Notes: generated by a model not told the origin, from the letters alone. DNA of 64,000 nucleotides from Actinomycetota bacterium (GCA_046728915.1 JBKPFQ010000060.1:5311-69310), one strand, 5' to 3'; shown: positions 1 through 64,000, counted from the stretch's first letter. Numbers and translations: made by a program.

Positions 1-479
1 ATCGCGAAGCCGTGGGTGGTGACGCCGCGACTGACGTGAACCCCGATCGACCCGACCTTTCGCCGCTCGGGAGTCCAGACCCCGGTCAGTCCGTGAACGA
101 CCTCGGCCTCGATGCCCCAGTCGCCGAGCGCTCCGACGATCACGCGCTCCATCCGCCGGATGTACTCATGCACGTCGTCGCGGTACGGGCGCAGGCTCAC
201 GATCGGATAGCCCACCAGCTGCCCCGGGCCGTGGTAGGTGACGCGCCCGCCCCGATCGGTGTCGACCACGTCGATGCCCTGCCTGAGGTACCAGTCCTCG
301 CCCATCGGGAGCTCGTCGGCGGTCGAGCGGCGACCCTTCGTGTACACGGGCGGATGCTCGAGCAGGAGCAGGACGTCCGGGATCTCCCCGCCCTGACGAG
401 CGCGCTCGATCTCCCTTTGGAGCCCGCGCGCGTCCCCGTAGGGCACCAGCCCCGGCCGAACGGTCAAAAGCTCGTCCAC
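1..479 (-). CDS. lipB: Lipoyl(octanoyl) transferase LipB, 3' end cut by window edge
   Basis: Not in the ORF track because there is no stop inside the window. Manual minus-strand translation from GTG 479-477 gives VDELLTVRPGLVPYGDARGLQREIERARQGGEIPDVLLLLEHPPVYTKGRRS...DTDRGGRVTYHGPGQLVGYPIVSL...RKVGSIGVHVSRGVTTHGFA, which are the conserved LipB blocks. GC3 is high. Confidence 0.8.
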   Translation of the reverse strand, partial: MDELLTVRPGLVPYGDARGLQREIERARQGGEIPDVLLLLEHPPVYTKGRRSTADELPMGEDWYLRQGIDVVDTDRGGRVTYHGPGQLVGYPIVSLRPYRDDVHEYIRRMERVIVGALGDWGIEAEVVHGLTGVWTPERRKVGSIGVHVSRGVTTHGFA

Positions 480-491
480 TGCTTCAGTGTG

Positions 492-1631
492 TCATGCAGC
501 GGCGGCCTGCCCGGCACCAGCGGCCTCGAGGCGCTCGGCGGCGACCGCGCGGGCCGCGGCCAGTGGCGTGACGCCTCGCTCGCGAGCCGTCGACAGGATT
601 CGCTGCAGATTGGCCTCGATCCCGAGCGCGAGCTCGCGCGCGTGGGACTCGGAGTAGCCCTGGATCTCGCGGTAGACGTGGATCAGCCCGCCCGCGTTGA
701 CGACGAAGTCCGGCGCGTACAGGATCCCGCGGTCCGCCAGCGATTCGGCGAGCGAGTCGCGGACGAGCTGGTTGTTGGCGCAGCCGCACACGACTTGGCA
801 GCGCAGCGCGGGCAGGTTCGCCGGGTCGATCGCCCCCCCGAGCGCGCATGGAGCGAGGATGTCGCACTCCGCAACCAGTTCCTCCGTCGGCTCGAGCCAC
901 TCCGCGCCGAGCTCGTCGGCAATGGCCTTCTTCTCGGGCGCGATGTCCGAGACGGCGACCCGGGCCCCGCGCTCGACGAGCCGCCGGGCGAGCTTCTCGC
1001 CCACGTGCCCGAGGCCGGCGATCGCGATCCGCAGATCCGCAAGCTCGGGCGAGCCGAACTGCTCGCGCGCGCACGCGCGCATGGCCGCCTCGACCCCGAG
1101 CGCTGTGAAGGGGCTCGGATCGCCGGAGCCGCCGCGCTCCGGAGGCAGGCCCGTGACGTGGCTGGTCCGGTCCCGGATCACCACCAGGTCGGATGGTGAG
1201 ATCCCGACGTCCTCCGCGGTGATGTAGCGGCCTTCCAGTGACTCGACCAGGTCGCCGAAGTCCAGCAGCAGATCGCGTCGCTCGCGACCGCTTGGCCTGT
1301 GTGGGGGACTGCAGATCACGCCCTTGCCGCCGCCCAGCGCCAGGCCCGCCGCCGCGGCCTTGAAGGTCATGCCGCGCGCGAGCCGCAGGGCATCGCGGAT
1401 GCCGTCGGTCGTCGCGGCGTAGTGCCAGAGCCGCACGCCGCCCAGGGCCGGGCCGAGCGCCGTCGAGTGGACGGCGACGATCACGTAGCGCCCGCTGCGC
1501 GATCCCCGGTGAAGGACGAGGTCCTCGTGCTCCAGGGCCACCGGCGCCACCGCCGCCGTGGAGGGGTGAGAGGAAGGCACCGCAGCCCCCGGCGCGGTGC
1601 CCGTCGCCGGCTGTGTGACGACCGCGCTCAT
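492..1631 (-). CDS. Leucine dehydrogenase (Glu/Leu/Phe/Val dehydrogenase family)
   Basis: Last 379 codons of the listed 802-aa ORF, starting MSAVVTQ. Catalytic-Lys block AAAGLALGGGKGVI, Rossmann IAGLGHVGEKLA, and CGCANNQL. The ATG overlaps the stop of the upstream E2 (ATGA at 1628-1631). Confidence 0.85.
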   Translation of the reverse strand: MSAVVTQPATGTAPGAAVPSSHPSTAAVAPVALEHEDLVLHRGSRSGRYVIVAVHSTALGPALGGVRLWHYAATTDGIRDALRLARGMTFKAAAAGLALGGGKGVICSPPHRPSGRERRDLLLDFGDLVESLEGRYITAEDVGISPSDLVVIRDRTSHVTGLPPERGGSGDPSPFTALGVEAAMRACAREQFGSPELADLRIAIAGLGHVGEKLARRLVERGARVAVSDIAPEKKAIADELGAEWLEPTEELVAECDILAPCALGGAIDPANLPALRCQVVCGCANNQLVRDSLAESLADRGILYAPDFVVNAGGLIHVYREIQGYSESHARELALGIEANLQRILSTARERGVTPLAAARAVAAERLEAAGAGQAAAA

Positions 1632-2995
1632 CGCGCGCCCTCCCAGCCCTCCAGGCGAGCTTTCACGGCGGCCAGGAACCGGGCCGCATCCGCTCCATCC
1701 AGCGCGCGGTGGTCCCAGGACATGCAGAGGTAGGTCATCGGCCGGATGGCGATCGAATCGCCCTCCGCCCCCTCGATGACCACGGGCCGCTTGACGATCG
1801 CCTCGAGGTCGAGGATCGCGACCTGCGGCTGGTTGATGATCGGCGTCGCGAGCACGGCGCCGAACTGACCGGGGTTGGTGATGGTGAACGTGCCGCCATG
1901 GACCTCGTCGGGGTCGAGCCGCCGATCCCTGGCGCGCTCGGCGAGATCGCCGATGGCCGCCGCCATCCCCTCGAGGCTCAGGCGCTGCGCGCGGCGAATC
2001 ACCGGGACCACCAGGCCGTCCTCGAGGGCGACGGCGATTCCGAGGTTCACGTCCTCGTGGTAGAGGATCTCCTCGCCGTCCACGGAGGCGTTCAGCCGCG
2101 GATGCTCCTGCAGCGCCTCGACCGTCGCCAGCGCCACGAATCCGAGATAGGTGAGGTTCACGCCGCGTCGCCGCATCGATTCGCGAAGCTCGCGGCGGCG
2201 GCCGGCCACGCGGGTGAAGTCGGCCTCCACGATCGTGGTGCAGTGCGCGGCGGTGCGCCTGCTCCCGGTCATGTGACGGGCAATCGCCTGGCGCATCGGG
2301 GACATCGGCTCGGCGCGCGTCGGTCCGATCAGTTCGTCGATGCCCGGAGGCGGGGCGCCGGCCGGTGCAGCCGGGGCTGCCTCGCCCCCAGCCTCGCTCG
2401 GCGTCGGCGCCTCCGCCTCGTCGGGTCGATAGGGAGACTCGATGTGGAGGACCGGCTCCGGTGGTCCTTCCGAAACGCCCTCCCGAGTCTCGATGTAAGC
2501 GAGAACGTCCCTCTTTCGCACCCTGCCGCCGATGCCGGTGCCCGTCACCTGCGACAGGTCGATCCCGTGCTTGTCGGCGATCCGGCGCACGACGGGGGAA
2601 TAGAACGTCGATCGATCGCCCTCTCCATCGGTGACGATGTCCCGATCGGCGGTTGGTGCCTGCTGCTCGCTGCCCGCTGCCTGCCTTCCGTTGTGCTCGT
2701 CGGGATGTGCCTCGCCCGGCTTCGCCTCGGCGTCGATCTCCGCCAGCGGCGTACCGACGGCAACCGTGGTCCCGGGCTCGACGAGGATCCGGTCCAGCCG
2801 GCCGCCGGCCGGGGAGGGGATCTCGACGTCGATCTTGTCGGTCGTCACGTCGCAGATGGGCTCGTCGGCCTCGACCCAATCCCCCGGACGCTTGCGCCAC
2901 TCGACGATCGTCCCCTCGGCGACCGAGACGCCCATCTGCGGCATCACGACCTCGACCGCGTTCGTGGCCTTCTGCTCAGTAGGCGAGGAGGGCAC
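1628..2995 (-). CDS. bkdB: Branched-chain 2-oxoacid dehydrogenase E2 (dihydrolipoyl acyltransferase)
   Basis: Lipoyl domain with TTDKIDVEIPSP, E1/E3-binding domain SPVVRRIADKHGIDLSQVTGTGIGGRVRKRDV, and catalytic SWDHRALDG. AAGGAGG lies 6 nt upstream of GTG 2995, inside the E1beta 3' end. Confidence 0.9.
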   Translation of the reverse strand: MPSSPTEQKATNAVEVVMPQMGVSVAEGTIVEWRKRPGDWVEADEPICDVTTDKIDVEIPSPAGGRLDRILVEPGTTVAVGTPLAEIDAEAKPGEAHPDEHNGRQAAGSEQQAPTADRDIVTDGEGDRSTFYSPVVRRIADKHGIDLSQVTGTGIGGRVRKRDVLAYIETREGVSEGPPEPVLHIESPYRPDEAEAPTPSEAGGEAAPAAPAGAPPPGIDELIGPTRAEPMSPMRQAIARHMTGSRRTAAHCTTIVEADFTRVAGRRRELRESMRRRGVNLTYLGFVALATVEALQEHPRLNASVDGEEILYHEDVNLGIAVALEDGLVVPVIRRAQRLSLEGMAAAIGDLAERARDRRLDPDEVHGGTFTITNPGQFGAVLATPIINQPQVAILDLEAIVKRPVVIEGAEGDSIAIRPMTYLCMSWDHRALDGADAARFLAAVKARLEGWEGAR

Positions 2996-4013
2996 GGCAT
3001 GCCTCCTTCATGTCGTCGAGCTGTGGCAGCACCGCCTGCTCGAGCGGCGGGCTGAACGGGATGGGCACGTCCGGCGCGGTGAGGCGGCGAACCGGTGCAT
3101 CCAGGTCCTCGAAGGCCTCCTCGGTGATCAGCGCCGCGACCTCCGCCCCGACGCCGCAAGATCTCGTCGCCTCGTGCGCGACGAGCGCCTTGCCGGTCTT
3201 GCGGACGCTCTGGAGGATCGACTCGCGGTCGAGCGGGGCGACGGTTCTCAGGTCGACGATCTCGATGTCCTCGTCGAGCTCGTCCGCGGCGCGCAGTGCC
3301 AGGTGGACGCTCGACCCGTAGGCGATCACGGTCATCTCCTCGCCGGTCCGGGCGATTCGCGCCTCGCCGATGGGCACGGCATGCTCGCCCTCGGGCACCT
3401 CGTCCCTGACGTGGCGGTACAGCCCCTTGTGCTCGAGGTAGCAGACGGGGTTGGGGTCCCGGATCGCGCTCACCAGGAGTCCCTTGGCGTCCGACGCGGT
3501 CGCCGGGGCCACGACCTTGAGGCCGGGGGCCTGGATGAACCAGGCCTCGGGGTTCTGCGAGTGGAACGGTCCACCCGAGAATCCGCCTCCGGACGGCAGC
3601 CGGATCACCATCGGCACGGCGACGCCCTGCCGGTAGTGCAGTTTCGCGGCCACGTTGACGAGCTGGTCGAACCCGCACGAGATGAAGTCGGCGAACTGCA
3701 TCTCGCAGACGGGCCGCAATCCCTCGGCGGCCGCGCCGACGGCGGTGCCGATGATCGCGTTCTCGGCAAGCGGTGTATCGAGGCAGCGCTCGGCGCCGAA
3801 CTCCTCGACGAAGCCGTCGGTCACCTTGAACGCGCCGCCGAAGGCGCCGATGTCCTCGCCCAGGCAGAACACCGACTCGTCGCGGCGCATCTCGGTGCGT
3901 AGCGCGTCGGAGATCGCCTCGAGGTAGGTCATCTCGCGCGTCCCGGAGGGGGATCCGTCGGCGCCGGGCGCGGGGGTGAGGCTCGTGCCGCCGCGCTGCT
4001 CGACGGTGCTCAC
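2976..4013 (-). CDS. bkdAB: Branched-chain 2-oxoacid dehydrogenase E1 beta subunit
   Basis: MTYLEAISDALRTEMRRDESVFCLGEDIGAFGGAFKVTDGF... is typical E1beta. I prefer the GTG at 4013: it has an AGGAGG SD 6-7 nt upstream and a GTGA overlap with the E1alpha stop. The listed ORF extends to 4178 through an Arg-rich non-coding-like N-terminus. ATG 3942 is an alternative start. Confidence 0.85.
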   Translation of the reverse strand: MSTVEQRGGTSLTPAPGADGSPSGTREMTYLEAISDALRTEMRRDESVFCLGEDIGAFGGAFKVTDGFVEEFGAERCLDTPLAENAIIGTAVGAAAEGLRPVCEMQFADFISCGFDQLVNVAAKLHYRQGVAVPMVIRLPSGGGFSGGPFHSQNPEAWFIQAPGLKVVAPATASDAKGLLVSAIRDPNPVCYLEHKGLYRHVRDEVPEGEHAVPIGEARIARTGEEMTVIAYGSSVHLALRAADELDEDIEIVDLRTVAPLDRESILQSVRKTGKALVAHEATRSCGVGAEVAALITEEAFEDLDAPVRRLTAPDVPIPFSPPLEQAVLPQLDDMKEACRALLAY

Positions 4014-5140
4014 GCGACCCTCCTCTCGACCGGTGCGGCTCCGTTGCCCGCGCCGTCTTGCGACCACCGGGACCAGGGAGCGTGCCCGTCGCCGAGGGGT
4101 TCGGACGAATCGGCGAAGACGCCGTCGGCGGCGAGGCCGGGATCGGGCATCGGCGAGGCGAGCGCAATGCCCGCGCACTCATCGACGTAGGCGCGCACCT
4201 CTTCGCGGATGCCTTCCACCTCCTCGGGCCGGAACCCGTAGTCGGAGACGAGTCGCTCCGCGTAGCGATCGATCGGATCGCGCCGCGCCCACTCCTCATG
4301 GAGCTCCTTCGGCACGTAGCGCATGTCGTCGTGCGCGCCGTGTCCGTGCATTCGCATCGTCTGGCACTCGATCAGCGTGGGGCCTCCTCCAGCCCGCGCG
4401 AGATCCGCCGCGGTCCGCGCCGCCTCGAAGACGTCCTCGACGTCGTTGCCGTCGACGTTCACACCGGGGAACCCGTACGTGTGCGCCCGCTCCACCGGAT
4501 CCACCACGAACTCGAACTCGTTGGGGGTCGAGTACGCGAACCGGTTGTTCTCCAGCACGAAGACGATCGGGAGGCGGTGGATGCCCGCGAAGTTCATCGC
4601 CTCGTGCCACTGGCCGTTGGCCGTGGATCCCTCGCCGAAGAAGGTCATCGCCACCCGCTGCTCCCGCCGCGTCTTGAACGCCAGCGCCATCCCCGTGGCG
4701 ACGAGGGCCATATCGGGAAGCATCGACACCATCCCGACGCAGCCGAGCTGCCGATCCCCGAAGTGCATGTTGCCGTCCTTGCCGCCGGTGACGCCGCCGG
4801 CCCGACCCATGTAGTTCGCGAGGTAGCGGTCCGGCGTCACGCCGCGAACGAGGTGGGCGCCGAGGTCGCGGTGCAGGATGCACATCCGATCCTGAGGGCC
4901 GAGAACGAAAGAGGCGCCCACCGAGACCGCCTCCTGCCCGCACCCGTCGTAGAAGGAGCCGGGCACCTTGCCCTGCTTGTAGAGGGTGAGAGCGCGCTCC
5001 TCGGAGGCGCGCATCATCGCCATGTAGCGGAAGAGGCTCGCGCGATCCTCCCGCGTCAGGGGCGCATCGACGAGTTCGCGTACACGCTCACGCGCGACGA
5101 CGCTCGCGTCCGTTGTCTCCATATCCCGTCCGCCTTTCAC
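4010..5140 (-). CDS. bkdAA: Branched-chain 2-oxoacid dehydrogenase E1 alpha subunit (TPP-dependent)
   Basis: TPP motif FGEGSTANGQWHEAMNFAGIHRLPIVFVLENN. Start is GTG 5140 or ATG 5122. Confidence 0.9.
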   Translation of the reverse strand: MKGGRDMETTDASVVARERVRELVDAPLTREDRASLFRYMAMMRASEERALTLYKQGKVPGSFYDGCGQEAVSVGASFVLGPQDRMCILHRDLGAHLVRGVTPDRYLANYMGRAGGVTGGKDGNMHFGDRQLGCVGMVSMLPDMALVATGMALAFKTRREQRVAMTFFGEGSTANGQWHEAMNFAGIHRLPIVFVLENNRFAYSTPNEFEFVVDPVERAHTYGFPGVNVDGNDVEDVFEAARTAADLARAGGGPTLIECQTMRMHGHGAHDDMRYVPKELHEEWARRDPIDRYAERLVSDYGFRPEEVEGIREEVRAYVDECAGIALASPMPDPGLAADGVFADSSEPLGDGHAPWSRWSQDGAGNGAAPVERRVA

Positions 5141-5327
5141 TCGGGCCCCGCGACGGGATCTCCGTCTGCCGGGCCGTTGTCGCCGCTACGGGATCTCCGA
5201 TCACGGCTCCTACGGACCAGGGCGCGAGGGTTCCGCCCCACACCCCTATGTATCACTCGCTACCCGATTCTACATTCGTGACGCGGCGCTGCAAGGGCAC
5301 GCGCTCCCGGGAGGTTTTGTCATCCCA

Positions 5328-5345
5328 GGTACGCCATGGCGTACC
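5328..5345. promoter_or_regulatory. Perfect 18-bp palindrome GGTACGCCATGGCGTACC in the bkd/pdh intergenic region
   Basis: Read directly. It lies 28 nt past the pdhC stop and about 190 nt upstream of the bkd E1alpha start. It could be an operator or a terminator stem. No U-tract follows on either strand. Confidence 0.3.
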
Positions 5346-5372
5346 CAAATCGCCAAAAGCTTGCAGGGACGC

Positions 5373-6680
5373 TCAGAGGGCCAAGCCCAACGGCTCCTCG
5401 AGCAGGTTTCGGATCCGGTCGAGGAAGCGGGCGCCGTCCGCCCCGTAGAGGATCCGGTGGTCGCAGGCGAGCGTCATCGGCATCAGGTGCGCGATGGCGA
5501 GCTCGCCGTCCCTGACCGCCGGTTTCTCGGCGATCGCGCCGACGGCCAGGATCCCGGCCTGCGGCGGGTTGATGACCGCGGCGAAGCTCGAGATGCCGAA
5601 CATGCCGAGGTTGGAGACCGTGAAGGTCCCGCCCGAGAGCTCCGGCGGCGTCACCGTTGCCTCGCGGACGCGCTCGGCCAGAGCTCGCGTCTCGCTTGCG
5701 ATCTGCCGGAGCCCCTTCTGATCGGCGTCGAACACGGTCGGCACCACCAGCGCGTCCCGCGCGGCGACGGCGACGCCCACGTTCACGCGCGAATACAGCT
5801 CGAGCCGGCCGTCGCGGTAGGCGCCGTTGGCCCGCGGATGCTCGCGAAGCGCGATCGCGCAGGCCTTGACGACCATGTCGTTGAAGGAGGGCACGATCTC
5901 GCCCTCGCCGGCGGCGGCCTTCAACCGGCCCCGGGCCTCCACCGCCCGCGTCATGTCCGCCTCGACGGAGAGGTAGAAGTGTGGCGCCGTGGCCTTCGAC
6001 TCGGCCATCCGCCGCGCGACCGTCGACTGGAGCTTGGTCAGCTCCTCAAAGGAGACGCTTCCCTTGGCGGTCTCGGGTCGCTCGGCCACGCCCGGGGTCG
6101 GACCGGCGGGGGCCGCGGGTACCGGAGCGGCCGGCGCCGGTGCAACCTCGGGTCCGGCCGTGGCGGCTCGCTCGACGTCGGCCTTGACGATGCGACCTCC
6201 CGGCCCGGATCCGGCGACCCCAGCGAGATCGAGTCCCCTCTCTCGCGCGATCCGACGAGCCAGCGGCGAGGCCTTGACGCGCCCGTCTCCCGCGGGGGGA
6301 GCCGGCGGTGCGGCAGCCTCCGCAGGCGCTGCGGCTCCTTGCGGGGGCGCTGCGGGGGAGGGAGCGGGGGGACTCGGCGCAGACTCGGGAGCTGCGGGTT
6401 CCGTCGACCTCGCCGGGGCGCCATCTCCCGACGGCGCCTCACCGGGCTCGCCGACCCGCGCGATCACCTCGCCGATGGGGAGCGTGTCGCCCTCGGCGGC
6501 GACGACCTCGATCAGGGTGCCTCCCGCGTCGGCCTCGTACACCATGTTGGCCTTGTCGGTCTCGATCTCGACGAGCTCCTCGCCCAGCTCGACGGGATCG
6601 CCGGGAGACTTCAGCCAGCGCAGGATCGTGCCCTCCTCCATCGAGTCGGAAAGGCGGGGCATGACGATGTCGGTGGCCAT
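5373..6680 (-). CDS. pdhC: 2-oxoacid (pyruvate-type) dehydrogenase E2, dihydrolipoyl acetyltransferase
   Basis: Lipoyl domain IETDKANMVYEA, a long Ala/Pro linker, PSBD ASPLARRIARERGLDLAGVAGSGPGGRIVKADV, and catalytic ACDHRILYGADGARFL. Confidence 0.85.
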   Translation of the reverse strand: MATDIVMPRLSDSMEEGTILRWLKSPGDPVELGEELVEIETDKANMVYEADAGGTLIEVVAAEGDTLPIGEVIARVGEPGEAPSGDGAPARSTEPAAPESAPSPPAPSPAAPPQGAAAPAEAAAPPAPPAGDGRVKASPLARRIARERGLDLAGVAGSGPGGRIVKADVERAATAGPEVAPAPAAPVPAAPAGPTPGVAERPETAKGSVSFEELTKLQSTVARRMAESKATAPHFYLSVEADMTRAVEARGRLKAAAGEGEIVPSFNDMVVKACAIALREHPRANGAYRDGRLELYSRVNVGVAVAARDALVVPTVFDADQKGLRQIASETRALAERVREATVTPPELSGGTFTVSNLGMFGISSFAAVINPPQAGILAVGAIAEKPAVRDGELAIAHLMPMTLACDHRILYGADGARFLDRIRNLLEEPLGLAL

Positions 6681-7675
6681 CAGACGCTGCCCTCGAGCGT
6701 CGCCAGCGCCGCCGAGACCACGTGCTCCGCGTGCGGGATCGCCGCCTGCTCGAGGCGCCGCGAGTAGGGCATCGGCACGTCCGCGCCGGTGACCCGCTGG
6801 ACCGGAGCGTCCAGGTAGTCGAACGCCTGCTCCTGGATGAGGGCGGCGATGTTGGCTCCCACCCCGCCGTGCGGCCAGCCCTCCTCGACGACGACGCAGC
6901 GGTTCGTCTTACGCACCGATTCCAGGATGGTGTCCAGGTCGAGGGGTCGCAGCGTTCGCGGGTCGATCACCTCGGCCTCGACGTTGCTCTCGTTGGCGAG
7001 GGTCTTCGCGGCGCGCTGCGCGATGTCGACCATGCGCAGGATCCCCACGATGGTCACGTCGCCGCCCTCACGCAGCACCGCGGCCTCGCCGAAGCTGAGA
7101 AGTGGCCCGTCCCCGTTTCCCTCCGGAACCTCGCCGCGGGCTCCGTAGAGCGTCTCGTGCTCGATGAAGATCACCGGGTTGTCGTCGCGGATCGCTGCCT
7201 TCAGCAGCCCCTTTCCGTCCGCAGGGGTCGAGGGGCACGCGACCAGGACGCCGGGGATGTGCAGGAACATCGCCTCGAGGCTGTGCGAGTGAGTCGGACC
7301 GAGCTGATGCCCGCCGCCTCCCGGCATCCGTACCACCATCGGGACGCGAACCTGGCCGTTGAACATGTACGGGATCGCCGCCATGTGGTTGACGATCTGG
7401 TCCATCGCCAGCAGGGCGAAGTTCACGGTCATGATCTCGACCACCGGCCGCAGTCCGGCCATCGCCGCCCCGACCCCCGTGCCGACGATCGTGTTCTCGG
7501 AGATCGGCGTATCGCGCACCCTCTTCTCGCCGAACTCGTCCAGCAGGCCTTCGGTGACCTTGAACGCCCCCTGGAAGACGCCCACGTCCTCGCCCATGAC
7601 GAAGACGCTGTCGTCGCGGCGCATCTCCTCGGCGAGCGCCTGGTTCAGCGCCTCGCGCATCCGCACGACGGCCAT
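6680..7675 (-). CDS. pdhB: 2-oxoacid dehydrogenase E1 beta subunit
   Basis: MAVVRMREALNQALAEEMRRDDSVFVMGEDVGVFQGAFKVTEGL... is typical E1beta. There are 1-nt start/stop overlaps on both sides. Confidence 0.9.
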   Translation of the reverse strand: MAVVRMREALNQALAEEMRRDDSVFVMGEDVGVFQGAFKVTEGLLDEFGEKRVRDTPISENTIVGTGVGAAMAGLRPVVEIMTVNFALLAMDQIVNHMAAIPYMFNGQVRVPMVVRMPGGGGHQLGPTHSHSLEAMFLHIPGVLVACPSTPADGKGLLKAAIRDDNPVIFIEHETLYGARGEVPEGNGDGPLLSFGEAAVLREGGDVTIVGILRMVDIAQRAAKTLANESNVEAEVIDPRTLRPLDLDTILESVRKTNRCVVVEEGWPHGGVGANIAALIQEQAFDYLDAPVQRVTGADVPMPYSRRLEQAAIPHAEHVVSAALATLEGSV

Positions 7676-8952
7676 CAGCCGTCCCCCTCGCCGTCGTCCT
7701 CGAGCGCGTCGGCGGCGTCCCGGTCCTCCATCGTCTGCTCCGGACGACGACCGCGCGGGCTCTCCTGCCCGGCGTAGGCCGCACCGGCCTCGGCCAGCTT
7801 CCTCGCCTCGCCCGCCGCGCCGACCTCCCGCTCCTCCTCGCCCCGGTGGGGCTCCGGGGTCCGCTCGTCCACCGCGTACCAGCCGGGGACCTGGTCGCCG
7901 ACGACGTACAGGTGGTCGTAGAGGGACTCGAGCGGCGGCTCCGGCGAGTTGTTGGCGAACTCAACCGCCGCCAGGACACGCTCCTCGACGCGCTGGCGCA
8001 TCGCCTCGACTTCGTCCTCGGAGCTCACGTTCTCGGCGAGCAGACGGTCGCGAAAGACGGTGACCGGATCCTTCTTGCGCCATTCGGCGACCTCCTCCTT
8101 GGTCCGATAAACCTCGGGATCGGCGGCGGAATGGCCGCGGAAGCGGTAGGTGAACGCCTCGACGAGGGTTGGTTGGCGGTCCTCTCGCGCGAGGCGGATG
8201 TGCTCGGCGACGATCTCGCGCATCGCGAGGACGTCCATGCCATCCACGCGAACGCCCGGGACCCCCAGCCCCTCCGCCTTCCGGGAGAGGTCGGTGACGG
8301 CGGAATGGCGCTCGATCGACGTGCCCATTCCGTACAGGTTGTTCTCCACCAGGAACACGACCGGCAGCTTCCAGAGCGCCGCGAGGTTCAACGTCTCGCC
8401 GAAGTTGCCGCTGTTCGAAGCGCCGTCGCCGAACATGCAGACCGTGACCGCATCCTCGCCCTTGTACTCGGAGGCGAGCGCGAGCCCGGCCGCGATCGGG
8501 AGGTTGCCGCCGACGATCCCGTAGCCACCCATGAAGCGCCGCTCGGTGTCGAAGATGTGCATCGATCCCCCGCGGCCGCGCGAGCAGCCGTCCTCGCGCC
8601 CGAACAGCTCCGCCATCACGTTCTTCGGGTCGGTCCCTCGCGCGATCGCGTGACCGTGCGTCCGGTACGTTCCGATCAGGTAGTCCTCGTCCCGCATCAC
8701 GGACGTCGTGCCGACGATCGTCGCCTCCTCGCCGATCGCCAGGTGGAGGAAGCCGCCGGCCTTTGCCTGCTGGTACTGGCGACCCGCCTCCTCCTCGAAG
8801 CGGCGAATCAGCGCCATCGTCTCCAGGAGCTCGCGGCAGGTCGCCTCGTCGGGCAGCGGATGCGAGGCAGCACCCTTCCCGTCGCCGGCCGCCGCCAGGG
8901 TCGGCTCCTGAGCTACCTCCGGTTCAGCCGTTTCCGTGCGCTCTTTGGCCAC
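7675..8952 (-). CDS. pdhA: 2-oxoacid dehydrogenase E1 alpha subunit with acidic C-terminal extension
   Basis: TPP motif FGDGASNSGNFGETLNLAALWKLPVVFLVENN. About 70 extra C-terminal residues end in DRDAADALEDDGEGDG. Confidence 0.9.
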   Translation of the reverse strand: MAKERTETAEPEVAQEPTLAAAGDGKGAASHPLPDEATCRELLETMALIRRFEEEAGRQYQQAKAGGFLHLAIGEEATIVGTTSVMRDEDYLIGTYRTHGHAIARGTDPKNVMAELFGREDGCSRGRGGSMHIFDTERRFMGGYGIVGGNLPIAAGLALASEYKGEDAVTVCMFGDGASNSGNFGETLNLAALWKLPVVFLVENNLYGMGTSIERHSAVTDLSRKAEGLGVPGVRVDGMDVLAMREIVAEHIRLAREDRQPTLVEAFTYRFRGHSAADPEVYRTKEEVAEWRKKDPVTVFRDRLLAENVSSEDEVEAMRQRVEERVLAAVEFANNSPEPPLESLYDHLYVVGDQVPGWYAVDERTPEPHRGEEEREVGAAGEARKLAEAGAAYAGQESPRGRRPEQTMEDRDAADALEDDGEGDG

Positions 8953-8968
8953 CGTCGCTCACGATAAC

Positions 8969-9580
8969 TCAGCCGTGGTACGACCGAGCGGCAGCACGGG
9001 CCGCCTCCTCCAGGCGGTCGTCGCCCCAGTACACCTCGCCGCCCACGACCAGGCTTGGGACTCCCTTGACGCCGAGATCTCCCGCTCGCTCGGTGGACTC
9101 TCGCAGGGCGGACTTCAGGGATTCGCGGTCCACGGCGGCCAGCATCGCGCGCGGGTGGATCTCGGCCGCGGCCGCCGCGAGCAGGACGTTGTCTCGCTCG
9201 CTCAGGTCGCGCCCGGCGGCAAAGGCCTGTCTGAAGGCCGCCAGCGAGAACGACACGGCGCGGCCGATCTCCTTCGCGTAGGTGGCCGCCCGCATCGCGA
9301 ACAGCGAGTTCGGAGGCCACGGGTCCGGCCAGCGGATCGGCGGCAGCCCGTACGCCGCGGCGCGTCGCTCGCACTCCTCCATCCCGGTCTCCCGCCCGGG
9401 ACCGTTGCCCCAGGAGTAGCGGTCGAAGCGCTTGAAGAGCCCGCCGAGCAGGACGGGCTGCCACTCGGGGGGCGGGGCGCCGGTCTCCGCGAACAGCCCG
9501 CTAATGCGCTCGGCGGACAGGTACGCGTACGGCGAGCCCAGGTCGTAGTAGAAGACCGTCCTCCGCAGGTCAGCGCGCAT
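8969..9580 (-). CDS. DsbA-like thioredoxin-fold protein (2-hydroxychromene-2-carboxylate isomerase family)
   Basis: N-terminal FYYDLGSPYAYL and C-terminal GVKGVPSLVVGGEVYWGDDRLEEA, the family pattern as I recall it. Confidence 0.7.
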   Translation of the reverse strand: MRADLRRTVFYYDLGSPYAYLSAERISGLFAETGAPPPEWQPVLLGGLFKRFDRYSWGNGPGRETGMEECERRAAAYGLPPIRWPDPWPPNSLFAMRAATYAKEIGRAVSFSLAAFRQAFAAGRDLSERDNVLLAAAAAEIHPRAMLAAVDRESLKSALRESTERAGDLGVKGVPSLVVGGEVYWGDDRLEEAARAAARSYHG

Positions 9581-9980
9581 GCTGGTCGCCGTACGAGATG
9601 AGCTCCAGAAGCGAGCCGTCGGGGTCGCGGAAGTACACGCTGACGCCCTTGCCGCGCGCCCCGAAGCGCTTCACGGGCCCGACCTCGACTTCCACCCCGT
9701 GGTTCTGGAGGTGGCGGATGGCCTCCTCGGGTGTGCCCGACCAGACGAAGCACAGGTCCGAGCCTCCCGGAGCCACGGGAATTCGGGCCAGCTCGCTCGC
9801 GGGCTCGCCCGGGCCGTGAACGTTGAGCTGCGTGGCGGCGAAGCGGTAGGCGCGTCGTCCGGACACGAGCTCGATGACCTCGGCGCCGAGGACGTCTCGA
9901 TAGAACGCATTCGACCGGTCCCAGTCCGAGACCGCCAGCACCGAGTGGTCTAGGTCGATCGGACGAGCCGCTTCTGTCAT
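9570..9980 (-). CDS. VOC/glyoxalase-family protein
   Basis: Real part begins MTEAARPIDLDHSVLAVSDWDRSNAFYRDVLGAEV and ends ...VSVYFRDPDGSLLELISY. The ATG overlaps the peroxiredoxin stop (ATGA at 9977-9980). The upstream 103 codons of the listed ORF are Arg/Pro-rich shadow. Confidence 0.75.
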   Translation of the reverse strand: MTEAARPIDLDHSVLAVSDWDRSNAFYRDVLGAEVIELVSGRRAYRFAATQLNVHGPGEPASELARIPVAPGGSDLCFVWSGTPEEAIRHLQNHGVEVEVGPVKRFGARGKGVSVYFRDPDGSLLELISYGDQHAR

Positions 9981-10546
9981 GTCGCCGCCTCGAGCCAGGC
10001 CATGACATCGGCCGCGTTCCGGTCCGGGGGGAACACGGGATAGAAGACCTTCACGATCCGACCCTCCCGTGCGATCAGGGTGAGGCGGCGATAGAGGCGC
10101 ATCCCCGCGACCTCGAACGTGGGAAGGCTCAACGCGTCGGCGAGCTCGAGCCGCGGATCGCTCAGGATCGGATAGGGGAGCCCGACCCGCTGGGCGAACT
10201 CCACCTGCTCCGGGAGTGGCTGCGCGCTCAGGCCGATCACGTCGGCGCCCAGCGCCCGCAGCTCGGCGAAGTGGTCTCGGAATGCGCACGACTGCGGCGT
10301 GCAGCCGCGTGCTCCCGGAATGTCGTCCCAGCCCGCCGGGAGCGGCTCACCGGGGCGGCCGGTTCGCGGGTACACGTAGAGGACGAGCGTGCCCCGGGCG
10401 ACAGCGGCAAGGTCAACGGCACCGTCCGAGGTCGAAGGCAGCGAGAGCGCCGGCATCGGCTCTCCCGCCAAGTGGTCGGCGGCGCCGTCGTCCACGGGAA
10501 CGGGCAGATCCGCGGGAAGGACGTAGGGGTCCGGTTCCGTGCCCAC
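9977..10546 (-). CDS. Peroxiredoxin (AhpC/TSA, Bcp-like)
   Basis: LVLYVYPRTGRPG...ARGCTPQSCAFRD (peroxidatic/resolving Cys pair), then GLSAQPLPEQVEFAQRVGLPYPILSD. GTG start. Confidence 0.75.
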   Translation of the reverse strand: MGTEPDPYVLPADLPVPVDDGAADHLAGEPMPALSLPSTSDGAVDLAAVARGTLVLYVYPRTGRPGEPLPAGWDDIPGARGCTPQSCAFRDHFAELRALGADVIGLSAQPLPEQVEFAQRVGLPYPILSDPRLELADALSLPTFEVAGMRLYRRLTLIAREGRIVKVFYPVFPPDRNAADVMAWLEAAT

Positions 10547-10674
10547 GCCACCACGATATTGGGCGCCCCAATCGCCATCGTTCCGGGGGAACGGCTGTAA
10601 GGTGCCGTCGAAATCGGACTGGCTCGGTGGGGGTCGATGAGGCTGCTCGGGTCGGCCAGAGAGGGGAGACGTCC

Positions 10675-10995
10675 ATGCGGGGACTCATGAAGCGGATGGG
10701 GGTCGTGATCGGCGTCGCGGCGGCTCTGGCGCTGGCCGCAGCCGGCTGCGGAACCAAGACCATCGACCAATCCAGCGAGGTCGATCTGGTTAACAAGCAG
10801 CTCGCGGAGGACAACCTCAAGGCGAAGTCGGTCGAGTGCCCCGATGACGTCGAGGCCAATGAGGGCGACACGTTCAAGTGCGACGTCACGCTCGCCGACG
10901 GCAGGACGGGCACCTACACGATCGCGATCAAGAAGGTGGAAGGGGACAGCGCCTCCCTGCAGGTGACGGGCGCCAAGGACACGACCAAGAAGTAA
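10675..10995 (+). CDS. DUF4333-like lipoprotein
   Basis: MRGLMKRMGVVIGVAAALALAAAGCG lipobox. GAGGGGAG SD upstream of ATG 10675. The body (VECPDDVEANEGDTFKCDVTLADGRTGTYTI) resembles actinobacterial DUF4333. Confidence 0.7.
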   Translation: MRGLMKRMGVVIGVAAALALAAAGCGTKTIDQSSEVDLVNKQLAEDNLKAKSVECPDDVEANEGDTFKCDVTLADGRTGTYTIAIKKVEGDSASLQVTGAKDTTKK

Positions 10996-11020
10996 GGAGA
11001 CTCGTGCCCTGAGCGGCGGC

Positions 11021-12388
11021 TCAGGCGTGGATCGCCCAACGGTCCACGGCGCGGGCGGCGTCCAGAACCGCCTCGGACATCGTCGGGTGCGGGTGGACGA
11101 TCCGCGCCAACTCCTGGTAGCCGCCCTCCAGCGCCATGGTGTTGACGAGCTCGGGGATCATGTCGCAGGCGCGGTTGCCAACGATGTGGGCGCCGAGGAT
11201 CTCTCCGTACTCGGAATCGACGACCAGCTTCACCAGGCCGTCGCGGTCGTCGTAGATGGGCGCCGCTCCCACGCCGCCGAGCTTCATCTTCCCGATCTTG
11301 ACGTCGTGGCCTGCCTCCTTGGCCTGCGCCTCGGTTATGCCCACGCTCGCCACCTGCGGCTGGCAGAAGGTCGCTCCGGCGACGAGGTTCTCGTCGACGG
11401 GATGGGTCTCGGCTCCGGCCGCATGCTCGACCGCGACGACCCCCTCCTCGGAGGCCTTGTGGGCCAGCGCCTTTTGACCGACCAGGTCGCCGATCGCGTA
11501 GACCTTCGGGTTCGACGTGCGCTGGTAGCCGTCCACCTCGATCTTGCCACCGTCGTTTGTCTTGACGCCGGCTGCCTCGAGGTTCAGTGGCTCGGTGTCC
11601 GGAGCCCGTCCGCCGGCGATGCACAGGTAGTCGACCTCGACCTCCGTCTCGCCGTACTTCACCTTGACCGAGCCCTTGCCGACGTCGACCGACTCGACGG
11701 GCGTGCCGGTGGAGACCGTGATGTTCTGCTTCTTGAAGGTCCGCTCGACGACCCGAGCCATGTCCTTGTCCTCCTCCGGCAGGATCTGGTCGAGCATCTC
11801 GATCAGCGTGACCTCGGTTCCGAAGCGCGCGTAGGCGGAGGCGATCTCCGCGCCGGATGCCCCGGCGCCCACCACGGCGATGCTCTTCGGCTGCTCCGAC
11901 AGCGACCAGGCGCCCCACGTGTCCACGACGCGGTCCGAGAACTCGACGCCCGGGATCGCGAGAGCCACGGATCCGGTCGCCAGCACCATCGCACCAGCCT
12001 CGTAGGTCGCGTCGCCGACGGCGACGTTTCCCTCGGCGGTGAGCGAGGCGTCGCCCACGATCACCTCGACCTTGTTCTTCTTCCACAGCATCTCCACGCC
12101 GCTTGACAGCGTGCTCGAGACCTTCGCCCGGCGCTCGCCCAGCGCCTTCCAGTCCATGGCGACGCCCTCCGCCGTCACGCCGAGCTCGGCGCCGTTGCGC
12201 GCGTGGTCGTAGAGCTCGGCGCTGTGCAGGACCGTCTTCGCCGGGATGCAGGCGTAGTTCAGGCAGCGCCCGCCTGCCTTGTCCCTCTCGACGACGGCGG
12301 TCTTCTTACCCAGCTGCGCGGAGCGAATCGCCGCGACGTAACCGCCCGGCCCGCCGCCGATCACGATCACGTCGTAGGACTCAGCCAC
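11021..12388 (-). CDS. lpdA: Dihydrolipoyl dehydrogenase (E3)
   Basis: FAD motif VIVIGGGPGGYVAAI, redox disulfide GGRCLNYACIPAK, NAD motif VVGAGASGAE, and C-terminal HPHPTMSE. Confidence 0.92.
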   Translation of the reverse strand: MAESYDVIVIGGGPGGYVAAIRSAQLGKKTAVVERDKAGGRCLNYACIPAKTVLHSAELYDHARNGAELGVTAEGVAMDWKALGERRAKVSSTLSSGVEMLWKKNKVEVIVGDASLTAEGNVAVGDATYEAGAMVLATGSVALAIPGVEFSDRVVDTWGAWSLSEQPKSIAVVGAGASGAEIASAYARFGTEVTLIEMLDQILPEEDKDMARVVERTFKKQNITVSTGTPVESVDVGKGSVKVKYGETEVEVDYLCIAGGRAPDTEPLNLEAAGVKTNDGGKIEVDGYQRTSNPKVYAIGDLVGQKALAHKASEEGVVAVEHAAGAETHPVDENLVAGATFCQPQVASVGITEAQAKEAGHDVKIGKMKLGGVGAAPIYDDRDGLVKLVVDSEYGEILGAHIVGNRACDMIPELVNTMALEGGYQELARIVHPHPTMSEAVLDAARAVDRWAIHA

Positions 12389-12412
12389 GGTCGCGACTCT
12401 AAACGAACGTCG

Positions 12413-12895
12413 CTAGGTCTCGCGATCCCAGTAATCCACGTCGCTGGAGCGCCGGACCATGACGTTGTCGCGCCGGCCCTCGGTGAAGACGCCGATCTTG
12501 TCGCTGTCGGGATAGACGGCCACCGCCGGCAGGTTGGCGGTGGAGACGATGAGCATCTGCACCGCGTCCTCGCCGTGGTTCGTCAGCTTGTGGGCGCCGT
12601 CGGGCCCCGCGGGGAAGCAGACGAGGTCGCCGGGACCCAGCTCGTCCTCGCCATCCGGGTGGCGGACCGTCAGCATCCCCTCCAGCACGAGCAGCCACTC
12701 CTCGTCCGACTCGTAGTGGTAGGGGCAGTTGCTGTTGCCGGGCTCCAATTCGTACAGCGTCCCGGCCATCGTCTTGCCGCCGATCGGGGGTGCGAGTTTC
12801 ACGTAGCCGGAGCGATAGCCCTCCGGATCGTCGTCGTCGTGGTCGAGCTCCGCGTGGAAGATGTTGAGCTTCTTCATGCGGCGCAGACTAGTCAT
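12413..12895 (-). CDS. Cupin-domain protein
   Basis: PYHYESDEEWLLVLEGMLTVRHPDGEDELGPGDLVCFPAGPDGAHKL is a cupin motif pair. The ATG at 12895 forms TGATG with the upstream stop. ATG 12877 is an alternative start. Confidence 0.7.
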   Translation of the reverse strand: MTSLRRMKKLNIFHAELDHDDDDPEGYRSGYVKLAPPIGGKTMAGTLYELEPGNSNCPYHYESDEEWLLVLEGMLTVRHPDGEDELGPGDLVCFPAGPDGAHKLTNHGEDAVQMLIVSTANLPAVAVYPDSDKIGVFTEGRRDNVMVRRSSDVDYWDRET

Positions 12896-13401
12896 CAATC
12901 CCGCGGCGTTCGCTCGGGCATCTGAATGCGGGCCATCGCGCGGATCATGAAGTAGAAGAGCGTCCCCGCGATCACGATCAGCGCCAGATTGCCGACGATG
13001 GGGCCGACCGTGCTCGCGCTCACGGCGCCGAGGACGGCGGCGATGATCAGCAACGCCAGCACGGCCTGGAATCCGAGCACCGCCCAGTAGCGAACCCGCC
13101 ACATGCCGACCGACATCACGCCCATCAATGCTGCGGGGACGATGACCTGAAGCAGGTGGGGGCGGTCGCCGTTGACCTCCGCCCCGAGCGCGTACGCGAC
13201 GACGACCGAGATCGCGATGGCCCCGGAGATGATCGCCCCAGCCGTGACGATCAGCGGCCGCTCGTTGGGCTCCAGCGGCTCGAGCCGCTCGCGCGCGGCG
13301 CGGTTCCTCTCCTCGTAACGAGCCGCGATCTGCTCGCGACGCTCGACCGCGCGAGCCTTGCGCTTGCGACGTTCCGCGCGCTTTCGCTCACGGTCGGCCA
13401 T
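12895..13401 (-). CDS. Small membrane protein with basic N-terminus (about 4 TM segments)
   Basis: MADRERKRAERRKRKARAVERREQ... followed by hydrophobic segments (LIVTAGAIISGAIAISVVVAYAL, VIVPAALMGVMSVGMW, AVLGFQAVLALLIIAAVLGAV, VGNLALIVIAGTLFYFMI). TGATG coupling to the thiE stop. No family recognised. Confidence 0.55.
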   Translation of the reverse strand: MADRERKRAERRKRKARAVERREQIAARYEERNRAARERLEPLEPNERPLIVTAGAIISGAIAISVVVAYALGAEVNGDRPHLLQVIVPAALMGVMSVGMWRVRYWAVLGFQAVLALLIIAAVLGAVSASTVGPIVGNLALIVIAGTLFYFMIRAMARIQMPERTPRD

Positions 13402-14078
13402 CAGGTGACCGGCGCCTCCCGGCCGAGCGCGGCGCTGAGCGCGCTGGCGGCCGCCTCGGGATCCCGGGCATCCCGAATGGCCCTGACGACGACGATCCGC
13501 TGCGCCCCGGCCGCGACCACCTCGGCCACGTTCTCCGTGTCGATCCCGCCGATCGCAAACCACGGGATCCTCGCCACGCGAGCCGCGTACGGCACCAGCT
13601 CGAGTCCGGTCGCCGCCCGGCCCTCCTTCGTGGGGGTCGCCCAGACCGGGCCGACGCTGATCTGGTCGGGGCGTTCGTCGCCCTCCGCCGCACACGCCGC
13701 GTCGACCTCCGTCCGGGAGTGGGTCGAGAGTCCGATGAGGGCGTCGGCGCCGGCCTGCGCGCGCGCCTCGGCGACCGGCATGTCCTCCTGGCCGACGTGA
13801 ACACCGTCGGCCGCGCAGGCCTCGACCAGATCCGGCTGGTCGTTCAGGATGAACAGCGCGCCGTGCTCGTCGGCCAACCGACGAAACGGCAGCGAGAGCG
13901 AGATGAGCTCCTCGGCACAGCGCGGCGCCTTCTCGCGCAGCTGGACCATGTCCGCGCCGCCGCGGAGGGCCGCCTCGAGTAGCGGGGTGGGGTCGCGGCC
14001 GTCCGGGAGGCCGTCACACACGAAATAGAGCCTCGCTCGCGCGAGCGCGTCCAGCCGTTCTGCGCGTGAAACCGGCAC
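13401..14078 (-). CDS. thiE: Thiamine-phosphate synthase
   Basis: LYFVCD, MVQLREK, GVHVGQEDMP, IGLSTHS, VGPVWATPTK, and FAIGGI blocks. Confidence 0.9.
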   Translation of the reverse strand: MPVSRAERLDALARARLYFVCDGLPDGRDPTPLLEAALRGGADMVQLREKAPRCAEELISLSLPFRRLADEHGALFILNDQPDLVEACAADGVHVGQEDMPVAEARAQAGADALIGLSTHSRTEVDAACAAEGDERPDQISVGPVWATPTKEGRAATGLELVPYAARVARIPWFAIGGIDTENVAEVVAAGAQRIVVVRAIRDARDPEAAASALSAALGREAPVT

Positions 14079-14159
14079 CTACGTGAGTCTCGCAGTCGCG
14101 CGCGTGAAGCGCGCCCGCCGGGTGGGCGGAGTCCCTGGACGGGACGCGAGTACCATGGG

Positions 14160-14262
14160 CTGACAACGGGAGCCCATAGACGCGGGCTGAGAGGGCGGCA
14201 TCCGGCCGCCGACCGTCTGAACCTGATCCGGGTAATGCCGGCGCAGGGATGGTGGCGCGGAA
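14160..14262 (+). promoter_or_regulatory. TPP (THI-box) riboswitch
   Basis: GGGAGCCC..GGGCTGAGAGGGCGG...CCGCCGACCGTCTGAACCTGATCCGGGTAATGCCGGCGCAGGGA matches the conserved CUGAGA and ACCUGAUCCGGGUAAUGCCGGCG.AGGGA cores of RF00059. It lies directly upstream of thiO. The ends are approximate. Confidence 0.85.
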
Positions 14263-14297
14263 CGCCCGACGAGGCCCGGTCCCTCCGGGAGCACATC

Positions 14298-15550
14298 GTG
14301 GCGCACGACATCACATCGATCGGAAGCGGCAGCGACGTCGTCGTTCCCCTGCGGCGTCCCCCCGCGCGCGCCGGGGGACACGACGAGCTCGACGCGGTCA
14401 TCGTCGGCGGCGGGACGATCGGCCTCGCATGCGCTTGGCGCGCCGCTCGCCGGGGGCTCCGGGTGCGAGTTCTGGAGCGCGATGAGCCCGGCGCGGGCGC
14501 GACTCACGTCGCCGCGGGCATGCTCGCGCCGGTGGGCGAGGCCAACTGGGGGGAGGAGGCGCTGGTGCGGATCGCACTCGCCTCCGCGCGAGGCTGGTCG
14601 GCCTTCGCGGCCGACCTCGAACGCGACGGCGGCCTCGAATCCGGCTACGAGCCCCGCGGAGCGCTGCACATTGCGCTCGACCGCGACGAGGCCGAGGAGC
14701 TTCGCCGTCGCTTCGAGTTGATGACGTCGCTGGATCTGGGCGTCGAGTGGCTTCGGCCGACCGCCTGCCGCGCCCTGGAGCCGGGCCTCTCGCCGGGGGT
14801 CAGGGCCGGGGTCCATCTGCCCGGCGAGGCGGCGGTCGATCCCCGCCTGCTGGTGCCGGCGCTGGTCGCCGCCGTGGAAGGGACCGGCGGGGAGATCATC
14901 GTCGAGGCGGAGGTCGTCGACGGGCTCTTCGAGGGCGAACGCCTCGCCGGCGTGATCACGGCGGACGGGCGCGAGCATCGGGCGAATCGCGTCGTCCTGG
15001 CGACGGGGGCATGGTCGGGAGCCTCGGCGTGGCTTCCGCCGGAGGCCCGCCCGCCGGTGCGCCCGGTGAAGGGGCAGCTCCTGGTCCTGCGCGGCAGCCC
15101 GGAGCAGGCGGTGTCCACCAGGATCATCACCACGGAGCGCGTCTACCTCGTGCCGCGACCGGACGGGCGCTTGGTGGTCGGCGCCACCGTCGAGGAGCGC
15201 GGCTTCGACCTCCAGGTGACCGCCGGCGGGATCCACGAGATGCTTCGGGAGGGCTATCGGACCGTCCCGGACATCGCCGAGCTCGAGCTCGTGGAAACCC
15301 TCGCTGGGCTGCGGCCGGGGACCCCGGACAACGCGCCACTGATCGGACCCGGGGCAATTGACGGTCTCATCCTCGCGACCGGGCACTACCGCAACGGGAT
15401 CCTGCTCACCCCGGCGACCGCGGAGGCGGTCGCCGCGATGCTGGCCGGGGAGCCCATGCCACCCGAGGCTCGGCTTGCGCATCCGGGTCGGTTCGGCGCC
15501 GAGAGCGCCCCCGGGCTGGCCGCCGCTCCTGCCGGGGGGGAGGTCGCGAA

Positions 15551-15554
<4 letters not shown>
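14298..15554 (+). CDS. thiO: Glycine oxidase (FAD-dependent)
   Basis: DAVIVGGGTIGLACAW dinucleotide motif. Sits in thiO-thiS-thiG context. I chose GTG 14298 (GGGAG lies 7 nt upstream) because the listed ATG 14235 sits inside the riboswitch core. Confidence 0.8.
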
Positions 15555-16568
<1,014 letters not shown>

Positions 16569-16575
16569 CCCCGAC

Positions 16576-18738
16576 TCAGCCGCCGGGTCCCGTGTAGCCG
16601 TCGAGGTAGCACGGGTGTCCGTCGCAGGTGTCGATCACCGAGCCGCCGATCCGCAGGAATGCGGAGATCTGGCGCTGGCCCTCGACCGTCTCGCTCGCGT
16701 CGGGTCCGTGCGGGTCGACGCCCTCGCGGTTGGGCACGTCGTACGGCGGCGGCGGTGGGGTTCCCTTGACCTCGCCGTCCACCGTTCGCAGCGGGCCCAC
16801 GTCCCACATCGTCACCGCGGACCCGCGGTGCGGGAACTGCCGGATTCGGGGAATTCCCCAGAGCGGCTTGCGATCGAGGCTTCGACCTGGATCGAGGACG
16901 GGGCGCCGGACGGGAAGCCCGATCGTGCGGGCCTCGACCTCGGTGGCGATGTTGGCCACCTGGTGGTCGCCGAACGCCTCCTGGATCAGGACCCTGTGAC
17001 GGGGCGTATCGGAGAAGGGATGGTCGGTGATCCGGTGGGCGTACCCGTTCGCCTCCCCGCGCTCCCAGAGCATCTCGACCAGCGACAGCATGAGCTGCCG
17101 GTCGAGCTCGTCGGGATAGTTGTCGTAGAGCCCGAGGTTCGTGTCGACGCCGCCGATGATGCCGTGCGCGTAGTCGTCGAAGTCGACGCTTCGCTGGAGC
17201 AGGGTCGAGTAGTTCATGCCCGGGACTCCCAGGTAGGCGCGGTTGAAGTCCGGCGCCACGGCGGTCAACGATCCGCCCATGATCCCGCCCTGGCTTCCGC
17301 CCGCGTAGAAGAGGCGTCGGCGATCGATCAGGCTCTGACCGCTGAAGCGAAAGGCCGTATCGGTCGAGAGCCCCTGCGGATGGATCATCGCCCGGCCCAG
17401 GTAGAGGAAGTTGAGCATGCCCTGCTGGAGCCGGTCGGCGATCGTCGGGAACCGCGAGAGGTCCTCTAGGACGGTGAGGACGTTGGGGACGTCCGAGGAG
17501 GACAGCCCCGTCCAGTCGCTGGCGCAGAACATCATGCGGTGGTCGGAGGCGACTGCCTGGAGCTTTCCGGACTCCACCTCGCTCGCGTTCCCCAGGAGGC
17601 CGTGCCCGTACAAGGAGGGCCGCAGCCGATGGGGGCCGCCGGCGATCGCGCTTCGGGGGATGATGCACTCGAAGTTGGCCGGTGTGACGTTGCCCGGGAT
17701 CCGCTGCGGCCGTCCGTGCTGGTCGAGCCGGAAGCGCGAGCCCGGCGGGCATCCGGGCTGGTCGAGGAAGCAGGGGACCGTCACGGTGCCCTTGACCAGC
17801 CGCGCCAGCTCGTCGTTCTCGCCCTCCTGGCAGCCGTCCGTCCCGCAAGGGCTGAAGTTCTCGACCGACGTGACGGAGAAGCGCGGCGATGATCCCTCCA
17901 CCTGGAGGTCGGAGAGGTCGTGGTCGCCCAGGAGGTCGAATGCCCGGTTGCGTATCGAGAGCATTCGCCCGGCCGCGCTGCGGTCGCTCTCGACGGTGAA
18001 GTCCCAGGCGAGGTACAGGCCGTGCCGGCCGATGCCGGCCTTGCGCAGCGTGTGGAAGATCGACTCGAAGTGGCCGCGGCGCCGCTCCACCGGGGGCTGG
18101 CCGGACGGGATGTCGTCCCGGTAGTAGCGGAAGGCGGCCGAGGCCGGGATCCGCGTGCCGTCGGCCCGGCGCAGGTCCCGCAGGACGACGATGTAGCGGT
18201 GGTTCGCGTGGAAGTTGACCGCGGGCCGGATGATGAGGGTTCGGTCGGCGGGGTTGGGCGGATTGACGTCGACCTCGCTGAAGATCGGCCAGCGCTTGCC
18301 CGTGTCGGCGTCGAAAACGATGATCGGGGCGTCGCGGCGCCGGTAGGCGCCGAGATTCGTCACGCGCACGGCGCCCGTGCGTCGCAGCGCCCGCGGCGTG
18401 TCGAGGCCTGGGACCTTGGTGACGATCTCCTGCCCGGCCGAGAAGCCGTCGGAGTAGTTGTAATCCGCGGCATCGATGTGGACGCCGTTGCGGTTCGCGG
18501 GCATCGACGCCGTCCGCAGCGCGACCCGCCTACCGGTCGGCGTTTCCGCATGCCTCGTGTAGTAGTCGTTGGGGAACGGGAGCAGGCAGCGCGCCTGATC
18601 GAGGAAGTCGCATCGGTCGGCGTGCGCGGTATCGACGGGCGGCAGCTTTGCTTTGCCCGACGCCGTCGCCACTCCGGATGCGGCGAGTACGAGGATGGTC
18701 CCCAACAGCCCGGCGAGCTTGCGTCGCGGGTCTCCCAT
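16576..18738 (-). CDS. Large secreted protein, probable alpha/beta-hydrolase-like enzyme
   Basis: Signal peptide MGDPRRKLAGLLGTILVLAASGVATASG. The only catalytic-looking motif I can place is the nucleophile elbow YAGGSQGGIMG. Amino-acid composition is normal and GC3 is high. Confidence 0.6.
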   Translation of the reverse strand: MGDPRRKLAGLLGTILVLAASGVATASGKAKLPPVDTAHADRCDFLDQARCLLPFPNDYYTRHAETPTGRRVALRTASMPANRNGVHIDAADYNYSDGFSAGQEIVTKVPGLDTPRALRRTGAVRVTNLGAYRRRDAPIIVFDADTGKRWPIFSEVDVNPPNPADRTLIIRPAVNFHANHRYIVVLRDLRRADGTRIPASAAFRYYRDDIPSGQPPVERRRGHFESIFHTLRKAGIGRHGLYLAWDFTVESDRSAAGRMLSIRNRAFDLLGDHDLSDLQVEGSSPRFSVTSVENFSPCGTDGCQEGENDELARLVKGTVTVPCFLDQPGCPPGSRFRLDQHGRPQRIPGNVTPANFECIIPRSAIAGGPHRLRPSLYGHGLLGNASEVESGKLQAVASDHRMMFCASDWTGLSSSDVPNVLTVLEDLSRFPTIADRLQQGMLNFLYLGRAMIHPQGLSTDTAFRFSGQSLIDRRRLFYAGGSQGGIMGGSLTAVAPDFNRAYLGVPGMNYSTLLQRSVDFDDYAHGIIGGVDTNLGLYDNYPDELDRQLMLSLVEMLWERGEANGYAHRITDHPFSDTPRHRVLIQEAFGDHQVANIATEVEARTIGLPVRRPVLDPGRSLDRKPLWGIPRIRQFPHRGSAVTMWDVGPLRTVDGEVKGTPPPPPYDVPNREGVDPHGPDASETVEGQRQISAFLRIGGSVIDTCDGHPCYLDGYTGPGG

Positions 18739-18827
18739 ACCCGCGCTCGACTATATCGGCGGCCGCCGCCCGGCCGGTGTTGGGATTTTGGGGACGCTAT
18801 GGCGTCCGCAATTCCGCAAAAGCTTCT

Positions 18828-19412
18828 CTAGGACGAGCGCCGGCGCCCCGCGACCTTGCGGTCAGTCCACTCGCCGACCGACCCGACGGCCCACGCGACG
18901 CGGTGTGCTGCACGCCCGGTGGGCGAGGGGTCGAGCGGCTCGATCGCCGCGTCGGGCGTCGTCCCGAGGGCGACGGCGGCCTTTCTCACGGCCCCGATCT
19001 GCCGCCGCATCCGGCGCTCCCACGAGCGGCAGAACTCGGGCAGCTTGGTGTCGCCGCGCGCCTCGCTGACGTTGGCCAGGTAGCCCAGCAGGGTCGCCAC
19101 GTGCTCGAGGTCGTCGACGGCGAGCCGGAGCGCCTGGTTTCGCTCCAGGAACCGGTCCAGCACTGCGCCGCGGGCGAGTCCCAGGTTCGCCCCGCCTCCC
19201 TGGGCCGCGAAGCTCCCGTACAGGTCGTGGCGGGCGGTGAGGGGTCCGAGCTCGTTCAGCAGCTTGCCGAGCGACTCCGCCGCCTTGTCCAGCGGCTCCC
19301 GCGCCTCGGTGCCGTCGACGGAATGCGCCATCCGCCCGAGCCGCTTGGCGGCCTGGCTGGCGGTGACGTAGAGCTCGCGATAGCCACGGTTCTCGGCGGG
19401 GTGCAGCGGCAC
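18828..19412 (-). CDS. Hypothetical helical protein (194 aa)
   Basis: Balanced composition and GC-rich third positions (ATG CCG CTG CAC CCC GCC GAG AAC...). Same strand as ligD, 45 nt downstream of it. No family recognised. Confidence 0.5.
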   Translation of the reverse strand: MPLHPAENRGYRELYVTASQAAKRLGRMAHSVDGTEAREPLDKAAESLGKLLNELGPLTARHDLYGSFAAQGGGANLGLARGAVLDRFLERNQALRLAVDDLEHVATLLGYLANVSEARGDTKLPEFCRSWERRMRRQIGAVRKAAVALGTTPDAAIEPLDPSPTGRAAHRVAWAVGSVGEWTDRKVAGRRRSS

Positions 19413-19431
19413 GCGCCAACGCTATTCGAAA

Positions 19432-19449
19432 CCTGCGCCGCTCCGCAGG
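19432..19449 (-). terminator. Possible hairpin after ligD
   Basis: CCTGCG-N6-CGCAGG, followed on the minus strand by TTTCGAATAG. It is short and the tail is weak. Confidence 0.25.
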
Positions 19450-19457
19450 TCGCCCCA

Positions 19458-20927
19458 CTAGGGGGGTGGTTGGGGCCGCTCGAAGACGACTTCCTCGGGT
19501 TCCTTGTCGGGCCGCAGGCCCTTGTAGGATGGCGCGCGGAGGGTTCGCGTGGCGGTCCACTCGCGGAACTCGATCTCGGCGACGAGCTCGGGCTTGACGA
19601 AGACGGCGTCGCGTGGGGGCTGGCGGCCGGTGAAGGGGCTCTTGTTGGTTCGCAGCGGCTCCAGCAGGGAGGTCAGGCGGTCCAACTCGGCGTCGGAGAA
19701 GCCGGTTCCCACCCGGCCGGCGTAGCGGAGGTGGCGCTTCCCGTCCTCGTCCTCCATGTATCCCACCAGCAGCGCCCCCAGGGTGCCTGCGCGGCGGCCC
19801 TGTCCGGGCAGCCAGCCGCCGATCACGAGCTCCTGGCTCATGACGTTCTTGACCTTGAGCCAGGCGCGGGTGCGACGGCCCGGCAGGTAGCGGCTGTCGA
19901 GGCGCTTGGCGACGAGGCCCTCGAGGCCGCGCTCCTTGGTGAGGTCGAGGAGGCCCTTGCCGTCGCCGCGGTGGTAAGTCGGCGTCTGCCAGTTCGGGCC
20001 CTCGAGGCCGAGGTCGTCGAGGCGCTGGCGGCGCTCCGTGTAGGGGAGGTCGATCAGCATGCGGCCGTCGAGGTACAGGACGTCGAAGATCGTGTAGGTG
20101 ACGGGGCAGTCGCCCATGCGACGGCGGACGGTGGACTCGGAGGCGAGGTTCATACGGCTCTGTAGGCGCTCGAAGCTGGGCCGGCCTGCATCGTCGAAGG
20201 CGACCACCTCGCCGTCGAGGACGGCGTCGGTCGATCCCAGCTCGGCGGCCACAGCACGGAGCTCGGGGTAGGTCGCGGTGATGTCGCGCAGGGTGCGGCT
20301 CTCCAGGCGAAGGCGGCCGGCCTCGCAATAGGCGATCGCCCGGATGCCGTCCCACTTGATCTCGTACCCCCAGTTCTCGTCGTCGTGCGGCAGGGTGGAC
20401 AGCGTCGCCGCCATGGGCCTCAAGCCCTCCGGCATCGGCTTGCGGTCGGGATCCGCCGGCGGATCCAACCGGTGGATCATCCAGTTGTCGCCGTTGGTCT
20501 GGAAGAGCGCGTACTTGCCGCTCATCCGCTCGCCGTGGAAGGTGGCGATGACCTCGTCGTCGCGGAATTTCTCCGGATCGAAGGTGCCGCGGTCCCAGAT
20601 CCGCATCTTTCCCGCGCCGTACTGACCCTTGGGAATGTCGCCCTCGAACTCCAGGTACTCGAGGGGGTGGTCCTCGGTGTGCACCGCCAGGCGGTTCTGC
20701 TTCGGGTCCTGCGGAACGCCCTTCGGCAGCGCGAACGAGACGAGGGTTCCATCGTGCTCCAGGCGCAGATCCCAGTGGAGCCGGCGGGCGTGGTGCTCCT
20801 GGATCACGAAGCGGTTGCCGTTCGCCTTCCCCTTGTCGCCCTTCTTGCGCTTCCTGCCTTGGGGCTCCGGCGTCTCGTCGAACGAGCGCTTTCGCTCGTA
20901 CTCGCTGAGCTTCTTGCGGCCGGCCAT
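19458..20927 (-). CDS. ligD: ATP-dependent DNA ligase LigD, phosphoesterase + ligase domains only
   Basis: PE domain: KLSEYERKRSFDETPEP, FVIQEHHARRLHWDLRLE. Ligase motif I: YEIKWDGIRA. There is no polymerase/primase domain. The start MAGRKKL (20927) fits the family N-terminus better than the listed 21002. Confidence 0.85.
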   Translation of the reverse strand: MAGRKKLSEYERKRSFDETPEPQGRKRKKGDKGKANGNRFVIQEHHARRLHWDLRLEHDGTLVSFALPKGVPQDPKQNRLAVHTEDHPLEYLEFEGDIPKGQYGAGKMRIWDRGTFDPEKFRDDEVIATFHGERMSGKYALFQTNGDNWMIHRLDPPADPDRKPMPEGLRPMAATLSTLPHDDENWGYEIKWDGIRAIAYCEAGRLRLESRTLRDITATYPELRAVAAELGSTDAVLDGEVVAFDDAGRPSFERLQSRMNLASESTVRRRMGDCPVTYTIFDVLYLDGRMLIDLPYTERRQRLDDLGLEGPNWQTPTYHRGDGKGLLDLTKERGLEGLVAKRLDSRYLPGRRTRAWLKVKNVMSQELVIGGWLPGQGRRAGTLGALLVGYMEDEDGKRHLRYAGRVGTGFSDAELDRLTSLLEPLRTNKSPFTGRQPPRDAVFVKPELVAEIEFREWTATRTLRAPSYKGLRPDKEPEEVVFERPQPPP

Positions 20928-21016
20928 GGCGAGCCCATGGTAGGCGGGCGGGGTGGGTACCAGTTGACGCCTTCTTGCCGCTATCCGGCGATAGGGCGTC
21001 AAAAACGCGGTCGTTG

Positions 21017-21050
21017 CCCGTTGCCGAGCGTCTACAGTCTCGGCAACGGG
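21017..21050. other. Perfect 12-bp-stem hairpin abutting the tRNA 5' end
   Basis: CCCGTTGCCGAG-cgtctacagt-CTCGGCAACGGG. The last 3 nt are also nt 1-3 of the tRNA. Confidence 0.6.
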
Positions 21051-21118
21051 GGCGTGGCCCGAAGGTCGGGCTGCAGACTTTTAATCTGCTGGTCTGGGTT
21101 CGATTCCCAGCGCCCCCA
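21048..21118 (+). tRNA. tRNA-Lys (anticodon UUU)
   Basis: Hand-folded cloverleaf: acceptor GGGGGCG/CGCCCCC, D stem GCCC/GGGC, anticodon stem GCAGA/TCTGC with loop CTTTTAA, T stem CTGGG/CCCAG with loop TTCGATT, and discriminator A. CCA is not encoded. Confidence 0.85.
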
Positions 21119-21124
21119 CTGCTC

Positions 21125-21547
21125 TCAACCGTGCTTCTTCAGCGAACGGTGGGCGTGTGCGATGGCGTGCGGGCAGACGCCGTAGACGATCGAGACGGTT
21201 GCCCCCTTCGGGAGCTTCGTGCCCGCCGGCGGGGACTGGCTGAGGATCTTCTTGCACTTGCCGTTGTAGTGGGGGTTGCCGACCGTTCCCGTGAACGCGG
21301 GCGCGTGCTGCTGCAGTCCGACCCTCTCGACGTCGCGCACCGCCTTCCCGAATCGCTCACCGACCAGCTTGGGAACGGCGACGCGCTTCACCGCGGCTTC
21401 CGATCCCTGCCGGTGCGGCGGCGGAGTCCGCGCGACCGATGACGACGCGGTCGTGCTCGTCGACGTTCCGGAGCCCCCGCAACCCGCCACCAGGCCCGCC
21501 GCCAATACGACGATCGTCAACGGTCCGCCTGCAGTGAATCTCTTCAT
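21125..21547 (-). CDS. PASTA-domain lipoprotein
   Basis: MKRFTAGGPLTIVVLAAGLVAGCGG lipobox. GAAAGGGGA SD upstream of ATG 21547. C-terminal VAVPKLVGERFGKAVRDVERVGL...LSQSPPAGTKLPKGATVSIVYG is a single PASTA-like unit. Confidence 0.7.
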   Translation of the reverse strand: MKRFTAGGPLTIVVLAAGLVAGCGGSGTSTSTTASSSVARTPPPHRQGSEAAVKRVAVPKLVGERFGKAVRDVERVGLQQHAPAFTGTVGNPHYNGKCKKILSQSPPAGTKLPKGATVSIVYGVCPHAIAHAHRSLKKHG

Positions 21548-21563
21548 TCGGTCCCCTTTCTGC

Positions 21564-22238
21564 CTACCGCTTGTAGTCCCGTACCTCCTCGAGCGCGACC
21601 CTGCCGGCGATCTCAACCATGCCGCCGTCGAGTGGCCGGGTCAGGATGCGCGATCCGCGGCCCTGGCGGATGTCCAGCGGCCGCCCCAGCCGGTCGGTGA
21701 GGGCGACCGCGGCCGCTCCCGTCGCCTCGTCCTCCGGGATCCCGAACGGCTCCGCGAACACCCGCTCGCGCAGCACGCCGGCATCCTCGTCGATCCAGGC
21801 CCACATCCCGACCTCCGCGTCGCTCCTGGGCGACCCGTCCAGCGCCTCCACCTCGGCCGGCGAGCCGAGCTGCACGAACTCGAAGTCCGGCGCCCATTCG
21901 GGCCGCCCCGCCGCATACGTCCACTCGCCCCCGCTGCTGACCGGCACCTCGCCCGCCGGCGGCCGTAGTACCGGCACACCGCCGCGCTCGCGCGCGAGAA
22001 GCCACGCCGTGCCGACCACGGGATGGCCGGCGAAGGGAATCTCGATGGCCGGCGTGAAGATCCGGATCTCACCGCGCTCGGCGTCGTCGACGAACACCGT
22101 CTCGCTGAACCCAAGGTCCGCCGCAATCGCCTGCCGGTCGGCCTCGGGCACGGACGGCCCGTCGAGAAACACGCCCAGCGGATTGCCCCGGCTCCCATCG
22201 TCGCCGGTGAACACCCGCAGCACATGCAGCTCCGCCAT
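21564..22238 (-). CDS. PhzF-family isomerase-like protein
   Basis: MAELHVLRVFTGDDGSRGNPLGVFLD...FSETVFV...IFTPAIEIPFAGHPVVGTAW pattern. Confidence 0.75.
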   Translation of the reverse strand: MAELHVLRVFTGDDGSRGNPLGVFLDGPSVPEADRQAIAADLGFSETVFVDDAERGEIRIFTPAIEIPFAGHPVVGTAWLLARERGGVPVLRPPAGEVPVSSGGEWTYAAGRPEWAPDFEFVQLGSPAEVEALDGSPRSDAEVGMWAWIDEDAGVLRERVFAEPFGIPEDEATGAAAVALTDRLGRPLDIRQGRGSRILTRPLDGGMVEIAGRVALEEVRDYKR

Positions 22239-22248
22239 CTCTTCAGTT

Positions 22249-24063
22249 CTACTGAAGCGCGATTGCGAACGACCCGCCGAGCAGCGCCACCCCCGCCACC
22301 AACCACGCCACGTAATCGCCGATGTGCCCGCTGTGGAGCGCGCGCAGGGGCGCGGCGCCGCCGCGCGCCACCCTCGACGCGGCCCGAGCGGCCGGTCCCT
22401 GGATCCGGCATCCGAAAAGGCCGAGAGCGGCCACTCCGATCGCCCCGATCAGGGTGATGCCCGAGTACAGATAGGCGCTGGCGGGCGCCGAGTACGCGGC
22501 CGCCGCCTCCACCGCCGGCGCGCTCGCCCCACGCATCACGGTGGACGCGTAGGAAGAGCCGTCCGCGAACTGCTCCGCGGCCCCCTCGAAGGCCTCCACC
22601 AGCCCGGGAACGAGCCCGATCGCGAGGGCACCGGCCGCCAGCATCACCGTGGGTACGAACAGCAGCGCCGGCGTGCGCTCCGGCGCCCCCTCCGCCTCGG
22701 AGGTCTCCTCCTCCTCGGTCGCCGGCGCCGGCCCGCCTTCTCCCCAACCGAGGAAGATCCCGGCGGCGGCCCTGAGCACAGCCCCGGCGGTGAGCGCCGA
22801 CGTCGCGATCAGCACCCCGATCGCCCACCCGTACCCCTCCTTCACCAATCCCTCCTCGAGCAGCGACTTTCCGAAGAACGTCCCGAACGGCGGCAGCGCG
22901 GCGAACGACAGCGCCCCCACCACCCACACCGCTCCCGTGAACGGCAACCCAGGCCCAAAGGACCGCAGCCTCCGCTGCGACACGCTGCGGCGACGGTGCT
23001 GCACGATCCCGGCGGCGCCGAACAGCGCGGCCTTCCCGAGACCGTCGGCCACGATGTACACGGCCGCCCCGGCAACCCCGTCGGACGTCAGCAGCCCGAG
23101 CCCGATCAGGAACACCCCCACGTACGCGATCGTCGCGAACGCCAGCAGCCGCTTGATGTGGTCCTGCAGCGAGCACATGACCGCGCCGACGAGCGCGGTG
23201 AGCGAGCCCGCGATCACGAGCACGGCACGCAGCCCATCGGCGTGCACCGCCAGCGCGTCCCCGAACCCGTCGAACCAGATCCGCCCCACCGCGTAAATCC
23301 CCAGCTCGCTCATCGCGCCGGCGAACAGCAGGCAAACCGGCGTCGGCGCCACCGCGTACGCGTCGGCCAGCCAGAAGTGAAAGGGCACCACCGCCGCCTT
23401 GACGAAGAACCCGGCCGCCAGCAGGCAGAACGCCACCACCACCAGCCCATCCGGCGGCTCGCTCGCCAGCGCCTCGCCGATCTGCGCCAGATTCAGCGCC
23501 CCCGTGCGCCCGTATACCAGCGCGATGCCCGTGAGGATGAGAAACGAGCCGATCGTGTTGGTGACCGCGAAGTTCAGCGACCCCTCCACCGCCTCGTCCT
23601 CATCGATCTTGTAGCCCGCGAGCGCGAACGCCGCGACGCTCATCAGCTCGAAGAAGACGAACATGTTGAACAGATCGCCCGAGAGGCAGAAGCCGACCAT
23701 CCCGCTGAGAAACAGCAGCATCAGCGTCTGGAAGTGGGGCGGATCCGTCTCCCGGTAGCGCCACATCAAGACCAGCGCCGCCACCATCAGCACCGCGCAC
23801 AGCGTCGCCAGCCCGGCGCCGAAGGCGTCGACGACGAACGACACGCCGACGGCGATTCCGCGGTGCGTCTCCCAGCCACCGAACCAGTAGACCTCCGTGC
23901 CGGAGGCGGTCCGCGCAAGCAGAATCGCGCAGAACGTGACCACGGCCACCGTGGCGCCGAGCGCCACCACCTCGGCTACCGTCCTGTTCACGCGCGTAGC
24001 GACGGCGGTCAGCAACCCGGCCGCCAGCAGCGGCACGGCGACCGCGAGCGGTGCGACGTCCAT
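22249..24063 (-). CDS. mrpD: Mrp/Mnh antiporter subunit D (NuoM/N-like) with C-terminal extension
   Basis: Starts MDVAPLAVAVPLLAAGLL (ATG 24063). Multi-TM proton-pumping-subunit pattern (FELMSVAAFALAGY, WLADAYAVAPTPV). About 100 extra C-terminal residues include an acidic linker (ATEEEETSEAEG) and 3 more TM segments. Confidence 0.85.
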   Translation of the reverse strand: MDVAPLAVAVPLLAAGLLTAVATRVNRTVAEVVALGATVAVVTFCAILLARTASGTEVYWFGGWETHRGIAVGVSFVVDAFGAGLATLCAVLMVAALVLMWRYRETDPPHFQTLMLLFLSGMVGFCLSGDLFNMFVFFELMSVAAFALAGYKIDEDEAVEGSLNFAVTNTIGSFLILTGIALVYGRTGALNLAQIGEALASEPPDGLVVVAFCLLAAGFFVKAAVVPFHFWLADAYAVAPTPVCLLFAGAMSELGIYAVGRIWFDGFGDALAVHADGLRAVLVIAGSLTALVGAVMCSLQDHIKRLLAFATIAYVGVFLIGLGLLTSDGVAGAAVYIVADGLGKAALFGAAGIVQHRRRSVSQRRLRSFGPGLPFTGAVWVVGALSFAALPPFGTFFGKSLLEEGLVKEGYGWAIGVLIATSALTAGAVLRAAAGIFLGWGEGGPAPATEEEETSEAEGAPERTPALLFVPTVMLAAGALAIGLVPGLVEAFEGAAEQFADGSSYASTVMRGASAPAVEAAAAYSAPASAYLYSGITLIGAIGVAALGLFGCRIQGPAARAASRVARGGAAPLRALHSGHIGDYVAWLVAGVALLGGSFAIALQ

Positions 24064-24068
24064 GCCCT

Positions 24069-24413
24069 CTAACCCCGGAGGGCGCCCATCTCGTTGGGAT
24101 CGAGCGTGCCGAAGCGCCGGTGCGCCTGAACCGCCAGCGCCAGGAGCAGGGCCACCACGGTCGCCTCCACCACCACGTCCGTGAGCGTGAGCGTCGCGAC
24201 TATCGGATCGACCACCGACCTCGACGTCGAGATGTCGGCGAATATCGGCGCCGTGGCATTCGTCCGGTACCCGACCGCAAGCAGCAGCACGTACGTCGAC
24301 GACTGGACGACCGACAGGCACACGATCAGGTGCACGAGATTGCGGCTCGTGACGATCCCGTAGAGGCCGATGACGAACAGCCACCCCGCGACCGCATAGG
24401 GCAGGAAGCTCAC
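24069..24413 (-). CDS. mrpC: Mrp/Mnh antiporter subunit C (NuoK-like)
   Basis: 114 aa with 3 TM segments. GLYGIVTSRNLVHLIVCLSVVQSSTYVLLLAVGY. Confidence 0.85.
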   Translation of the reverse strand: MSFLPYAVAGWLFVIGLYGIVTSRNLVHLIVCLSVVQSSTYVLLLAVGYRTNATAPIFADISTSRSVVDPIVATLTLTDVVVEATVVALLLALAVQAHRRFGTLDPNEMGALRG

Positions 24414-25165
24414 AGCCGTCCCCTCCGAATCAGGAGCCGCTGATCCAGGAGCTCGCCCAGCACGACCAGCAGGGCGCCCATCACCTCGAGCCCCACGGCG
24501 ATGTTGAGCAGCGGGATGTCCCCTCCCGACACGAGGTTCGACACCCTCCCGAACGGCAGGAAGTTCTCGAGGTAGGCGCCGGCGACCACGAGGCCGCCGG
24601 TGCCGATCAGCGCGAACCCCGCGGCCCCCACCCCCTCGGACGCCTCCATCGCCGCCAGCGGCCGCAACCGCCCGAGCCGTATGTGCGTGCCCCCCAGGTA
24701 GACGAGGAACAGCGCGGTCATGAGGATCACCCCGCCCTGAAAGCCGCCGCCCGGCGTCAGGTGCCCGTGGACCACGACATAGATGCCGACCAGCAGGAAC
24801 GGCCCGACCAGCGCCGCGATGATGCTCCGCAGCGACCCGCTCCGGGCGGTCGGCCGCCGAACCGCCTCGGGCTCCGCCGGCACCTCCTCGCTCGCTCGCT
24901 GAACCCGAAGCAGGACGACGACCCCGACGGCGGCGGTGAAGAGGATGAACTCCTCCATGAGCGTGTCGAAGCCGCGAAAGTCGAACGTCGCCACGGCGAT
25001 CGACGACGTCGCATGGCGCTGCGGCACCGCGCTGTGCGCGAGGTACTGGCCATACCGCCCGTCGAAATCGCCGAACGATGGCAGTCCCGCGAGCCCCCAG
25101 ACCAGGACGGCGGCGAACCCGAGCACGCCGCCGGCGAACACGGCCAACCGCAGGCGCTGGCTCAC
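24410..25165 (-). CDS. mrpB: Mrp/Mnh antiporter subunit B (MnhB domain)
   Basis: FDFRGFDTLMEEFILFTA and HGHLTPGGGFQGGVI signatures. 4-nt overlaps with both neighbours. Confidence 0.8.
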   Translation of the reverse strand: MSQRLRLAVFAGGVLGFAAVLVWGLAGLPSFGDFDGRYGQYLAHSAVPQRHATSSIAVATFDFRGFDTLMEEFILFTAAVGVVVLLRVQRASEEVPAEPEAVRRPTARSGSLRSIIAALVGPFLLVGIYVVVHGHLTPGGGFQGGVILMTALFLVYLGGTHIRLGRLRPLAAMEASEGVGAAGFALIGTGGLVVAGAYLENFLPFGRVSNLVSGGDIPLLNIAVGLEVMGALLVVLGELLDQRLLIRRGRL

Positions 25166-25419
25166 CGCTCCTCCCGGTCGACCTGCTCGCGGCGGATGAT
25201 CTTGCGGAGGGCGTACATGATCATCGCCGGAAGGGCCACCGCCCCCACGACCACCTGCGAGAGCGCCACATCCGGGGCCTGGAACGCAAGGAACAGCACA
25301 GCGAGCGCGAGCCCGTAGACGCTGGCGACCAGCGCCTGCCTCGCCGGCTCTCGAGTCAGGACCACCGCGGTCCCCCCGAGCGTGACAGCCGTCAGCGCCG
25401 CTATCTGGACGGCAGTCAC
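25162..25419 (-). CDS. DUF4040-like small membrane subunit (equivalent of MrpA C-terminal region / MbhD)
   Basis: GTG 25419 with GGAGGA SD and a GTGA overlap with the mrpG stop. VTAVQIAALTAVTLGGTAVVLTREPARQALVASVYGLALAVLFLAFQAPDVALSQVVVG. Confidence 0.7.
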   Translation of the reverse strand: MTAVQIAALTAVTLGGTAVVLTREPARQALVASVYGLALAVLFLAFQAPDVALSQVVVGAVALPAMIMYALRKIIRREQVDREER

Positions 25420-25745
25420 GGCTCCTCCACCTCGATCCCCTCGTCCCGCTGGGGCCGCCAGTCGCCGCGCTCGCTTATCCGCGCCGCCCTCGCGGTCCCG
25501 TGCGCAAGCGCGGGAGAAGCGACCAGCACGAAGGCCGCGACCAGGGTCGCCTTGAGCGCGATCTGCGACGGCCCCTGGTAGACCCAGATGGCGGTGGCGA
25601 GCAGCAGCGCGCCGAGCGTCGCGGGTCCCACGTAGTGCAGCCGGTCGTAGACGTCCCTCATCGCGACGAGCCCCAGGACCGCGATGACCTCGCACGCGAC
25701 CCCAAGGCCGAGCAGCACGTAGGCGATGGCATCTCGAGCGCTCAC
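25416..25745 (-). CDS. mrpG: Mrp/Mnh antiporter subunit G
   Basis: VSARDAIAYVLLGLGVACEVIAVLGLVAMRDVYDRLHYVGPAT... is the MnhG pattern. GTG 25745 overlaps the mrpF stop (GTGA). Confidence 0.8.
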   Translation of the reverse strand: MSARDAIAYVLLGLGVACEVIAVLGLVAMRDVYDRLHYVGPATLGALLLATAIWVYQGPSQIALKATLVAAFVLVASPALAHGTARAARISERGDWRPQRDEGIEVEEP

Positions 25746-25993
25746 CGCATCCGCTCCAGGAAGCGCAGGAAGACGAGCGTCCCGGCGAACGAGAGCGGCG
25801 CCAGCACCACGGCCAGGTCGCCGAACGGCTCGCGTTGCTCCGCCTCGGCGAGCACCAGCAACGCTAGCGCCGCGATCGTCCCCGCGAGCTGCACCGCCAC
25901 CACGCCCTCGGCGAAGCTGCGCCGCAGGCACACCCAACCGCAGGGGATCAGCGCGGCGACCAGGATCGCCGCCGCGACGTGCCACTCCTTCAT
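25742..25993 (-). CDS. mrpF: Mrp/Mnh antiporter subunit F
   Basis: 83 aa: MKEWHVAAAILVAALIPCGWVCLRR...AVVLAPLSFAGTLVFLRFLER. ATGA overlap with the mrpE stop. Confidence 0.8.
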   Translation of the reverse strand: MKEWHVAAAILVAALIPCGWVCLRRSFAEGVVAVQLAGTIAALALLVLAEAEQREPFGDLAVVLAPLSFAGTLVFLRFLERMR

Positions 25994-26487
25994 CGCGCTG
26001 CGAACGGATCGAGGGGCTGGTCCGTGCGTACGAGCTCGTGAACCATCAACACGCCCTCGTCCTCGTCGGTCCCCACCACGTAGCGGTTCGGCGCGAGGGA
26101 GCCCCAGATCTCGGTGGCCGCTCGACCCGCCGCGCTGCGACGAGGCTCCGCGGGGCTGTAGCGGACGACCCGGAACGCGCCGCGCTGATCGCGCCCGGCA
26201 AGCCTCCGCACGAGCGCGACGGTGAGGATCCCGGTGTCCACCGCCAGCCGGACCAGCGGGCGCAGGAGCCGCCGCGGTCCCAGTCGCAGGAGTTCCATCG
26301 ACTCGCTGACGGTCTTCGGCGGCCCCGAGCGGACCACCAGCGCCGCGACGGTGGCGGCGATGGCCGCCACGACGGCACCCGCGACGAGCTCCGGCGTCTT
26401 GTGGGTGTCGGTGAGCACCACCCACAGGCCCATCAACAGCGCCCAGCGCAGGAGCCACCGCCCGGTCGCCGGAAGCAAAGCTGCCAT
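25990..26487 (-). CDS. mrpE: Mrp/Mnh antiporter subunit E
   Basis: MAALLPATGRWLLRWALLMGLWVVLTD... ATG 26487 is preferred. Codons between it and the listed TTG 26544 have low GC3 (TGT, TTT, TCT, TAT) and overlap the leader repeat. Confidence 0.75.
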   Translation of the reverse strand: MAALLPATGRWLLRWALLMGLWVVLTDTHKTPELVAGAVVAAIAATVAALVVRSGPPKTVSESMELLRLGPRRLLRPLVRLAVDTGILTVALVRRLAGRDQRGAFRVVRYSPAEPRRSAAGRAATEIWGSLAPNRYVVGTDEDEGVLMVHELVRTDQPLDPFAAR

Positions 26488-26537
26488 GTCGGGGAAATAC
26501 CCCCGCCTCGCGACAGAAAACCAGCGACACCTCTCGA

Positions 26538-26651
26538 CCGTCAACCCCGAAATGAACGGTCCGGACGGCGATCCATTCGGGGTTGACGGCGATCTAGACC
26601 GCCAACCCCGAACGCATCGCCTGGGACTTGACCACTTCGGCGTTGACGGCG
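26538..26651. repeat. Tandem pair of about 60-nt hairpin units in the purH-mrpE intergenic region
   Basis: Unit A: CCGTCAACCCCGAA (26538-26551) and TTCGGGGTTGACGG (26577-26590), a perfect 14-bp inverted repeat. Unit B: GCCAACCCCGAA (26601-26612) and TTCGGCGTTGAC (26636-26647), an imperfect copy. The arms also match as direct repeats between the two units. Confidence 0.7.
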
Positions 26652-26731
26652 TACTCGTGCGGCGCCTCGAAGGGCGAGAGGCGCGCCCATTCTGACGCAG
26701 CCCTACCCGCCCCGCCCCGCTGGGGGACGAG

Positions 26732-28357
26732 CTAGTGGCGGAAGTGCCGCCGCCCCGTGAAGACCATCGCCGCGCCCGCCTCGTCGCAGGCGGCGATCAC
26801 CTCGGAGTCGCGGACCGAGCCGCCGGGCTGCACGAACGCGGTGGAGCCCGCATCGATCGCCAGCTGGGGCCCGTCGGGGAAGGGGAAGAAGGCGTCCGAC
26901 GCGACCACCGACCCCGCGAGGATCGACTCCGCCTCCTCGCCACGCGCCTCGCGCGCCTTCTCGATCGCGATCCGCACCGAGTCGACGCGGCTCATCTGAC
27001 CCGCGCCCACCCCGACCGTGGCCCCGTCCTTGGCGATCACGATCGCGTTCGAGCGCACGTGCTTGCACACCTTCCACGCGAACCAGAGGTCGTCCCATTG
27101 GGTGCCGCTCGGGCTCGCCTTGGTCACCAGCTGCATCGACTCGCGTTCCGAGTCGATCCGATCGGGTTCCTGGGCGAGCAGCCCCCCTCGCACCCGCTTC
27201 AAGTCTCGATCCCCCCCTTTGTCTCGGCGCTGCTCGGTGGCCTCGAGGATGCGGATCGCCTCCTTCTGGCGCAGCACGGCCAGCGCATCGTCGTCGTAGC
27301 TGGGCGCGATCAGGACCTCGATGAAGTGCTGATGCAGCCGCTCGGCGAGGGACTTGTCCACGTTGCGGTTCAAGGCGATCACGCCTCCGAAGGCCGACAT
27401 CGGATCGCATGCCAGCGCCCGCTCGTAGGCCGAGCCGATCCCATCGGCGATCGCGACGCCGCACGGGTTGTTGTGCTTGACGATCACGCACGCCGCCCGC
27501 TCGAACTCGTCGAGCAGGCGCCGCGCGGCATCCAGGTCGAGCACGTTGTTGAACGAGAGCGCCCTCCCGTGGAGCTCCGCGACCCGCGACAGGACGTGCG
27601 AGCGGGCGCCCACCTCGACGTAGAGAGCGGCCTGCTGGTGGGGATTCTCGCCATACGAGAGATCCATGAACTTCTCGTGCGCCATCACCCAGTGCTCGGG
27701 AAACTCCTCGTACCGGACTCCGAACCAACGGCTGATCGCGGCGTCGTAGCGGGCGGTGAAGGCAAACGCCTCGGTGGCCAGCCAGTGCCGCGTCGCTGCC
27801 GACACGCCGCCGCCGGTCTCCTCCAGCTCCGCCAAGACGGCGTCGTAGCTCTCCGGCTGCACGACCACGACGACGAACCGGTGGTTCTTGGCGGCGGCGC
27901 GAATCATCGTCGGCCCCCCGATGTCGATGTTCTCGATCGCCTCGGACTCGCTGGTTCCCCGCCTCGCCACCATGCGCTCGAACGGGTACAGGTTCACGCA
28001 GACCAGATCGATGGGCTCGATCCCCTCCGCTTCCAGGACCTCCATGTGCGCCGGATCGTCGCGGAGGGCGAGCAGCCCGGCGTGGAGCCGCGGATGAAGC
28101 GTCTTCACGCGGCCGTCGAGGATCTCCGGCGAACCGGTCAGGTCCGAGACGTCGCGAACGTCGATCTCCGCCTCCCGCAGCGCTGAAGCGGTCCCCCCGG
28201 TGGACACGATCTCCACCCCGAGCCGGGAGAGCCCGCGGGCGAAGTCCACGATGCCGGTCTTGTCGGAGACGGAGATCAGCGCCCTGCGGACCCTCACCTC
28301 TTCCTGGGCCGGCGCCGGCGCCTCGGTGCCGGGCGACGGCGTCACCGAATCAGCCAT
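26732..28357 (-). CDS. purH: Bifunctional AICAR transformylase / IMP cyclohydrolase
   Basis: [16 protein letters not shown] (MGS-like domain), then the AICARFT domain through the C-terminal FTGRRHFRH. Confidence 0.95.
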
Positions 28358-28985
28358 CTACGGCGCTCTTCGTGTCGTCGACGTGCACGACTCGCGGATT
28401 GTGTGGGTCGACGCGGGCAGCGCCCGCGGCGATCAACCGGATCGCCTCGGGCAACAGCTGATGCTCGACCTCGTGAATCTCCCTCTCCAGTTGCGAGCGG
28501 TCGCGAGTGTACGGCACCTCCACCGGCCGCTGCAAGATGATCGGTCCGGAGTCCACTCCGTCGTCGACGAAGTGGACCGTCACACCGGTAACCCGCACGC
28601 CGTGCTCGAGCGCCTGCCCGATCGCGTCCAGGCCCGGAAACGATGGCAGCAGCGCCGGGTGCACGTTCACGATCCGGTTGGGGAACCGGCGAACGAACTC
28701 GGGCGAGAGGAGCTCCATATAGCCGGCGAGCACGACCAGGTCGACATCGCGCTCCGCGAGCCAGTCCGCCATCGCCGCGTCGCGCTCGACCCGGTCGCGG
28801 CCGTCGCGCGGGAAGACACCCGTCTCGACCCCGGCCTTCGCGGCCCGGTCCAATGCCTGGGCGCCCGGCCTGTTGGACCCCACGCAGACCACCTCGATCT
28901 CACCGGTGCCGTGGACCGTGTCGAGGATCGCCTGGAGGTTGGTCCCAGTCCCCGACGCGAGAACCGCGATGCGGAACGCGCCCAC
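28350..28985 (-). CDS. purN: Phosphoribosylglycinamide formyltransferase
   Basis: RIAVLASGTGTNLQAIL, IVNVHPALLPSFPG, and HFVDDGVDSGPII. Confidence 0.92.
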   Translation of the reverse strand: MGAFRIAVLASGTGTNLQAILDTVHGTGEIEVVCVGSNRPGAQALDRAAKAGVETGVFPRDGRDRVERDAAMADWLAERDVDLVVLAGYMELLSPEFVRRFPNRIVNVHPALLPSFPGLDAIGQALEHGVRVTGVTVHFVDDGVDSGPIILQRPVEVPYTRDRSQLEREIHEVEHQLLPEAIRLIAAGAARVDPHNPRVVHVDDTKSAVDG

Positions 28986-29533
28986 TAGGCCAATTCCTTC
29001 GCCGGAAGGCGCCGGAGTTTCTCGAACGCCGCGTCGAGAATCATCCCGATCTCGGGCTCATCGGTGGCGAGGCGGCTGGCGATCTCTGGCCTGGCCAGTT
29101 CGGCGGACACGAGCAGGATCAAGACCTCCATCTCCCGTTCGGTGAGGCCAGCACGTTCAGCGGCGATGTCGCCGGGGTAGATGCGGAAGAACTCGACCCC
29201 GCCGGACCCGAGGGTAATGACGTGGACGTCGACGCCGCCCTGCACCTGGACGCCGCTTCCCCTCCCGCGCCCGGTCATGTGAATGAGCGCCACGACGCTG
29301 TCGCCGGCGTCGATCAGCTCGACGGGCCGGGCCGACAGCTCTCCCCACGCCTCTTGGAACTGCGTCATCCAGCGCGCCACATCCTCACGCCGTGTGTAGG
29401 GGCCGGGCTCGGGGAGGCGCGGATGCCCGTGCCATTCGACGTGAGGCGCGAACGCCGCGATCACGGCATCCGTGTCGCCCCGGTTCCAGTCTTCGTAATA
29501 GCGTCGGACGAGCTCAACGTTTCCACGGGACAC
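28985..29533 (-). CDS. SnoaL/NTF2-like domain protein with short LuxR-HTH-like C-terminal tail
   Basis: GTG 29533 (VSRGNVELVRRYYEDWNRGDTDAVIAAFAPHVEWHG...). The tail is LTEREMEVLILLVSAELARPEIASRLATDEPEIGMILDAAFEKL. The stop touches the purN start. Confidence 0.55.
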   Translation of the reverse strand: MSRGNVELVRRYYEDWNRGDTDAVIAAFAPHVEWHGHPRLPEPGPYTRREDVARWMTQFQEAWGELSARPVELIDAGDSVVALIHMTGRGRGSGVQVQGGVDVHVITLGSGGVEFFRIYPGDIAAERAGLTEREMEVLILLVSAELARPEIASRLATDEPEIGMILDAAFEKLRRLPAKELA

Positions 29534-29552
29534 GGCCGGCGCAGCGGCTCGC

Positions 29553-30998
29553 TCAGCGGCTGGCCGGAACCACGGCCAGCTCCTCGAGCGCGAACTTGCC
29601 GTTGCCCTCGCCGTCGTCGCCCAGCGGATAGTTGCCCGTGAAGCAGGCGTCGCAGTGGGCAGAGCCCGGCACGCCGATCGCCTCGTACACCGCCTCCAGC
29701 GACAGGTAGGCAAGCGAGTCCGCACCGAGCTCGGCCGCGATCTCGTCGACGCTTCGCTCGTGGGCGATCATCTCCTCGCGCGTGGACATGTCGATGCCGT
29801 AATGGCAGGGATGGCGAATCGGGGGGGCCGAGATGCGCAGGTGGATCTCCTTGGCGCCTGCGTCCTTCAGCATCGCGACGATCTGGCGGGTGGTGTTGCC
29901 GCGAACGATCGAGTCGTCCACGACGACCACGCGCTTGCCCGAGACGATCTCCGGCAGCGGGTTGAACTTCATCCGCAGCCCGCGCTTGCGCAGCTCCTGA
30001 CCCGGCTGGATGAAGGTCCGCGCCACGTAGCGGTTCTTGATCAGGCCGTCGTCCTGCGGGATCCCGGAAGCGCGCGCGAAGCCGCTCGCAGCCGGATTGC
30101 CCGAGTCGGGCACCGAGATCACGAGGTCGGCCTCGACCGGCGCCTCCCGCCAGAGGAGCTCGCCCATCCGGCCGCGGGCCTGCTGGACCACGCGGCCCTC
30201 GAGCCGCGTGTCGGGGCGGGAGAAGTAGATGTGCTCGAAGACGCAGTGCGCGGGGGCCTCCGAGCGGATCACCTGACGGCTCTCGAGCCCGTCCTCGGTG
30301 AGCGAGATCAGCTCGCCCGGGCTCACCTCGCGCAGGAGCTCCCCGCCGATGATGTCGAAGGCACAGCTCTCGGAGGCGATCACGTACCGATCGCCGAGCT
30401 TGCCGAGCGCGAGCGGGCGCACGCCGTGGGGATCCCGGAACGCGACCACCGCCCGCTTCGTCATGACGACGGTGGAGTAGGCGCCCTGGAGCCGGGGCAT
30501 CACCGCCTGCACGGCGTTCTCGATCGGCCTCGCCTCCTCGACGGAGAGGAGCGCGGCCATGATCTCCGAGTCCGACGTGCCCCGGAAGCGAATGCCCCGC
30601 TCGCGGAGGTCGTTGTAGAGCTCGACCGCGTTGGTCAGGTTGCCGTTGTGGGCGAGCGCGACCTCACGGCCGTCGTCGCGCCAGACCGGCTGGCTGTTCT
30701 CCCAGGAGCCGCCGCCGGTCGTCGAGTACCGGACGTGGCCGATCGCCATGTCGCCCTCGAGCGCCCGCAGCTTCTCCTCGTCGAAGACCTGGGACACCAG
30801 GCCGGCCTCGCGAAGGGTCGTGATGTGCCCGCCCTCGCAGGTGGCGATGCCGGCTGATTCCTGCCCGCGATGCTGAAGGGCGTACAGCGCGAAGTAGGCG
30901 AGGCGCGCCACGTCGTGGCCGGGTGCGTACACGCCGAAGACCCCGCACTCATCGCGGGGGCCATCGCGGTCGGAAATGGGGCGGTCGCTGGAGTGCAT
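29553..30998 (-). CDS. purF: Amidophosphoribosyltransferase
   Basis: Propeptide followed by nucleophile ECGVFGVYAP, PRPP loop VVVVDDSIVRGNT, and a C-terminal Cys cluster (CDACFTGNYP). ATG 30998 is preferred over 31055. Confidence 0.92.
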   Translation of the reverse strand: MHSSDRPISDRDGPRDECGVFGVYAPGHDVARLAYFALYALQHRGQESAGIATCEGGHITTLREAGLVSQVFDEEKLRALEGDMAIGHVRYSTTGGGSWENSQPVWRDDGREVALAHNGNLTNAVELYNDLRERGIRFRGTSDSEIMAALLSVEEARPIENAVQAVMPRLQGAYSTVVMTKRAVVAFRDPHGVRPLALGKLGDRYVIASESCAFDIIGGELLREVSPGELISLTEDGLESRQVIRSEAPAHCVFEHIYFSRPDTRLEGRVVQQARGRMGELLWREAPVEADLVISVPDSGNPAASGFARASGIPQDDGLIKNRYVARTFIQPGQELRKRGLRMKFNPLPEIVSGKRVVVVDDSIVRGNTTRQIVAMLKDAGAKEIHLRISAPPIRHPCHYGIDMSTREEMIAHERSVDEIAAELGADSLAYLSLEAVYEAIGVPGSAHCDACFTGNYPLGDDGEGNGKFALEELAVVPASR

Positions 30999-31083
30999 CC
31001 GCGGTGCCTGGAAGAGGGATTCGCAGGCTATCCGCCTGCTACGCAAGGCTAGCAACGGCGTCGGACCCGGCAGGTCCCTCGCG

Positions 31084-32658
31084 CTACTCGCAGAAGGGTC
31101 GCTCTTTCACCCGCTCGTCGCGCCCCTCGATGCCGGCGCATTGCGACAGCTGCTGGAGCCGTTCGTCGAGGTCAGCCTGCCCGGCATCCGTCGGGCAGCT
31201 CGCGATCGCTCCCCCGTGACAGAGGTTTCGCAGCTCGAAGGGGTCGCGCCTCAGGTCGTAGCGCTCGACTGCCAAGTCGTCGCGGCAGCCGCGCTTGGTC
31301 GCAATCGAGTGGTGCTCCACGTAGATGGACGTGCGGGTGCGGATCCCGTCGTACTGGCAGGTCTGGTACCGGCCCGGAGACCTGGCCTCATACTCCGTCA
31401 GCAGACCGCGATCATCCGGCCACTGGCCCGTACCGGTGACGAGCGACACGAGCGAGCGCCCGTCCATGGTCCGGCAAGCTCCCGCCGGCGGGCAGGGGCG
31501 GGCGTGCGCGAGGTCGAGGATCGTGGGCGCGAGGTCGATGTTGGCGACCGGCTCGTGCACCGCCCGAACGCCGCCGTAGCCGCGGGGCAGATCGATGACC
31601 AGCGGCAGCCGGAGGGCCTCGTCGTAGGGCAGCACCTTGCCTCTTGCGAGGCGGTGCTCGCCGTAGAACAGCCCGTTGTCAGAGGTGTAGATGAAGACCG
31701 TGTTGCTCAGCTCCCTGAGCCGCTTGAGAGCGTTGTAGACGGTCGCAACGCTGCGGTCGACCCCCACCAGCGATGCGAGGGCGCAGCGCCAGTGCCCCCT
31801 GACCTTCGCCCGCGTCGCATGGTCGACCCGGGGCGCACCTTGCAGGAATGCGGGCTTGTCGGCCATATGCCTCTCGTTGAACGATGGGGGGTGCCGGAGG
31901 GGCGTCTTCCGGAACGCGTCCACGTCGAGCGGGTCCGGCTTCGCGGCGCGAATCCCCCTGCCGCTGCACCGCCCCTCCTGATGGCCCCCAGACGTGTGAG
32001 GGGCGTGCTCGTCGAGTTCGAGGTAGAACGGCGCCCGGCGCGGCGCATATCGATTGATGGCGCTGACCGCGTTACGGGTGAGGACCCTGGCGATGTAGTC
32101 GCTGTCGCGGGTGCCGAAGTGGCTCCAGTCCCCGTTCCTCGAGAAAAAGTAGTCGTAGTAGCCGAATCTTCCGCCGACGACCGTCCGCCAGTCGCTCCAG
32201 CCGGGCGCGACGTCGGCGGGACGGTCGACGAAGCGCCAGTAGCCATTCAGGAACTTGCCGACGTGGATCGTGTTGTACCCGGCTTCCCGCAGCCAGACGG
32301 GCAGGACGTTGTCCTTGCCGGCGAGCGCGCGGTAGCCCCTGCTGTTCGAGAGCACCCGGTGGTTGTGCGCGTACTGGCCCGTGAGCAACGACGCGCGAGA
32401 CGGGCAGCACTGGGGGGTGGTGGCGATGTAGTCGCTGAACCTGGTCCCGGGCCGGGTGACGAGGCGCATCGTCTTCGGCATGACCTTGCCGTTGAACTGA
32501 CGGGCCGTCTGATCGTCCGTCTGGATCAGGACCACGTTCGGCCGTTGCGTCGCGGGGGCAGCCGAATTCGCTGCGGATGCGACCGCGGGAACCAGGGTGG
32601 CGACGAGGAGGACCGGCAAGACCACCGCGGTCCGGCTCCCGTGGCCTTCGATCGTCAC
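31084..32658 (-). CDS. Secreted Cys-type sulfatase 1 (GlcNAc-6-sulfatase-like)
   Basis: Signal peptide ...VLLVATLVPAVASAA. NVVLIQTDDQ metal site. FGly motif TPQCCPSRASLLTGQYAHNHRV. GKFLNGY. C-terminal ...CAGIEGRDERVKERPFCE. Confidence 0.85.
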   Translation of the reverse strand: MTIEGHGSRTAVVLPVLLVATLVPAVASAANSAAPATQRPNVVLIQTDDQTARQFNGKVMPKTMRLVTRPGTRFSDYIATTPQCCPSRASLLTGQYAHNHRVLSNSRGYRALAGKDNVLPVWLREAGYNTIHVGKFLNGYWRFVDRPADVAPGWSDWRTVVGGRFGYYDYFFSRNGDWSHFGTRDSDYIARVLTRNAVSAINRYAPRRAPFYLELDEHAPHTSGGHQEGRCSGRGIRAAKPDPLDVDAFRKTPLRHPPSFNERHMADKPAFLQGAPRVDHATRAKVRGHWRCALASLVGVDRSVATVYNALKRLRELSNTVFIYTSDNGLFYGEHRLARGKVLPYDEALRLPLVIDLPRGYGGVRAVHEPVANIDLAPTILDLAHARPCPPAGACRTMDGRSLVSLVTGTGQWPDDRGLLTEYEARSPGRYQTCQYDGIRTRTSIYVEHHSIATKRGCRDDLAVERYDLRRDPFELRNLCHGGAIASCPTDAGQADLDERLQQLSQCAGIEGRDERVKERPFCE

Positions 32659-32676
32659 CCCACCGCCCCGCCGAAC

Positions 32677-34872
32677 CTACTCCACCAGCGAGCGCCAGTC
32701 CGCTTCCGCCTCCGCCAGCGGCATCGTCAGCTCGGTCTCCGCGCCGGCGATCTCGATCGCCTCGCCGCCCATCTCGCCGATCACCAGGACGCTCACGGCG
32801 GCGCGCTCGCCCTGCCTGGCCAGGTCGCGCAGGGCATGTTCGGCGCCGGTGACGACGAAGCCGCCGGGCCCCTCGCCGAACAGCGCCGTCTCGCCGGACG
32901 TCCCCCGCAGCTCCACGAGCGGATCCAGGTCCGCCCGGACCCCCACGCCGGCTGCGATCGCGGACTCGGCGAGAGCGCAGGCGAGGCCGCCGTCGCTGAC
33001 GTCGTGGGCGGCGGTGATCCGACCGTCGCGCGCCGCGGCTCGGACGAACTCGATCGCCGCCAGGACCTCGTCGATCGCGACCCCCGGCAGGCCCCGGCCG
33101 AGGTCGCCGCGAAGCTTGGCGAGCTCGGACCCGGCGAGCGACGGCGCGAAAGGGCCCACCAGGGCGATCGCATCGCCCTCACTGGGGGCGATCCTCACCG
33201 CGCGCTCAGGATCGGGGAGCTCCCCCACCATTCCGACGACCGGCGTCGGGTAGATCGGGCCGGCGTCCGTCTCGTTGTAGAGCGAGACGTTGCCGCCAAC
33301 GACCGGGACATCGAGGGCGGCGCACGCATCGGCCAGTCCCTGCACCGACCGGTCCAGCTCCCACGCGACGTGCGGCTTCTCGGGGTTGCCGAAGTTGAGG
33401 CAGTTCGTGAGCCCCAGCGGCTCCGCGCCGACACAGGCGAGGTTCTGAGCGCACTCGAGCACGGCCTCGATGGTCCCGCGGTAGGGATCGCAGGCCACGC
33501 GACGGCCGTTGCCGTCGATCGCCACGGCGATCGCTCGGCCGCTCTCCGGGACGGACAGCACGGCCGCGTCCGCAGCCTCCGGGCGGCGCACCGTCCGCGA
33601 CCCCACGATCGAGTCGTACTGCTCGAACGCCCAGCGCTTCGAGGCGACGTTTGGGGCGGCGAGCAGCGCGCGCAGCACCTCGGAGCCAGTGGCGCCGGGG
33701 TCGAGCGAGGCGTTGTTTCCGTAGAGCCACGCGGTCGGTTCGGAGGGTTCGAGGTCGTACAGGGGGCAGGCATCGACGAGGACGGCCACCGGCGCCTCGC
33801 CGACGACCTCGCCGCCGGCGAGCACCCGGATACGTCCGGTGTCGGTGACCTCCCCGACCTGTGCGGCGCCCGTCTGCCAGCGATCGCACACGGCAAGCAC
33901 CTTGGGGAGGCGGTCGGGCTCAACCACGGCGAGCATCCGCTCCTGCGACTCGGAGATCATGATCTCGAACGGCTCCATGTCGGCCTCGCGAAGCGGAACG
34001 CGGTCGACGTCGATGTCCATGCCCACGCCGCCCGCGGAGGCCATCTCGGCCGAGGAGGACGTGAGCCCCGCGGCGCCGAGGTCCTGTAGGGAGATCAGGA
34101 GCCCCCGGTCCAGCAGCTCCAGGCAGCACTCCATGAGCTTCTTCTCCTCGAACGGGTCGCCGATCTGGACGCTCGGTCTCATCTCGGCACCCTCGGCGAG
34201 CTCCGCCGACGCGAGGACCGACGCGCCTCCGATGCCGTCACGGCCGGTCGACGCGCCCATCAGAACGATCGCGTTCCCGGGCCCCGTGGCGGCCGCCCGC
34301 ACCATCCGGTCGGACCGCGCGAGGCCGACGCACATCGCGTTCACGAGGCAGTTGTGCTCGTAGGGCGCCTCGAAGTAGATCTCCCCACCGACCGTTGGCA
34401 CGCCGATCGAGTTCCCGTAGTGGCCGATGCCGGCGACCACGTGCTCGAACAGGTAGCGCGAGCGCTCGGAGTCGAGCTCCCCGAATCGCAGGGAGTCGAG
34501 CACCGCGATCGGCCGCGCACCCAGAGCGAACACGTCGCGCAGGATCCCGCCGACGCCGGTGGCCGCGCCCTGGAAGGGCTCGACGGCGCTGGGGTGGTTG
34601 TGCGACTCGACCTTGAACGCGACCGCGTGTCCCCCGCCGACGTCCACAGCCCCGGCGTTCTCGCCGGGGCCCATCAGCACCCGGGGACCCTCCGTCGGCA
34701 GCCTCCGAAGCAGCTTCCGGGAGTGCTTGTAGGCGCAGTGCTCCGACCAGAGGAGCGAGAACATCGCGAGCTCGACCTCGTTGGGATCGCGGTCGACCAG
34801 CTCACAGATGTGCTCGAACTCGAAGTCGGTGAGGCCGAGCTCGCGGTGCCGGGACTCACTCGAGACGCTCAT
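32677..34872 (-). CDS. purL: Phosphoribosylformylglycinamidine synthase subunit PurL
   Basis: MSVSSESRHRELGLTDFEFEHI..., SEHCAYKHS, and VESHNHPSAVEPFQGAATG. ATG 34872. The listed 896-aa ORF has a 165-codon Arg/Ser-rich false N-terminus. Confidence 0.93.
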   Translation of the reverse strand: MSVSSESRHRELGLTDFEFEHICELVDRDPNEVELAMFSLLWSEHCAYKHSRKLLRRLPTEGPRVLMGPGENAGAVDVGGGHAVAFKVESHNHPSAVEPFQGAATGVGGILRDVFALGARPIAVLDSLRFGELDSERSRYLFEHVVAGIGHYGNSIGVPTVGGEIYFEAPYEHNCLVNAMCVGLARSDRMVRAAATGPGNAIVLMGASTGRDGIGGASVLASAELAEGAEMRPSVQIGDPFEEKKLMECCLELLDRGLLISLQDLGAAGLTSSSAEMASAGGVGMDIDVDRVPLREADMEPFEIMISESQERMLAVVEPDRLPKVLAVCDRWQTGAAQVGEVTDTGRIRVLAGGEVVGEAPVAVLVDACPLYDLEPSEPTAWLYGNNASLDPGATGSEVLRALLAAPNVASKRWAFEQYDSIVGSRTVRRPEAADAAVLSVPESGRAIAVAIDGNGRRVACDPYRGTIEAVLECAQNLACVGAEPLGLTNCLNFGNPEKPHVAWELDRSVQGLADACAALDVPVVGGNVSLYNETDAGPIYPTPVVGMVGELPDPERAVRIAPSEGDAIALVGPFAPSLAGSELAKLRGDLGRGLPGVAIDEVLAAIEFVRAAARDGRITAAHDVSDGGLACALAESAIAAGVGVRADLDPLVELRGTSGETALFGEGPGGFVVTGAEHALRDLARQGERAAVSVLVIGEMGGEAIEIAGAETELTMPLAEAEADWRSLVE

Positions 34873-34906
34873 TCGGGTTCCAGTATTCCGAGCCGAGCGG
34901 CGCCGC

Positions 34907-36073
34907 TCACCGCCCGCCACCCCGAATGCGGCGCGCGATGGAGCGCGGGAGCCGCGGCCTGATCCTCCACCACACGCTCGCCTCGATCCGCTGGAGCCGC
35001 CTGGTGCGCCTGCGAAGCGCCCTGGAGCGGCGCGCGAGCCGTCGCCTGACCCCCCGCGTATCGGCGGCCTGGCGCCGGTGCTTGGCCGCGCGGTGCGCCT
35101 GGGTCTGGATGTACCGGGTGATCGCGTACATCGCGTCGTCGCGCAGCTCGTCGGCCGTGGGCGCGCCGACGCCGGTCGGCGTCTCCACGGTGGTCGCCTC
35201 GCCGCCGAGTGGGTCCGCGCAGGCGGCCAGGTAGTCGCGGAAGCTTGTCTGCTTGACCAGCCAGCCCTCCTCGATGCCCCTCGCGACGGCGGCGTCGTCG
35301 AGCAGGATGCGCTCGAACACCTCCTCGAGGCGCCCCGTCTCGAGCGCGTCGCGGACCGCGCGCGCATCGGGATTTCGGTCGAGCTGCCCGTTGTCGCGCG
35401 CGATCTCGACCCGGTGGCGGTACTGGTCGAACGTTCGCACGGGGAAGTGGAGCACCCCGACCGGAAACGCCGGCGCGATCACGAGGTCGAGCGGGTCGTC
35501 CTCGCGATGCTCAGCGGCCGTACGGAGAACGGGCTTGCCGACCAACCCGCGGTACGGGTCGCCGCTCCAGATCTCCACCGGGTGCGGTCCCCGCAGGCTG
35601 ATGACGGGGTTGGCCCGATGGGCGGATTTGGCGGGTCGGCGAAACCGGGCCTCGCGCACGGTCATCCGCTCGGCGAACGGGCCACCGCCCGGCCGCGCCA
35701 CGAACTCCGTGCGCGGTGCGAGCACCATCCCGAACGGCTCTTCCACCATCCCCAGGGCGTCCTTGAGGTTTCCGGTGGCAGGCCACCAGAACTCGTCGGC
35801 GTCGTTGTGGATCACCCAGTCGGCGCCCATCTCCGAGGCGATGCGCGTGATCTCCTCCTCGCCGCCCCCCTTCATCTCGCGTATGCCGCCCGCGACGCGC
35901 TCGAGCCGCACCAGCCCCGCCCGCTCATAACGCTCCAGGATCTCGACCGTGCCGTCGGTGGACCCGGTGTCGACGATGACGAAGAAGTCGACGCCCTGCG
36001 CCCTGTGGTACCGCAGGTTGTCCTCGAGGATGTCCGCCTCGTCCCGGACCTTGTACACCATTCCCAGCCGCAC
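34907..36073 (-). CDS. GT-A-fold glycosyltransferase, paralog A (GT2 / Glyco_tranf_2_4-like) with Arg-rich tail
   Basis: MRLGMVYKVRDEADILEDNLRYHRAQGVDFFVIVDTGSTDGT..., and DxD block HNDADEFWWP. The tail is RRLARRSRALRRRTRRLQRIEASVWWRIRPRLPRSIARRIRGGGR. Confidence 0.7.
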   Translation of the reverse strand: MRLGMVYKVRDEADILEDNLRYHRAQGVDFFVIVDTGSTDGTVEILERYERAGLVRLERVAGGIREMKGGGEEEITRIASEMGADWVIHNDADEFWWPATGNLKDALGMVEEPFGMVLAPRTEFVARPGGGPFAERMTVREARFRRPAKSAHRANPVISLRGPHPVEIWSGDPYRGLVGKPVLRTAAEHREDDPLDLVIAPAFPVGVLHFPVRTFDQYRHRVEIARDNGQLDRNPDARAVRDALETGRLEEVFERILLDDAAVARGIEEGWLVKQTSFRDYLAACADPLGGEATTVETPTGVGAPTADELRDDAMYAITRYIQTQAHRAAKHRRQAADTRGVRRRLARRSRALRRRTRRLQRIEASVWWRIRPRLPRSIARRIRGGGR

Positions 36074-36158
36074 CGCGCGGCGAGGCTAACAGGGCGGCCG
36101 AGCCGCACGCGACCGGTGTATTGGACGGCGCCACGGCCGTATGCGCTAGCTTCGCCGC

Positions 36159-37697
36159 GTGGGCTGGGCCGGGCGGACCACCAAGACGACCGCGAGGTGG
36201 GCGGGCATCCTCGTGGGACTAGGCACGCTCGCGATCGGGCTCGCCGCGGCGCGCGCGCTCGGAGGCGGGAGTGCCGCGGCCGCCGCCAAGGAGCCGCCGA
36301 ACTTCCTGCTCATCCTCGCCGACGACCAGGCCCAGAACAGCTTCAAGCGCGCCTACATGCCGCGAACCTTCGACCGCATCGTCGACCGGGGCACGCGGTT
36401 TCGCGACGGCGTAGCGGCGCCGCCGCTCTGCTGCCCGGACCGCGCGGGGATCCTCACCGGCCGGTATCCGCACAACCACGGCGTCTTCTCGAACGACCCC
36501 GGATATCCGAGCCTCCGCGACCCGCAGGACACGCTCCCCGTGTGGCTCGACCGAGCCGGCTATCGGACGGGCTTCATCGGCAAGTACCTGAACCACTACA
36601 CCGATGTCGCCGGGGCCGCTCCGGCGCCGGGCTTCGATCGCTGGTTCGGGATGATGGGACTTCCGAGCTACTACGACTACAACGCCAGCAAGAACGGCAG
36701 GATCCGCCACTTCGGACACCGGCGCCGCGACTACTCCACGGACGTCCTGACGCGCAAGGCGAAGCTGTTCCTGAGACGAAGCTCGCACACGAGCTCCCCG
36801 TTCTTCCTCTGGATCGCCTACGAGGCGCCGCACGGATGGAAGTCCGACATCCATCCCTGCCGCAGGAAATCCTCCGCCGGACCGCCCGACCGGGCGTCCG
36901 TCCGCGCCGTAGAGAACGTCCCGATTCCCCGCCCTCCCTCCTACGACGAGCGCGACGTCTCCGACAAGCCGGCCGCGATCCGGGACCTCCCGCCTCTCGA
37001 CTACGCGGCGATCCAGCAGATCAAGAACGACTGGCACTGCGCGCTCGCGGCCCTGGGCGAGCTGGACAAGGGCGTGGGTCGCGTGATGGCGGAGCTCGAT
37101 CGTGACCGCGAGCTGCGGAACACGATCGTCCTCTACGTGTCCGACAACGGCTACTTCTTCGGCGAGCACCGGCGAGCGACCGGGAAGTCGGACATCTACG
37201 CGCCGGCGCTCAACGTCCCGTTCGCCGTCAAGGTCCCAGACGCCTACCGCCGTGGCTCTCGCGTCCGTGAGAGCAACGCTGTCGTCTCGAACCAGGACAT
37301 CCCCGCGACGCTGGTCGCCTACGCCGATCGGTACCTCCACGACGTTGCGACGTGTGACGGGACGGGCGACTGCCAGCGGATGGACGGCCGCAGCTTCGCC
37401 CCGCTCGTCGGCGGCCGGGGCAGCTGGCCGGAAGACCGCGGGGTGCTGGCAGAGATCGCCTCGAGCAGCCACCGCTACAGGGCGATCCGCACGCCCGACT
37501 ACGCGTATTCCGAGCTCGCGACGGGAGAGCGCGAGCTCTACGACCTGGGCGCGGACCCCTACGAGTTGCACAACGAGGCGGGCGCGCCGGGATACGCGGA
37601 GATCCAGCAGCGCCTCGCCGCGCGGCTCGCCCTGCTGCGCTCGTGCTCGGGCATCCGGGGACGGGACGCGCCCTCGGCGCGCCCCTTCTGCGAGTAG
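36159..37697 (+). CDS. Secreted Cys-type sulfatase 2
   Basis: Signal-like N-terminus (WAGILVGLGTLAIGLAAARA). NFLLILADDQ. APPLCCPDRAGILTGRYPHNHGV. GKYLNHY. C-terminal ...CSGIRGRDAPSARPFCE. Confidence 0.85.
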   Translation: MGWAGRTTKTTARWAGILVGLGTLAIGLAAARALGGGSAAAAAKEPPNFLLILADDQAQNSFKRAYMPRTFDRIVDRGTRFRDGVAAPPLCCPDRAGILTGRYPHNHGVFSNDPGYPSLRDPQDTLPVWLDRAGYRTGFIGKYLNHYTDVAGAAPAPGFDRWFGMMGLPSYYDYNASKNGRIRHFGHRRRDYSTDVLTRKAKLFLRRSSHTSSPFFLWIAYEAPHGWKSDIHPCRRKSSAGPPDRASVRAVENVPIPRPPSYDERDVSDKPAAIRDLPPLDYAAIQQIKNDWHCALAALGELDKGVGRVMAELDRDRELRNTIVLYVSDNGYFFGEHRRATGKSDIYAPALNVPFAVKVPDAYRRGSRVRESNAVVSNQDIPATLVAYADRYLHDVATCDGTGDCQRMDGRSFAPLVGGRGSWPEDRGVLAEIASSSHRYRAIRTPDYAYSELATGERELYDLGADPYELHNEAGAPGYAEIQQRLAARLALLRSCSGIRGRDAPSARPFCE

Positions 37698-38507
37698 CTA
37701 GGAGGCGGGCGCCAGCCGCCCCAGCAGCTCCGCGACCTCGCTCGCCGGCTCGGCGTCGCGCTCGGGCTGGACCAGGCTGTAACCGAACCGGTTGGCCCGC
37801 GCCTCGTAGCGACGCGCGAGCTCCTCGTTCTCACGCCGCCGAAACGGCCGGAGGCGGGCGTTCCAGCGTTTGAAGTACGCATCGTTGATGCCGCTGCGCG
37901 CCGGGAAGCTCGCTCCGGAGGGGTCGAGCCCCAACCGGTCCTGGATGCGCCCGACGACCCCCTGCGGGTCGGCCACGAAGTCCTCGTAGCGCACCAGCAT
38001 CAGCCGGCGAATCCGAGGAGCGTCCTCGAGAAAGATCTCGTGGCACACGAGCCAGTGTTCGATCAACGACTCGAGCGACGTCTCGCTCCACTTCTGGGTG
38101 GCGTAGGACACCGCGATCGGGTGACGCATGATCACGACGAAGCTGGCATCACCGAACAGCGCCTGCAGGAAGCGCAGCTTGAGCAGGTTCGGCGGCGACT
38201 TCTCGATCAGGACCCGCTTGTCCAGGTTCCAGTACTCGCCCCATTCGGCGAGCAGTCGATCGCGATTGGCGTCGGTCGCGAGGGTCGAGTTCTCGGTCAG
38301 GTGGCTGCGCTCGTCGAACCCGAACCTCCCGGTGCCGCCGAACTCCCGAGCGATGGGGTAGACGCTCTGCAGGAACTGTCCCTCGTTGGCGAGGGCCTCC
38401 GTCTTGCGAAACCCGCTCGCCTCCTGATGCTTCGCGATCGCGCGCGCGAGCAGGGTCGTCCCGCTTCGGTGCAATCCGCCGACGAAGACCAACTCGTGCT
38501 CGGCCAC
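37698..38507 (-). CDS. Sulfotransferase 1 (Sulfotransfer_3-like)
   Basis: GTG 38507. 5'-PSB GGLHRSGTTLLA and 3'-PB VIMRHPIAVSYA. Its stop codon directly abuts the sulfatase 2 stop (TAG|CTA). Confidence 0.75.
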   Translation of the reverse strand: MAEHELVFVGGLHRSGTTLLARAIAKHQEASGFRKTEALANEGQFLQSVYPIAREFGGTGRFGFDERSHLTENSTLATDANRDRLLAEWGEYWNLDKRVLIEKSPPNLLKLRFLQALFGDASFVVIMRHPIAVSYATQKWSETSLESLIEHWLVCHEIFLEDAPRIRRLMLVRYEDFVADPQGVVGRIQDRLGLDPSGASFPARSGINDAYFKRWNARLRPFRRRENEELARRYEARANRFGYSLVQPERDAEPASEVAELLGRLAPAS

Positions 38508-38559
38508 GGCGAGCGATCCTAGATGGCCGAGAGCGGTGGTCGCTCGGGAGCGACGCCCG

Positions 38560-40176
38560 CTACTCGCAGTAGGGCCTGGCGTCGACCCTGTGGTCACGGC
38601 TGGCGATCCCGGCGCAGATGCGGAGCGTTTGCAGGCGTCGCGCGAGGTCCACCTGCCGCTTGCTCGGCGGGCAGCTCGTTGGCGCGCCGCCATGGCACAG
38701 GTTCTGAAGCTCCTGCGGATCGTCCTTCAGGTTGTAGCGCTCCACCTGAAGGGTCTGATCGCAGTGGTGCGTGGCGAGATTCACGACGCTGTAGTGCTCC
38801 ACGTAGATCGCATTTCCCGTCCTGATTCCGGCGAAGTCGCAGGTCGCGTAGCTGCGGGGCGTCGAGACCCGGTACTCCGTTAACAGGCCGCGCTTGGCCG
38901 GCCAACCGCCCTGATCGCTCAGCAGCGGCATGAGCGAGCGACCGTCCATGACCCGGCACTGTCCGTTCGGGGGACACGGCTCGCCTTGGGCCAGATCGAG
39001 GATCGTCGGCGCCAGGTCGATGTTGGCCACCGGTTCGCCGGACAACGGGGTGCGGCGGGCTCCGTCGCGGTAGCGCTTCGGCATCCGGATTACGAGCGGC
39101 TCGTGCAGGGCCTCCTCGTAGGGGAGGACCTTGCCCCTGAAGAGGCGGTGCTCGCCGAAGAACTGGCCGTTGTCCGAGATGTAGATGAAGACCGTCTTGC
39201 GGATCTCCCCCGCCTTCTTCACGGCGTTGAAGACGCGCGCGACGCTCCGATCCACGCCCACGAGCGAGGCGAGCGCGCATCCCCAGTGCTTCTTGATCTT
39301 CTTCTGCTCGTCGAAGGTGAGCGGCGGAGCGGCCCTGAGGAACGCCGGCTTGTCGGCCATGTTCGCCTCGTTGAACGCACGCGGTCGCGGCAAGGGAACA
39401 TCGCGGAACATGTGGATGTCATGGGGGTCGGGCTCGGGGACGGCCGTACCCTTGCCGCATCGGCCGGGGCGATTTCCATGCGCCACGTGGGGGGCTCGCT
39501 GGTCGACCTGCAGATAGAACGGCCTCGTGTCCGGCGCGTACTGCCGTACCGCCCCCACGGCCTTGCGCGTAACCACCCGCGTCACGTAATCGCGGTTCGC
39601 CATCCCCTTCTTGATCGGGGTGCCGTTGTTGGAGAGCGAATAGCCGTAGTAGCGGCCGTCGCCGCTCAAGAGCGTCTGCCAGTCAGTCCATCCGGGAGCG
39701 ACCTCCGCGGGATTGGCGACCGCCCTGCCGTAGGCGTTCAGGAACTTGCCGACGTGGATCGTGTTGTATCCCGCCTGCTGGAGCCACACTGGAAGGACGT
39801 TTCCCTTGTCGATCAGGGCCCCGTAGCCGCCGCCCCTTCCGTTATTGAGGACACCGTGGTTGTGGGCGTACTGGCCGGTGATCAGCGAGGCCCGCGATGG
39901 ACAGCACAGGGCCGTGGTGACGATGTAATCGCTGAACGACGTCCCGTGATTGGCCAGGAGCTTCGTCGTCTTGGGCATCACGTCGGGCGTGAACTCGCTC
40001 GCCGTCTGATCGTCGGCCTGGATCAGGACGACGTTCGGCCTGCCCGCGGCGCTCGCGCTCGGCGCCGCGATCAAGGCCCCGAGGGCGACCAGCGAGACCG
40101 CCAGCAGCCCAAACCCGAGCTTTCTCTGGATCTTGAATCGCATCCCTGGAAGCGTGCGCGGGTCGGCGCGGACCAT
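38560..40176 (-). CDS. Secreted Cys-type sulfatase 3 (close paralog of sulfatase 1)
   Basis: Signal LGFGLLAVSLVALGALIAAPSASAA. NVVLIQADDQ. TTALCCPSRASLITGQYAHNHGV. GKFLNAY. C-terminal ...CAGIASRDHRVDARPYCE. Alternative start ATG 40143. Confidence 0.85.
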   Translation of the reverse strand: MVRADPRTLPGMRFKIQRKLGFGLLAVSLVALGALIAAPSASAAGRPNVVLIQADDQTASEFTPDVMPKTTKLLANHGTSFSDYIVTTALCCPSRASLITGQYAHNHGVLNNGRGGGYGALIDKGNVLPVWLQQAGYNTIHVGKFLNAYGRAVANPAEVAPGWTDWQTLLSGDGRYYGYSLSNNGTPIKKGMANRDYVTRVVTRKAVGAVRQYAPDTRPFYLQVDQRAPHVAHGNRPGRCGKGTAVPEPDPHDIHMFRDVPLPRPRAFNEANMADKPAFLRAAPPLTFDEQKKIKKHWGCALASLVGVDRSVARVFNAVKKAGEIRKTVFIYISDNGQFFGEHRLFRGKVLPYEEALHEPLVIRMPKRYRDGARRTPLSGEPVANIDLAPTILDLAQGEPCPPNGQCRVMDGRSLMPLLSDQGGWPAKRGLLTEYRVSTPRSYATCDFAGIRTGNAIYVEHYSVVNLATHHCDQTLQVERYNLKDDPQELQNLCHGGAPTSCPPSKRQVDLARRLQTLRICAGIASRDHRVDARPYCE

Positions 40177-40257
40177 CCATGCGTCAACTACCGCATCTGA
40201 CCCGCCGCCCCTGCCCGAAGCAGCCGAATCATCGTAGCGAAGGCGGGCGCGGCGCTC

Positions 40258-40962
40258 TCAGGCTTGGGCGATCGCGGACAAAACGTCCCAGAGCTCCAGT
40301 GCGCCGGGGCTCTCGACCTCCGAGCGCCACCCCGCGTCTCCCCCGTGCTCGATGAGACCGGGCTCGAAGAAGACCGACTCGCCGCCCGTCTGGAGATCCC
40401 AGAATCCGAGGGCGAGCGAGACCTGCCGGTCGACGCTGTCGTGCCGGTCGAAGTCGATCACTGGAAACGGGTTCCGCCGGTGCTCGGCGAGCAGCTCTCG
40501 GTTGTAGACGGCCCAGAGGTCTTCCCACTGCCGGCCCGAAAGCTGAGGATGACGGCGGGGACGCTCGGCGGCCCGGCGGGCCAGCGACCGCCGCACCGCC
40601 ACCGGATTGCGGATCACGCCGATCCGTTTGAGGTCGAGGTCGCTCCAGAGGTCGGGGCAGACGAGGATTCGTGGGTCCTTGACCCCGACGGTCTCGCCCT
40701 GGACGGTCGACAGGATCTCGTCGCGGCGGCGGCGGTCGCTCGGCTCCACGCGCACGGCCTCGGGCGGATCCCACCACGATCCCCCGCTGCGCTCGAGCAA
40801 CGATTCGTGGAGGCGGTTCAGCTCGGGAAGCTCGCGGTTGCCCCGGGGGTTGAACCGGTTGCGCCTTCTGACGGGTCCCAATTCCACGCCATGGTCCGCC
40901 AGCATGCCCGCGACGGCGGAGGTGCCGCTGCGGTGCATGCCCAGGATCGCGACGAGCGCCAC
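40258..40962 (-). CDS. Sulfotransferase 2 (short, Sulfotransfer_3-like)
   Basis: ILGMHRSGTSAVAG (5'-PSB) and GVIRNPVAVRRSL (3'-PB). GTG start. Confidence 0.65.
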   Translation of the reverse strand: MALVAILGMHRSGTSAVAGMLADHGVELGPVRRRNRFNPRGNRELPELNRLHESLLERSGGSWWDPPEAVRVEPSDRRRRDEILSTVQGETVGVKDPRILVCPDLWSDLDLKRIGVIRNPVAVRRSLARRAAERPRRHPQLSGRQWEDLWAVYNRELLAEHRRNPFPVIDFDRHDSVDRQVSLALGFWDLQTGGESVFFEPGLIEHGGDAGWRSEVESPGALELWDVLSAIAQA

Positions 40963-40972
40963 CGGCAGAGGG

Positions 40973-41911
40973 CTAGCGAGCGCCGCTCGCGGCCGCCAGC
41001 GAGTCCTCGGCGCGACGCAGCCATCCCGTCACGGGCTCCCCGAACCGGTCCGAGAGCTCCCTGAGCTGGGGGAGGTAGAGCTCCGCCAGATGTACGCGAA
41101 AGTGCTCGGGGATCGCCGTCGAGTACGCCCGCGAGGCGTTGACCTTCCGGTTGAGGCCCGCCGGGATGTGCTCCTCGCTGTCGGAGACGCCCAGGAACCG
41201 GTACAGGCGCAGCAACAGATCTCGGGGGTCCTCCTGGATCTCGTCGAGAAAGCCCACGAACATCTGGTCGCGGCCGAAGACCCCCTCCCAGGTCTCGAAG
41301 GTCCGTACGTAATCGGTGCGCAGCACGTGGGCGGTTCGCTCGAAGTGCCGGAGAAGCTGCTTGTCGGTGATCCTCTCGGGAGAGCGCCCTCGTCGGCGAG
41401 CCAGCTCGCTTATCGCCGACGACCAGCTCCTCTCGATCGGATCGCGCAGCAGGTAGATCACCCGCAGATCGGGGTTGATCTCGCGGATCTCCTCGACGAT
41501 GTCGCGTTTCAGTATCGAGTAGGCCGGCGTGATCTCACCCGCGATCTGCCCCGGTCCCGGCTGGAAGATGCGCTCGTACCAGCGATTTGTGCGCGGCGGG
41601 ACGAAGAAGTGGATGTCCCAGGCCAGCTGGGACAGAAGCGTGCCGTCGCGCCACCGGTCCCGGTAGGTCGCGACGCTCGTGTAGCGGCGGGCGCGCTTTC
41701 GCAGATGGCGCCGGTAGAAGTTGTTGCGGCGCCGCTTCCGGTGGCGGCTGTCGAAGTAATGGACCTCCTTCACGGGCGTCAGCCAGATCTCGGGGTGCTT
41801 ACCGAGATTCGCGTGAAGCCAGGTCGTGCCCGCGCGTGGGGCTCCGATCCCGAGAAAGGTCGGCAGGTTTGCGTCGTCGCTTCGCCGAGTCATCGTCGTC
41901 CGCGCGAGCAT
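40973..41911 (-). CDS. Sulfotransferase 3 (carbohydrate/heparan-sulfate-type, Sulfotransfer_1-like)
   Basis: GIGAPRAGTTWLH (5'-PSB) and YLLRDPIERSWSS (3'-PB, RDPxxRxxS form). ATG 41911 or 41893. The listed N-terminus is Arg-rich shadow. Confidence 0.75.
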   Translation of the reverse strand: MLARTTMTRRSDDANLPTFLGIGAPRAGTTWLHANLGKHPEIWLTPVKEVHYFDSRHRKRRRNNFYRRHLRKRARRYTSVATYRDRWRDGTLLSQLAWDIHFFVPPRTNRWYERIFQPGPGQIAGEITPAYSILKRDIVEEIREINPDLRVIYLLRDPIERSWSSAISELARRRGRSPERITDKQLLRHFERTAHVLRTDYVRTFETWEGVFGRDQMFVGFLDEIQEDPRDLLLRLYRFLGVSDSEEHIPAGLNRKVNASRAYSTAIPEHFRVHLAELYLPQLRELSDRFGEPVTGWLRRAEDSLAAASGAR

Positions 41912-41946
41912 CGTAGCCCCGGCCCACGGATAACCTGCTCCGGCCG

Positions 41947-42864
41947 ATGATCCACATCGCCACCGTCCACTGGGCCTACGACCGCTGGATCGACGTCCAG
42001 CTGGAGTACTTCGAGCGCAATGTCTCCGAGCCCTATCGCGTCTATGCATGGCTGGACGCGGACATCATGGACAACGCGCCGAAGTTCTTCTACGCGACCG
42101 ACATCCCCCTCAAGGAGCACGAGCTCAAGCTGACGCTCCTCGGCGACCTCGTGGCACATGCCGCGGAGCCCGACGAGATGATCGTCTTCATCGACGGCGA
42201 CGCCTTCCCGATCGCGCCGATGGTCCCGTTCCTGCGAGAGAAGCTCGCCTCCTACCCCCTCGTCGCCGTCCGCCGCGACGAGAACAACGGGGACCCGCAA
42301 CCGCATCCATCCTTCTGCGCGACCACCGCCGGCTTCTGGCGGGAGTTGCCCGGCGACTGGCGCCGCGGCTACAAGTGGCGAAACCGCCAGGGCGACAACG
42401 TCACCGACGTCGGCGGGAACATGCTGGGGCTGCTCCAGTCCAAGGGGATCGACTGGTACCCGCTCCTGCGAACGAACAAGGTCAACCCGCATCCGCTCCA
42501 GTTCGGGGTCTACGGCGACCTCATCTACCACCATGGCGGCGGCTTTCGCAAGACCGCCGGCGGCCGGGTCTCGTGGATGCCCCACCGCGATGCCATCCGG
42601 AAGGGGAGCTTGCGAGGCTGGCTCGCATCCCGGCTGCCGCGCAAGGGCCGGCTCGGCTACCTGAGGCGGCGGATCGACCCCGTGCGCCGGTACCGCGAGG
42701 CGCTCGCGGAGCGGCTCGCCGCCGTCAACGAGCAGGTCTTCGACCTGATCAAGCGCGACGACGAGTTCTACCGGCAGCTCCTGGAGCCGGAGCGCGGAGG
42801 CGAGCTGGCGGAGCTCCAAGCACTGTCGCTGGACGGCGGCGAGAGGGTGGCCGCTAAGCGGTGA
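41947..42864 (+). CDS. Orphan protein with DxD-type motif (possible nucleotide-sugar transferase)
   Basis: Normal composition (W, Y, F, K, N present). MIVFIDGDAFPI. No TM segment or signal peptide. Charged helical C-terminus. No family recognised. Its 3' end overlaps purQ by 11 nt on the opposite strand. Confidence 0.6.
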   Translation: MIHIATVHWAYDRWIDVQLEYFERNVSEPYRVYAWLDADIMDNAPKFFYATDIPLKEHELKLTLLGDLVAHAAEPDEMIVFIDGDAFPIAPMVPFLREKLASYPLVAVRRDENNGDPQPHPSFCATTAGFWRELPGDWRRGYKWRNRQGDNVTDVGGNMLGLLQSKGIDWYPLLRTNKVNPHPLQFGVYGDLIYHHGGGFRKTAGGRVSWMPHRDAIRKGSLRGWLASRLPRKGRLGYLRRRIDPVRRYREALAERLAAVNEQVFDLIKRDDEFYRQLLEPERGGELAELQALSLDGGERVAAKR

Positions 42865-43543
42865 CGGCCTCGGGCGCCGACGCGGTGACGTAGGCCGCCG
42901 CGGACTCGAACAGGCGCAGGCCGTCCTCGGAGCCGCAGAGCGCGTCCACCGCGTGCTCGGGATGGGGCATGAGGCCCACGACGTTGCCACGCTCGTTTGC
43001 GATGCCGGCGATGTCGCGGGCCGATCCGTTGGGGTTGTGCCCGGGCGCGTAGCGCAGCACCACCCCGCCGCGGGCCTCAAGCGCGTCGAGGTGCTCCGGT
43101 GGCGCGAAGTAGCGGCCGGTCTGATGCTTTACGGGGATCGACAGGACGTCGCCGGGCTCGCAGTTCCGCGTGAAGGCGGTATCGGCGGTCTGGACCACGA
43201 CGTCGACCTGGCGGCAGGTGAATCGAAGCGACTCGTTCGTGAGCAGCGCTCCGGGCAGGAGCCCCGATTCGCACAGCACCTGAAAGCCGTTGCAGATCCC
43301 GAACACGGGGCCGCCGTCCGCGGCGTGCCCGGCCACGGCCCGCATCGCGGGCGCGAAGCGGGCGATGGCGCCGGCGCGCAGATAGTCGCCGTACGAGAAC
43401 CCTCCGGGCACGACCACGACGTCGATCTCGTCCAGGCTCTCCTCCTCGTGCCAGATCATCCGGGCGTCGCCGACCCGGCTGCACGCGGCCAGCGCGTCGC
43501 GGTCGTCGCAGGACCCGGGGAACTGGACGACGCCGAACCTCAT
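42854..43543 (-). CDS. purQ: Phosphoribosylformylglycinamidine synthase glutaminase subunit PurQ
   Basis: VVVPGGFSYGDYLR, catalytic GICNGFQVL, and MPHPEHA. Confidence 0.93.
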   Translation of the reverse strand: MRFGVVQFPGSCDDRDALAACSRVGDARMIWHEEESLDEIDVVVVPGGFSYGDYLRAGAIARFAPAMRAVAGHAADGGPVFGICNGFQVLCESGLLPGALLTNESLRFTCRQVDVVVQTADTAFTRNCEPGDVLSIPVKHQTGRYFAPPEHLDALEARGGVVLRYAPGHNPNGSARDIAGIANERGNVVGLMPHPEHAVDALCGSEDGLRLFESAAAYVTASAPEAVTA

Positions 43544-43764
43544 TTCGCGACCTCGATCTCGTAGTCCTCGATCAGCGGGTTCGCGAGGAGCTTCTCGCAG
43601 AGCTCCTCGAGCCGGTCGGGATCGTCGGTATCGAGCTCCACCAGTCGCCCGACCCTCACATGGGAAACGCCCTGGAATCCCAGCGCCGGCAGCGCCCCCT
43701 CGACCGCCTTGCCCTGGGGGTCGAGGATGCCCTCCTTCGGCCTGATCAGCACCTTGGCTCTCAC
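43540..43764 (-). CDS. purS: Phosphoribosylformylglycinamidine synthase subunit PurS
   Basis: 74 aa: KVLIRPKEGILDPQGKAVEGAL..., LANPLIEDYEIE. ATGA overlap with purQ. Confidence 0.9.
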   Translation of the reverse strand: MRAKVLIRPKEGILDPQGKAVEGALPALGFQGVSHVRVGRLVELDTDDPDRLEELCEKLLANPLIEDYEIEVAK

Positions 43765-43795
43765 AAACGTGAGCGTAGTGGGCTCGGCGGCGAGA

Positions 43796-44749
43796 TCAGT
43801 CCGCGGATGGCGCCAGCGCCCCGGCCGCGTCCAGCTGCGCCGCGAGCCCCGCCCGGAGGTCCGTCCGCGGCTGCCAGCCGAGCTCGGAGCGGATCCTCGT
43901 CGTGTCGGCGAGCGTTCGCTTGACGTCGCCCGGCGCCCGCTCCCCGTAGCGCACGTTCAGCGGGCGGCCGGCGAGCTCCTCGACCAGGGCGACGACGTCT
44001 CGAAGCGCCGACTCGCTCCCGCCGCCCACGTTGTAGGTAGCGCCGGCAGGCGCCTCGCGCATCGCCGCGATCGTCGCGCCGACCGCGTCGGCCACGAACG
44101 TGAAGTCCCGCGACTGGTTGCCGTCGCCGTAGATCTCGAACTCGCTTCCGCTCACGAGCGCCGCGACGAGGCGGCTGAAGGCCATGTCCGGGCGCTGGCG
44201 CGGCCCGTACACGGTGAAGTAGCGCAGCGCCACGTATTCGAGCGCGGCGTCGCGCGCGTGCGCGTCAGCCAGGTGCTCGCACGCGAGCTTGGTGACCCCG
44301 TAGGGGGAGATGGGTGAGGGCCTCGTGTCCTCGGGCGTGGGGTAGGCCAGTGCGTCGCCGTAGATGGACGACGAGGACGCCAGCACCAGGGGGATCCCCC
44401 GGCTGCTGGCGGCCCCGACGACGGCGTGCGTGGCGAGGATGTTGTCGGCGACGTAGGCGTCGAAGCCGGAGCCCCAGCTCGCCCGTACGCCGGGCCGAGC
44501 GGCCAGGTGGAAGACGCCATCAACGCCGTCCAGAGCCACGTTGGGGAGAGGCTCGGAGACGAGGTCCTGCTCGATCAGCGTGAAGCAGGGATGGGCGCGG
44601 GCGTCGCCAATTGCCGCCTCCTTCGCATCGCGCTCGTAGTAGTCGGTGAACGCGTCGATGCCCACGACATCGCAGCCCTCCGCCAACAGGGCGTCGGTGA
44701 GCGTCGAGCCGATGAACCCGGCGCAGCCGGTCACGAGGTACCGTGGCAT
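43796..44749 (-). CDS. NAD-dependent NDP-sugar epimerase/dehydratase (SDR)
   Basis: VTGCAGFIGS Rossmann motif, catalytic SPYGVTKLACE (YxxxK), and RYFTVYGPRQRPDMA. Confidence 0.85.
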   Translation of the reverse strand: MPRYLVTGCAGFIGSTLTDALLAEGCDVVGIDAFTDYYERDAKEAAIGDARAHPCFTLIEQDLVSEPLPNVALDGVDGVFHLAARPGVRASWGSGFDAYVADNILATHAVVGAASSRGIPLVLASSSSIYGDALAYPTPEDTRPSPISPYGVTKLACEHLADAHARDAALEYVALRYFTVYGPRQRPDMAFSRLVAALVSGSEFEIYGDGNQSRDFTFVADAVGATIAAMREAPAGATYNVGGGSESALRDVVALVEELAGRPLNVRYGERAPGDVKRTLADTTRIRSELGWQPRTDLRAGLAAQLDAAGALAPSAD

Positions 44750-44768
44750 TGGGGGAACTTAGCGCCCG

Positions 44769-46106
44769 CTAGCGGCCCAGCAGGGCGCCGACGCGCTTGC
44801 GCAGGCCGCGAACCCGGCGGCGCATGCGGCTCCAGGGCCGACCTCGCTCGGCCTTCAGCCGGTGGCGAAGCTCCTTCTTCCTTCGCGAGCCGCGCGCAAT
44901 GCGCTTGTTCTTCTGCTCGATGCGAGCCCGGGCCCGCTCGAGGTGGCGCCGAGCCTTGTCCCGCTGGCTGGTCGTTTCCTCGAGCTCCCCCTGGAGCGAC
45001 TGGATCCGCTCGCGGTTGCGGTCGCGCTGAACGCCGGTCCAGCGCGACGTGCGCCCCAGGAGCTGCATCGCGTCGAACTCGAGCTGGGCACGCTCGCGCT
45101 CGGCCTCGGCTGGACCCGGCTCCACCCGCAGGGTTCCCGGGCTACCGCCGTCAAGCGGGTCCGGGCAGTCCGGGAGCAGCCGCGCGAAGCGCTCGTCGCG
45201 CACCAGGTAGCCCGCCTCGATCCCCTCGCCGACCTCGTCGTCGTTCACGACGAGGTCGGCGTAGAGCTCCTCGAACCGGCCCTGCTCGTACAGCTCGCGC
45301 AGTCGCTTGAAGCGACCCCAGTCCGGATAGTGACCCTCGAAGATCGCCACCTCCGTGCGCCGCTTGAGCTGCTCAAAGGAGCGCACGGGGAAGTGCAGGA
45401 TCCGCAGCGGCCACATCGGCGCCCACACGAGCTTTGTCTCGTCCTCGAGCTGCTGCTCGTTGGAGGCGCCCCCCTCCCGGACCGAGCGGTGCACGGCACG
45501 GCCGGGCGGACGCAGGGTCGCGGCCACGTCGCCGTCCGGTCCCTCGAGGGCGACGTCGTGGGCGCCGCGGTCGAGGCTGACGACGTTCGGGAATGCTCGG
45601 TGAGCGACCTTGGGCTGCAGGCGGGAGCGCGCCTCGCGGAGAGTGAGGCGCTCGGCGAAGGTGCCCGGGCCGTCGGGCCGGCCCACGAACTCCACGCGCG
45701 GGGCGACGACGACGCCGTAACGGTCGGGGATCGAGCCGAGGGTGTCCTGAAGCGAGCCCTCGACCGGCAGCCAGAACTCGTCGGCGTCCGTGTGGATGAC
45801 CCAGTCCGCGTCGAGGTCCGTCGCCGCGATGCGCGCCATTCGCGTGAGCCATCCGGCGCCACGGATGCGGTAGTCGGTCCCGGGCTCGTCGATGACGGTG
45901 GCCAGGCCGGCGTCGACGTAGCGGCTCAGGATCTCCCGCGTCTCGTCGGTCGACCCGTTGTCGGTGACGACGAAGTGCGCCACGCCGAGCGCGTGGTGGA
46001 AGCGCAGGTTCGCCTCGATCACGTCGCCCTCGTCCCGCACCTTGAGTGCCATGACGAGCCTGGGGTCCGGGTCTGAGGGTCCGGCGTCGGCCAAGGGACG
46101 CGCCAT
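44769..46106 (-). CDS. GT-A-fold glycosyltransferase, paralog B, with long coiled-coil/Arg-Lys tail
   Basis: LVMALKVRDEGDVIEANLRFHHALGVAHFVVTDNGSTDET and HTDADEFWLP. The C-terminal 120 aa are heptad-like and basic (…RIQSLQGELEETTSQRDKARRHLERARARIEQKNKRIARGSRRKKELRHRLKAER…). Alternative start at 46052. Confidence 0.7.
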   Translation of the reverse strand: MARPLADAGPSDPDPRLVMALKVRDEGDVIEANLRFHHALGVAHFVVTDNGSTDETREILSRYVDAGLATVIDEPGTDYRIRGAGWLTRMARIAATDLDADWVIHTDADEFWLPVEGSLQDTLGSIPDRYGVVVAPRVEFVGRPDGPGTFAERLTLREARSRLQPKVAHRAFPNVVSLDRGAHDVALEGPDGDVAATLRPPGRAVHRSVREGGASNEQQLEDETKLVWAPMWPLRILHFPVRSFEQLKRRTEVAIFEGHYPDWGRFKRLRELYEQGRFEELYADLVVNDDEVGEGIEAGYLVRDERFARLLPDCPDPLDGGSPGTLRVEPGPAEAERERAQLEFDAMQLLGRTSRWTGVQRDRNRERIQSLQGELEETTSQRDKARRHLERARARIEQKNKRIARGSRRKKELRHRLKAERGRPWSRMRRRVRGLRKRVGALLGR

Positions 46107-46148
46107 TGTAGGTCAGGGCCTCAGGCCTGAAGTGCTAGGAATCGGGCG

Positions 46149-46979
46149 ATGAAGCTGGTCATGACGCTGCTCGTGCGCGACGAGCAGGACATCATCGCCC
46201 AGCACCTCGACTTCCACCTCGCGCAGGGGGTGGACGAGGTGATCGTCACCGACAACGGGTCGGAGGACGCGACGCTCGAAATCCTGCGGGGGTACGAGTC
46301 GCGGGGAGTGGTCCGGGTCATCCACGAGCCGAGCGACGACTACTCCCAGGGCAAGTGGGTGACGCGGATGGCGCGCATGGCCGCGAGCGAGCACGGCGCC
46401 GACTGGGTCATCAACAGCGACGCCGACGAGTTCTGGTGGCCGCGCTCCGGCACGCTCGCCTCCACGTTCGCGGGGCTTTCCGACGGGGTCGGCGTCGTCG
46501 TGGCCCGGCGCACGAACTTCGTCCCGCAGCCGGAGGACGACCAGCCGTTCTGGGAGCGGATGACGGTCCGCGAGCGCGAGTCGCTCAACCCCGTCGGAAA
46601 GCCGCTGCCGCCCAAGCTCGCCCACCGGGCGCATCCGGAGATCACCGTGGTGCAGGGCAATCACCGCGTGCAGGGCCCGGATCTCGGCGAGCGCCTCGAC
46701 GACGGCACCGTCGAGATCCTCCACTTCCCCATGCGCTCCTACGCGCAGTTCGAGAACAAGATCGTCAAGGGCGGGCAGGCGTACGCTCGAAACCGCGAGC
46801 TGCCGGAGAACGTGGGCCGTACGTGGCGGCGGCTGTACGAGGTCTGGCAGCGCGGCGAGCTTCCGCAGCATTACGCCGAGATCGTGGTCTCCGACCCGGC
46901 AAGCGAGGACCTGGTCAGCGATACGCGGCTGCGGGACTACCTACGTGAGCTGCGCCTGGGCGCGCCCGCGAGCGAGTAG
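46149..46979 (+). CDS. GT-A-fold glycosyltransferase, paralog C (catalytic domain only)
   Basis: MKLVMTLLVRDEQDIIAQHLDFHLAQGVDEVIVTDNGSEDAT and NSDADEFWWP. It lacks the tail. Confidence 0.7.
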   Translation: MKLVMTLLVRDEQDIIAQHLDFHLAQGVDEVIVTDNGSEDATLEILRGYESRGVVRVIHEPSDDYSQGKWVTRMARMAASEHGADWVINSDADEFWWPRSGTLASTFAGLSDGVGVVVARRTNFVPQPEDDQPFWERMTVRERESLNPVGKPLPPKLAHRAHPEITVVQGNHRVQGPDLGERLDDGTVEILHFPMRSYAQFENKIVKGGQAYARNRELPENVGRTWRRLYEVWQRGELPQHYAEIVVSDPASEDLVSDTRLRDYLRELRLGAPASE

Positions 46980-46982
46980 GGG

Positions 46983-48197
46983 CTATTCCGCAGCCTCGTC
47001 CTGCGGGGGTGGCGGAGGCGGCGCGAACTCGTCCTGGCCCTCCCCGCGTCGCGTCACCCGCCGAACGAGCTTGAGCAGCCGCCTGCCGAGCGTCCTGTTC
47101 AGCTTCGCGCGAACCCGGTCGAGCGTCTCGTGCAGCTCGTCGATTCGACTCCTGGTGCGATCGAGCTGGAGCATCGTGAAGCGCTGCGTCCGCGTCATGA
47201 GGCGCATCGCGTCGTACTCCACCTCGGCCCGCTCGCGATCCAGCGCCTCGGCGTCGGGCTCCACGCGCACGGACCCGGCAGGCGCGTCGCTCAACGGATC
47301 GGGGCACTGCGGCAGGAGCTTCGCGAAGCGCTCGTCGCGCACCAGCTCCCCGTCGCGGATGCCCTCCTCGACCTGCGAGTCGTCCCAGACGAGCTCGGCG
47401 TAGAGCTCCTCGAGGCGGTCAGCCTCGTAGTGGCGCCGCAGGCGGCGGAAACGACCCGTGTCCCGCCAGCCGCCGTGCTGGATGAAGATCTCGGTCCGCT
47501 TGCGGAACTGGTCGAACGAGCGCAGCGGGAAGTGGAAGATGCGAAGCGGATGGGTCGGCGCCCAAATCAGCTGGATCTCCGGCCGGTCGCCGTCCTCCTC
47601 AGCCGCGGTTCCGCGCGTCCCGCGGTGGACCATCCGCCCGGGCGGGCGCAGCGCGAGCCACAGATCGCGTGCGGGTCCCGCCGAAGCCACCTCGTGCGTT
47701 TGGCTGATGACGACGGCGTCCGGGTCGGCGCGGTGAGCGACCTTCGGTTGCAGGCTGCCGAGGGGCTCGCGGAAGATCATCCGCTCCGCGAACGAACCGG
47801 GGCCGTCCGGCCGGGCGACGAACTCGGCACGGGGAGCCACCACGGATCCGTATCGCTCCGGGATGTTCTCGAAGGCCTCCTTGAGGGTCCCCTGCACCGG
47901 CCACCACAGCTCGTCGGCGTCGTCGTGGAACACCCAGTCGGCCTCGAACTCCGCGGCCGCGAGCCGGGCCATCCGGGTGGTCCAGTTCTCCTCGTTGTCG
48001 CGGAGCGTGCCGGCCTCGATGCGGATGACGTGGGCCAGGCCCGCCTTCGCGTAGCGGTCGAGGATCTCGGACGTGCCGTCGACCGAACCGTTGTCGGTGA
48101 CGACGAAGAAATCGACCCCCAACGCTCGGTGATAACGCAGGTTGTCCTCGAGGATGTCGGCCTCGTCGCGGACCTTCAGGGTCATCACGAGCCGCAT
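46983..48197 (-). CDS. GT-A-fold glycosyltransferase, paralog D, with coiled-coil tail and poly-Pro end
   Basis: MRLVMTLKVRDEADILEDNLRYHRALGVDFFVVTDNGSVDGT and HDDADELWWP. The tail is ...RSRIDELHETLDRVRAKLNRTLGRRLLKLVRRVTRRGEGQDEFAPPPPPPQDEAAE. Confidence 0.7.
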   Translation of the reverse strand: MRLVMTLKVRDEADILEDNLRYHRALGVDFFVVTDNGSVDGTSEILDRYAKAGLAHVIRIEAGTLRDNEENWTTRMARLAAAEFEADWVFHDDADELWWPVQGTLKEAFENIPERYGSVVAPRAEFVARPDGPGSFAERMIFREPLGSLQPKVAHRADPDAVVISQTHEVASAGPARDLWLALRPPGRMVHRGTRGTAAEEDGDRPEIQLIWAPTHPLRIFHFPLRSFDQFRKRTEIFIQHGGWRDTGRFRRLRRHYEADRLEELYAELVWDDSQVEEGIRDGELVRDERFAKLLPQCPDPLSDAPAGSVRVEPDAEALDRERAEVEYDAMRLMTRTQRFTMLQLDRTRSRIDELHETLDRVRAKLNRTLGRRLLKLVRRVTRRGEGQDEFAPPPPPPQDEAAE

Positions 48198-48246
48198 CGC
48201 GCCCCCTCAACGACCATCGGACTCAGACCTCCCGTGCTGGTCGCCC

Positions 48247-49065
48247 TCAGCCCGTTCCCACCGGCGCGGCGGTCCCCTCGACGGGCTGCCGCGGCGAGCT
48301 CGTGCTCGGCCACAGCGAGAGGTCGAGCTCGGGGCACAGCTCGGCGAGCCGTAGGGAGTCCTCGCGATAGCGCGCGGCGAGCTCCTCGCTAACCACGCCC
48401 GCCAGCCCCGGAGTCTGGCGCCCCGCCTGCTTGTGTTGGTGGAGGCGCTCGGGGAACTCGTCAGGCGGATCGACTTCCAGGAAGCGGCACGTTCGCTTCA
48501 TCTCCGCGACGGGCTCGGTGATACAGCGCTCGAACTGGAGAACGAGGACCTGCTCGCGCGGGAAGAGGTCGAGGACGCGACGGAGCTGCTCGAAGTAGAA
48601 GCCGCGCCAGATCGCGTCGTTCACCTGCGGGAGCAGCACGCGCGTTCCGCGTTCCTCCGCCTTGCGCTCGAGACGCGCGATCGCGGAGCGGTACCGGGAC
48701 ACCGGATCGCGGAGCAGGACCAGCAGGCGCGCGTTGGGGGCGGCCCTTCGAAGCAGCGGGATCGCCCAATGATCGGCCAGGTATCGAGGTGTCCACTCGC
48801 CGACGATGTTCCCGGGGCGGCGCGGGAACAGGGAGGCGTACTCGGCGGCGATGTCGTCGGGCGCGTCGCCCCGCCAGTAGCGGTCGAAGTAGTGGACCTC
48901 CTTGCCGAGCGGCGAGCGCTGGATGCCCGGATTGCGACGCATCGAGTCGTACCACCAGCTCGTCCCGCAGCGCTGGGCTCCGATTCCCACGTAGTCGGGC
49001 GGACCGGTCGTCCAGCCCTCGGGGCATTCCGGGACCTGCAGCGGCGCGTCCCAGGGCAGGTTCAT
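48247..49065 (-). CDS. Sulfotransferase 4 (carbohydrate-type, paralog of sulfotransferase 3)
   Basis: ATG 49065 (MNLPWDAPLQV...). GIGAQRCGTSWWY (5'-PSB) and VLLRDPVSRYRSA (3'-PB). The upstream 305 codons of the listed ORF are antisense shadow of sulfotransferase 5. Confidence 0.75.
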   Translation of the reverse strand: MNLPWDAPLQVPECPEGWTTGPPDYVGIGAQRCGTSWWYDSMRRNPGIQRSPLGKEVHYFDRYWRGDAPDDIAAEYASLFPRRPGNIVGEWTPRYLADHWAIPLLRRAAPNARLLVLLRDPVSRYRSAIARLERKAEERGTRVLLPQVNDAIWRGFYFEQLRRVLDLFPREQVLVLQFERCITEPVAEMKRTCRFLEVDPPDEFPERLHQHKQAGRQTPGLAGVVSEELAARYREDSLRLAELCPELDLSLWPSTSSPRQPVEGTAAPVGTG

Positions 49066-49167
49066 CGGCTTGGCCAAGGCGAGGAAAGGGTAGTGATCGG
49101 GACGCCGTCCGCACGCATGATGCCGCCGCCGGGCGCCGCGGTCTGCCCTGCCAGAATACGGCGCCCC

Positions 49168-50112
49168 ATGGCCCTCGAGTCGATCAAGCGCGCGCTCAAG
49201 GGGCGCCGGCGGGCGACCGATCGCCCTCCCGCGCCCTTCGTCGTCGGCGTTTCCAGATCCGGGACGACCCTGCTGCGGCTGATGCTGGATGCCCATCCGG
49301 ACCTGACGATCCCGGCCGAGACCCACTTCGTCCCGATGGTCGCGAACGTGTGCGACGAGCTCGCCGAGCAGGGTGCCTCCAGCGAGACGATCCGGGAGCG
49401 CGCGCTGGCCACCATGACCGGCCACCCGCGCTGGGGGGACTTCCTCCTCGACCCCGAGGAGGTCCGCGGGCGGATGGAGCAATACGACCCGATCACGACG
49501 AGCGACGCCATCCGCGCGTTCTACGAGGCGTGCGCCGCCCAGCAGGGCAAACCGCGGTGGGGGGACAAGTCGCCGCCGTACACCTACAAGGCGCCGCGCG
49601 TCCAGGCGGCACTGCCCGAGGCCCACTTCATCCACATCATCCGCGACGGTCGCGACGTCGCGTTGTCGCTCGGGGAGGTCAGCTGGGGAACCGACGACAT
49701 CACCGAGGCGGCGAAGAAGTGGGTGACCGAGCTCCGCAAGGCCCGCAGGCGCGCCAGGTCCCTGGCCAAGGGGACCTATATGGAGGTCCACTACGAGGAC
49801 CTGGTGACGGACGCCGAGCCGGTGCTTCGGAGGATCACGGAACACGTCGACCTTCGCTGGGATGACGCGATGCTCGACTATCCGAGGCACGCCCAGGAAC
49901 GGATGCGCGGCGAGATGGAGCGCACCCTGAAGCCGCTGGGCGGCGGCACGATCACCGCCGAGGAGCGGACGCGCCAGCACCAACTCCTCTTCGAGGCGCC
50001 GAGCCCCAGCCGCGCCGGGCGCTGGCGCACCGACATGTCCGCGGAGAACCGCCGGGCGTTCGAGGCCGTCGCGGGGCCGCTGCTGAAGAAGCTGGGCTAC
50101 GAAGTCGAGTAA
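49168..50112 (+). CDS. Sulfotransferase 5 (Sulfotransfer_3 / Stf0-like)
   Basis: ATG 49168 (MALESIKRALKG...). VVGVSRSGTTLLR (5'-PSB) and IHIIRDGRDVALS (3'-PB). Confidence 0.75.
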   Translation: MALESIKRALKGRRRATDRPPAPFVVGVSRSGTTLLRLMLDAHPDLTIPAETHFVPMVANVCDELAEQGASSETIRERALATMTGHPRWGDFLLDPEEVRGRMEQYDPITTSDAIRAFYEACAAQQGKPRWGDKSPPYTYKAPRVQAALPEAHFIHIIRDGRDVALSLGEVSWGTDDITEAAKKWVTELRKARRRARSLAKGTYMEVHYEDLVTDAEPVLRRITEHVDLRWDDAMLDYPRHAQERMRGEMERTLKPLGGGTITAEERTRQHQLLFEAPSPSRAGRWRTDMSAENRRAFEAVAGPLLKKLGYEVE

Positions 50113-50126
50113 GCCCCGCCGCGCCT

Positions 50127-50984
50127 CTAGCCGAGGCTGCGGCCGGTGATCCGCTCGTAGGCCTCGAGGTACTTGGTGCGCGTGTTGGCGACGACGTCAT
50201 CCGGGAGCTCCGGCGCCGGCGGGCTGTGATCCCAGCCGATCTCGTCCAGCCAGTCCCGCAGGTACTGCTTGTCGAACGAGCGCTGCGATCGCCCGGGGTC
50301 GTACTCGTCCGCCGGCCAGAAGCGAGACGAGTCCGGCGTGAAGACCTCATCGCCGAGCACGACCTCGGCCCCCGGTGAGGCGCCGAACTCGAACTTCGTG
50401 TCGGCGAGGATAATGCCGCGCGACTCCGCGTGCGCCGCGGCGTGCGAGTAGAGCTCGATCGAGACCCGGCGCAGCTCATCCATCAGCGGGCGGTCCCCGA
50501 TGATCTGGGCCGCGCGCTCGAAGTCGATGTTCTCGTCGTGGTCGCCGACCTCCGCCTTGGTGGCCGGCGTGAAGATCGGCTCCGGCAGGCGCTCGGACTC
50601 CCGCAGGCCGGCGGGGAGCTCGATCCCGCAGACGGCGCCCGACTGCTGGTACTCCCGCCATCCGGAGCCCGACAGGTAGCCCCGGACGACGCACTCCACG
50701 GGATACATGTTCAGGCGACTCACGCGGATGGCCCGGCCGGCGACCTCCTCCGGCACGTCGTCGGAGAGGAAGTGGTTGGGGCAGATGTCGGCCGTGCTCT
50801 CGAACCAGAACAGCGACATCTGCGTAAGCACCCGCCCCTTGTCGGGTATGAGCGTCGGCATGATCACGTCGTATGCCGAGATGCGGTCTGACGCCACCAT
50901 CAGGAGGTCGCCGTCGACCTCGTACATCTCGCGGACCTTCCCGGTCGAGTGGAGGGTGAGGTCGGCGAGCGTCGCAGTGGTCAC
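50127..50984 (-). CDS. purC: SAICAR synthetase
   Basis: GKVREMYEV, SDRISAYD, and ILADTKFEFG. Confidence 0.93.
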   Translation of the reverse strand: MTTATLADLTLHSTGKVREMYEVDGDLLMVASDRISAYDVIMPTLIPDKGRVLTQMSLFWFESTADICPNHFLSDDVPEEVAGRAIRVSRLNMYPVECVVRGYLSGSGWREYQQSGAVCGIELPAGLRESERLPEPIFTPATKAEVGDHDENIDFERAAQIIGDRPLMDELRRVSIELYSHAAAHAESRGIILADTKFEFGASPGAEVVLGDEVFTPDSSRFWPADEYDPGRSQRSFDKQYLRDWLDEIGWDHSPPAPELPDDVVANTRTKYLEAYERITGRSLG

Positions 50985-51028
50985 CGGCGCGATGCTAACA
51001 ATCGAAACGGCAGCGGAAGGAGGAGGCG

Positions 51029-51622
51029 ATGAGGGAGATCGGACCAGGTATCCATCACTGGAAGGCCCGCCACCCGAAGATCGGGATCGAGGTCAGCTCC
51101 TACTACCTCGAGCCGCCCGCGACGCTCACCGACCCCCTCGAGCCGGCCGAGGGCATCGAGTGGTTCGAGTCGCGCACCAAGCCGGAGCGGGTCGTCCTGA
51201 CGAACCGTCACCACTACCGCCACAGCGACCGGTTCGCCGATGCGTTCGGCTGCCGCGTGCTCTGCAACGAGCACGGCCTCCATGAGTTCGAGGACGGACC
51301 CGAGGTGGAGGGCTTCGCGTTCGGCGACGTCCTCGCGGACGGGATCACCGCCGTCGAGGTGGGCGTGCTGTGCCCGGAGGAGACCGCGCTTCACATCGAG
51401 CTCGGCGACGGGTTCGTCGCCCTGGCCGACTCGCTCACCAACTACGAGGAGCTCGGCTTCGTCTCCGACCGCCTGCTGGGCGATGAGGCGGAGGCGGTGA
51501 AGAGCGGGCTGCTCGAGTCGTTCCGCCGGCTCCTCGACCTCGACTTCGATGGCCTGCTGCTGGCGCACGGCGAGCCGATCGTCCCGGGCGGGAAGGAGGC
51601 CCTGCGCGAGTTCGTGGGCTAG
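51029..51622 (+). CDS. Hypothetical protein, possibly degenerate metallo-beta-lactamase fold
   Basis: GGAAGGAGGAGG SD. VVLTNRHHYRHSD only loosely resembles HxHxDH. The family call is weak. Confidence 0.45.
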   Translation: MREIGPGIHHWKARHPKIGIEVSSYYLEPPATLTDPLEPAEGIEWFESRTKPERVVLTNRHHYRHSDRFADAFGCRVLCNEHGLHEFEDGPEVEGFAFGDVLADGITAVEVGVLCPEETALHIELGDGFVALADSLTNYEELGFVSDRLLGDEAEAVKSGLLESFRRLLDLDFDGLLLAHGEPIVPGGKEALREFVG

Positions 51623-51639
51623 TGCGTCCGGCGGGGACG

Positions 51640-51656
51640 ATACCCCCATCGGGTAT
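51640..51656. promoter_or_regulatory. Candidate CsoR operator overlapping a -10 element
   Basis: ATACCC-CCATC-GGGTAT inverted repeat. TATACT (51656-51661) lies 7 nt before the csoR GTG, which implies a leaderless, auto-repressed transcript. Confidence 0.55.
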
Positions 51657-51668
51657 ATACTCCACGGC

Positions 51669-51968
51669 GTGAGCAAGAACGGGGCCCCGGGCTACATCGG
51701 GGACAGGGCATCGCTCGAGCGGCGGCTCGCGCGGATCGAGGGGCAGGTGCGCGGCCTGCGGCGGATGGTCGACGAGGAGGCGTACTGCATCGACGTCCTC
51801 ACTCAGATCTCCGCGGTCGAGCGGGCACTTGACGGCGTGGCGCTGAAGCTGCTGTCGGATCACACCAACCACTGCGTTCGCGAGGCCGTCGCCGCCGGCG
51901 GGTCGGAGGCCGACGAGAAGATCGACGAGCTGATGGCCGCCGTCGAGCGCTTCGCCCGGACGCGCTGA
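51669..51968 (+). CDS. csoR: CsoR/RcnR-family metal-sensing repressor (x-C-H-C fingerprint)
   Basis: LERRLARIEGQVRGLRRMVDEEAYCIDVLTQISAV...LLSDHTNHCV has Cys, His and Cys at the Cu(I)-CsoR ligand positions. GTG 51669. Confidence 0.8.
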   Translation: MSKNGAPGYIGDRASLERRLARIEGQVRGLRRMVDEEAYCIDVLTQISAVERALDGVALKLLSDHTNHCVREAVAAGGSEADEKIDELMAAVERFARTR

Positions 51969-51969
51969 G

Positions 51970-53325
51970 GTGACGGAAGCGGCGACCGCCGAGCGGGCCG
52001 CCGATGAGCGGCCGGGCGTCGCCCCACGGACCGGCCTGCCGCCGGGACCGCGGATGCCCGTCCCTGTCCAGACCTTCGGGATGGTCGCCCGCCCCGTGCC
52101 GTTCTTCGAGTCCTGCCGGCGGCGCTTCGGACAGACCTTCACCCTTCGGATCCTCCGCGCCGGCGAGATGGTGTTCATCTCGGATCCACCCTCGCTGAAG
52201 CGCCTGTTCGCGGCCGACCGCAGGAACACGATCGCCCCCGGGCGCAACGTGGTGTTGGGCCCCGTCCTGGGGCCGCGCTCGGTGCTGTTGCTCGAGGGTG
52301 ACGATCACCTGCGCCGGCGCAAGCTCATGCTGCCGCCGTTCCACGGTGAGCGCATGCGCGCCTACGAAACCGTCATGGCGAACGCGGCCGAGCGCGCCGT
52401 GGCCGGCTGGCCCGTCGGCCGGCCATTCCGGATACACGCCAGCATGCAGTCGATCACCTTCGAGGTGATCCTGGCCGCCGTGTTCGGCGTGGAGGACGAC
52501 AGGCGCCGCGCCGCGTTGAGTGAGCGGCTGATCGAGGTGCTCGCAACCACGCGGTCTCCGTTTGCGCTCGGGATGACCGTCGAGCGGGCGCGGTTGTTGC
52601 CGCGCTTCCGCCGCATCGCCCGCATGCTCGACGAGTCGGACGAGATCATGTTCGCCGAGATCTCCGATCGGCGCGCCGACGCGGAGCTCGAGTCGCGGGA
52701 GGACATCCTCTCGATGCTCGTCGCGGCTCGCTTCGACGACGGCTCGGCGATGAGCGACGCGGAGGTCCGCGACCAGTTGATGACGCTCCTGCTTGCCGGG
52801 CACGAGACGACGGCGACCGCCCTCGCGTGGGCCTTTGATCTCCTGTTCCGCGCTCCGGACAAGCTGGCGCGCCTGCGCGAGGAGGAGGCCGGCGATGGCC
52901 ACGAGTATCTCGACGCGGTCGTCAAGGAGACGCTGCGGGTGCGACCGGTGGTGCCGTTCGTGGGGCGTCAGCTCGGAGAGGCTACGGAGCTGGGCGGCTA
53001 CGACCTCCCTGCCGGCACGGATGTCATGCCGGCGATCCTCCTGGCCCATACGCGCCCGGACGTGTACGCCGATCCATACGAGTTTCGCCCCGAGCGGTTC
53101 CTCGAGGACAACCCCGAGACATTCGCGTGGATCCCGTTCGGCGGCGGCACCCGGCGCTGCATCGGCGCGGCGTTCGCCGAGCTCGAGATGCGGGTGGTCC
53201 TGTCTACCATCCTGCGGCGGGCGACACTTCGTCCCACCACGAACCGGCCGGAACGAATGGTGAGACGCAACGTGACGCTCTCACCACGCGGCGGGACGCC
53301 CGCCGTCCTGGTCGAGCGCCGCTAG
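51970..53325 (+). CDS. Cytochrome P450
   Basis: LLLAGHETTATAL (I-helix), ETLRVRP (ExxR), and heme loop FGGGTRRCIGAAFA. The GTG start is 1 nt after the csoR stop. Confidence 0.9.
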   Translation: MTEAATAERAADERPGVAPRTGLPPGPRMPVPVQTFGMVARPVPFFESCRRRFGQTFTLRILRAGEMVFISDPPSLKRLFAADRRNTIAPGRNVVLGPVLGPRSVLLLEGDDHLRRRKLMLPPFHGERMRAYETVMANAAERAVAGWPVGRPFRIHASMQSITFEVILAAVFGVEDDRRRAALSERLIEVLATTRSPFALGMTVERARLLPRFRRIARMLDESDEIMFAEISDRRADAELESREDILSMLVAARFDDGSAMSDAEVRDQLMTLLLAGHETTATALAWAFDLLFRAPDKLARLREEEAGDGHEYLDAVVKETLRVRPVVPFVGRQLGEATELGGYDLPAGTDVMPAILLAHTRPDVYADPYEFRPERFLEDNPETFAWIPFGGGTRRCIGAAFAELEMRVVLSTILRRATLRPTTNRPERMVRRNVTLSPRGGTPAVLVERR

Positions 53326-54611
53326 GCCTCGTTCCTCAACCGGTCTAGGCGCTCGAACACGGTTGGCACGTGCTCGAGATAGGCGTCCGGGTCGAACACC
53401 GAGTCGAGGTCCAGGTTGGGTGCACGCTCGGCCAGCAGGTCGCGAAAGCTCGTGCCCTCGTCCCAAGCCCTCTGTGCCGCCTCCTGGACGATCCGGTAGG
53501 CGGCGTCGCGCTCCATTCCGGACTCCACCAGCGCGGTCAGCGCGCGCTGGCTGTAGAGCGCGCCGGACGTCAGCTCGAGGTTCGCCCGCATCCTCTCCGT
53601 GTGGACGGTCATCCCCGAGGCGAGTCGCGTCCCCAGATGCTGCATGTAGTCGAGCAGGGTCGTGGCGTCCGGCAGCACGACCCGCTCCGCGCCTGAATGC
53701 GAGATGTCGCGCTCGTGCCAAAGCGCCACGTTCTCGTACGAGGTCTGCGCGTACCCGCGCAGGACGCGGGCGAGTCCGGTGAGGCGCTCGGCGAGGATCG
53801 GGTTGCGCTTGTGGGGCATCGCCGAGGAGCCCTTCTGCCCGGCGCCAAACGGCTCCTCGACCTCGCGCACCTCGGTCCGCTGGAGGTTTCTCACCTCGGT
53901 TGCGAACCGTTCCAGTCCCGCGCCCGCGAGCGCGATCGCTCCTACGAGCTCCGCATGCCGATCCCGCGGGACGACCTGAGTCGAGACGTCCTCGGCGCGA
54001 AGCACCAGGGCATCCATCACCCGGGCCTCGATCGCGGGAGGGACCGACGCGTACGTGCCCACGGCGCCTGAGAGCTTCCCCACCCGCACCCCCTCGAAGG
54101 CGCGCTCCAGGCGCCGCAGGTTGCGCTCGGCCTCGAAGGCGAAGCCGGCCAGCCGCAGCCCGAACGTGGTCGGCTCGGCGTGCACGCCGTGCGTGCGCCC
54201 GGCGGTCAGCGTGTCGCGATGCTCCAGCGCACGCTCGATCAGCGCGTCACGGTACGCGCGCGCCCCGGCGAGCACGATCTCACCGGCGTCGCGGAGCTGG
54301 AGAGCCAGCGCCGTGTCCAGCACGTCCGAGGAGGTCAGCCCGTAATGGATCCATCGGCCCGACTCGCCGATCGAGCTCGACACCACATCCACGAACGCGG
54401 CGACGTCGTGTCCGGTGATGCGCTCGCGCTCGTTGACGGCATCGACCGTGAACGAGGCACGCTCGCGGCACTCCCGCGCGGCGTCCCCCGGGACGACCCC
54501 CTCGGCCGCCCACGCGTCGGTCGCGGCCAGCTCGACCTCGAGCCACCGCTGCATGCGGCGCTCGGCCGTCCAGACCGCGCCGATCTCCGGACGGGTGTAG
54601 CGCGAGATCAC
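53322..54611 (-). CDS. purB: Adenylosuccinate lyase
   Basis: [26 protein letters not shown], and [11 protein letters not shown] signature. Confidence 0.93.
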
Positions 54612-55108
54612 GCGTTGATTATGCGGACGGCCAGCAAACCGGCGTTCTTCGCGCCGTCGATTGCAACCGACCCGACGGGCACGCCGGGTGGCATTTGCAC
54701 CGACGAGAGCAGCGCGTCGAGCCCGCCGAGCGCGTTCCCCGACAGCGGCACTCCCACGACGGGCAGGTCCGTGTGGGCCGCGGCCACGCCGGGCAGGGCG
54801 GCCGACATCCCGGCACCCGCGATGATCACCTTCAGGCCACGCATCCGTGCCGCATGGCAGTACTCCCGGACCTTCTCCGGGTCGCGGTGGGCGCTCATCA
54901 CGCGCACCTCGTACCGGATCCCGTGCTGCTGGAGGGCCTCGCCCGCCGGCTGCATCTTGGGCTTGTCGTTCTTCGAGCCCATGATGATCCCGACCAGCGG
55001 CGCGTCGACGTCGATTTCCTCGAACGCGGCTTCCACGTCGGGCATGGGCTCGGCCGTGGCCGTCTCGGCCTCTCTGCGCTGCGTCCCCTCGGGCTCAGCG
55101 ATCTCCAT
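54608..55108 (-). CDS. purE: N5-CAIR mutase (class I PurE) with about 35-aa acidic N-terminal extension
   Basis: [23 protein letters not shown], and [11 protein letters not shown] later start (ATG 55045) is possible. Confidence 0.9.
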
Positions 55109-55130
55109 CGATCCCTCTCCTTCTCGGTTT

Positions 55131-56411
55131 CTAGGGTGAGGCCACTCGGGCGACCGCCCGCTCGGCGATGTCGGTGCGCATCTGCATGCCGTCGAACGAA
55201 ATCATGTTCGCCGCCCTGTAGACGCGGTCCCTCGCCTCCCCCGGGGTGGCACCAAGGGCGGTGACGTTCAAGACTCGGCCGCCGGCCGTGACGATGTTCC
55301 CGTCCCGCCGAGCCGTGCCCGCATGGTTCACCTCGACGTCGGGCAGGGCCGACGCCTCCTCGAGCCCGTGGATGACGTCGCCCTTCGACGAGGACGCGGG
55401 GTAGCCCGCCGAGGCGAGCACGACCGTGACCGCCCAGCGCTCGTCGAACTCCGCAAGGGCCCCGGCGAGGCCGCCCGGCTCCCTCGCGCCCCGGCACAGA
55501 TCGAGGAGGCTCGATTCCAGCCGGGGGAGCACCGCCTGCGTCTCGGGATCGCCGAAGCGGCAGTTGAACTCGAGAACCTTCGCCCCTGACTCGGTGATCA
55601 TGAGCCCCGCGTAGAGCACCCCCGCGTAGGGCGTGCCGCGACGGCGCATCTCGTCGACGACGGGACGGTGGACCGAGCTGGTGATGTCCTCGACGCGATC
55701 CGGGTCGAACCCCGGCACCGGCGAGTAGCTCCCCATGCCCCCGGTGTTGGGGCCCCGGTCGCCGTCGAAGATGCGCTTGTAGTCCTGGGCGGGGGCCAGC
55801 GGGACCACGTTCACGCCGTCGCACAGCGCGAGCAACGACAGCTCCTCCCCCTCGAGGTACTCCTCCAGGACGACCTCGGTGGCGCCGAAGCGCCGCTCCA
55901 CGAAGAAGACATCCACAGCCTCGCGGGCCTCGGCCTCCGACGGGGCGATGATCACGCCCTTGCCCGCAGCGAGCCCGTCGGCCTTCAGCACGGCCGGGTA
56001 GGAGGCGCACGAGAGATGCTCGCGGGCCTCCTGGTGCGACCGCAGGACCGTGTGCGACGCCGTGGGCACCCCCGCCGCGGCCATCAGCTCCTTCGCGTGG
56101 ATCTTCGAGCCCTCGATGCGGGCCGCCTCGCGGCGGGGGCCGAAGGCCGGCACTCCGTTGGCCTCCAGCTCGTCCACGACGCCGGCCACGAGCGGCGCCT
56201 CGGGTCCGACGACCACGAGGTCGACGCTCTCCGTGACCGCCGCCGCGACGATCCCGCGCACGTCCTCGGCGCCGACCTCGAGGCAGCGAGCGTCGGCGGC
56301 GATCCCAGCATTGCCGGGCGCGCAGAGGAGCTCGACGCCTGGGTCGGAGCGGGCGAGGGCGCGGACGAGCGCGTGCTCGCGCCCGCCGCCGCCGACGACC
56401 AGGACCCGCAT
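55131..56411 (-). CDS. purD: Phosphoribosylamine-glycine ligase
   Basis: [19 protein letters not shown]-grasp blocks, and [11 protein letters not shown]. Confidence 0.93.
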
Positions 56412-56429
56412 GCGGTTGCTCGCGGCGGG

Positions 56430-56711
56430 CTAGAGGGCCTTGGTGAATTCCTCCGCGGGAATGGCGGCCATGGTCTCGTTCGACGTCGTGCCGCGGGAGC
56501 CGAGCTCCACCGAGACCTTCGCCATCGTTCGCTCGTCGGGGGCCTCGACGACGCTCACGAAGTCGTATTCACCGAGCGTCGCCCACTGGTTCAGCACCTT
56601 GACGCCCAGCTGCTCGACTTCGCGGTTCACCTCATGGACTCGCCCGGGGTTGTCCTTCAGCGTCTTCACCCCATCCGAGGTCAGCTTCGTCAGCATGATG
56701 AATACGGCCAT
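56430..56711 (-). CDS. GYD-domain protein
   Basis: 93 aa: [25 protein letters not shown]...[15 protein letters not shown] pattern. Confidence 0.7.
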
Positions 56712-56822
56712 GTTTCCTCCTAGTCCTGGTTTGCGCGGGAGCTGCGGTGCTCGCCGGCCGCGGCGTCGCGTGGCCTGAGCCTACCTTCGTTTAGGCTGGG
56801 AGCGCCGGGTAAGGGGATTGAG

Positions 56823-57479
56823 GTGAGGAGACTCGAGCCCGTCAGGCTGAAGCCCTGGACGCTGCCGCTGATCGTGTTGGCGATTGCGGTGCCGATCGTC
56901 GCCGCGTTCGCGCTCGTCGGGCCCGAGGCCGGCCTCGCCGTCGGCGCGATCGCCGCCGCGTCGATTCTCGTGCTCGCCGCCAGGGCCCGCTTCGACGAGC
57001 CGATCGAGGTGGCATCGCCTCCCGACGACCGCTTCACGATGCTCGTCGTCCTCACCATTCCGCTCGAGGACCCTAAGTTGGCCGGGGTGGTCGCGGAGAT
57101 CGCGAACGCTGGAACGAAGTCCACGAGGCCGCACGCCGAGCGGGAGCCCGACGTGCTGCTGCTGGCGCCGGCGACCAACCGGGCGGTGGCGCACTGGCTG
57201 TCCGATCTGCGGCAGGCGCGCTTCGACGCCCAGCGGCGGCTGACGCTCTCCGTTGCCACGCTCGCGACGGTGGACGTCGACGCCCGCGGTGAGGTGGGCG
57301 ACTCCGACACGGTCCAGGCCGTCGAGGACGCCCTGCGGACCTTCGGAGCCCAGGAGGTCGTGTTCGTCACCGAGCCTGACCGCAACGGGGACGTGGCGGA
57401 GGTCCGCCGGCGGCTGGATCGCCCGGTGCGTGTGCTCGAGGTACCGGCGCCAGCACCACAGCGCCAGCCATCAGCCTGA
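56823..57479 (+). CDS. Hypothetical membrane protein (2 N-terminal TM segments plus a soluble domain)
   Basis: GTG with AAGGGGA SD. High GC3. WTLPLIVLAIAVPIVAAFALVG and GLAVGAIAAASILVLAA. No family recognised. Confidence 0.5.
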   Translation: MRRLEPVRLKPWTLPLIVLAIAVPIVAAFALVGPEAGLAVGAIAAASILVLAARARFDEPIEVASPPDDRFTMLVVLTIPLEDPKLAGVVAEIANAGTKSTRPHAEREPDVLLLAPATNRAVAHWLSDLRQARFDAQRRLTLSVATLATVDVDARGEVGDSDTVQAVEDALRTFGAQEVVFVTEPDRNGDVAEVRRRLDRPVRVLEVPAPAPQRQPSA

Positions 57480-60092
57480 AGCGACGTTCACCTTCTCGCA
57501 GTTCTCCTTCACCCTGTCCCGCTGGTCGACCGTCGCCTTATCGTTGCCGCCGTCGCAGGCGACCCTGTCCGTGCCGCCGCCGGCCGACTTGAGCCTGTCC
57601 TTGCCCTTGCCGCCCCTCAGCTTGTCCTTCCCCTTGCCGCCCCTCAGCTTGTCCTTGCCCTTGCCGCCGGAGAGCTTGTCCGCGCCCTTCTGGCCTCGGA
57701 GCGCGTCCTTGCCGCCGCCACCCTTGACCCTGTCTCTGCCCTTGCCGCCCCTCAGCTTGTCCTTGCCCTTGCCGCCTCTCAGTCCGTCCTTGCCGGCGCC
57801 TCCCCTGACCTTGTCCTTGCCGCGGCCGGCGCAGATTAGATCGTTGCCACCTCTTCCCTTGATCGTGTCCCTGCCGCGACGCGCGGCGATCACGTCGCGG
57901 CCGGACGTGCCAATCAGCGTGTCGGGACGGTTGGTGCCGATGAGCGTCGCGCGCTTGTGCTGGCAGTGGGCGGCGGTGGGTGGAGGGCCGGGGCCGGGGC
58001 CCGGGCCCGGGCCGGGTCCAGGTCCAGGTCCGGGTCCGGGGCAGTCGACGCCGGCGACCGGGTGACCGCCGAACCTCGGCGTGTTCGGGATCTGCGCCGA
58101 GAACACCTGCTGGTACGGCGAGAAGGCCGGGTTCGAGGGTGCGAGGTTTGCGCGCGTCGTGTCCTGCCAGAACGGGTAGGCGAAGCAATCGTTTGCCGCG
58201 ATGCCCTGATAGTCGCCGATGAACTCGCCCGACGGCGAGATCGGGGGGTTGATCGAGGGATCCCACATCGACCGCGTCACCCGGGCCTCGGTCCAGGTCT
58301 TGCCCTGGTCGTTGGAGCGGGCGAAGAAGGTATCGATGTAGAAGTCCTGCGGGTCGTTGCGGCGGTCGAACCACATCATGTTGAGCTGGCCGCTCTCGGT
58401 CACCGCCAGGGCTGGCTGGAACTGGTCCTTGCCGTCGGCGAGCGGATCCGCGTTCACCCGGATCGGCTTGGTCCAGGTATCTCCCCCGTTGCGGGACCTC
58501 ACGGCCAGGATGTCCGCGTCGCACACCTGTCCGGATGGGACAGCAGCGTCGTCTCCCTCGCCGAGACAGAGCTCGTCATCGAGCTTCCTGTGGTAGTCGG
58601 ACCAGGCGAGATACACGGTGCCGTCGTCCGGGTCAACTCCCGCGTACGGGATCGAGAGATTCCGGAACGCCGAGTTGGGAAACACGCCGGGAAGCGGGTG
58701 GATCTCGACCACCGTCTCGGGCGGGGAGAACGTCTGGCCGCCGTCGGTGGACTTCGCCATCCGCATGCTCGCCCCGGTCCCTGATGCGGGATCGTTGAAG
58801 TTGAGCCAGAAGACGTACAGCACGCCCGGCTCTCCCGGGTTCTCGGGTGGCCCCACCACCACGAAGCACCCGATCACGCTCTGGTCGCCGCCGGATACCG
58901 GTAGCCCCGTCGACCATGTCTCTCCCGCGTCCGTGGAGCGGCTCACGCGGATCGAGAGATTGGAAACGGGCGCGTCCTCCGACCAGCAGGCGTACATGTT
59001 CCCGGTCTTGCCGTCCCGGTCGGGGCCGTGGTTGTCCACGGTGAGCGTGTTCTTGTCGGCGAGCAGAAGCTGCTTCGTGACCGGGTCGTCCTTGCTCTCG
59101 ATCGGAATCGGCCCACTCCAGGTGCGCCCGCCGTCGGTCGACTTGTGCAGCTTCATACCCCATCCGGCTCCCGTGGCCGAATCCGGCGGTGAGTCGAGCA
59201 CCATCGCGTAGGCGTTGCCCTCGTCGTCGAAGGCCGTCCAGACGTCGCTCGTCACGTGGTAGTTGTCGCCCTCGTCTCCCGTCTGCTTCGGATAGCCGGG
59301 GAGGTGGCCGTTGTCGTGCCAGGTCCGGCCGCCGTCGAACGAGACGAAGGTCCCGATCTTGAACAGGTACTCCTCGAGGTTCTGGTACATCTTCGATCCC
59401 GCCACCAGATGGTTCGGGTTGAGGGGATCCACCGAGATGTGGGGCTCCGAGTAGGAGAGGTAGCCCGTGCTGGAGGCGCGTGATTGGTCCATTCCCCCAG
59501 GTACGTCGGGAATCGGGTCGCGGAGCTCGAAGCGGACCTGTCCGTCGTAGTCCGAGTTGACGACCGAGAACGGGTTGACGCGCACCAGGTAGGTCCCCTC
59601 CGCTCTGGAGATGATCACGTGTTCCTCGGTCGTGCCGCCCTGGGCGGAGGAGGCGACCGGCGCCCCCACCGGCTCGCCGGCCGGGGGCTTCTTGTACACG
59701 TACATGTCGAAGTCGTTGTCGGCGCTCTGCCAATTGATCGCCACGCGGACACCACCGCTGTGCGTGAGCCAGTAGTTGGACGGGACGTTGACGGTGAGCT
59801 GGAAGACATCGCACTGATTGGCGCCCGGCACGGCCCCGGGGTCGTCGGGACCGCCTGGGTATGAGGGAGCGCAGAGCTGGTCACCGGCGGTATTCGAGAC
59901 GTTCGCGCCGGCGGCGAAGAACCGACCCTGCCACGTGACCGGCCCACCGCTTGGCGTGATCGTCGCCGCGGGCGGTGTTGCTGCTCCCGCACGGGACGCG
60001 AGGGCCAGGAGGACCAGGCCGCCGGCCAGCAAGGTTCCCGCCATGCGCGCGTGACGGACTCGGCGGGTCGTATACGCCGCGCTTCGGGTCAC
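57471..60092 (-). CDS. Secreted multidomain protein: PPC-like beta-sandwich, six-Asp-box BNR propeller, (PG)9 linker, about 14 Lys-rich RTX-type nonapeptide repeats
   Basis: Signal peptide AGTLLAGGLVLLALASRAGA. NDFDMYVYK. Asp-boxes SFDGGRTW, STDGGRTW, STDAGETW, STDGGQTF, SRNGGDTW and SNDQGKTW. CPGPGPGPGPGPGPGPGPGPPP. GGKGKDKLR-type repeats. GGGAGGAGG SD before GTG 60092. Confidence 0.8.
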   Translation of the reverse strand: MTRSAAYTTRRVRHARMAGTLLAGGLVLLALASRAGAATPPAATITPSGGPVTWQGRFFAAGANVSNTAGDQLCAPSYPGGPDDPGAVPGANQCDVFQLTVNVPSNYWLTHSGGVRVAINWQSADNDFDMYVYKKPPAGEPVGAPVASSAQGGTTEEHVIISRAEGTYLVRVNPFSVVNSDYDGQVRFELRDPIPDVPGGMDQSRASSTGYLSYSEPHISVDPLNPNHLVAGSKMYQNLEEYLFKIGTFVSFDGGRTWHDNGHLPGYPKQTGDEGDNYHVTSDVWTAFDDEGNAYAMVLDSPPDSATGAGWGMKLHKSTDGGRTWSGPIPIESKDDPVTKQLLLADKNTLTVDNHGPDRDGKTGNMYACWSEDAPVSNLSIRVSRSTDAGETWSTGLPVSGGDQSVIGCFVVVGPPENPGEPGVLYVFWLNFNDPASGTGASMRMAKSTDGGQTFSPPETVVEIHPLPGVFPNSAFRNLSIPYAGVDPDDGTVYLAWSDYHRKLDDELCLGEGDDAAVPSGQVCDADILAVRSRNGGDTWTKPIRVNADPLADGKDQFQPALAVTESGQLNMMWFDRRNDPQDFYIDTFFARSNDQGKTWTEARVTRSMWDPSINPPISPSGEFIGDYQGIAANDCFAYPFWQDTTRANLAPSNPAFSPYQQVFSAQIPNTPRFGGHPVAGVDCPGPGPGPGPGPGPGPGPGPPPTAAHCQHKRATLIGTNRPDTLIGTSGRDVIAARRGRDTIKGRGGNDLICAGRGKDKVRGGAGKDGLRGGKGKDKLRGGKGRDRVKGGGGKDALRGQKGADKLSGGKGKDKLRGGKGKDKLRGGKGKDRLKSAGGGTDRVACDGGNDKATVDQRDRVKENCEKVNVASG
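57561..57941 (-). repeat. In-frame 27-bp periodic array (about 14 units) encoding the nonapeptide repeats
   Basis: For example, CAGCTTGTCCTT(G/C)CCCTTGCCGCC(C/T)CT recurs at 57618, 57645 and 57753, with degenerate copies on both sides. Confidence 0.85.
57982..58041 (-). repeat. Imperfect GGN-CCN hexanucleotide tract encoding (PG)9PPP
   Basis: GGAGGGCCGGGGCCGGGGCCCGGGCCCGGGCCGGGTCCAGGTCCAGGTCCGGGTCCGGGG. Confidence 0.85.
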
Positions 60093-60167
60093 CCCGGGCT
60101 AGCCTCCTCCCACGGACTCCAAACTGCGCTCGAAACGCTAACTCGAAGATCGTGCCGACGCGCCGGT

Positions 60168-62759
<2,592 letters not shown>

Positions 62760-62765
62760 CTGCCG

Positions 62766-63269
62766 CTAGCTCCCCTTCTTCGTACGCCTCACGGGAATCC
62801 GGATCGGACGTGCCTGCTCAGCGGGCACCAGATCCCCGGCGTCGTACGCACCGTAGGGAACGAGCTCGGCCTTCAGCGAGCGGCGTACGCGCTCGACCTC
62901 CTCGTTCATCTGTAGCTCGAGCTCCTTCGTGCGCTTGCGCATGCGCTCGAGCTCGGAGCGCATCCGCGCGACCTGATCCTCCATCGCGAGGACGACCTCC
63001 ACGCCGGCGAGGTTGAGCCCCTCCTCACTCGTCATCCGCTGGATCCGGCGAAGTCGCTCGACGTCGTTCTGCGAGTACAGGCGGGTCTTCTTCGGCGAAC
63101 GCTTCGGCGCGATGAGCCCGCGCGCCTCGTACATGCGCAGGGTTTGCGGGTGCATGTCTGCCAGCTCGGCCGCCACCGAGATCATGAACACGCCGCGCTC
63201 GCCGTCGATGGCAGCCTCGACCCGCCGTGTGACGCGGCGGGCGGCTCCGGTCTCGTCTCGCTTGGCCAT
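62766..63269 (-). CDS. hspR: MerR-family heat-shock repressor HspR
   Basis: ATG 63269. FMISVAAELADMHPQTLRMYEARGLIAPKRSPKKTRLYSQNDVERLRRIQ. Sits in dnaJ-hspR context. The listed 399-aa ORF N-terminus is shadow over dnaJ. Confidence 0.85.
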   Translation of the reverse strand: MAKRDETGAARRVTRRVEAAIDGERGVFMISVAAELADMHPQTLRMYEARGLIAPKRSPKKTRLYSQNDVERLRRIQRMTSEEGLNLAGVEVVLAMEDQVARMRSELERMRKRTKELELQMNEEVERVRRSLKAELVPYGAYDAGDLVPAEQARPIRIPVRRTKKGS

Positions 63270-63277
63270 TTCGAGTC

Positions 63278-64000
63278 CTAGCTCCTGACCTTGCCCGACG
63301 AAGCGGACGCCTCGCGCAGGAGCCGCTCGCGCGGGTCGTGGTCGTTCATTGCCTCGGCGAACTGACCGAGGGCCTGCTGCTGCTCGCGGTTCAGATCTCG
63401 CGGCACCTCGATCTCGAGCCGATAGAGGATGTCCCCGCGACCCTTGGCGCCCGGACGCGGCGGCCCCTCGGCGCGCAGACGCTGGATCGTCCCGTGCTGG
63501 GTGCCGGCCGGGATGCGGATCCGCTTCGTGCCGTTGAGCGTGGGCACCTCCACGGTCGCCCCCTGGATCGCCTCGGCGATCGTGATCGGGATCGTGACCT
63601 CGAGGTTGCCGTCGGAGCGCTGCTTGAAGACGGGGGAGGGGGTCACCCGCGTGATCACATAGAGGTCTCCGGACGGCCCGCCGCGTGGACCATCCTCGCC
63701 CTTGCCGGCGACCCGGATGCGGCTGCCGTCGCGAACTCCCGGTGGGATCTTCACCCGGTAGCGCTTCTGCTGCAGGGTGACGCCGGATCCGCCGCACGTC
63801 TCGCAGGGGTGCTCGATGATCTGCCCGCTGCCGCCGCAACGCGGACACGGCTGGCTGATCGAGAAGAAGCCCTGGCTCTCGGTGTCGATCCCGCGCCCAC
63901 CGCAGCGTGGGCACGTGATCGGCGCCGTGCCGGGCTTGGCGCCGGAGCCGTGGCAGGTCGTGCACGTGGCCTGCTTCGGTACCACGACCGGGATCTCGGC
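63278..64000 (-). CDS. dnaJ: Chaperone DnaJ, C-terminal part (5' end beyond window)
   Basis: Four CxxCxGxG zinc-finger repeats (CTTCHGSG, CPRCGGRG, CPRCGGSG, CETCGGSG) plus C-terminal beta domains. The frame stays open to nt 64000. Confidence 0.9.
   Translation of the reverse strand, partial: AEIPVVVPKQATCTTCHGSGAKPGTAPITCPRCGGRGIDTESQGFFSISQPCPRCGGSGQIIEHPCETCGGSGVTLQQKRYRVKIPPGVRDGSRIRVAGKGEDGPRGGPSGDLYVITRVTPSPVFKQRSDGNLEVTIPITIAEAIQGATVEVPTLNGTKRIRIPAGTQHGTIQRLRAEGPPRPGAKGRGDILYRLEIEVPRDLNREQQQALGQFAEAMNDHDPRERLLREASASSGKVRS

Follow-up and report, generated by a model that had tools for sequence, protein, structure and literature searches.

The region between positions 31084 and 50112 of the window (the whole 64,000-nucleotide stretch that was analysed) holds exactly 14 genes that are not purine genes: three sulfatases, five sulfotransferases (STs), four GT-A glycosyltransferase paralogs (GT-A1 to GT-A4), an orphan protein and an NDP-sugar epimerase. 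GC3-based gene calling in this window of 70% GC recovered every one of them at the coordinates given by the first-pass annotation, whose observation is confirmed overall. The most unusual structural feature of the locus, on which that annotation did not remark, is the weaving of these genes into a single compact purine operon. They occupy three gaps of the stretch from purH to purD, in which every intergenic gap is 88 bp or less and inside which neither a riboswitch nor a convincing terminator was found. The purL gene (32677..34872, minus strand; Pfam AIRS, AIRS_C and FGAR-AT_linker) is flanked by inserted genes at distances of 18 bp and about 7–34 bp, the start codon deciding, and purQ with purS (42854..43764, minus strand; Pfam GATase_5, 1.3e-34) lies between two inserted blocks; purS is called in relatives. 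Unrelated genes for a P450, a CsoR and a SnoaL-like protein are likewise housed in this operon. The P450 and CsoR genes form a separate plus-strand unit, and the P450 gene adjoins purC in 26 of 31 loci of the clade described below.

Each of the five ST candidates has the sulfotransferase fold and carries both PAPS-binding motifs. The 5'-PSB motifs (HRSGTT, HRSGTS, PRAGTT, QRCGTS and SRSGTT) and the 3'-PB motifs (MRHPIAVS, IRNPVAVRRS, LRDPIERSWS, LRDPVSRYRS and IRDGRDVALS) listed earlier are all present in the translations, and every candidate except ST2 exceeds the gathering score of Sulfotransfer_3 or Sulfotransfer_1. ST1 (269 aa; 37698..38507, minus strand; PF13469, 2.4e-24) and ST5 (339 aa; 49093..50112, plus strand; PF13469, 1.4e-38) are Sulfotransfer_3 proteins. 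ST5 is TPST/CurM-like, matching protein-tyrosine sulfotransferases (1.6e-16) and a polyketide ST (5e-12) in the PDB, while the PDB matches of ST1 to TPST2 and the CurM ST are weak. Both also match the NCBIfam model of NoeE weakly, with scores far under its cut-off (41 bits against 500). ST3 (312 aa; 40973..41911, minus strand; Sulfotransfer_1/3, 1.2e-15 and 1.3e-10) and ST4 (276 aa; 48247..49077, minus strand; Sulfotransfer_1, PF00685, 3e-13) carry the RDPxxRxxS form of the second motif. Their earlier assignment to the carbohydrate type agrees with heparan-sulfate (HS) 3-O-sulfotransferases as best solved-structure matches (ST3: 3rnl at 2e-12, HS 3-O-sulfotransferases at 2e-6; ST4: 3rnl at 1.6e-13, HS 3-OST-3A1 at 4e-11). 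ST2 (234 aa; 40258..40962, minus strand) is a divergent member with a Sulfotransfer_3 score under the Pfam cut-off (0.004) and no match in the PDB sequence search. Aligned by hhalign, its family profile nevertheless matches that of the ST5/ST1 family with a probability of 94.5% (E 8e-8), and its GMHRSGTS and IGVIRNPVAV segments fall in register with both PAPS motifs. Pairwise identity among the five STs is at most 28%, the value for ST3 and ST4, so they are no recent duplicates.

The four GT-A paralogs all match Glyco_tranf_2_4 (PF13704) in Pfam at about 1e-15. GT-A1 (388 aa; 34907..36073, minus strand; 3.5e-15) is 36–47% identical to the other three, and GT-A2 (445 aa; 44769..46106, minus strand; 7.8e-16) is 55% identical to GT-A4 (404 aa; 46983..48197, minus strand; 1.3e-15). 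These three end in helical tails, which are Arg-rich in GT-A1 (29 R+K in the last 120 residues, terminal helix amphipathic) and long and basic in GT-A2 (38 R+K in the last 120 residues, with a W/R-rich helix at the end); the amphipathic helix of GT-A4, RTLGRRLLKLVRRVTRRG, has a hydrophobic moment of 0.88. The basic C-terminal helices may resemble the anchors or rulers by which O-antigen enzymes are tied to the membrane. GT-A3 (276 aa; 46149..46979, plus strand; 4.6e-16) is a short, very conserved Glyco_tranf_2_4/GT92-like protein with more than 7000 homologs, 46–62% identical in other phyla, and with invariant residues R10, E12, H23, D35, S38, D40, D91-A-D-E, K156, H159, H172, H192 and R196. 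Its PDB profile match is GmaR (2.6e-9), and Foldseek matches of its model (pLDDT 77.9) are ThuS/SunS, SpsA, WrtF and GalS1.

The orphan (305 aa; 41947..42864, plus strand) has an invariant DxD motif (FIDGDAFP) and found no match in Pfam, NCBIfam or PDB sequence searches. Its AlphaFold model (pLDDT 88.6) is matched by Foldseek to the GT-A enzymes LARGE1, the UGGT GT24 domain, GT8 and chondroitin synthase (E 7e-6 to 3e-4), and on the strength of this predicted fold the DxD protein singled out earlier is an unclassified GT-A glycosyltransferase. The orphan family has 1150 representatives, among them fusions to Sulfotransfer_2 (twice, in two different orders), GT8 and a methyltransferase. The SDR-type NDP-sugar 4-epimerase (317 aa; 43796..44749, minus strand; Pfam Epimerase, 2.3e-49) is, judging by its sequence, probably a UDP-glucuronate 4-epimerase: its top full-length PDB match (6zl6/6zld/6zll, 1.3e-65) is the UDP-GlcA 4-epimerase of Bacillus cereus (PMC11519531), followed by MoeE5 (4e-60).

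The three sulfatases are Cys-type FGly enzymes in which Pfam finds a Sulfatase and an SGSH_C domain. Sulfatase A (524 aa; 31084..32658, minus strand; 6e-39) lies in the purF–purL gap, has DDQ, CCPSR, GKF, SDNG and GEH motifs, 12 cysteines and an N-terminal hydrophobic segment of Kyte–Doolittle score 2.35, and is 58% identical to sulfatase C. Sulfatase B (512 aa; 36159..37697, plus strand; 1.2e-49) has a CCPDR motif, eight cysteines and a hydrophobic N-terminus. Sulfatase C (538 aa, or 527 aa by other pipelines; 38560..40176, minus strand; 2.4e-40) belongs to one co-directional array, ST3-ST2-sulfatase C-ST1, with gaps of 10–81 bp. The CCPSRA or CCPDRA and LTGxYxHNH elements noted before are found in the translations. 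Their reading as a GlcNAc-6-sulfatase signature is favoured by the top PDB match of B and C, the GlcNAc-6-sulfatase BT4656 (5g2v; 2.5e-32 and 4e-36, domain-wise alignments only), and by JGI automatic annotation, which calls many of the more than 7000 homologs of C N-acetylglucosamine-6-sulfatase; the second match of C is a mucin-desulfating sulfatase (7p24). However, subfamily S1_11, in which the literature places BT4656, holds L-galactose-6-sulfatases too, so GlcNAc-6-sulfate is a lead to the substrate rather than a result.

N-terminal hydrophobic segments (Kyte–Doolittle 1.8–2.4) followed by AxA-like sites occur only in the three sulfatases, whose cysteine counts are even; the GTs, STs, epimerase and orphan all score below 1.55. 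By this heuristic, the division drawn earlier between signal-bearing sulfatases and soluble biosynthetic enzymes is upheld. The window annotation also bears out the earlier list of missing parts: it has no exporter, polymerase, priming transferase, PAPS-synthesis or FGE gene. A lipid-carrier enzyme is absent as well.

An uncultured clade of Solirubrobacterales shows the same interleaved layout, purL-(ST2)-orphan-purQ-purS-GT-A1-(Epi)-GT-A2-GT-A3-(GT-A4)-ST4-ST5-purC, in about 31 species-level genomes, and the families thus co-localise in relatives. The GT and sulfotransferase core is kept across the clade. The orphan and GT-A2 are each present in 30 of 31, ST4 in 28, ST5 in 23 and the epimerase in 20; ST2 occurs in essentially all genomes, and ST1 only in a sub-clade whose purL–purQ gap usually holds the sulfatase B/C block as well. 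In a more distant lineage this gap contains the orphan, seven STs, two GT4s and a methyltransferase. An identical orphan protein, with neighbours and gene lengths alike, was assembled independently on at least eight contigs from different samples. These independent assemblies, the divergence of the STs and the retention in about 31 species-level genomes indicate that the arrangement is more than chance and no artefact. The clade belongs to the soil Actinomycetota, and all organisms with the layout are uncultured.

The sulfatases are the variable part of the locus. Species of the clade have zero to three copies, confined to two fixed slots: the purF–purL slot lacks a sulfatase in loci L026 and L028, and the purL–purQ slot in L004. 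Sulfatase homologs of 55–57% identity fill the slot of sulfatase A, between purL and purF, in other species too, and homologs down to 55% identity remain inside this supercluster. Outside the clade, a sulfatase almost never stands beside a GT/ST module (one exception among 49 loci). Because of the varying copy number and this near-absence, the sulfatases are best regarded as accessory, and "editing" of sulfation is plausible but not defining for the system. The interpretation offered by the first-pass annotation is therefore partly supported: the families, their co-localisation and the orphan stand, and sulfatase editing as the defining part does not.

Among 49 loci from other phyla, 16 have an ST no more than 4 kb away from the GT-A3 homolog, and two thirds of the homologs have no ST nearby. 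Recognised STs account for 17 of the 139 genes around these homologs; other neighbours are GT paralogs, pyruvyl transferases and GDP-mannose dehydratases. ST2 homologs adjoin GT-A3 homologs in Acidimicrobiales and Acidobacteria. In Gammaproteobacteria the GT-A3 homolog adjoins gidA, and in Gilvimarinus algae it is accompanied by a GT4, a second Glyco_tranf_2_4 GT, an ST and O-methyltransferases. One Acidimicrobiales locus (L045) brings a GT-A3 homolog together with a GT2, four STs and a Wzt-type ABC ATPase that has the Wzt_C domain for glycan binding, the single instance of such an exporter among the 49 loci.

We give about an even chance to the reading that the 14 genes are the soluble cytoplasmic part of a pathway to a sulfated, probably uronic-acid-containing glycan or glycoconjugate, together with secreted sulfatases that act after export. 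The starting points are the enzyme families, their motifs, the heuristic topology, the conserved synteny and the GT–ST linkage across phyla; from these we infer the acceptor, sugar composition, product, export route and any action of the sulfatases on the product of the locus itself. The epimerase would convert UDP-glucuronic acid to UDP-galacturonic acid, and the four GT-A paralogs and the orphan, five transferases of GT-A fold, would build the chain on the cytoplasmic side of the membrane, where GT-A1, GT-A2 and GT-A4 are probably held by their Arg/Trp-rich amphipathic C-terminal helices. Up to five PAPS-dependent STs of different families could then sulfate different positions while the glycan is still cytoplasmic. 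The finished chain would be exported by machinery encoded elsewhere, most likely a Wzm/Wzt-type ABC transporter. Outside the cell, in most lineages, the Sec-exported FGly sulfatases, kin of exo-acting GlcNAc-6-sulfatases, may take off some of the sulfate, either trimming or editing the chain or removing a terminal cap. Since a compact purine operon surrounds the genes, their product is probably a component of the cell envelope that is synthesised constitutively. Several observations count against this reading: the variable sulfatases may serve another purpose, the epimerase is seen in no more than 20 of the 31 loci, the window lacks the priming, lipid-carrier, export, polymerase, PAPS-synthesis and FGE genes, ST1/ST5 and the GT-A paralogs have kin among protein or peptide enzymes, and most GT-A3 homologs of other phyla have no ST close by.

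The locus might instead combine two adjoining but unrelated functions, a possibility that we hold to be real but rather doubtful. The GTs and STs would still make a sulfated glycoconjugate, while the secreted sulfatases, brought into permissive purine-operon slots by history only, would scavenge sulfate esters from soil organosulfur or from sulfated glycans of fauna, fungi and algae. The variation in sulfatase number and position among close relatives and the sulfatase-free GT/ST modules of other phyla agree with this, as do the catabolic nature of the characterised relatives (BT4656 and the mucin-desulfating sulfatase) and the unrelated P450, CsoR and SnoaL-like genes in the same operon. Sulfatase C, however, lies inside a tight co-directional array between STs, and of the 10 loci that have ST1 or ST3 and in which this stretch is visible, 8 contain sulfatases B and/or C in the same block. 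Moreover, the locus annotation contains none of the glycoside hydrolases, lyases, sugar transporters or sulfate-starvation regulators that a catabolic or scavenging locus would be expected to have, and homologs down to 55% identity are kept within the supercluster.

The resemblance of ST1 and ST5 to protein-tyrosine and polyketide STs, and of the GT-A family to GmaR, ThuS and SunS, leaves room for an acceptor other than a polysaccharide. The GT-A paralogs could attach sugars in O- or S-linkage to a protein that is secreted or at the cell surface, with TPST-like STs sulfating its tyrosines or sugars and the sulfatases acting on the glycoprotein. GmaR, the best solved sequence relative, is the flagellin O-GlcNAc transferase of Listeria, the best fold matches are peptide S-glycosyltransferases, and the locus has no lipid-carrier or exporter genes. 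This version is unlikely, since the similarity does not go beyond the superfamily (for GmaR it covers the N-terminal nucleotide-binding half only, and TM-scores are 0.4–0.5), ST3 and ST4 are of the carbohydrate type, homologous loci have genes typical of polysaccharide clusters (for a Wzt/Wzt_C exporter, pyruvyl transferases, GT4s and sugar-nucleotide enzymes), and no conserved candidate substrate protein is found in the locus. Slightly less probable still is a small-molecule or glycolipid product, for instance a sulfated glycoside or a sulfoglycolipid, whose synthesis would take place wholly in the cytoplasm, possibly with the neighbouring P450, by a logic comparable to that of mycobacterial sulfolipids or sulfated Nod factors. 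It would account for the all-soluble biosynthetic enzymes, the missing polymerase and exporter, the conserved P450 beside purC and the weak matches to NoeE and polyketide STs. Yet a set of five glycosyltransferases and five STs is large for a small glycoside, none of the scaffold-forming enzyme types (PKS, NRPS, terpene or acyl transferases) is present, the P450 belongs to a separate unit with CsoR, and the distant homologous loci resemble polysaccharide clusters. Finally, the interleaving itself could be functional, with the enzymes modifying a molecule derived from a purine nucleotide or nucleoside, or tying PAPS/PAP turnover to purine supply. The layout is kept over a deep clade and a more distant lineage with operon-like packing, but modules of the same families in other phyla stand without any pur genes, no enzyme resembles nucleoside-modifying families, and unrelated genes fill the same gaps, which makes this explanation very improbable.

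The sulfated-glycan pathway that we favour resembles the Synechan (xss) cluster of Synechocystis PCC 6803 in combining several GTs with STs of different subfamilies and in sulfation presumed to take place in the cytoplasm, ahead of export (PMC8205485). The xss cluster is megaplasmid-borne and has its own Wzx flippase, Wzy polymerase, PCP and regulators, two STs and no sulfatase (PMC8205485), whereas here there are five STs, up to three secreted sulfatases, no export or regulatory genes and different GT families, all woven into a chromosomal purine operon of an actinomycete. In Wzm/Wzt (ABC) pathways of O-antigens and cell-wall glycans with Wzt_C, full assembly and decoration of the chain likewise take place in the cytoplasm, carried out by GT-A enzymes that are soluble or peripheral, and cytoplasmic chain completion is the only setting in which soluble PAPS-dependent STs can act. 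Unlike these pathways, the window has no wzm/wzt, priming GT or ligase, the Wzt/Wzt_C ATPase being found in the Acidimicrobiales homologous locus.

Eukaryotic HS editing, in which Golgi STs add sulfate during synthesis and the endosulfatases Sulf1/Sulf2 (SulfAtlas S1_6) take 6-O-sulfate off extracellularly, follows a similar order, with ST3 and ST4 resembling HS 3-O-sulfotransferases and the sulfatases carrying the CCPSRAS-LTG-Y-HNH motif. The similarity is at family level only: there is no EXT polymerase and no N-deacetylase/N-sulfotransferase, the best solved sulfatase relative is an exo-acting bacterial S1_11 enzyme and no endosulfatase, and several related species do without sulfatases. 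Those best solved relatives, the S1_11 GlcNAc-6-sulfatases of Bacteroides and Pedobacter (BT4656, BT3177, BT1628, Phep_2827 and MdsA), are also FGly-dependent, exported and equipped with an SGSH_C-type C-terminal subdomain. They come, however, from catabolic loci for polysaccharide utilisation, where lyases, hydrolases and transporters accompany them, whereas the sulfatases described here stand among biosynthetic GTs and STs, are Cys-type instead of Ser-type, and show additional Cys pairs and a C-terminal ...RP[FY]CE sequence, both conserved. The sulfation systems of rhizobia and mycobacteria (the Nod-factor STs NodH/NoeE, LpsS/KpsS and the sulfolipid enzymes Stf0-3) share the cytoplasmic PAPS-dependent sulfation of glycoconjugates but have one ST per locus and lipo-oligosaccharides or trehalose lipids as acceptors, and they are not known to be paired with secreted sulfatases.

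If the favoured reading is correct, the locus would make a sulfated sugar polymer in Actinomycetota, a phylum without chemical proof of one so far. The novelty claimed earlier holds for this lineage, for which no description of such a system was found in the literature, but has to be narrowed for the phylum: we found one other sulfated polysaccharide proposed for Actinomycetota, the exopolysaccharide that the wps-1 cluster of Actinoplanes missouriensis is predicted, without chemical proof, to make (PMC13390465, 2026). Similar to the locus described here, wps-1 has STs of different families, two in number, in a glycan cluster, but its organisation is that of a classical Wzx/Wzy/Wzz cluster, which includes a GH26 and lacks a sulfatase (PMC13390465).

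The interval 31084–50112 holds 17 genes, of which 14 are non-purine genes and the other three are purL, purQ and purS. The locus is proposed to be a sulfated-glycan biosynthesis module, and it has three unusual traits: it combines five divergent sulfotransferases (ST1–ST5) with two uncharacterised glycosyltransferase families, it contains secreted GlcNAc-6-sulfatase-like enzymes (sulfatases A, B and C) within a biosynthetic locus, and the whole set occupies gaps between purine-operon genes, an arrangement kept across a deep uncultured clade. Genes were called by third-position GC (the window has a G+C content of ~70%) and the flanks were annotated with Pfam. All 14 genes of the first-pass annotation were recovered at the same positions, and every motif quoted there is found in the translations. 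In other assemblies, gene calls by independent pipelines gave these genes at identical product lengths (538, 234, 312, 305, 229, 74, 317 and 445 residues). Furthermore, an identical copy of the orphan, a 305-residue DxD protein (41947–42864), recurs with its neighbours unchanged on eight or more contigs assembled from different samples, which rules out an assembly artefact.

The surrounding purine cluster (26.7–56.4 kb; 26732–56411) is compact and lies mostly on the minus strand, has intergenic gaps of no more than 88 bp and contains purH, N, F, L, Q, S, C, B, E and D. Its left end reads purH–purN–SnoaL-like–purF, in which the SnoaL-like gene (28985–29464, minus strand, polyketide-cyclase fold) overlaps purN by one base. 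Sulfatase A is inserted between purF and purL. The purL–purQ gap holds GT-A1, sulfatase B, ST1, sulfatase C, ST2, ST3 and the orphan, and is followed by purQ–purS. The purS–purC gap holds a 317-residue epimerase of the SDR type (43796–44749), GT-A2, GT-A3, GT-A4, ST4 and ST5. Between purC and purB is a plus-strand trio (51029–53325) that encodes an unknown 197-residue protein, a CsoR-type metal-sensing repressor and a cytochrome P450, and the right end is formed by purB–purE–purD. The 197-residue protein has no Pfam match and carries an HHYRHSD motif (HxHxD, metallo-beta-lactamase-like). Four gaps of the purine cluster are thus occupied by unrelated genes, and about 31 species share this interleaved arrangement. 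The inserts on the opposite strand (GT-A3, the orphan, ST5 and sulfatase B) are separated from their divergent or convergent neighbours by only 15–49 bp; the promoters of these inserts have to be located within adjacent genes. An Rfam scan gave no riboswitch or RNA element within the purine cluster, a sigma-70 promoter scan returned no promoters and was uninformative, and a terminator scan gave two intragenic terminator-like sites, fewer than in shuffled sequences, none of them convincing inside the cluster. The remainder of the window is housekeeping in character (2-oxoacid dehydrogenase complexes, thiamine genes, an Mrp antiporter, LigD and ClpB).

Both PAPS-binding motifs, 5'-PSB and 3'-PB, can be read in all five sulfotransferases. 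ST1, ST3, ST4 and ST5 score above the cut-off of Pfam Sulfotransfer_1/3, while ST2 reaches 17.8 bits against a cut-off of 27 and was resolved by profile-profile comparison. Its family profile retrieves only noise from PDB sequences and aligns with that of the ST5/ST1 family at 94.5% probability (hhalign), with both PAPS motifs in register. By motif and profile, all five are identified as PAPS-dependent sulfotransferases. Their pairwise identity does not exceed 28%, so they represent five families rather than duplicates. ST3 and ST4 are the two proteins whose RDPxxRxxS motif had been taken to indicate a carbohydrate sulfotransferase. Both do match heparan-sulfate 3-O-sulfotransferases (ST4 matches 3-OST-3A1 at 4e-11 and ST3 matches 3-OST-1 at 2e-6), but in each case behind an uncharacterised bacterial sulfotransferase (PDB id: 3rnl), and are candidate carbohydrate sulfotransferases. 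ST1 and ST5 match protein-tyrosine sulfotransferases (TPST), CurM and polyketide sulfotransferases instead.

The four paralogs GT-A1 to GT-A4 match Glyco_tranf_2_4 (PF13704) at ~1e-15 (57–60 bits against a cut-off of 27.5) and are 36–55% identical to each other. GT-A1, GT-A2 and GT-A4 carry 120–170 additional C-terminal residues, which are helical, highly basic and finish in an Arg/Trp-rich amphipathic end. The D91-A-D-E motif is invariant in the GT-A3 family, and the predicted structure of GT-A3 matches SpsA, ThuS/SunS, GalS1 and TarS. Profile score, DxD motif and predicted fold all agree with the earlier description of these proteins as GT-A enzymes. The orphan has no match in Pfam, NCBIfam or PDB sequences, and its family profile finds only noise among the latter; it was resolved by structure prediction followed by Foldseek. 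All top matches of its AlphaFold model (pLDDT of 88.6) are GT-A enzymes, including LARGE1, the GT24 domain of UGGT, GT8 and chondroitin synthase, with E-values of 7e-6 to 3e-4 and TM-scores of only 0.3–0.46, and its D83-x-D85 motif is invariant. The orphan is thus predicted to be a GT-A-fold glycosyltransferase that belongs to no Pfam or CAZy-like family. The epimerase contains the sequence RPDMA, which may correspond to part of the carboxylate-binding site of BcUGAepi (Arg185 and a Thr/Ser network). In a PDB search it aligns over its full length with the UDP-glucuronate 4-epimerase of B. cereus (1.3e-65) and with MoeE5 at 4e-60, while GalE, WbpP and UXS rank below; by this full-length similarity it is probably a UDP-glucuronate 4-epimerase. 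The PDB identities of the B. cereus UGAepi structures are confirmed in the literature (PMC11519531).

Sulfatases A, B and C match Pfam Sulfatase (PF00884) at 6e-39, 1e-49 and 2e-40, respectively (135–170 bits against a cut-off of 25), and each has an SGSH_C C-terminal subdomain. The FGly motif and LTG segment, at residues 84, 91 and 91, read CCPSRASLLTG, CCPDRAGILTG and CCPSRASLITG, and the DDQ, CCP[SD]R, GK[FY], SDNG and GEH motifs are present in all three. The FGly motif, the domain profile and the metal and catalytic motifs identify them as type I (S1) formylglycine-dependent sulfatases. The first-pass annotation had also recognised a GlcNAc-6-sulfatase signature. The closest solved relative is the GlcNAc-6-sulfatase BT4656 (PDB id: 5g2v; 4e-36 for sulfatase C and 2.5e-32 for sulfatase B), the next PDB match of sulfatase C is a mucin-desulfating sulfatase, and the JGI automatic names of homologs agree. 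However, the alignments to BT4656 are domain-wise only and subfamily S1_11 also contains L-galactose-6-sulfatases (PMC10154612), so that GlcNAc-6-sulfate is a candidate substrate. GlcNAc-6-sulfatase activity is known in SulfAtlas subfamilies S1_6 (human GNS, Sulf1/2) and S1_11 (bacterial)(PMC5066984), and S1_11 enzymes are exo-acting from the non-reducing end (PMC10154612). A choline- or aryl-sulfatase identity, which would have spoken against the initial reading, was considered and rejected on NCBIfam equivalog scores of ~100 bits, far below the cut-offs of 433–481. Among the locus proteins only the sulfatases have signal-like N-termini, as the topology proposed at first (sulfation inside, desulfation outside) would have it, and each of the three has an even cysteine count, which suits secreted proteins held together by disulfide bonds. 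Their C-termini share a conserved C-x-G-I-x-[GS]-R-D ... R-P-[FY]-C-E tail, and several cysteine positions common to the three are absent from Bacteroides S1_11 enzymes; judging by sequence, tail and cysteines may form a clade-specific disulfide-stabilised element.

The homologs of GT-A3 number more than 7000; most come from soil metagenomes, and some carry a Solirubrobacterales label. Among species-representative genomes a scan confirmed 529 relatives, and 80 loci were retrieved and annotated with the proteins of the window. Interleaving with the pur genes persists in 31 species-level MAGs (GT-A3 identity of 73–90%), in which the families co-localise as the first-pass annotation would predict: the orphan and GT-A2 are each found in 30/31, ST4 in 28/31, ST5 in 23/31 and ST2 in essentially all. 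The P450 gene is also conserved, next to purC, in 26 of these 31 loci. The sulfatase B/ST1/sulfatase C/ST3 block is confined to the closest relatives. Other relatives have one or two sulfatases in the purL–purF slot (L015, L017, L019, L022–L024, L085 and L086), loci L026 and L028 have none in this slot, and the closest species (L004) has none in the purL–purQ gap. In a distant lineage (L084) with an orphan homolog of 49% identity, the purL–purQ gap contains the orphan, seven sulfotransferases, two GT4s and a methyltransferase, and no sulfatase. This insert (L084:9138–18616) adjoins an ABC importer, a DUF3179 protein, a CDP-alcohol phosphatidyltransferase and a DedA/VTT protein.

Outside the clade, GT-A3 homologs with 46–62% identity are found in Acidimicrobiales, Gammaproteobacteria, Planctomycetota, Acidobacteriota, Bacteroidota, Eremiobacterota and Campylobacterota, and a catalytic-looking set of residues is invariant across these groups. 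A sulfotransferase lies within 4 kb of the GT-A3 homolog in 16 of 49 such loci. Recognised sulfotransferases (Sulfotransfer_2, _3 and _4) account for 17 of the 139 genes within two positions of GT-A3 homologs; other neighbours are Glyco_tranf_2_4 glycosyltransferases (7), pyruvyl transferases (5) and GDP-mannose dehydratases (3). One Acidimicrobiales locus (L045) contains a sulfotransferase, a Wzt ABC ATPase with a Wzt_C glycan-binding domain, the GT-A3 homolog, a second sulfotransferase, a GT2 and an ST2-like protein. The cultured Gilvimarinus algae has a GT4, the GT-A3 homolog, a second Glyco_tranf_2_4 enzyme, a sulfotransferase and two methyltransferases. The family is not tied to sulfation everywhere, because in many Gammaproteobacteria the GT-A3 homolog stands alone beside gidA. 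The orphan family comprises 1150 representatives at 50% clustering and includes fusions to Sulfotransfer_2 (in two different domain orders), GT8 and a methyltransferase. In eight such gammaproteobacterial loci (L041, L044, L046, L053, L055, L059, L069 and L070; around position 10000), the highly conserved GT-A3 homolog, of ~50–55% identity to the actinomycete protein, immediately precedes mnmG/gidA, and no sulfotransferase lies close by.

Soluble PAPS-dependent sulfotransferases act only in the cytoplasm, and the glycan must therefore be finished there. Completion in the cytoplasm fits an ABC-transporter-dependent route, given the Wzt/Wzt_C neighbour in L045, or a small cytoplasmic product. 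We propose that the epimerase would supply UDP-GalA, that the five GT-A enzymes would assemble a chain at the inner membrane face, where GT-A1, GT-A2 and GT-A4 could be anchored by their basic amphipathic tails, and that up to five different sulfotransferases would add sulfate. Machinery encoded elsewhere would export the chain, which, in most lineages, the secreted FGly sulfatases would then partly desulfate outside the cell. The enzyme classes, topology, synteny and coupling of glycosyltransferases to sulfotransferases are results of the tools used; we infer the acceptor, the composition, the route of export and what the sulfatases act on, and the scheme as a whole appears to us evenly poised between right and wrong. 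Priming and export features were looked for at the locus and are not there, so it is not a complete polysaccharide assembly cluster of the Wzx/Wzy-, ABC- or synthase-dependent type. The 64 kb window contains no priming transferase, flippase/polymerase, ABC exporter or membrane synthase, and no FGE or anSME gene was found in it. Among the related loci, a membrane GT2 is confined to one species and Wzt/Wzt_C to the distant Acidimicrobiales locus L045. PAPS synthesis, FGE, a priming transferase and an exporter had been reported missing at the outset, and the whole window indeed lacks them.

The sulfatases could alternatively be unrelated scavenging enzymes lodged in permissive purine-operon gaps. 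They vary among relatives and are absent near glycosyltransferase/sulfotransferase modules elsewhere, as this would predict, but sulfatase C is embedded in an ST3–ST2–sulfatase C–ST1 array, sulfatases B and C usually share a block with ST1 and ST3, and catabolic partner genes are absent; we consider scavenging rather unlikely, if credible. The matches to GmaR, ThuS/SunS and TPST would suit a protein or peptide as the acceptor, but they are at the superfamily level, and such an acceptor seems quite improbable. Little weight is given to a small sulfated glycoside or glycolipid as the product. A functional tie between the locus and purine metabolism is very improbable, since other phyla have clusters of these glycosyltransferase and sulfotransferase families with no pur genes among them. 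The operon setting of the inserted genes speaks for constitutive expression and, with it, for a structural component of the envelope. Carried further, the proposed sulfated glycan would be a constitutive, phosphate-free anionic envelope polymer of an abundant uncultured soil clade of Solirubrobacterales, glycosaminoglycan-like (GalA and multiply sulfated hexosamine). Its assembly and sulfation would take place in the cytoplasm and an ABC transporter would carry it out of the cell, where dedicated exo-6-O-sulfatases would remodel its sulfate pattern or remove a terminal sulfate "export cap". This elaboration is speculative and, in its full detail, unlikely.

The nearest match to the proposed assembly route is given by ABC-dependent O-antigen-type pathways. 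Rhizobial and mycobacterial glycoconjugate sulfation is likewise bacterial and cytoplasmic, catabolic S1_11 enzymes are probably the nearest relatives of sulfatases A–C, and heparan-sulfate editing by animal Sulf1/2 follows a common logic of sulfation during synthesis and desulfation outside the cell. Also among the closest systems is the cyanobacterial synechan xss cluster (two sulfotransferases, eight glycosyltransferases, Wzx/Wzy and no sulfatase)(PMC8205485), which, unlike the window, has Wzx/Wzy. Bacterial sulfated polysaccharides are regarded as rare, and recent papers describe them as essentially cyanobacterial (PMC8205485, PMC13390465); a 2026 paper describes them as known only from cyanobacteria and predicts one in Actinoplanes without chemical proof (PMC13390465). 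No relevant publication came up in searches that paired Solirubrobacterales with sulfatase or Thermoleophilia with sulfotransferase.

If the locus works as proposed, a heavily sulfated glycan is made constitutively by a widespread soil actinomycete lineage (the marker glycosyltransferase alone accounts for the >7000 metagenomic homologs), with consequences for soil organic sulfur (sulfate esters), for the phosphate-independent negative charge of Gram-positive envelopes and for the sourcing of glycosaminoglycan-like materials. A biosynthetic cluster with its own secreted sulfatases would give bacteria an equivalent of extracellular sulfate editing and, should remodelling by exo-6-O-sulfatases hold, the first bacterial biosynthetic sulfation–desulfation cycle, analogous to animal Sulf-type editing. 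A glycosaminoglycan-like product would mean that two glycosyltransferase families with no characterised member are in use; the GT-A3 family, very conserved in many phyla, and the orphan family, with its many representatives and sulfotransferase fusions, deserve attention, as does the odd gene architecture, in which accessory genes of either strand are packed between the members of a purine operon.

Several features at and around these loci are of separate interest. In one species (L003:5793–8482, identical to L012 on chromosome OY969725.1), two additional genes between the epimerase and GT-A2 encode a 442-residue membrane GT2 of the processive-synthase type (Glyco_tranf_2_3/Glyco_trans_2_3) and a UDP-GlcNAc 2-epimerase-like protein, found in no other locus. 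The pair looked like the missing polymerase and suggested a Nod-factor-like GlcNAc oligomer, but was rejected as a core part because of this restriction to one species. A 439-residue secreted protein with a signal peptide, repeated G-x-A-x-F-x-W units and no Pfam match adjoins purC, in one copy in L003 (15489–16808) and in two in L034 (~15460–18145), and is absent from the window. The only Rfam matches in the window are a TPP riboswitch (14156–14266, plus strand, 64.8 bits) upstream of thiO–thiS–thiG and a single tRNA gene (21048–21118, plus strand). Two adjacent minus-strand genes (16576–19412) encode proteins of 720 and 194 residues with good coding signal and no Pfam match. Just past purD, in a stretch of lower GC (0.67), an 873-residue protein (57471–60092, minus strand) combines a signal-like N-terminus, BNR/Asp-box sialidase-like repeats and C-terminal RTX calcium-binding repeats, and may be either a surface protein or a secreted protein active on glycans.
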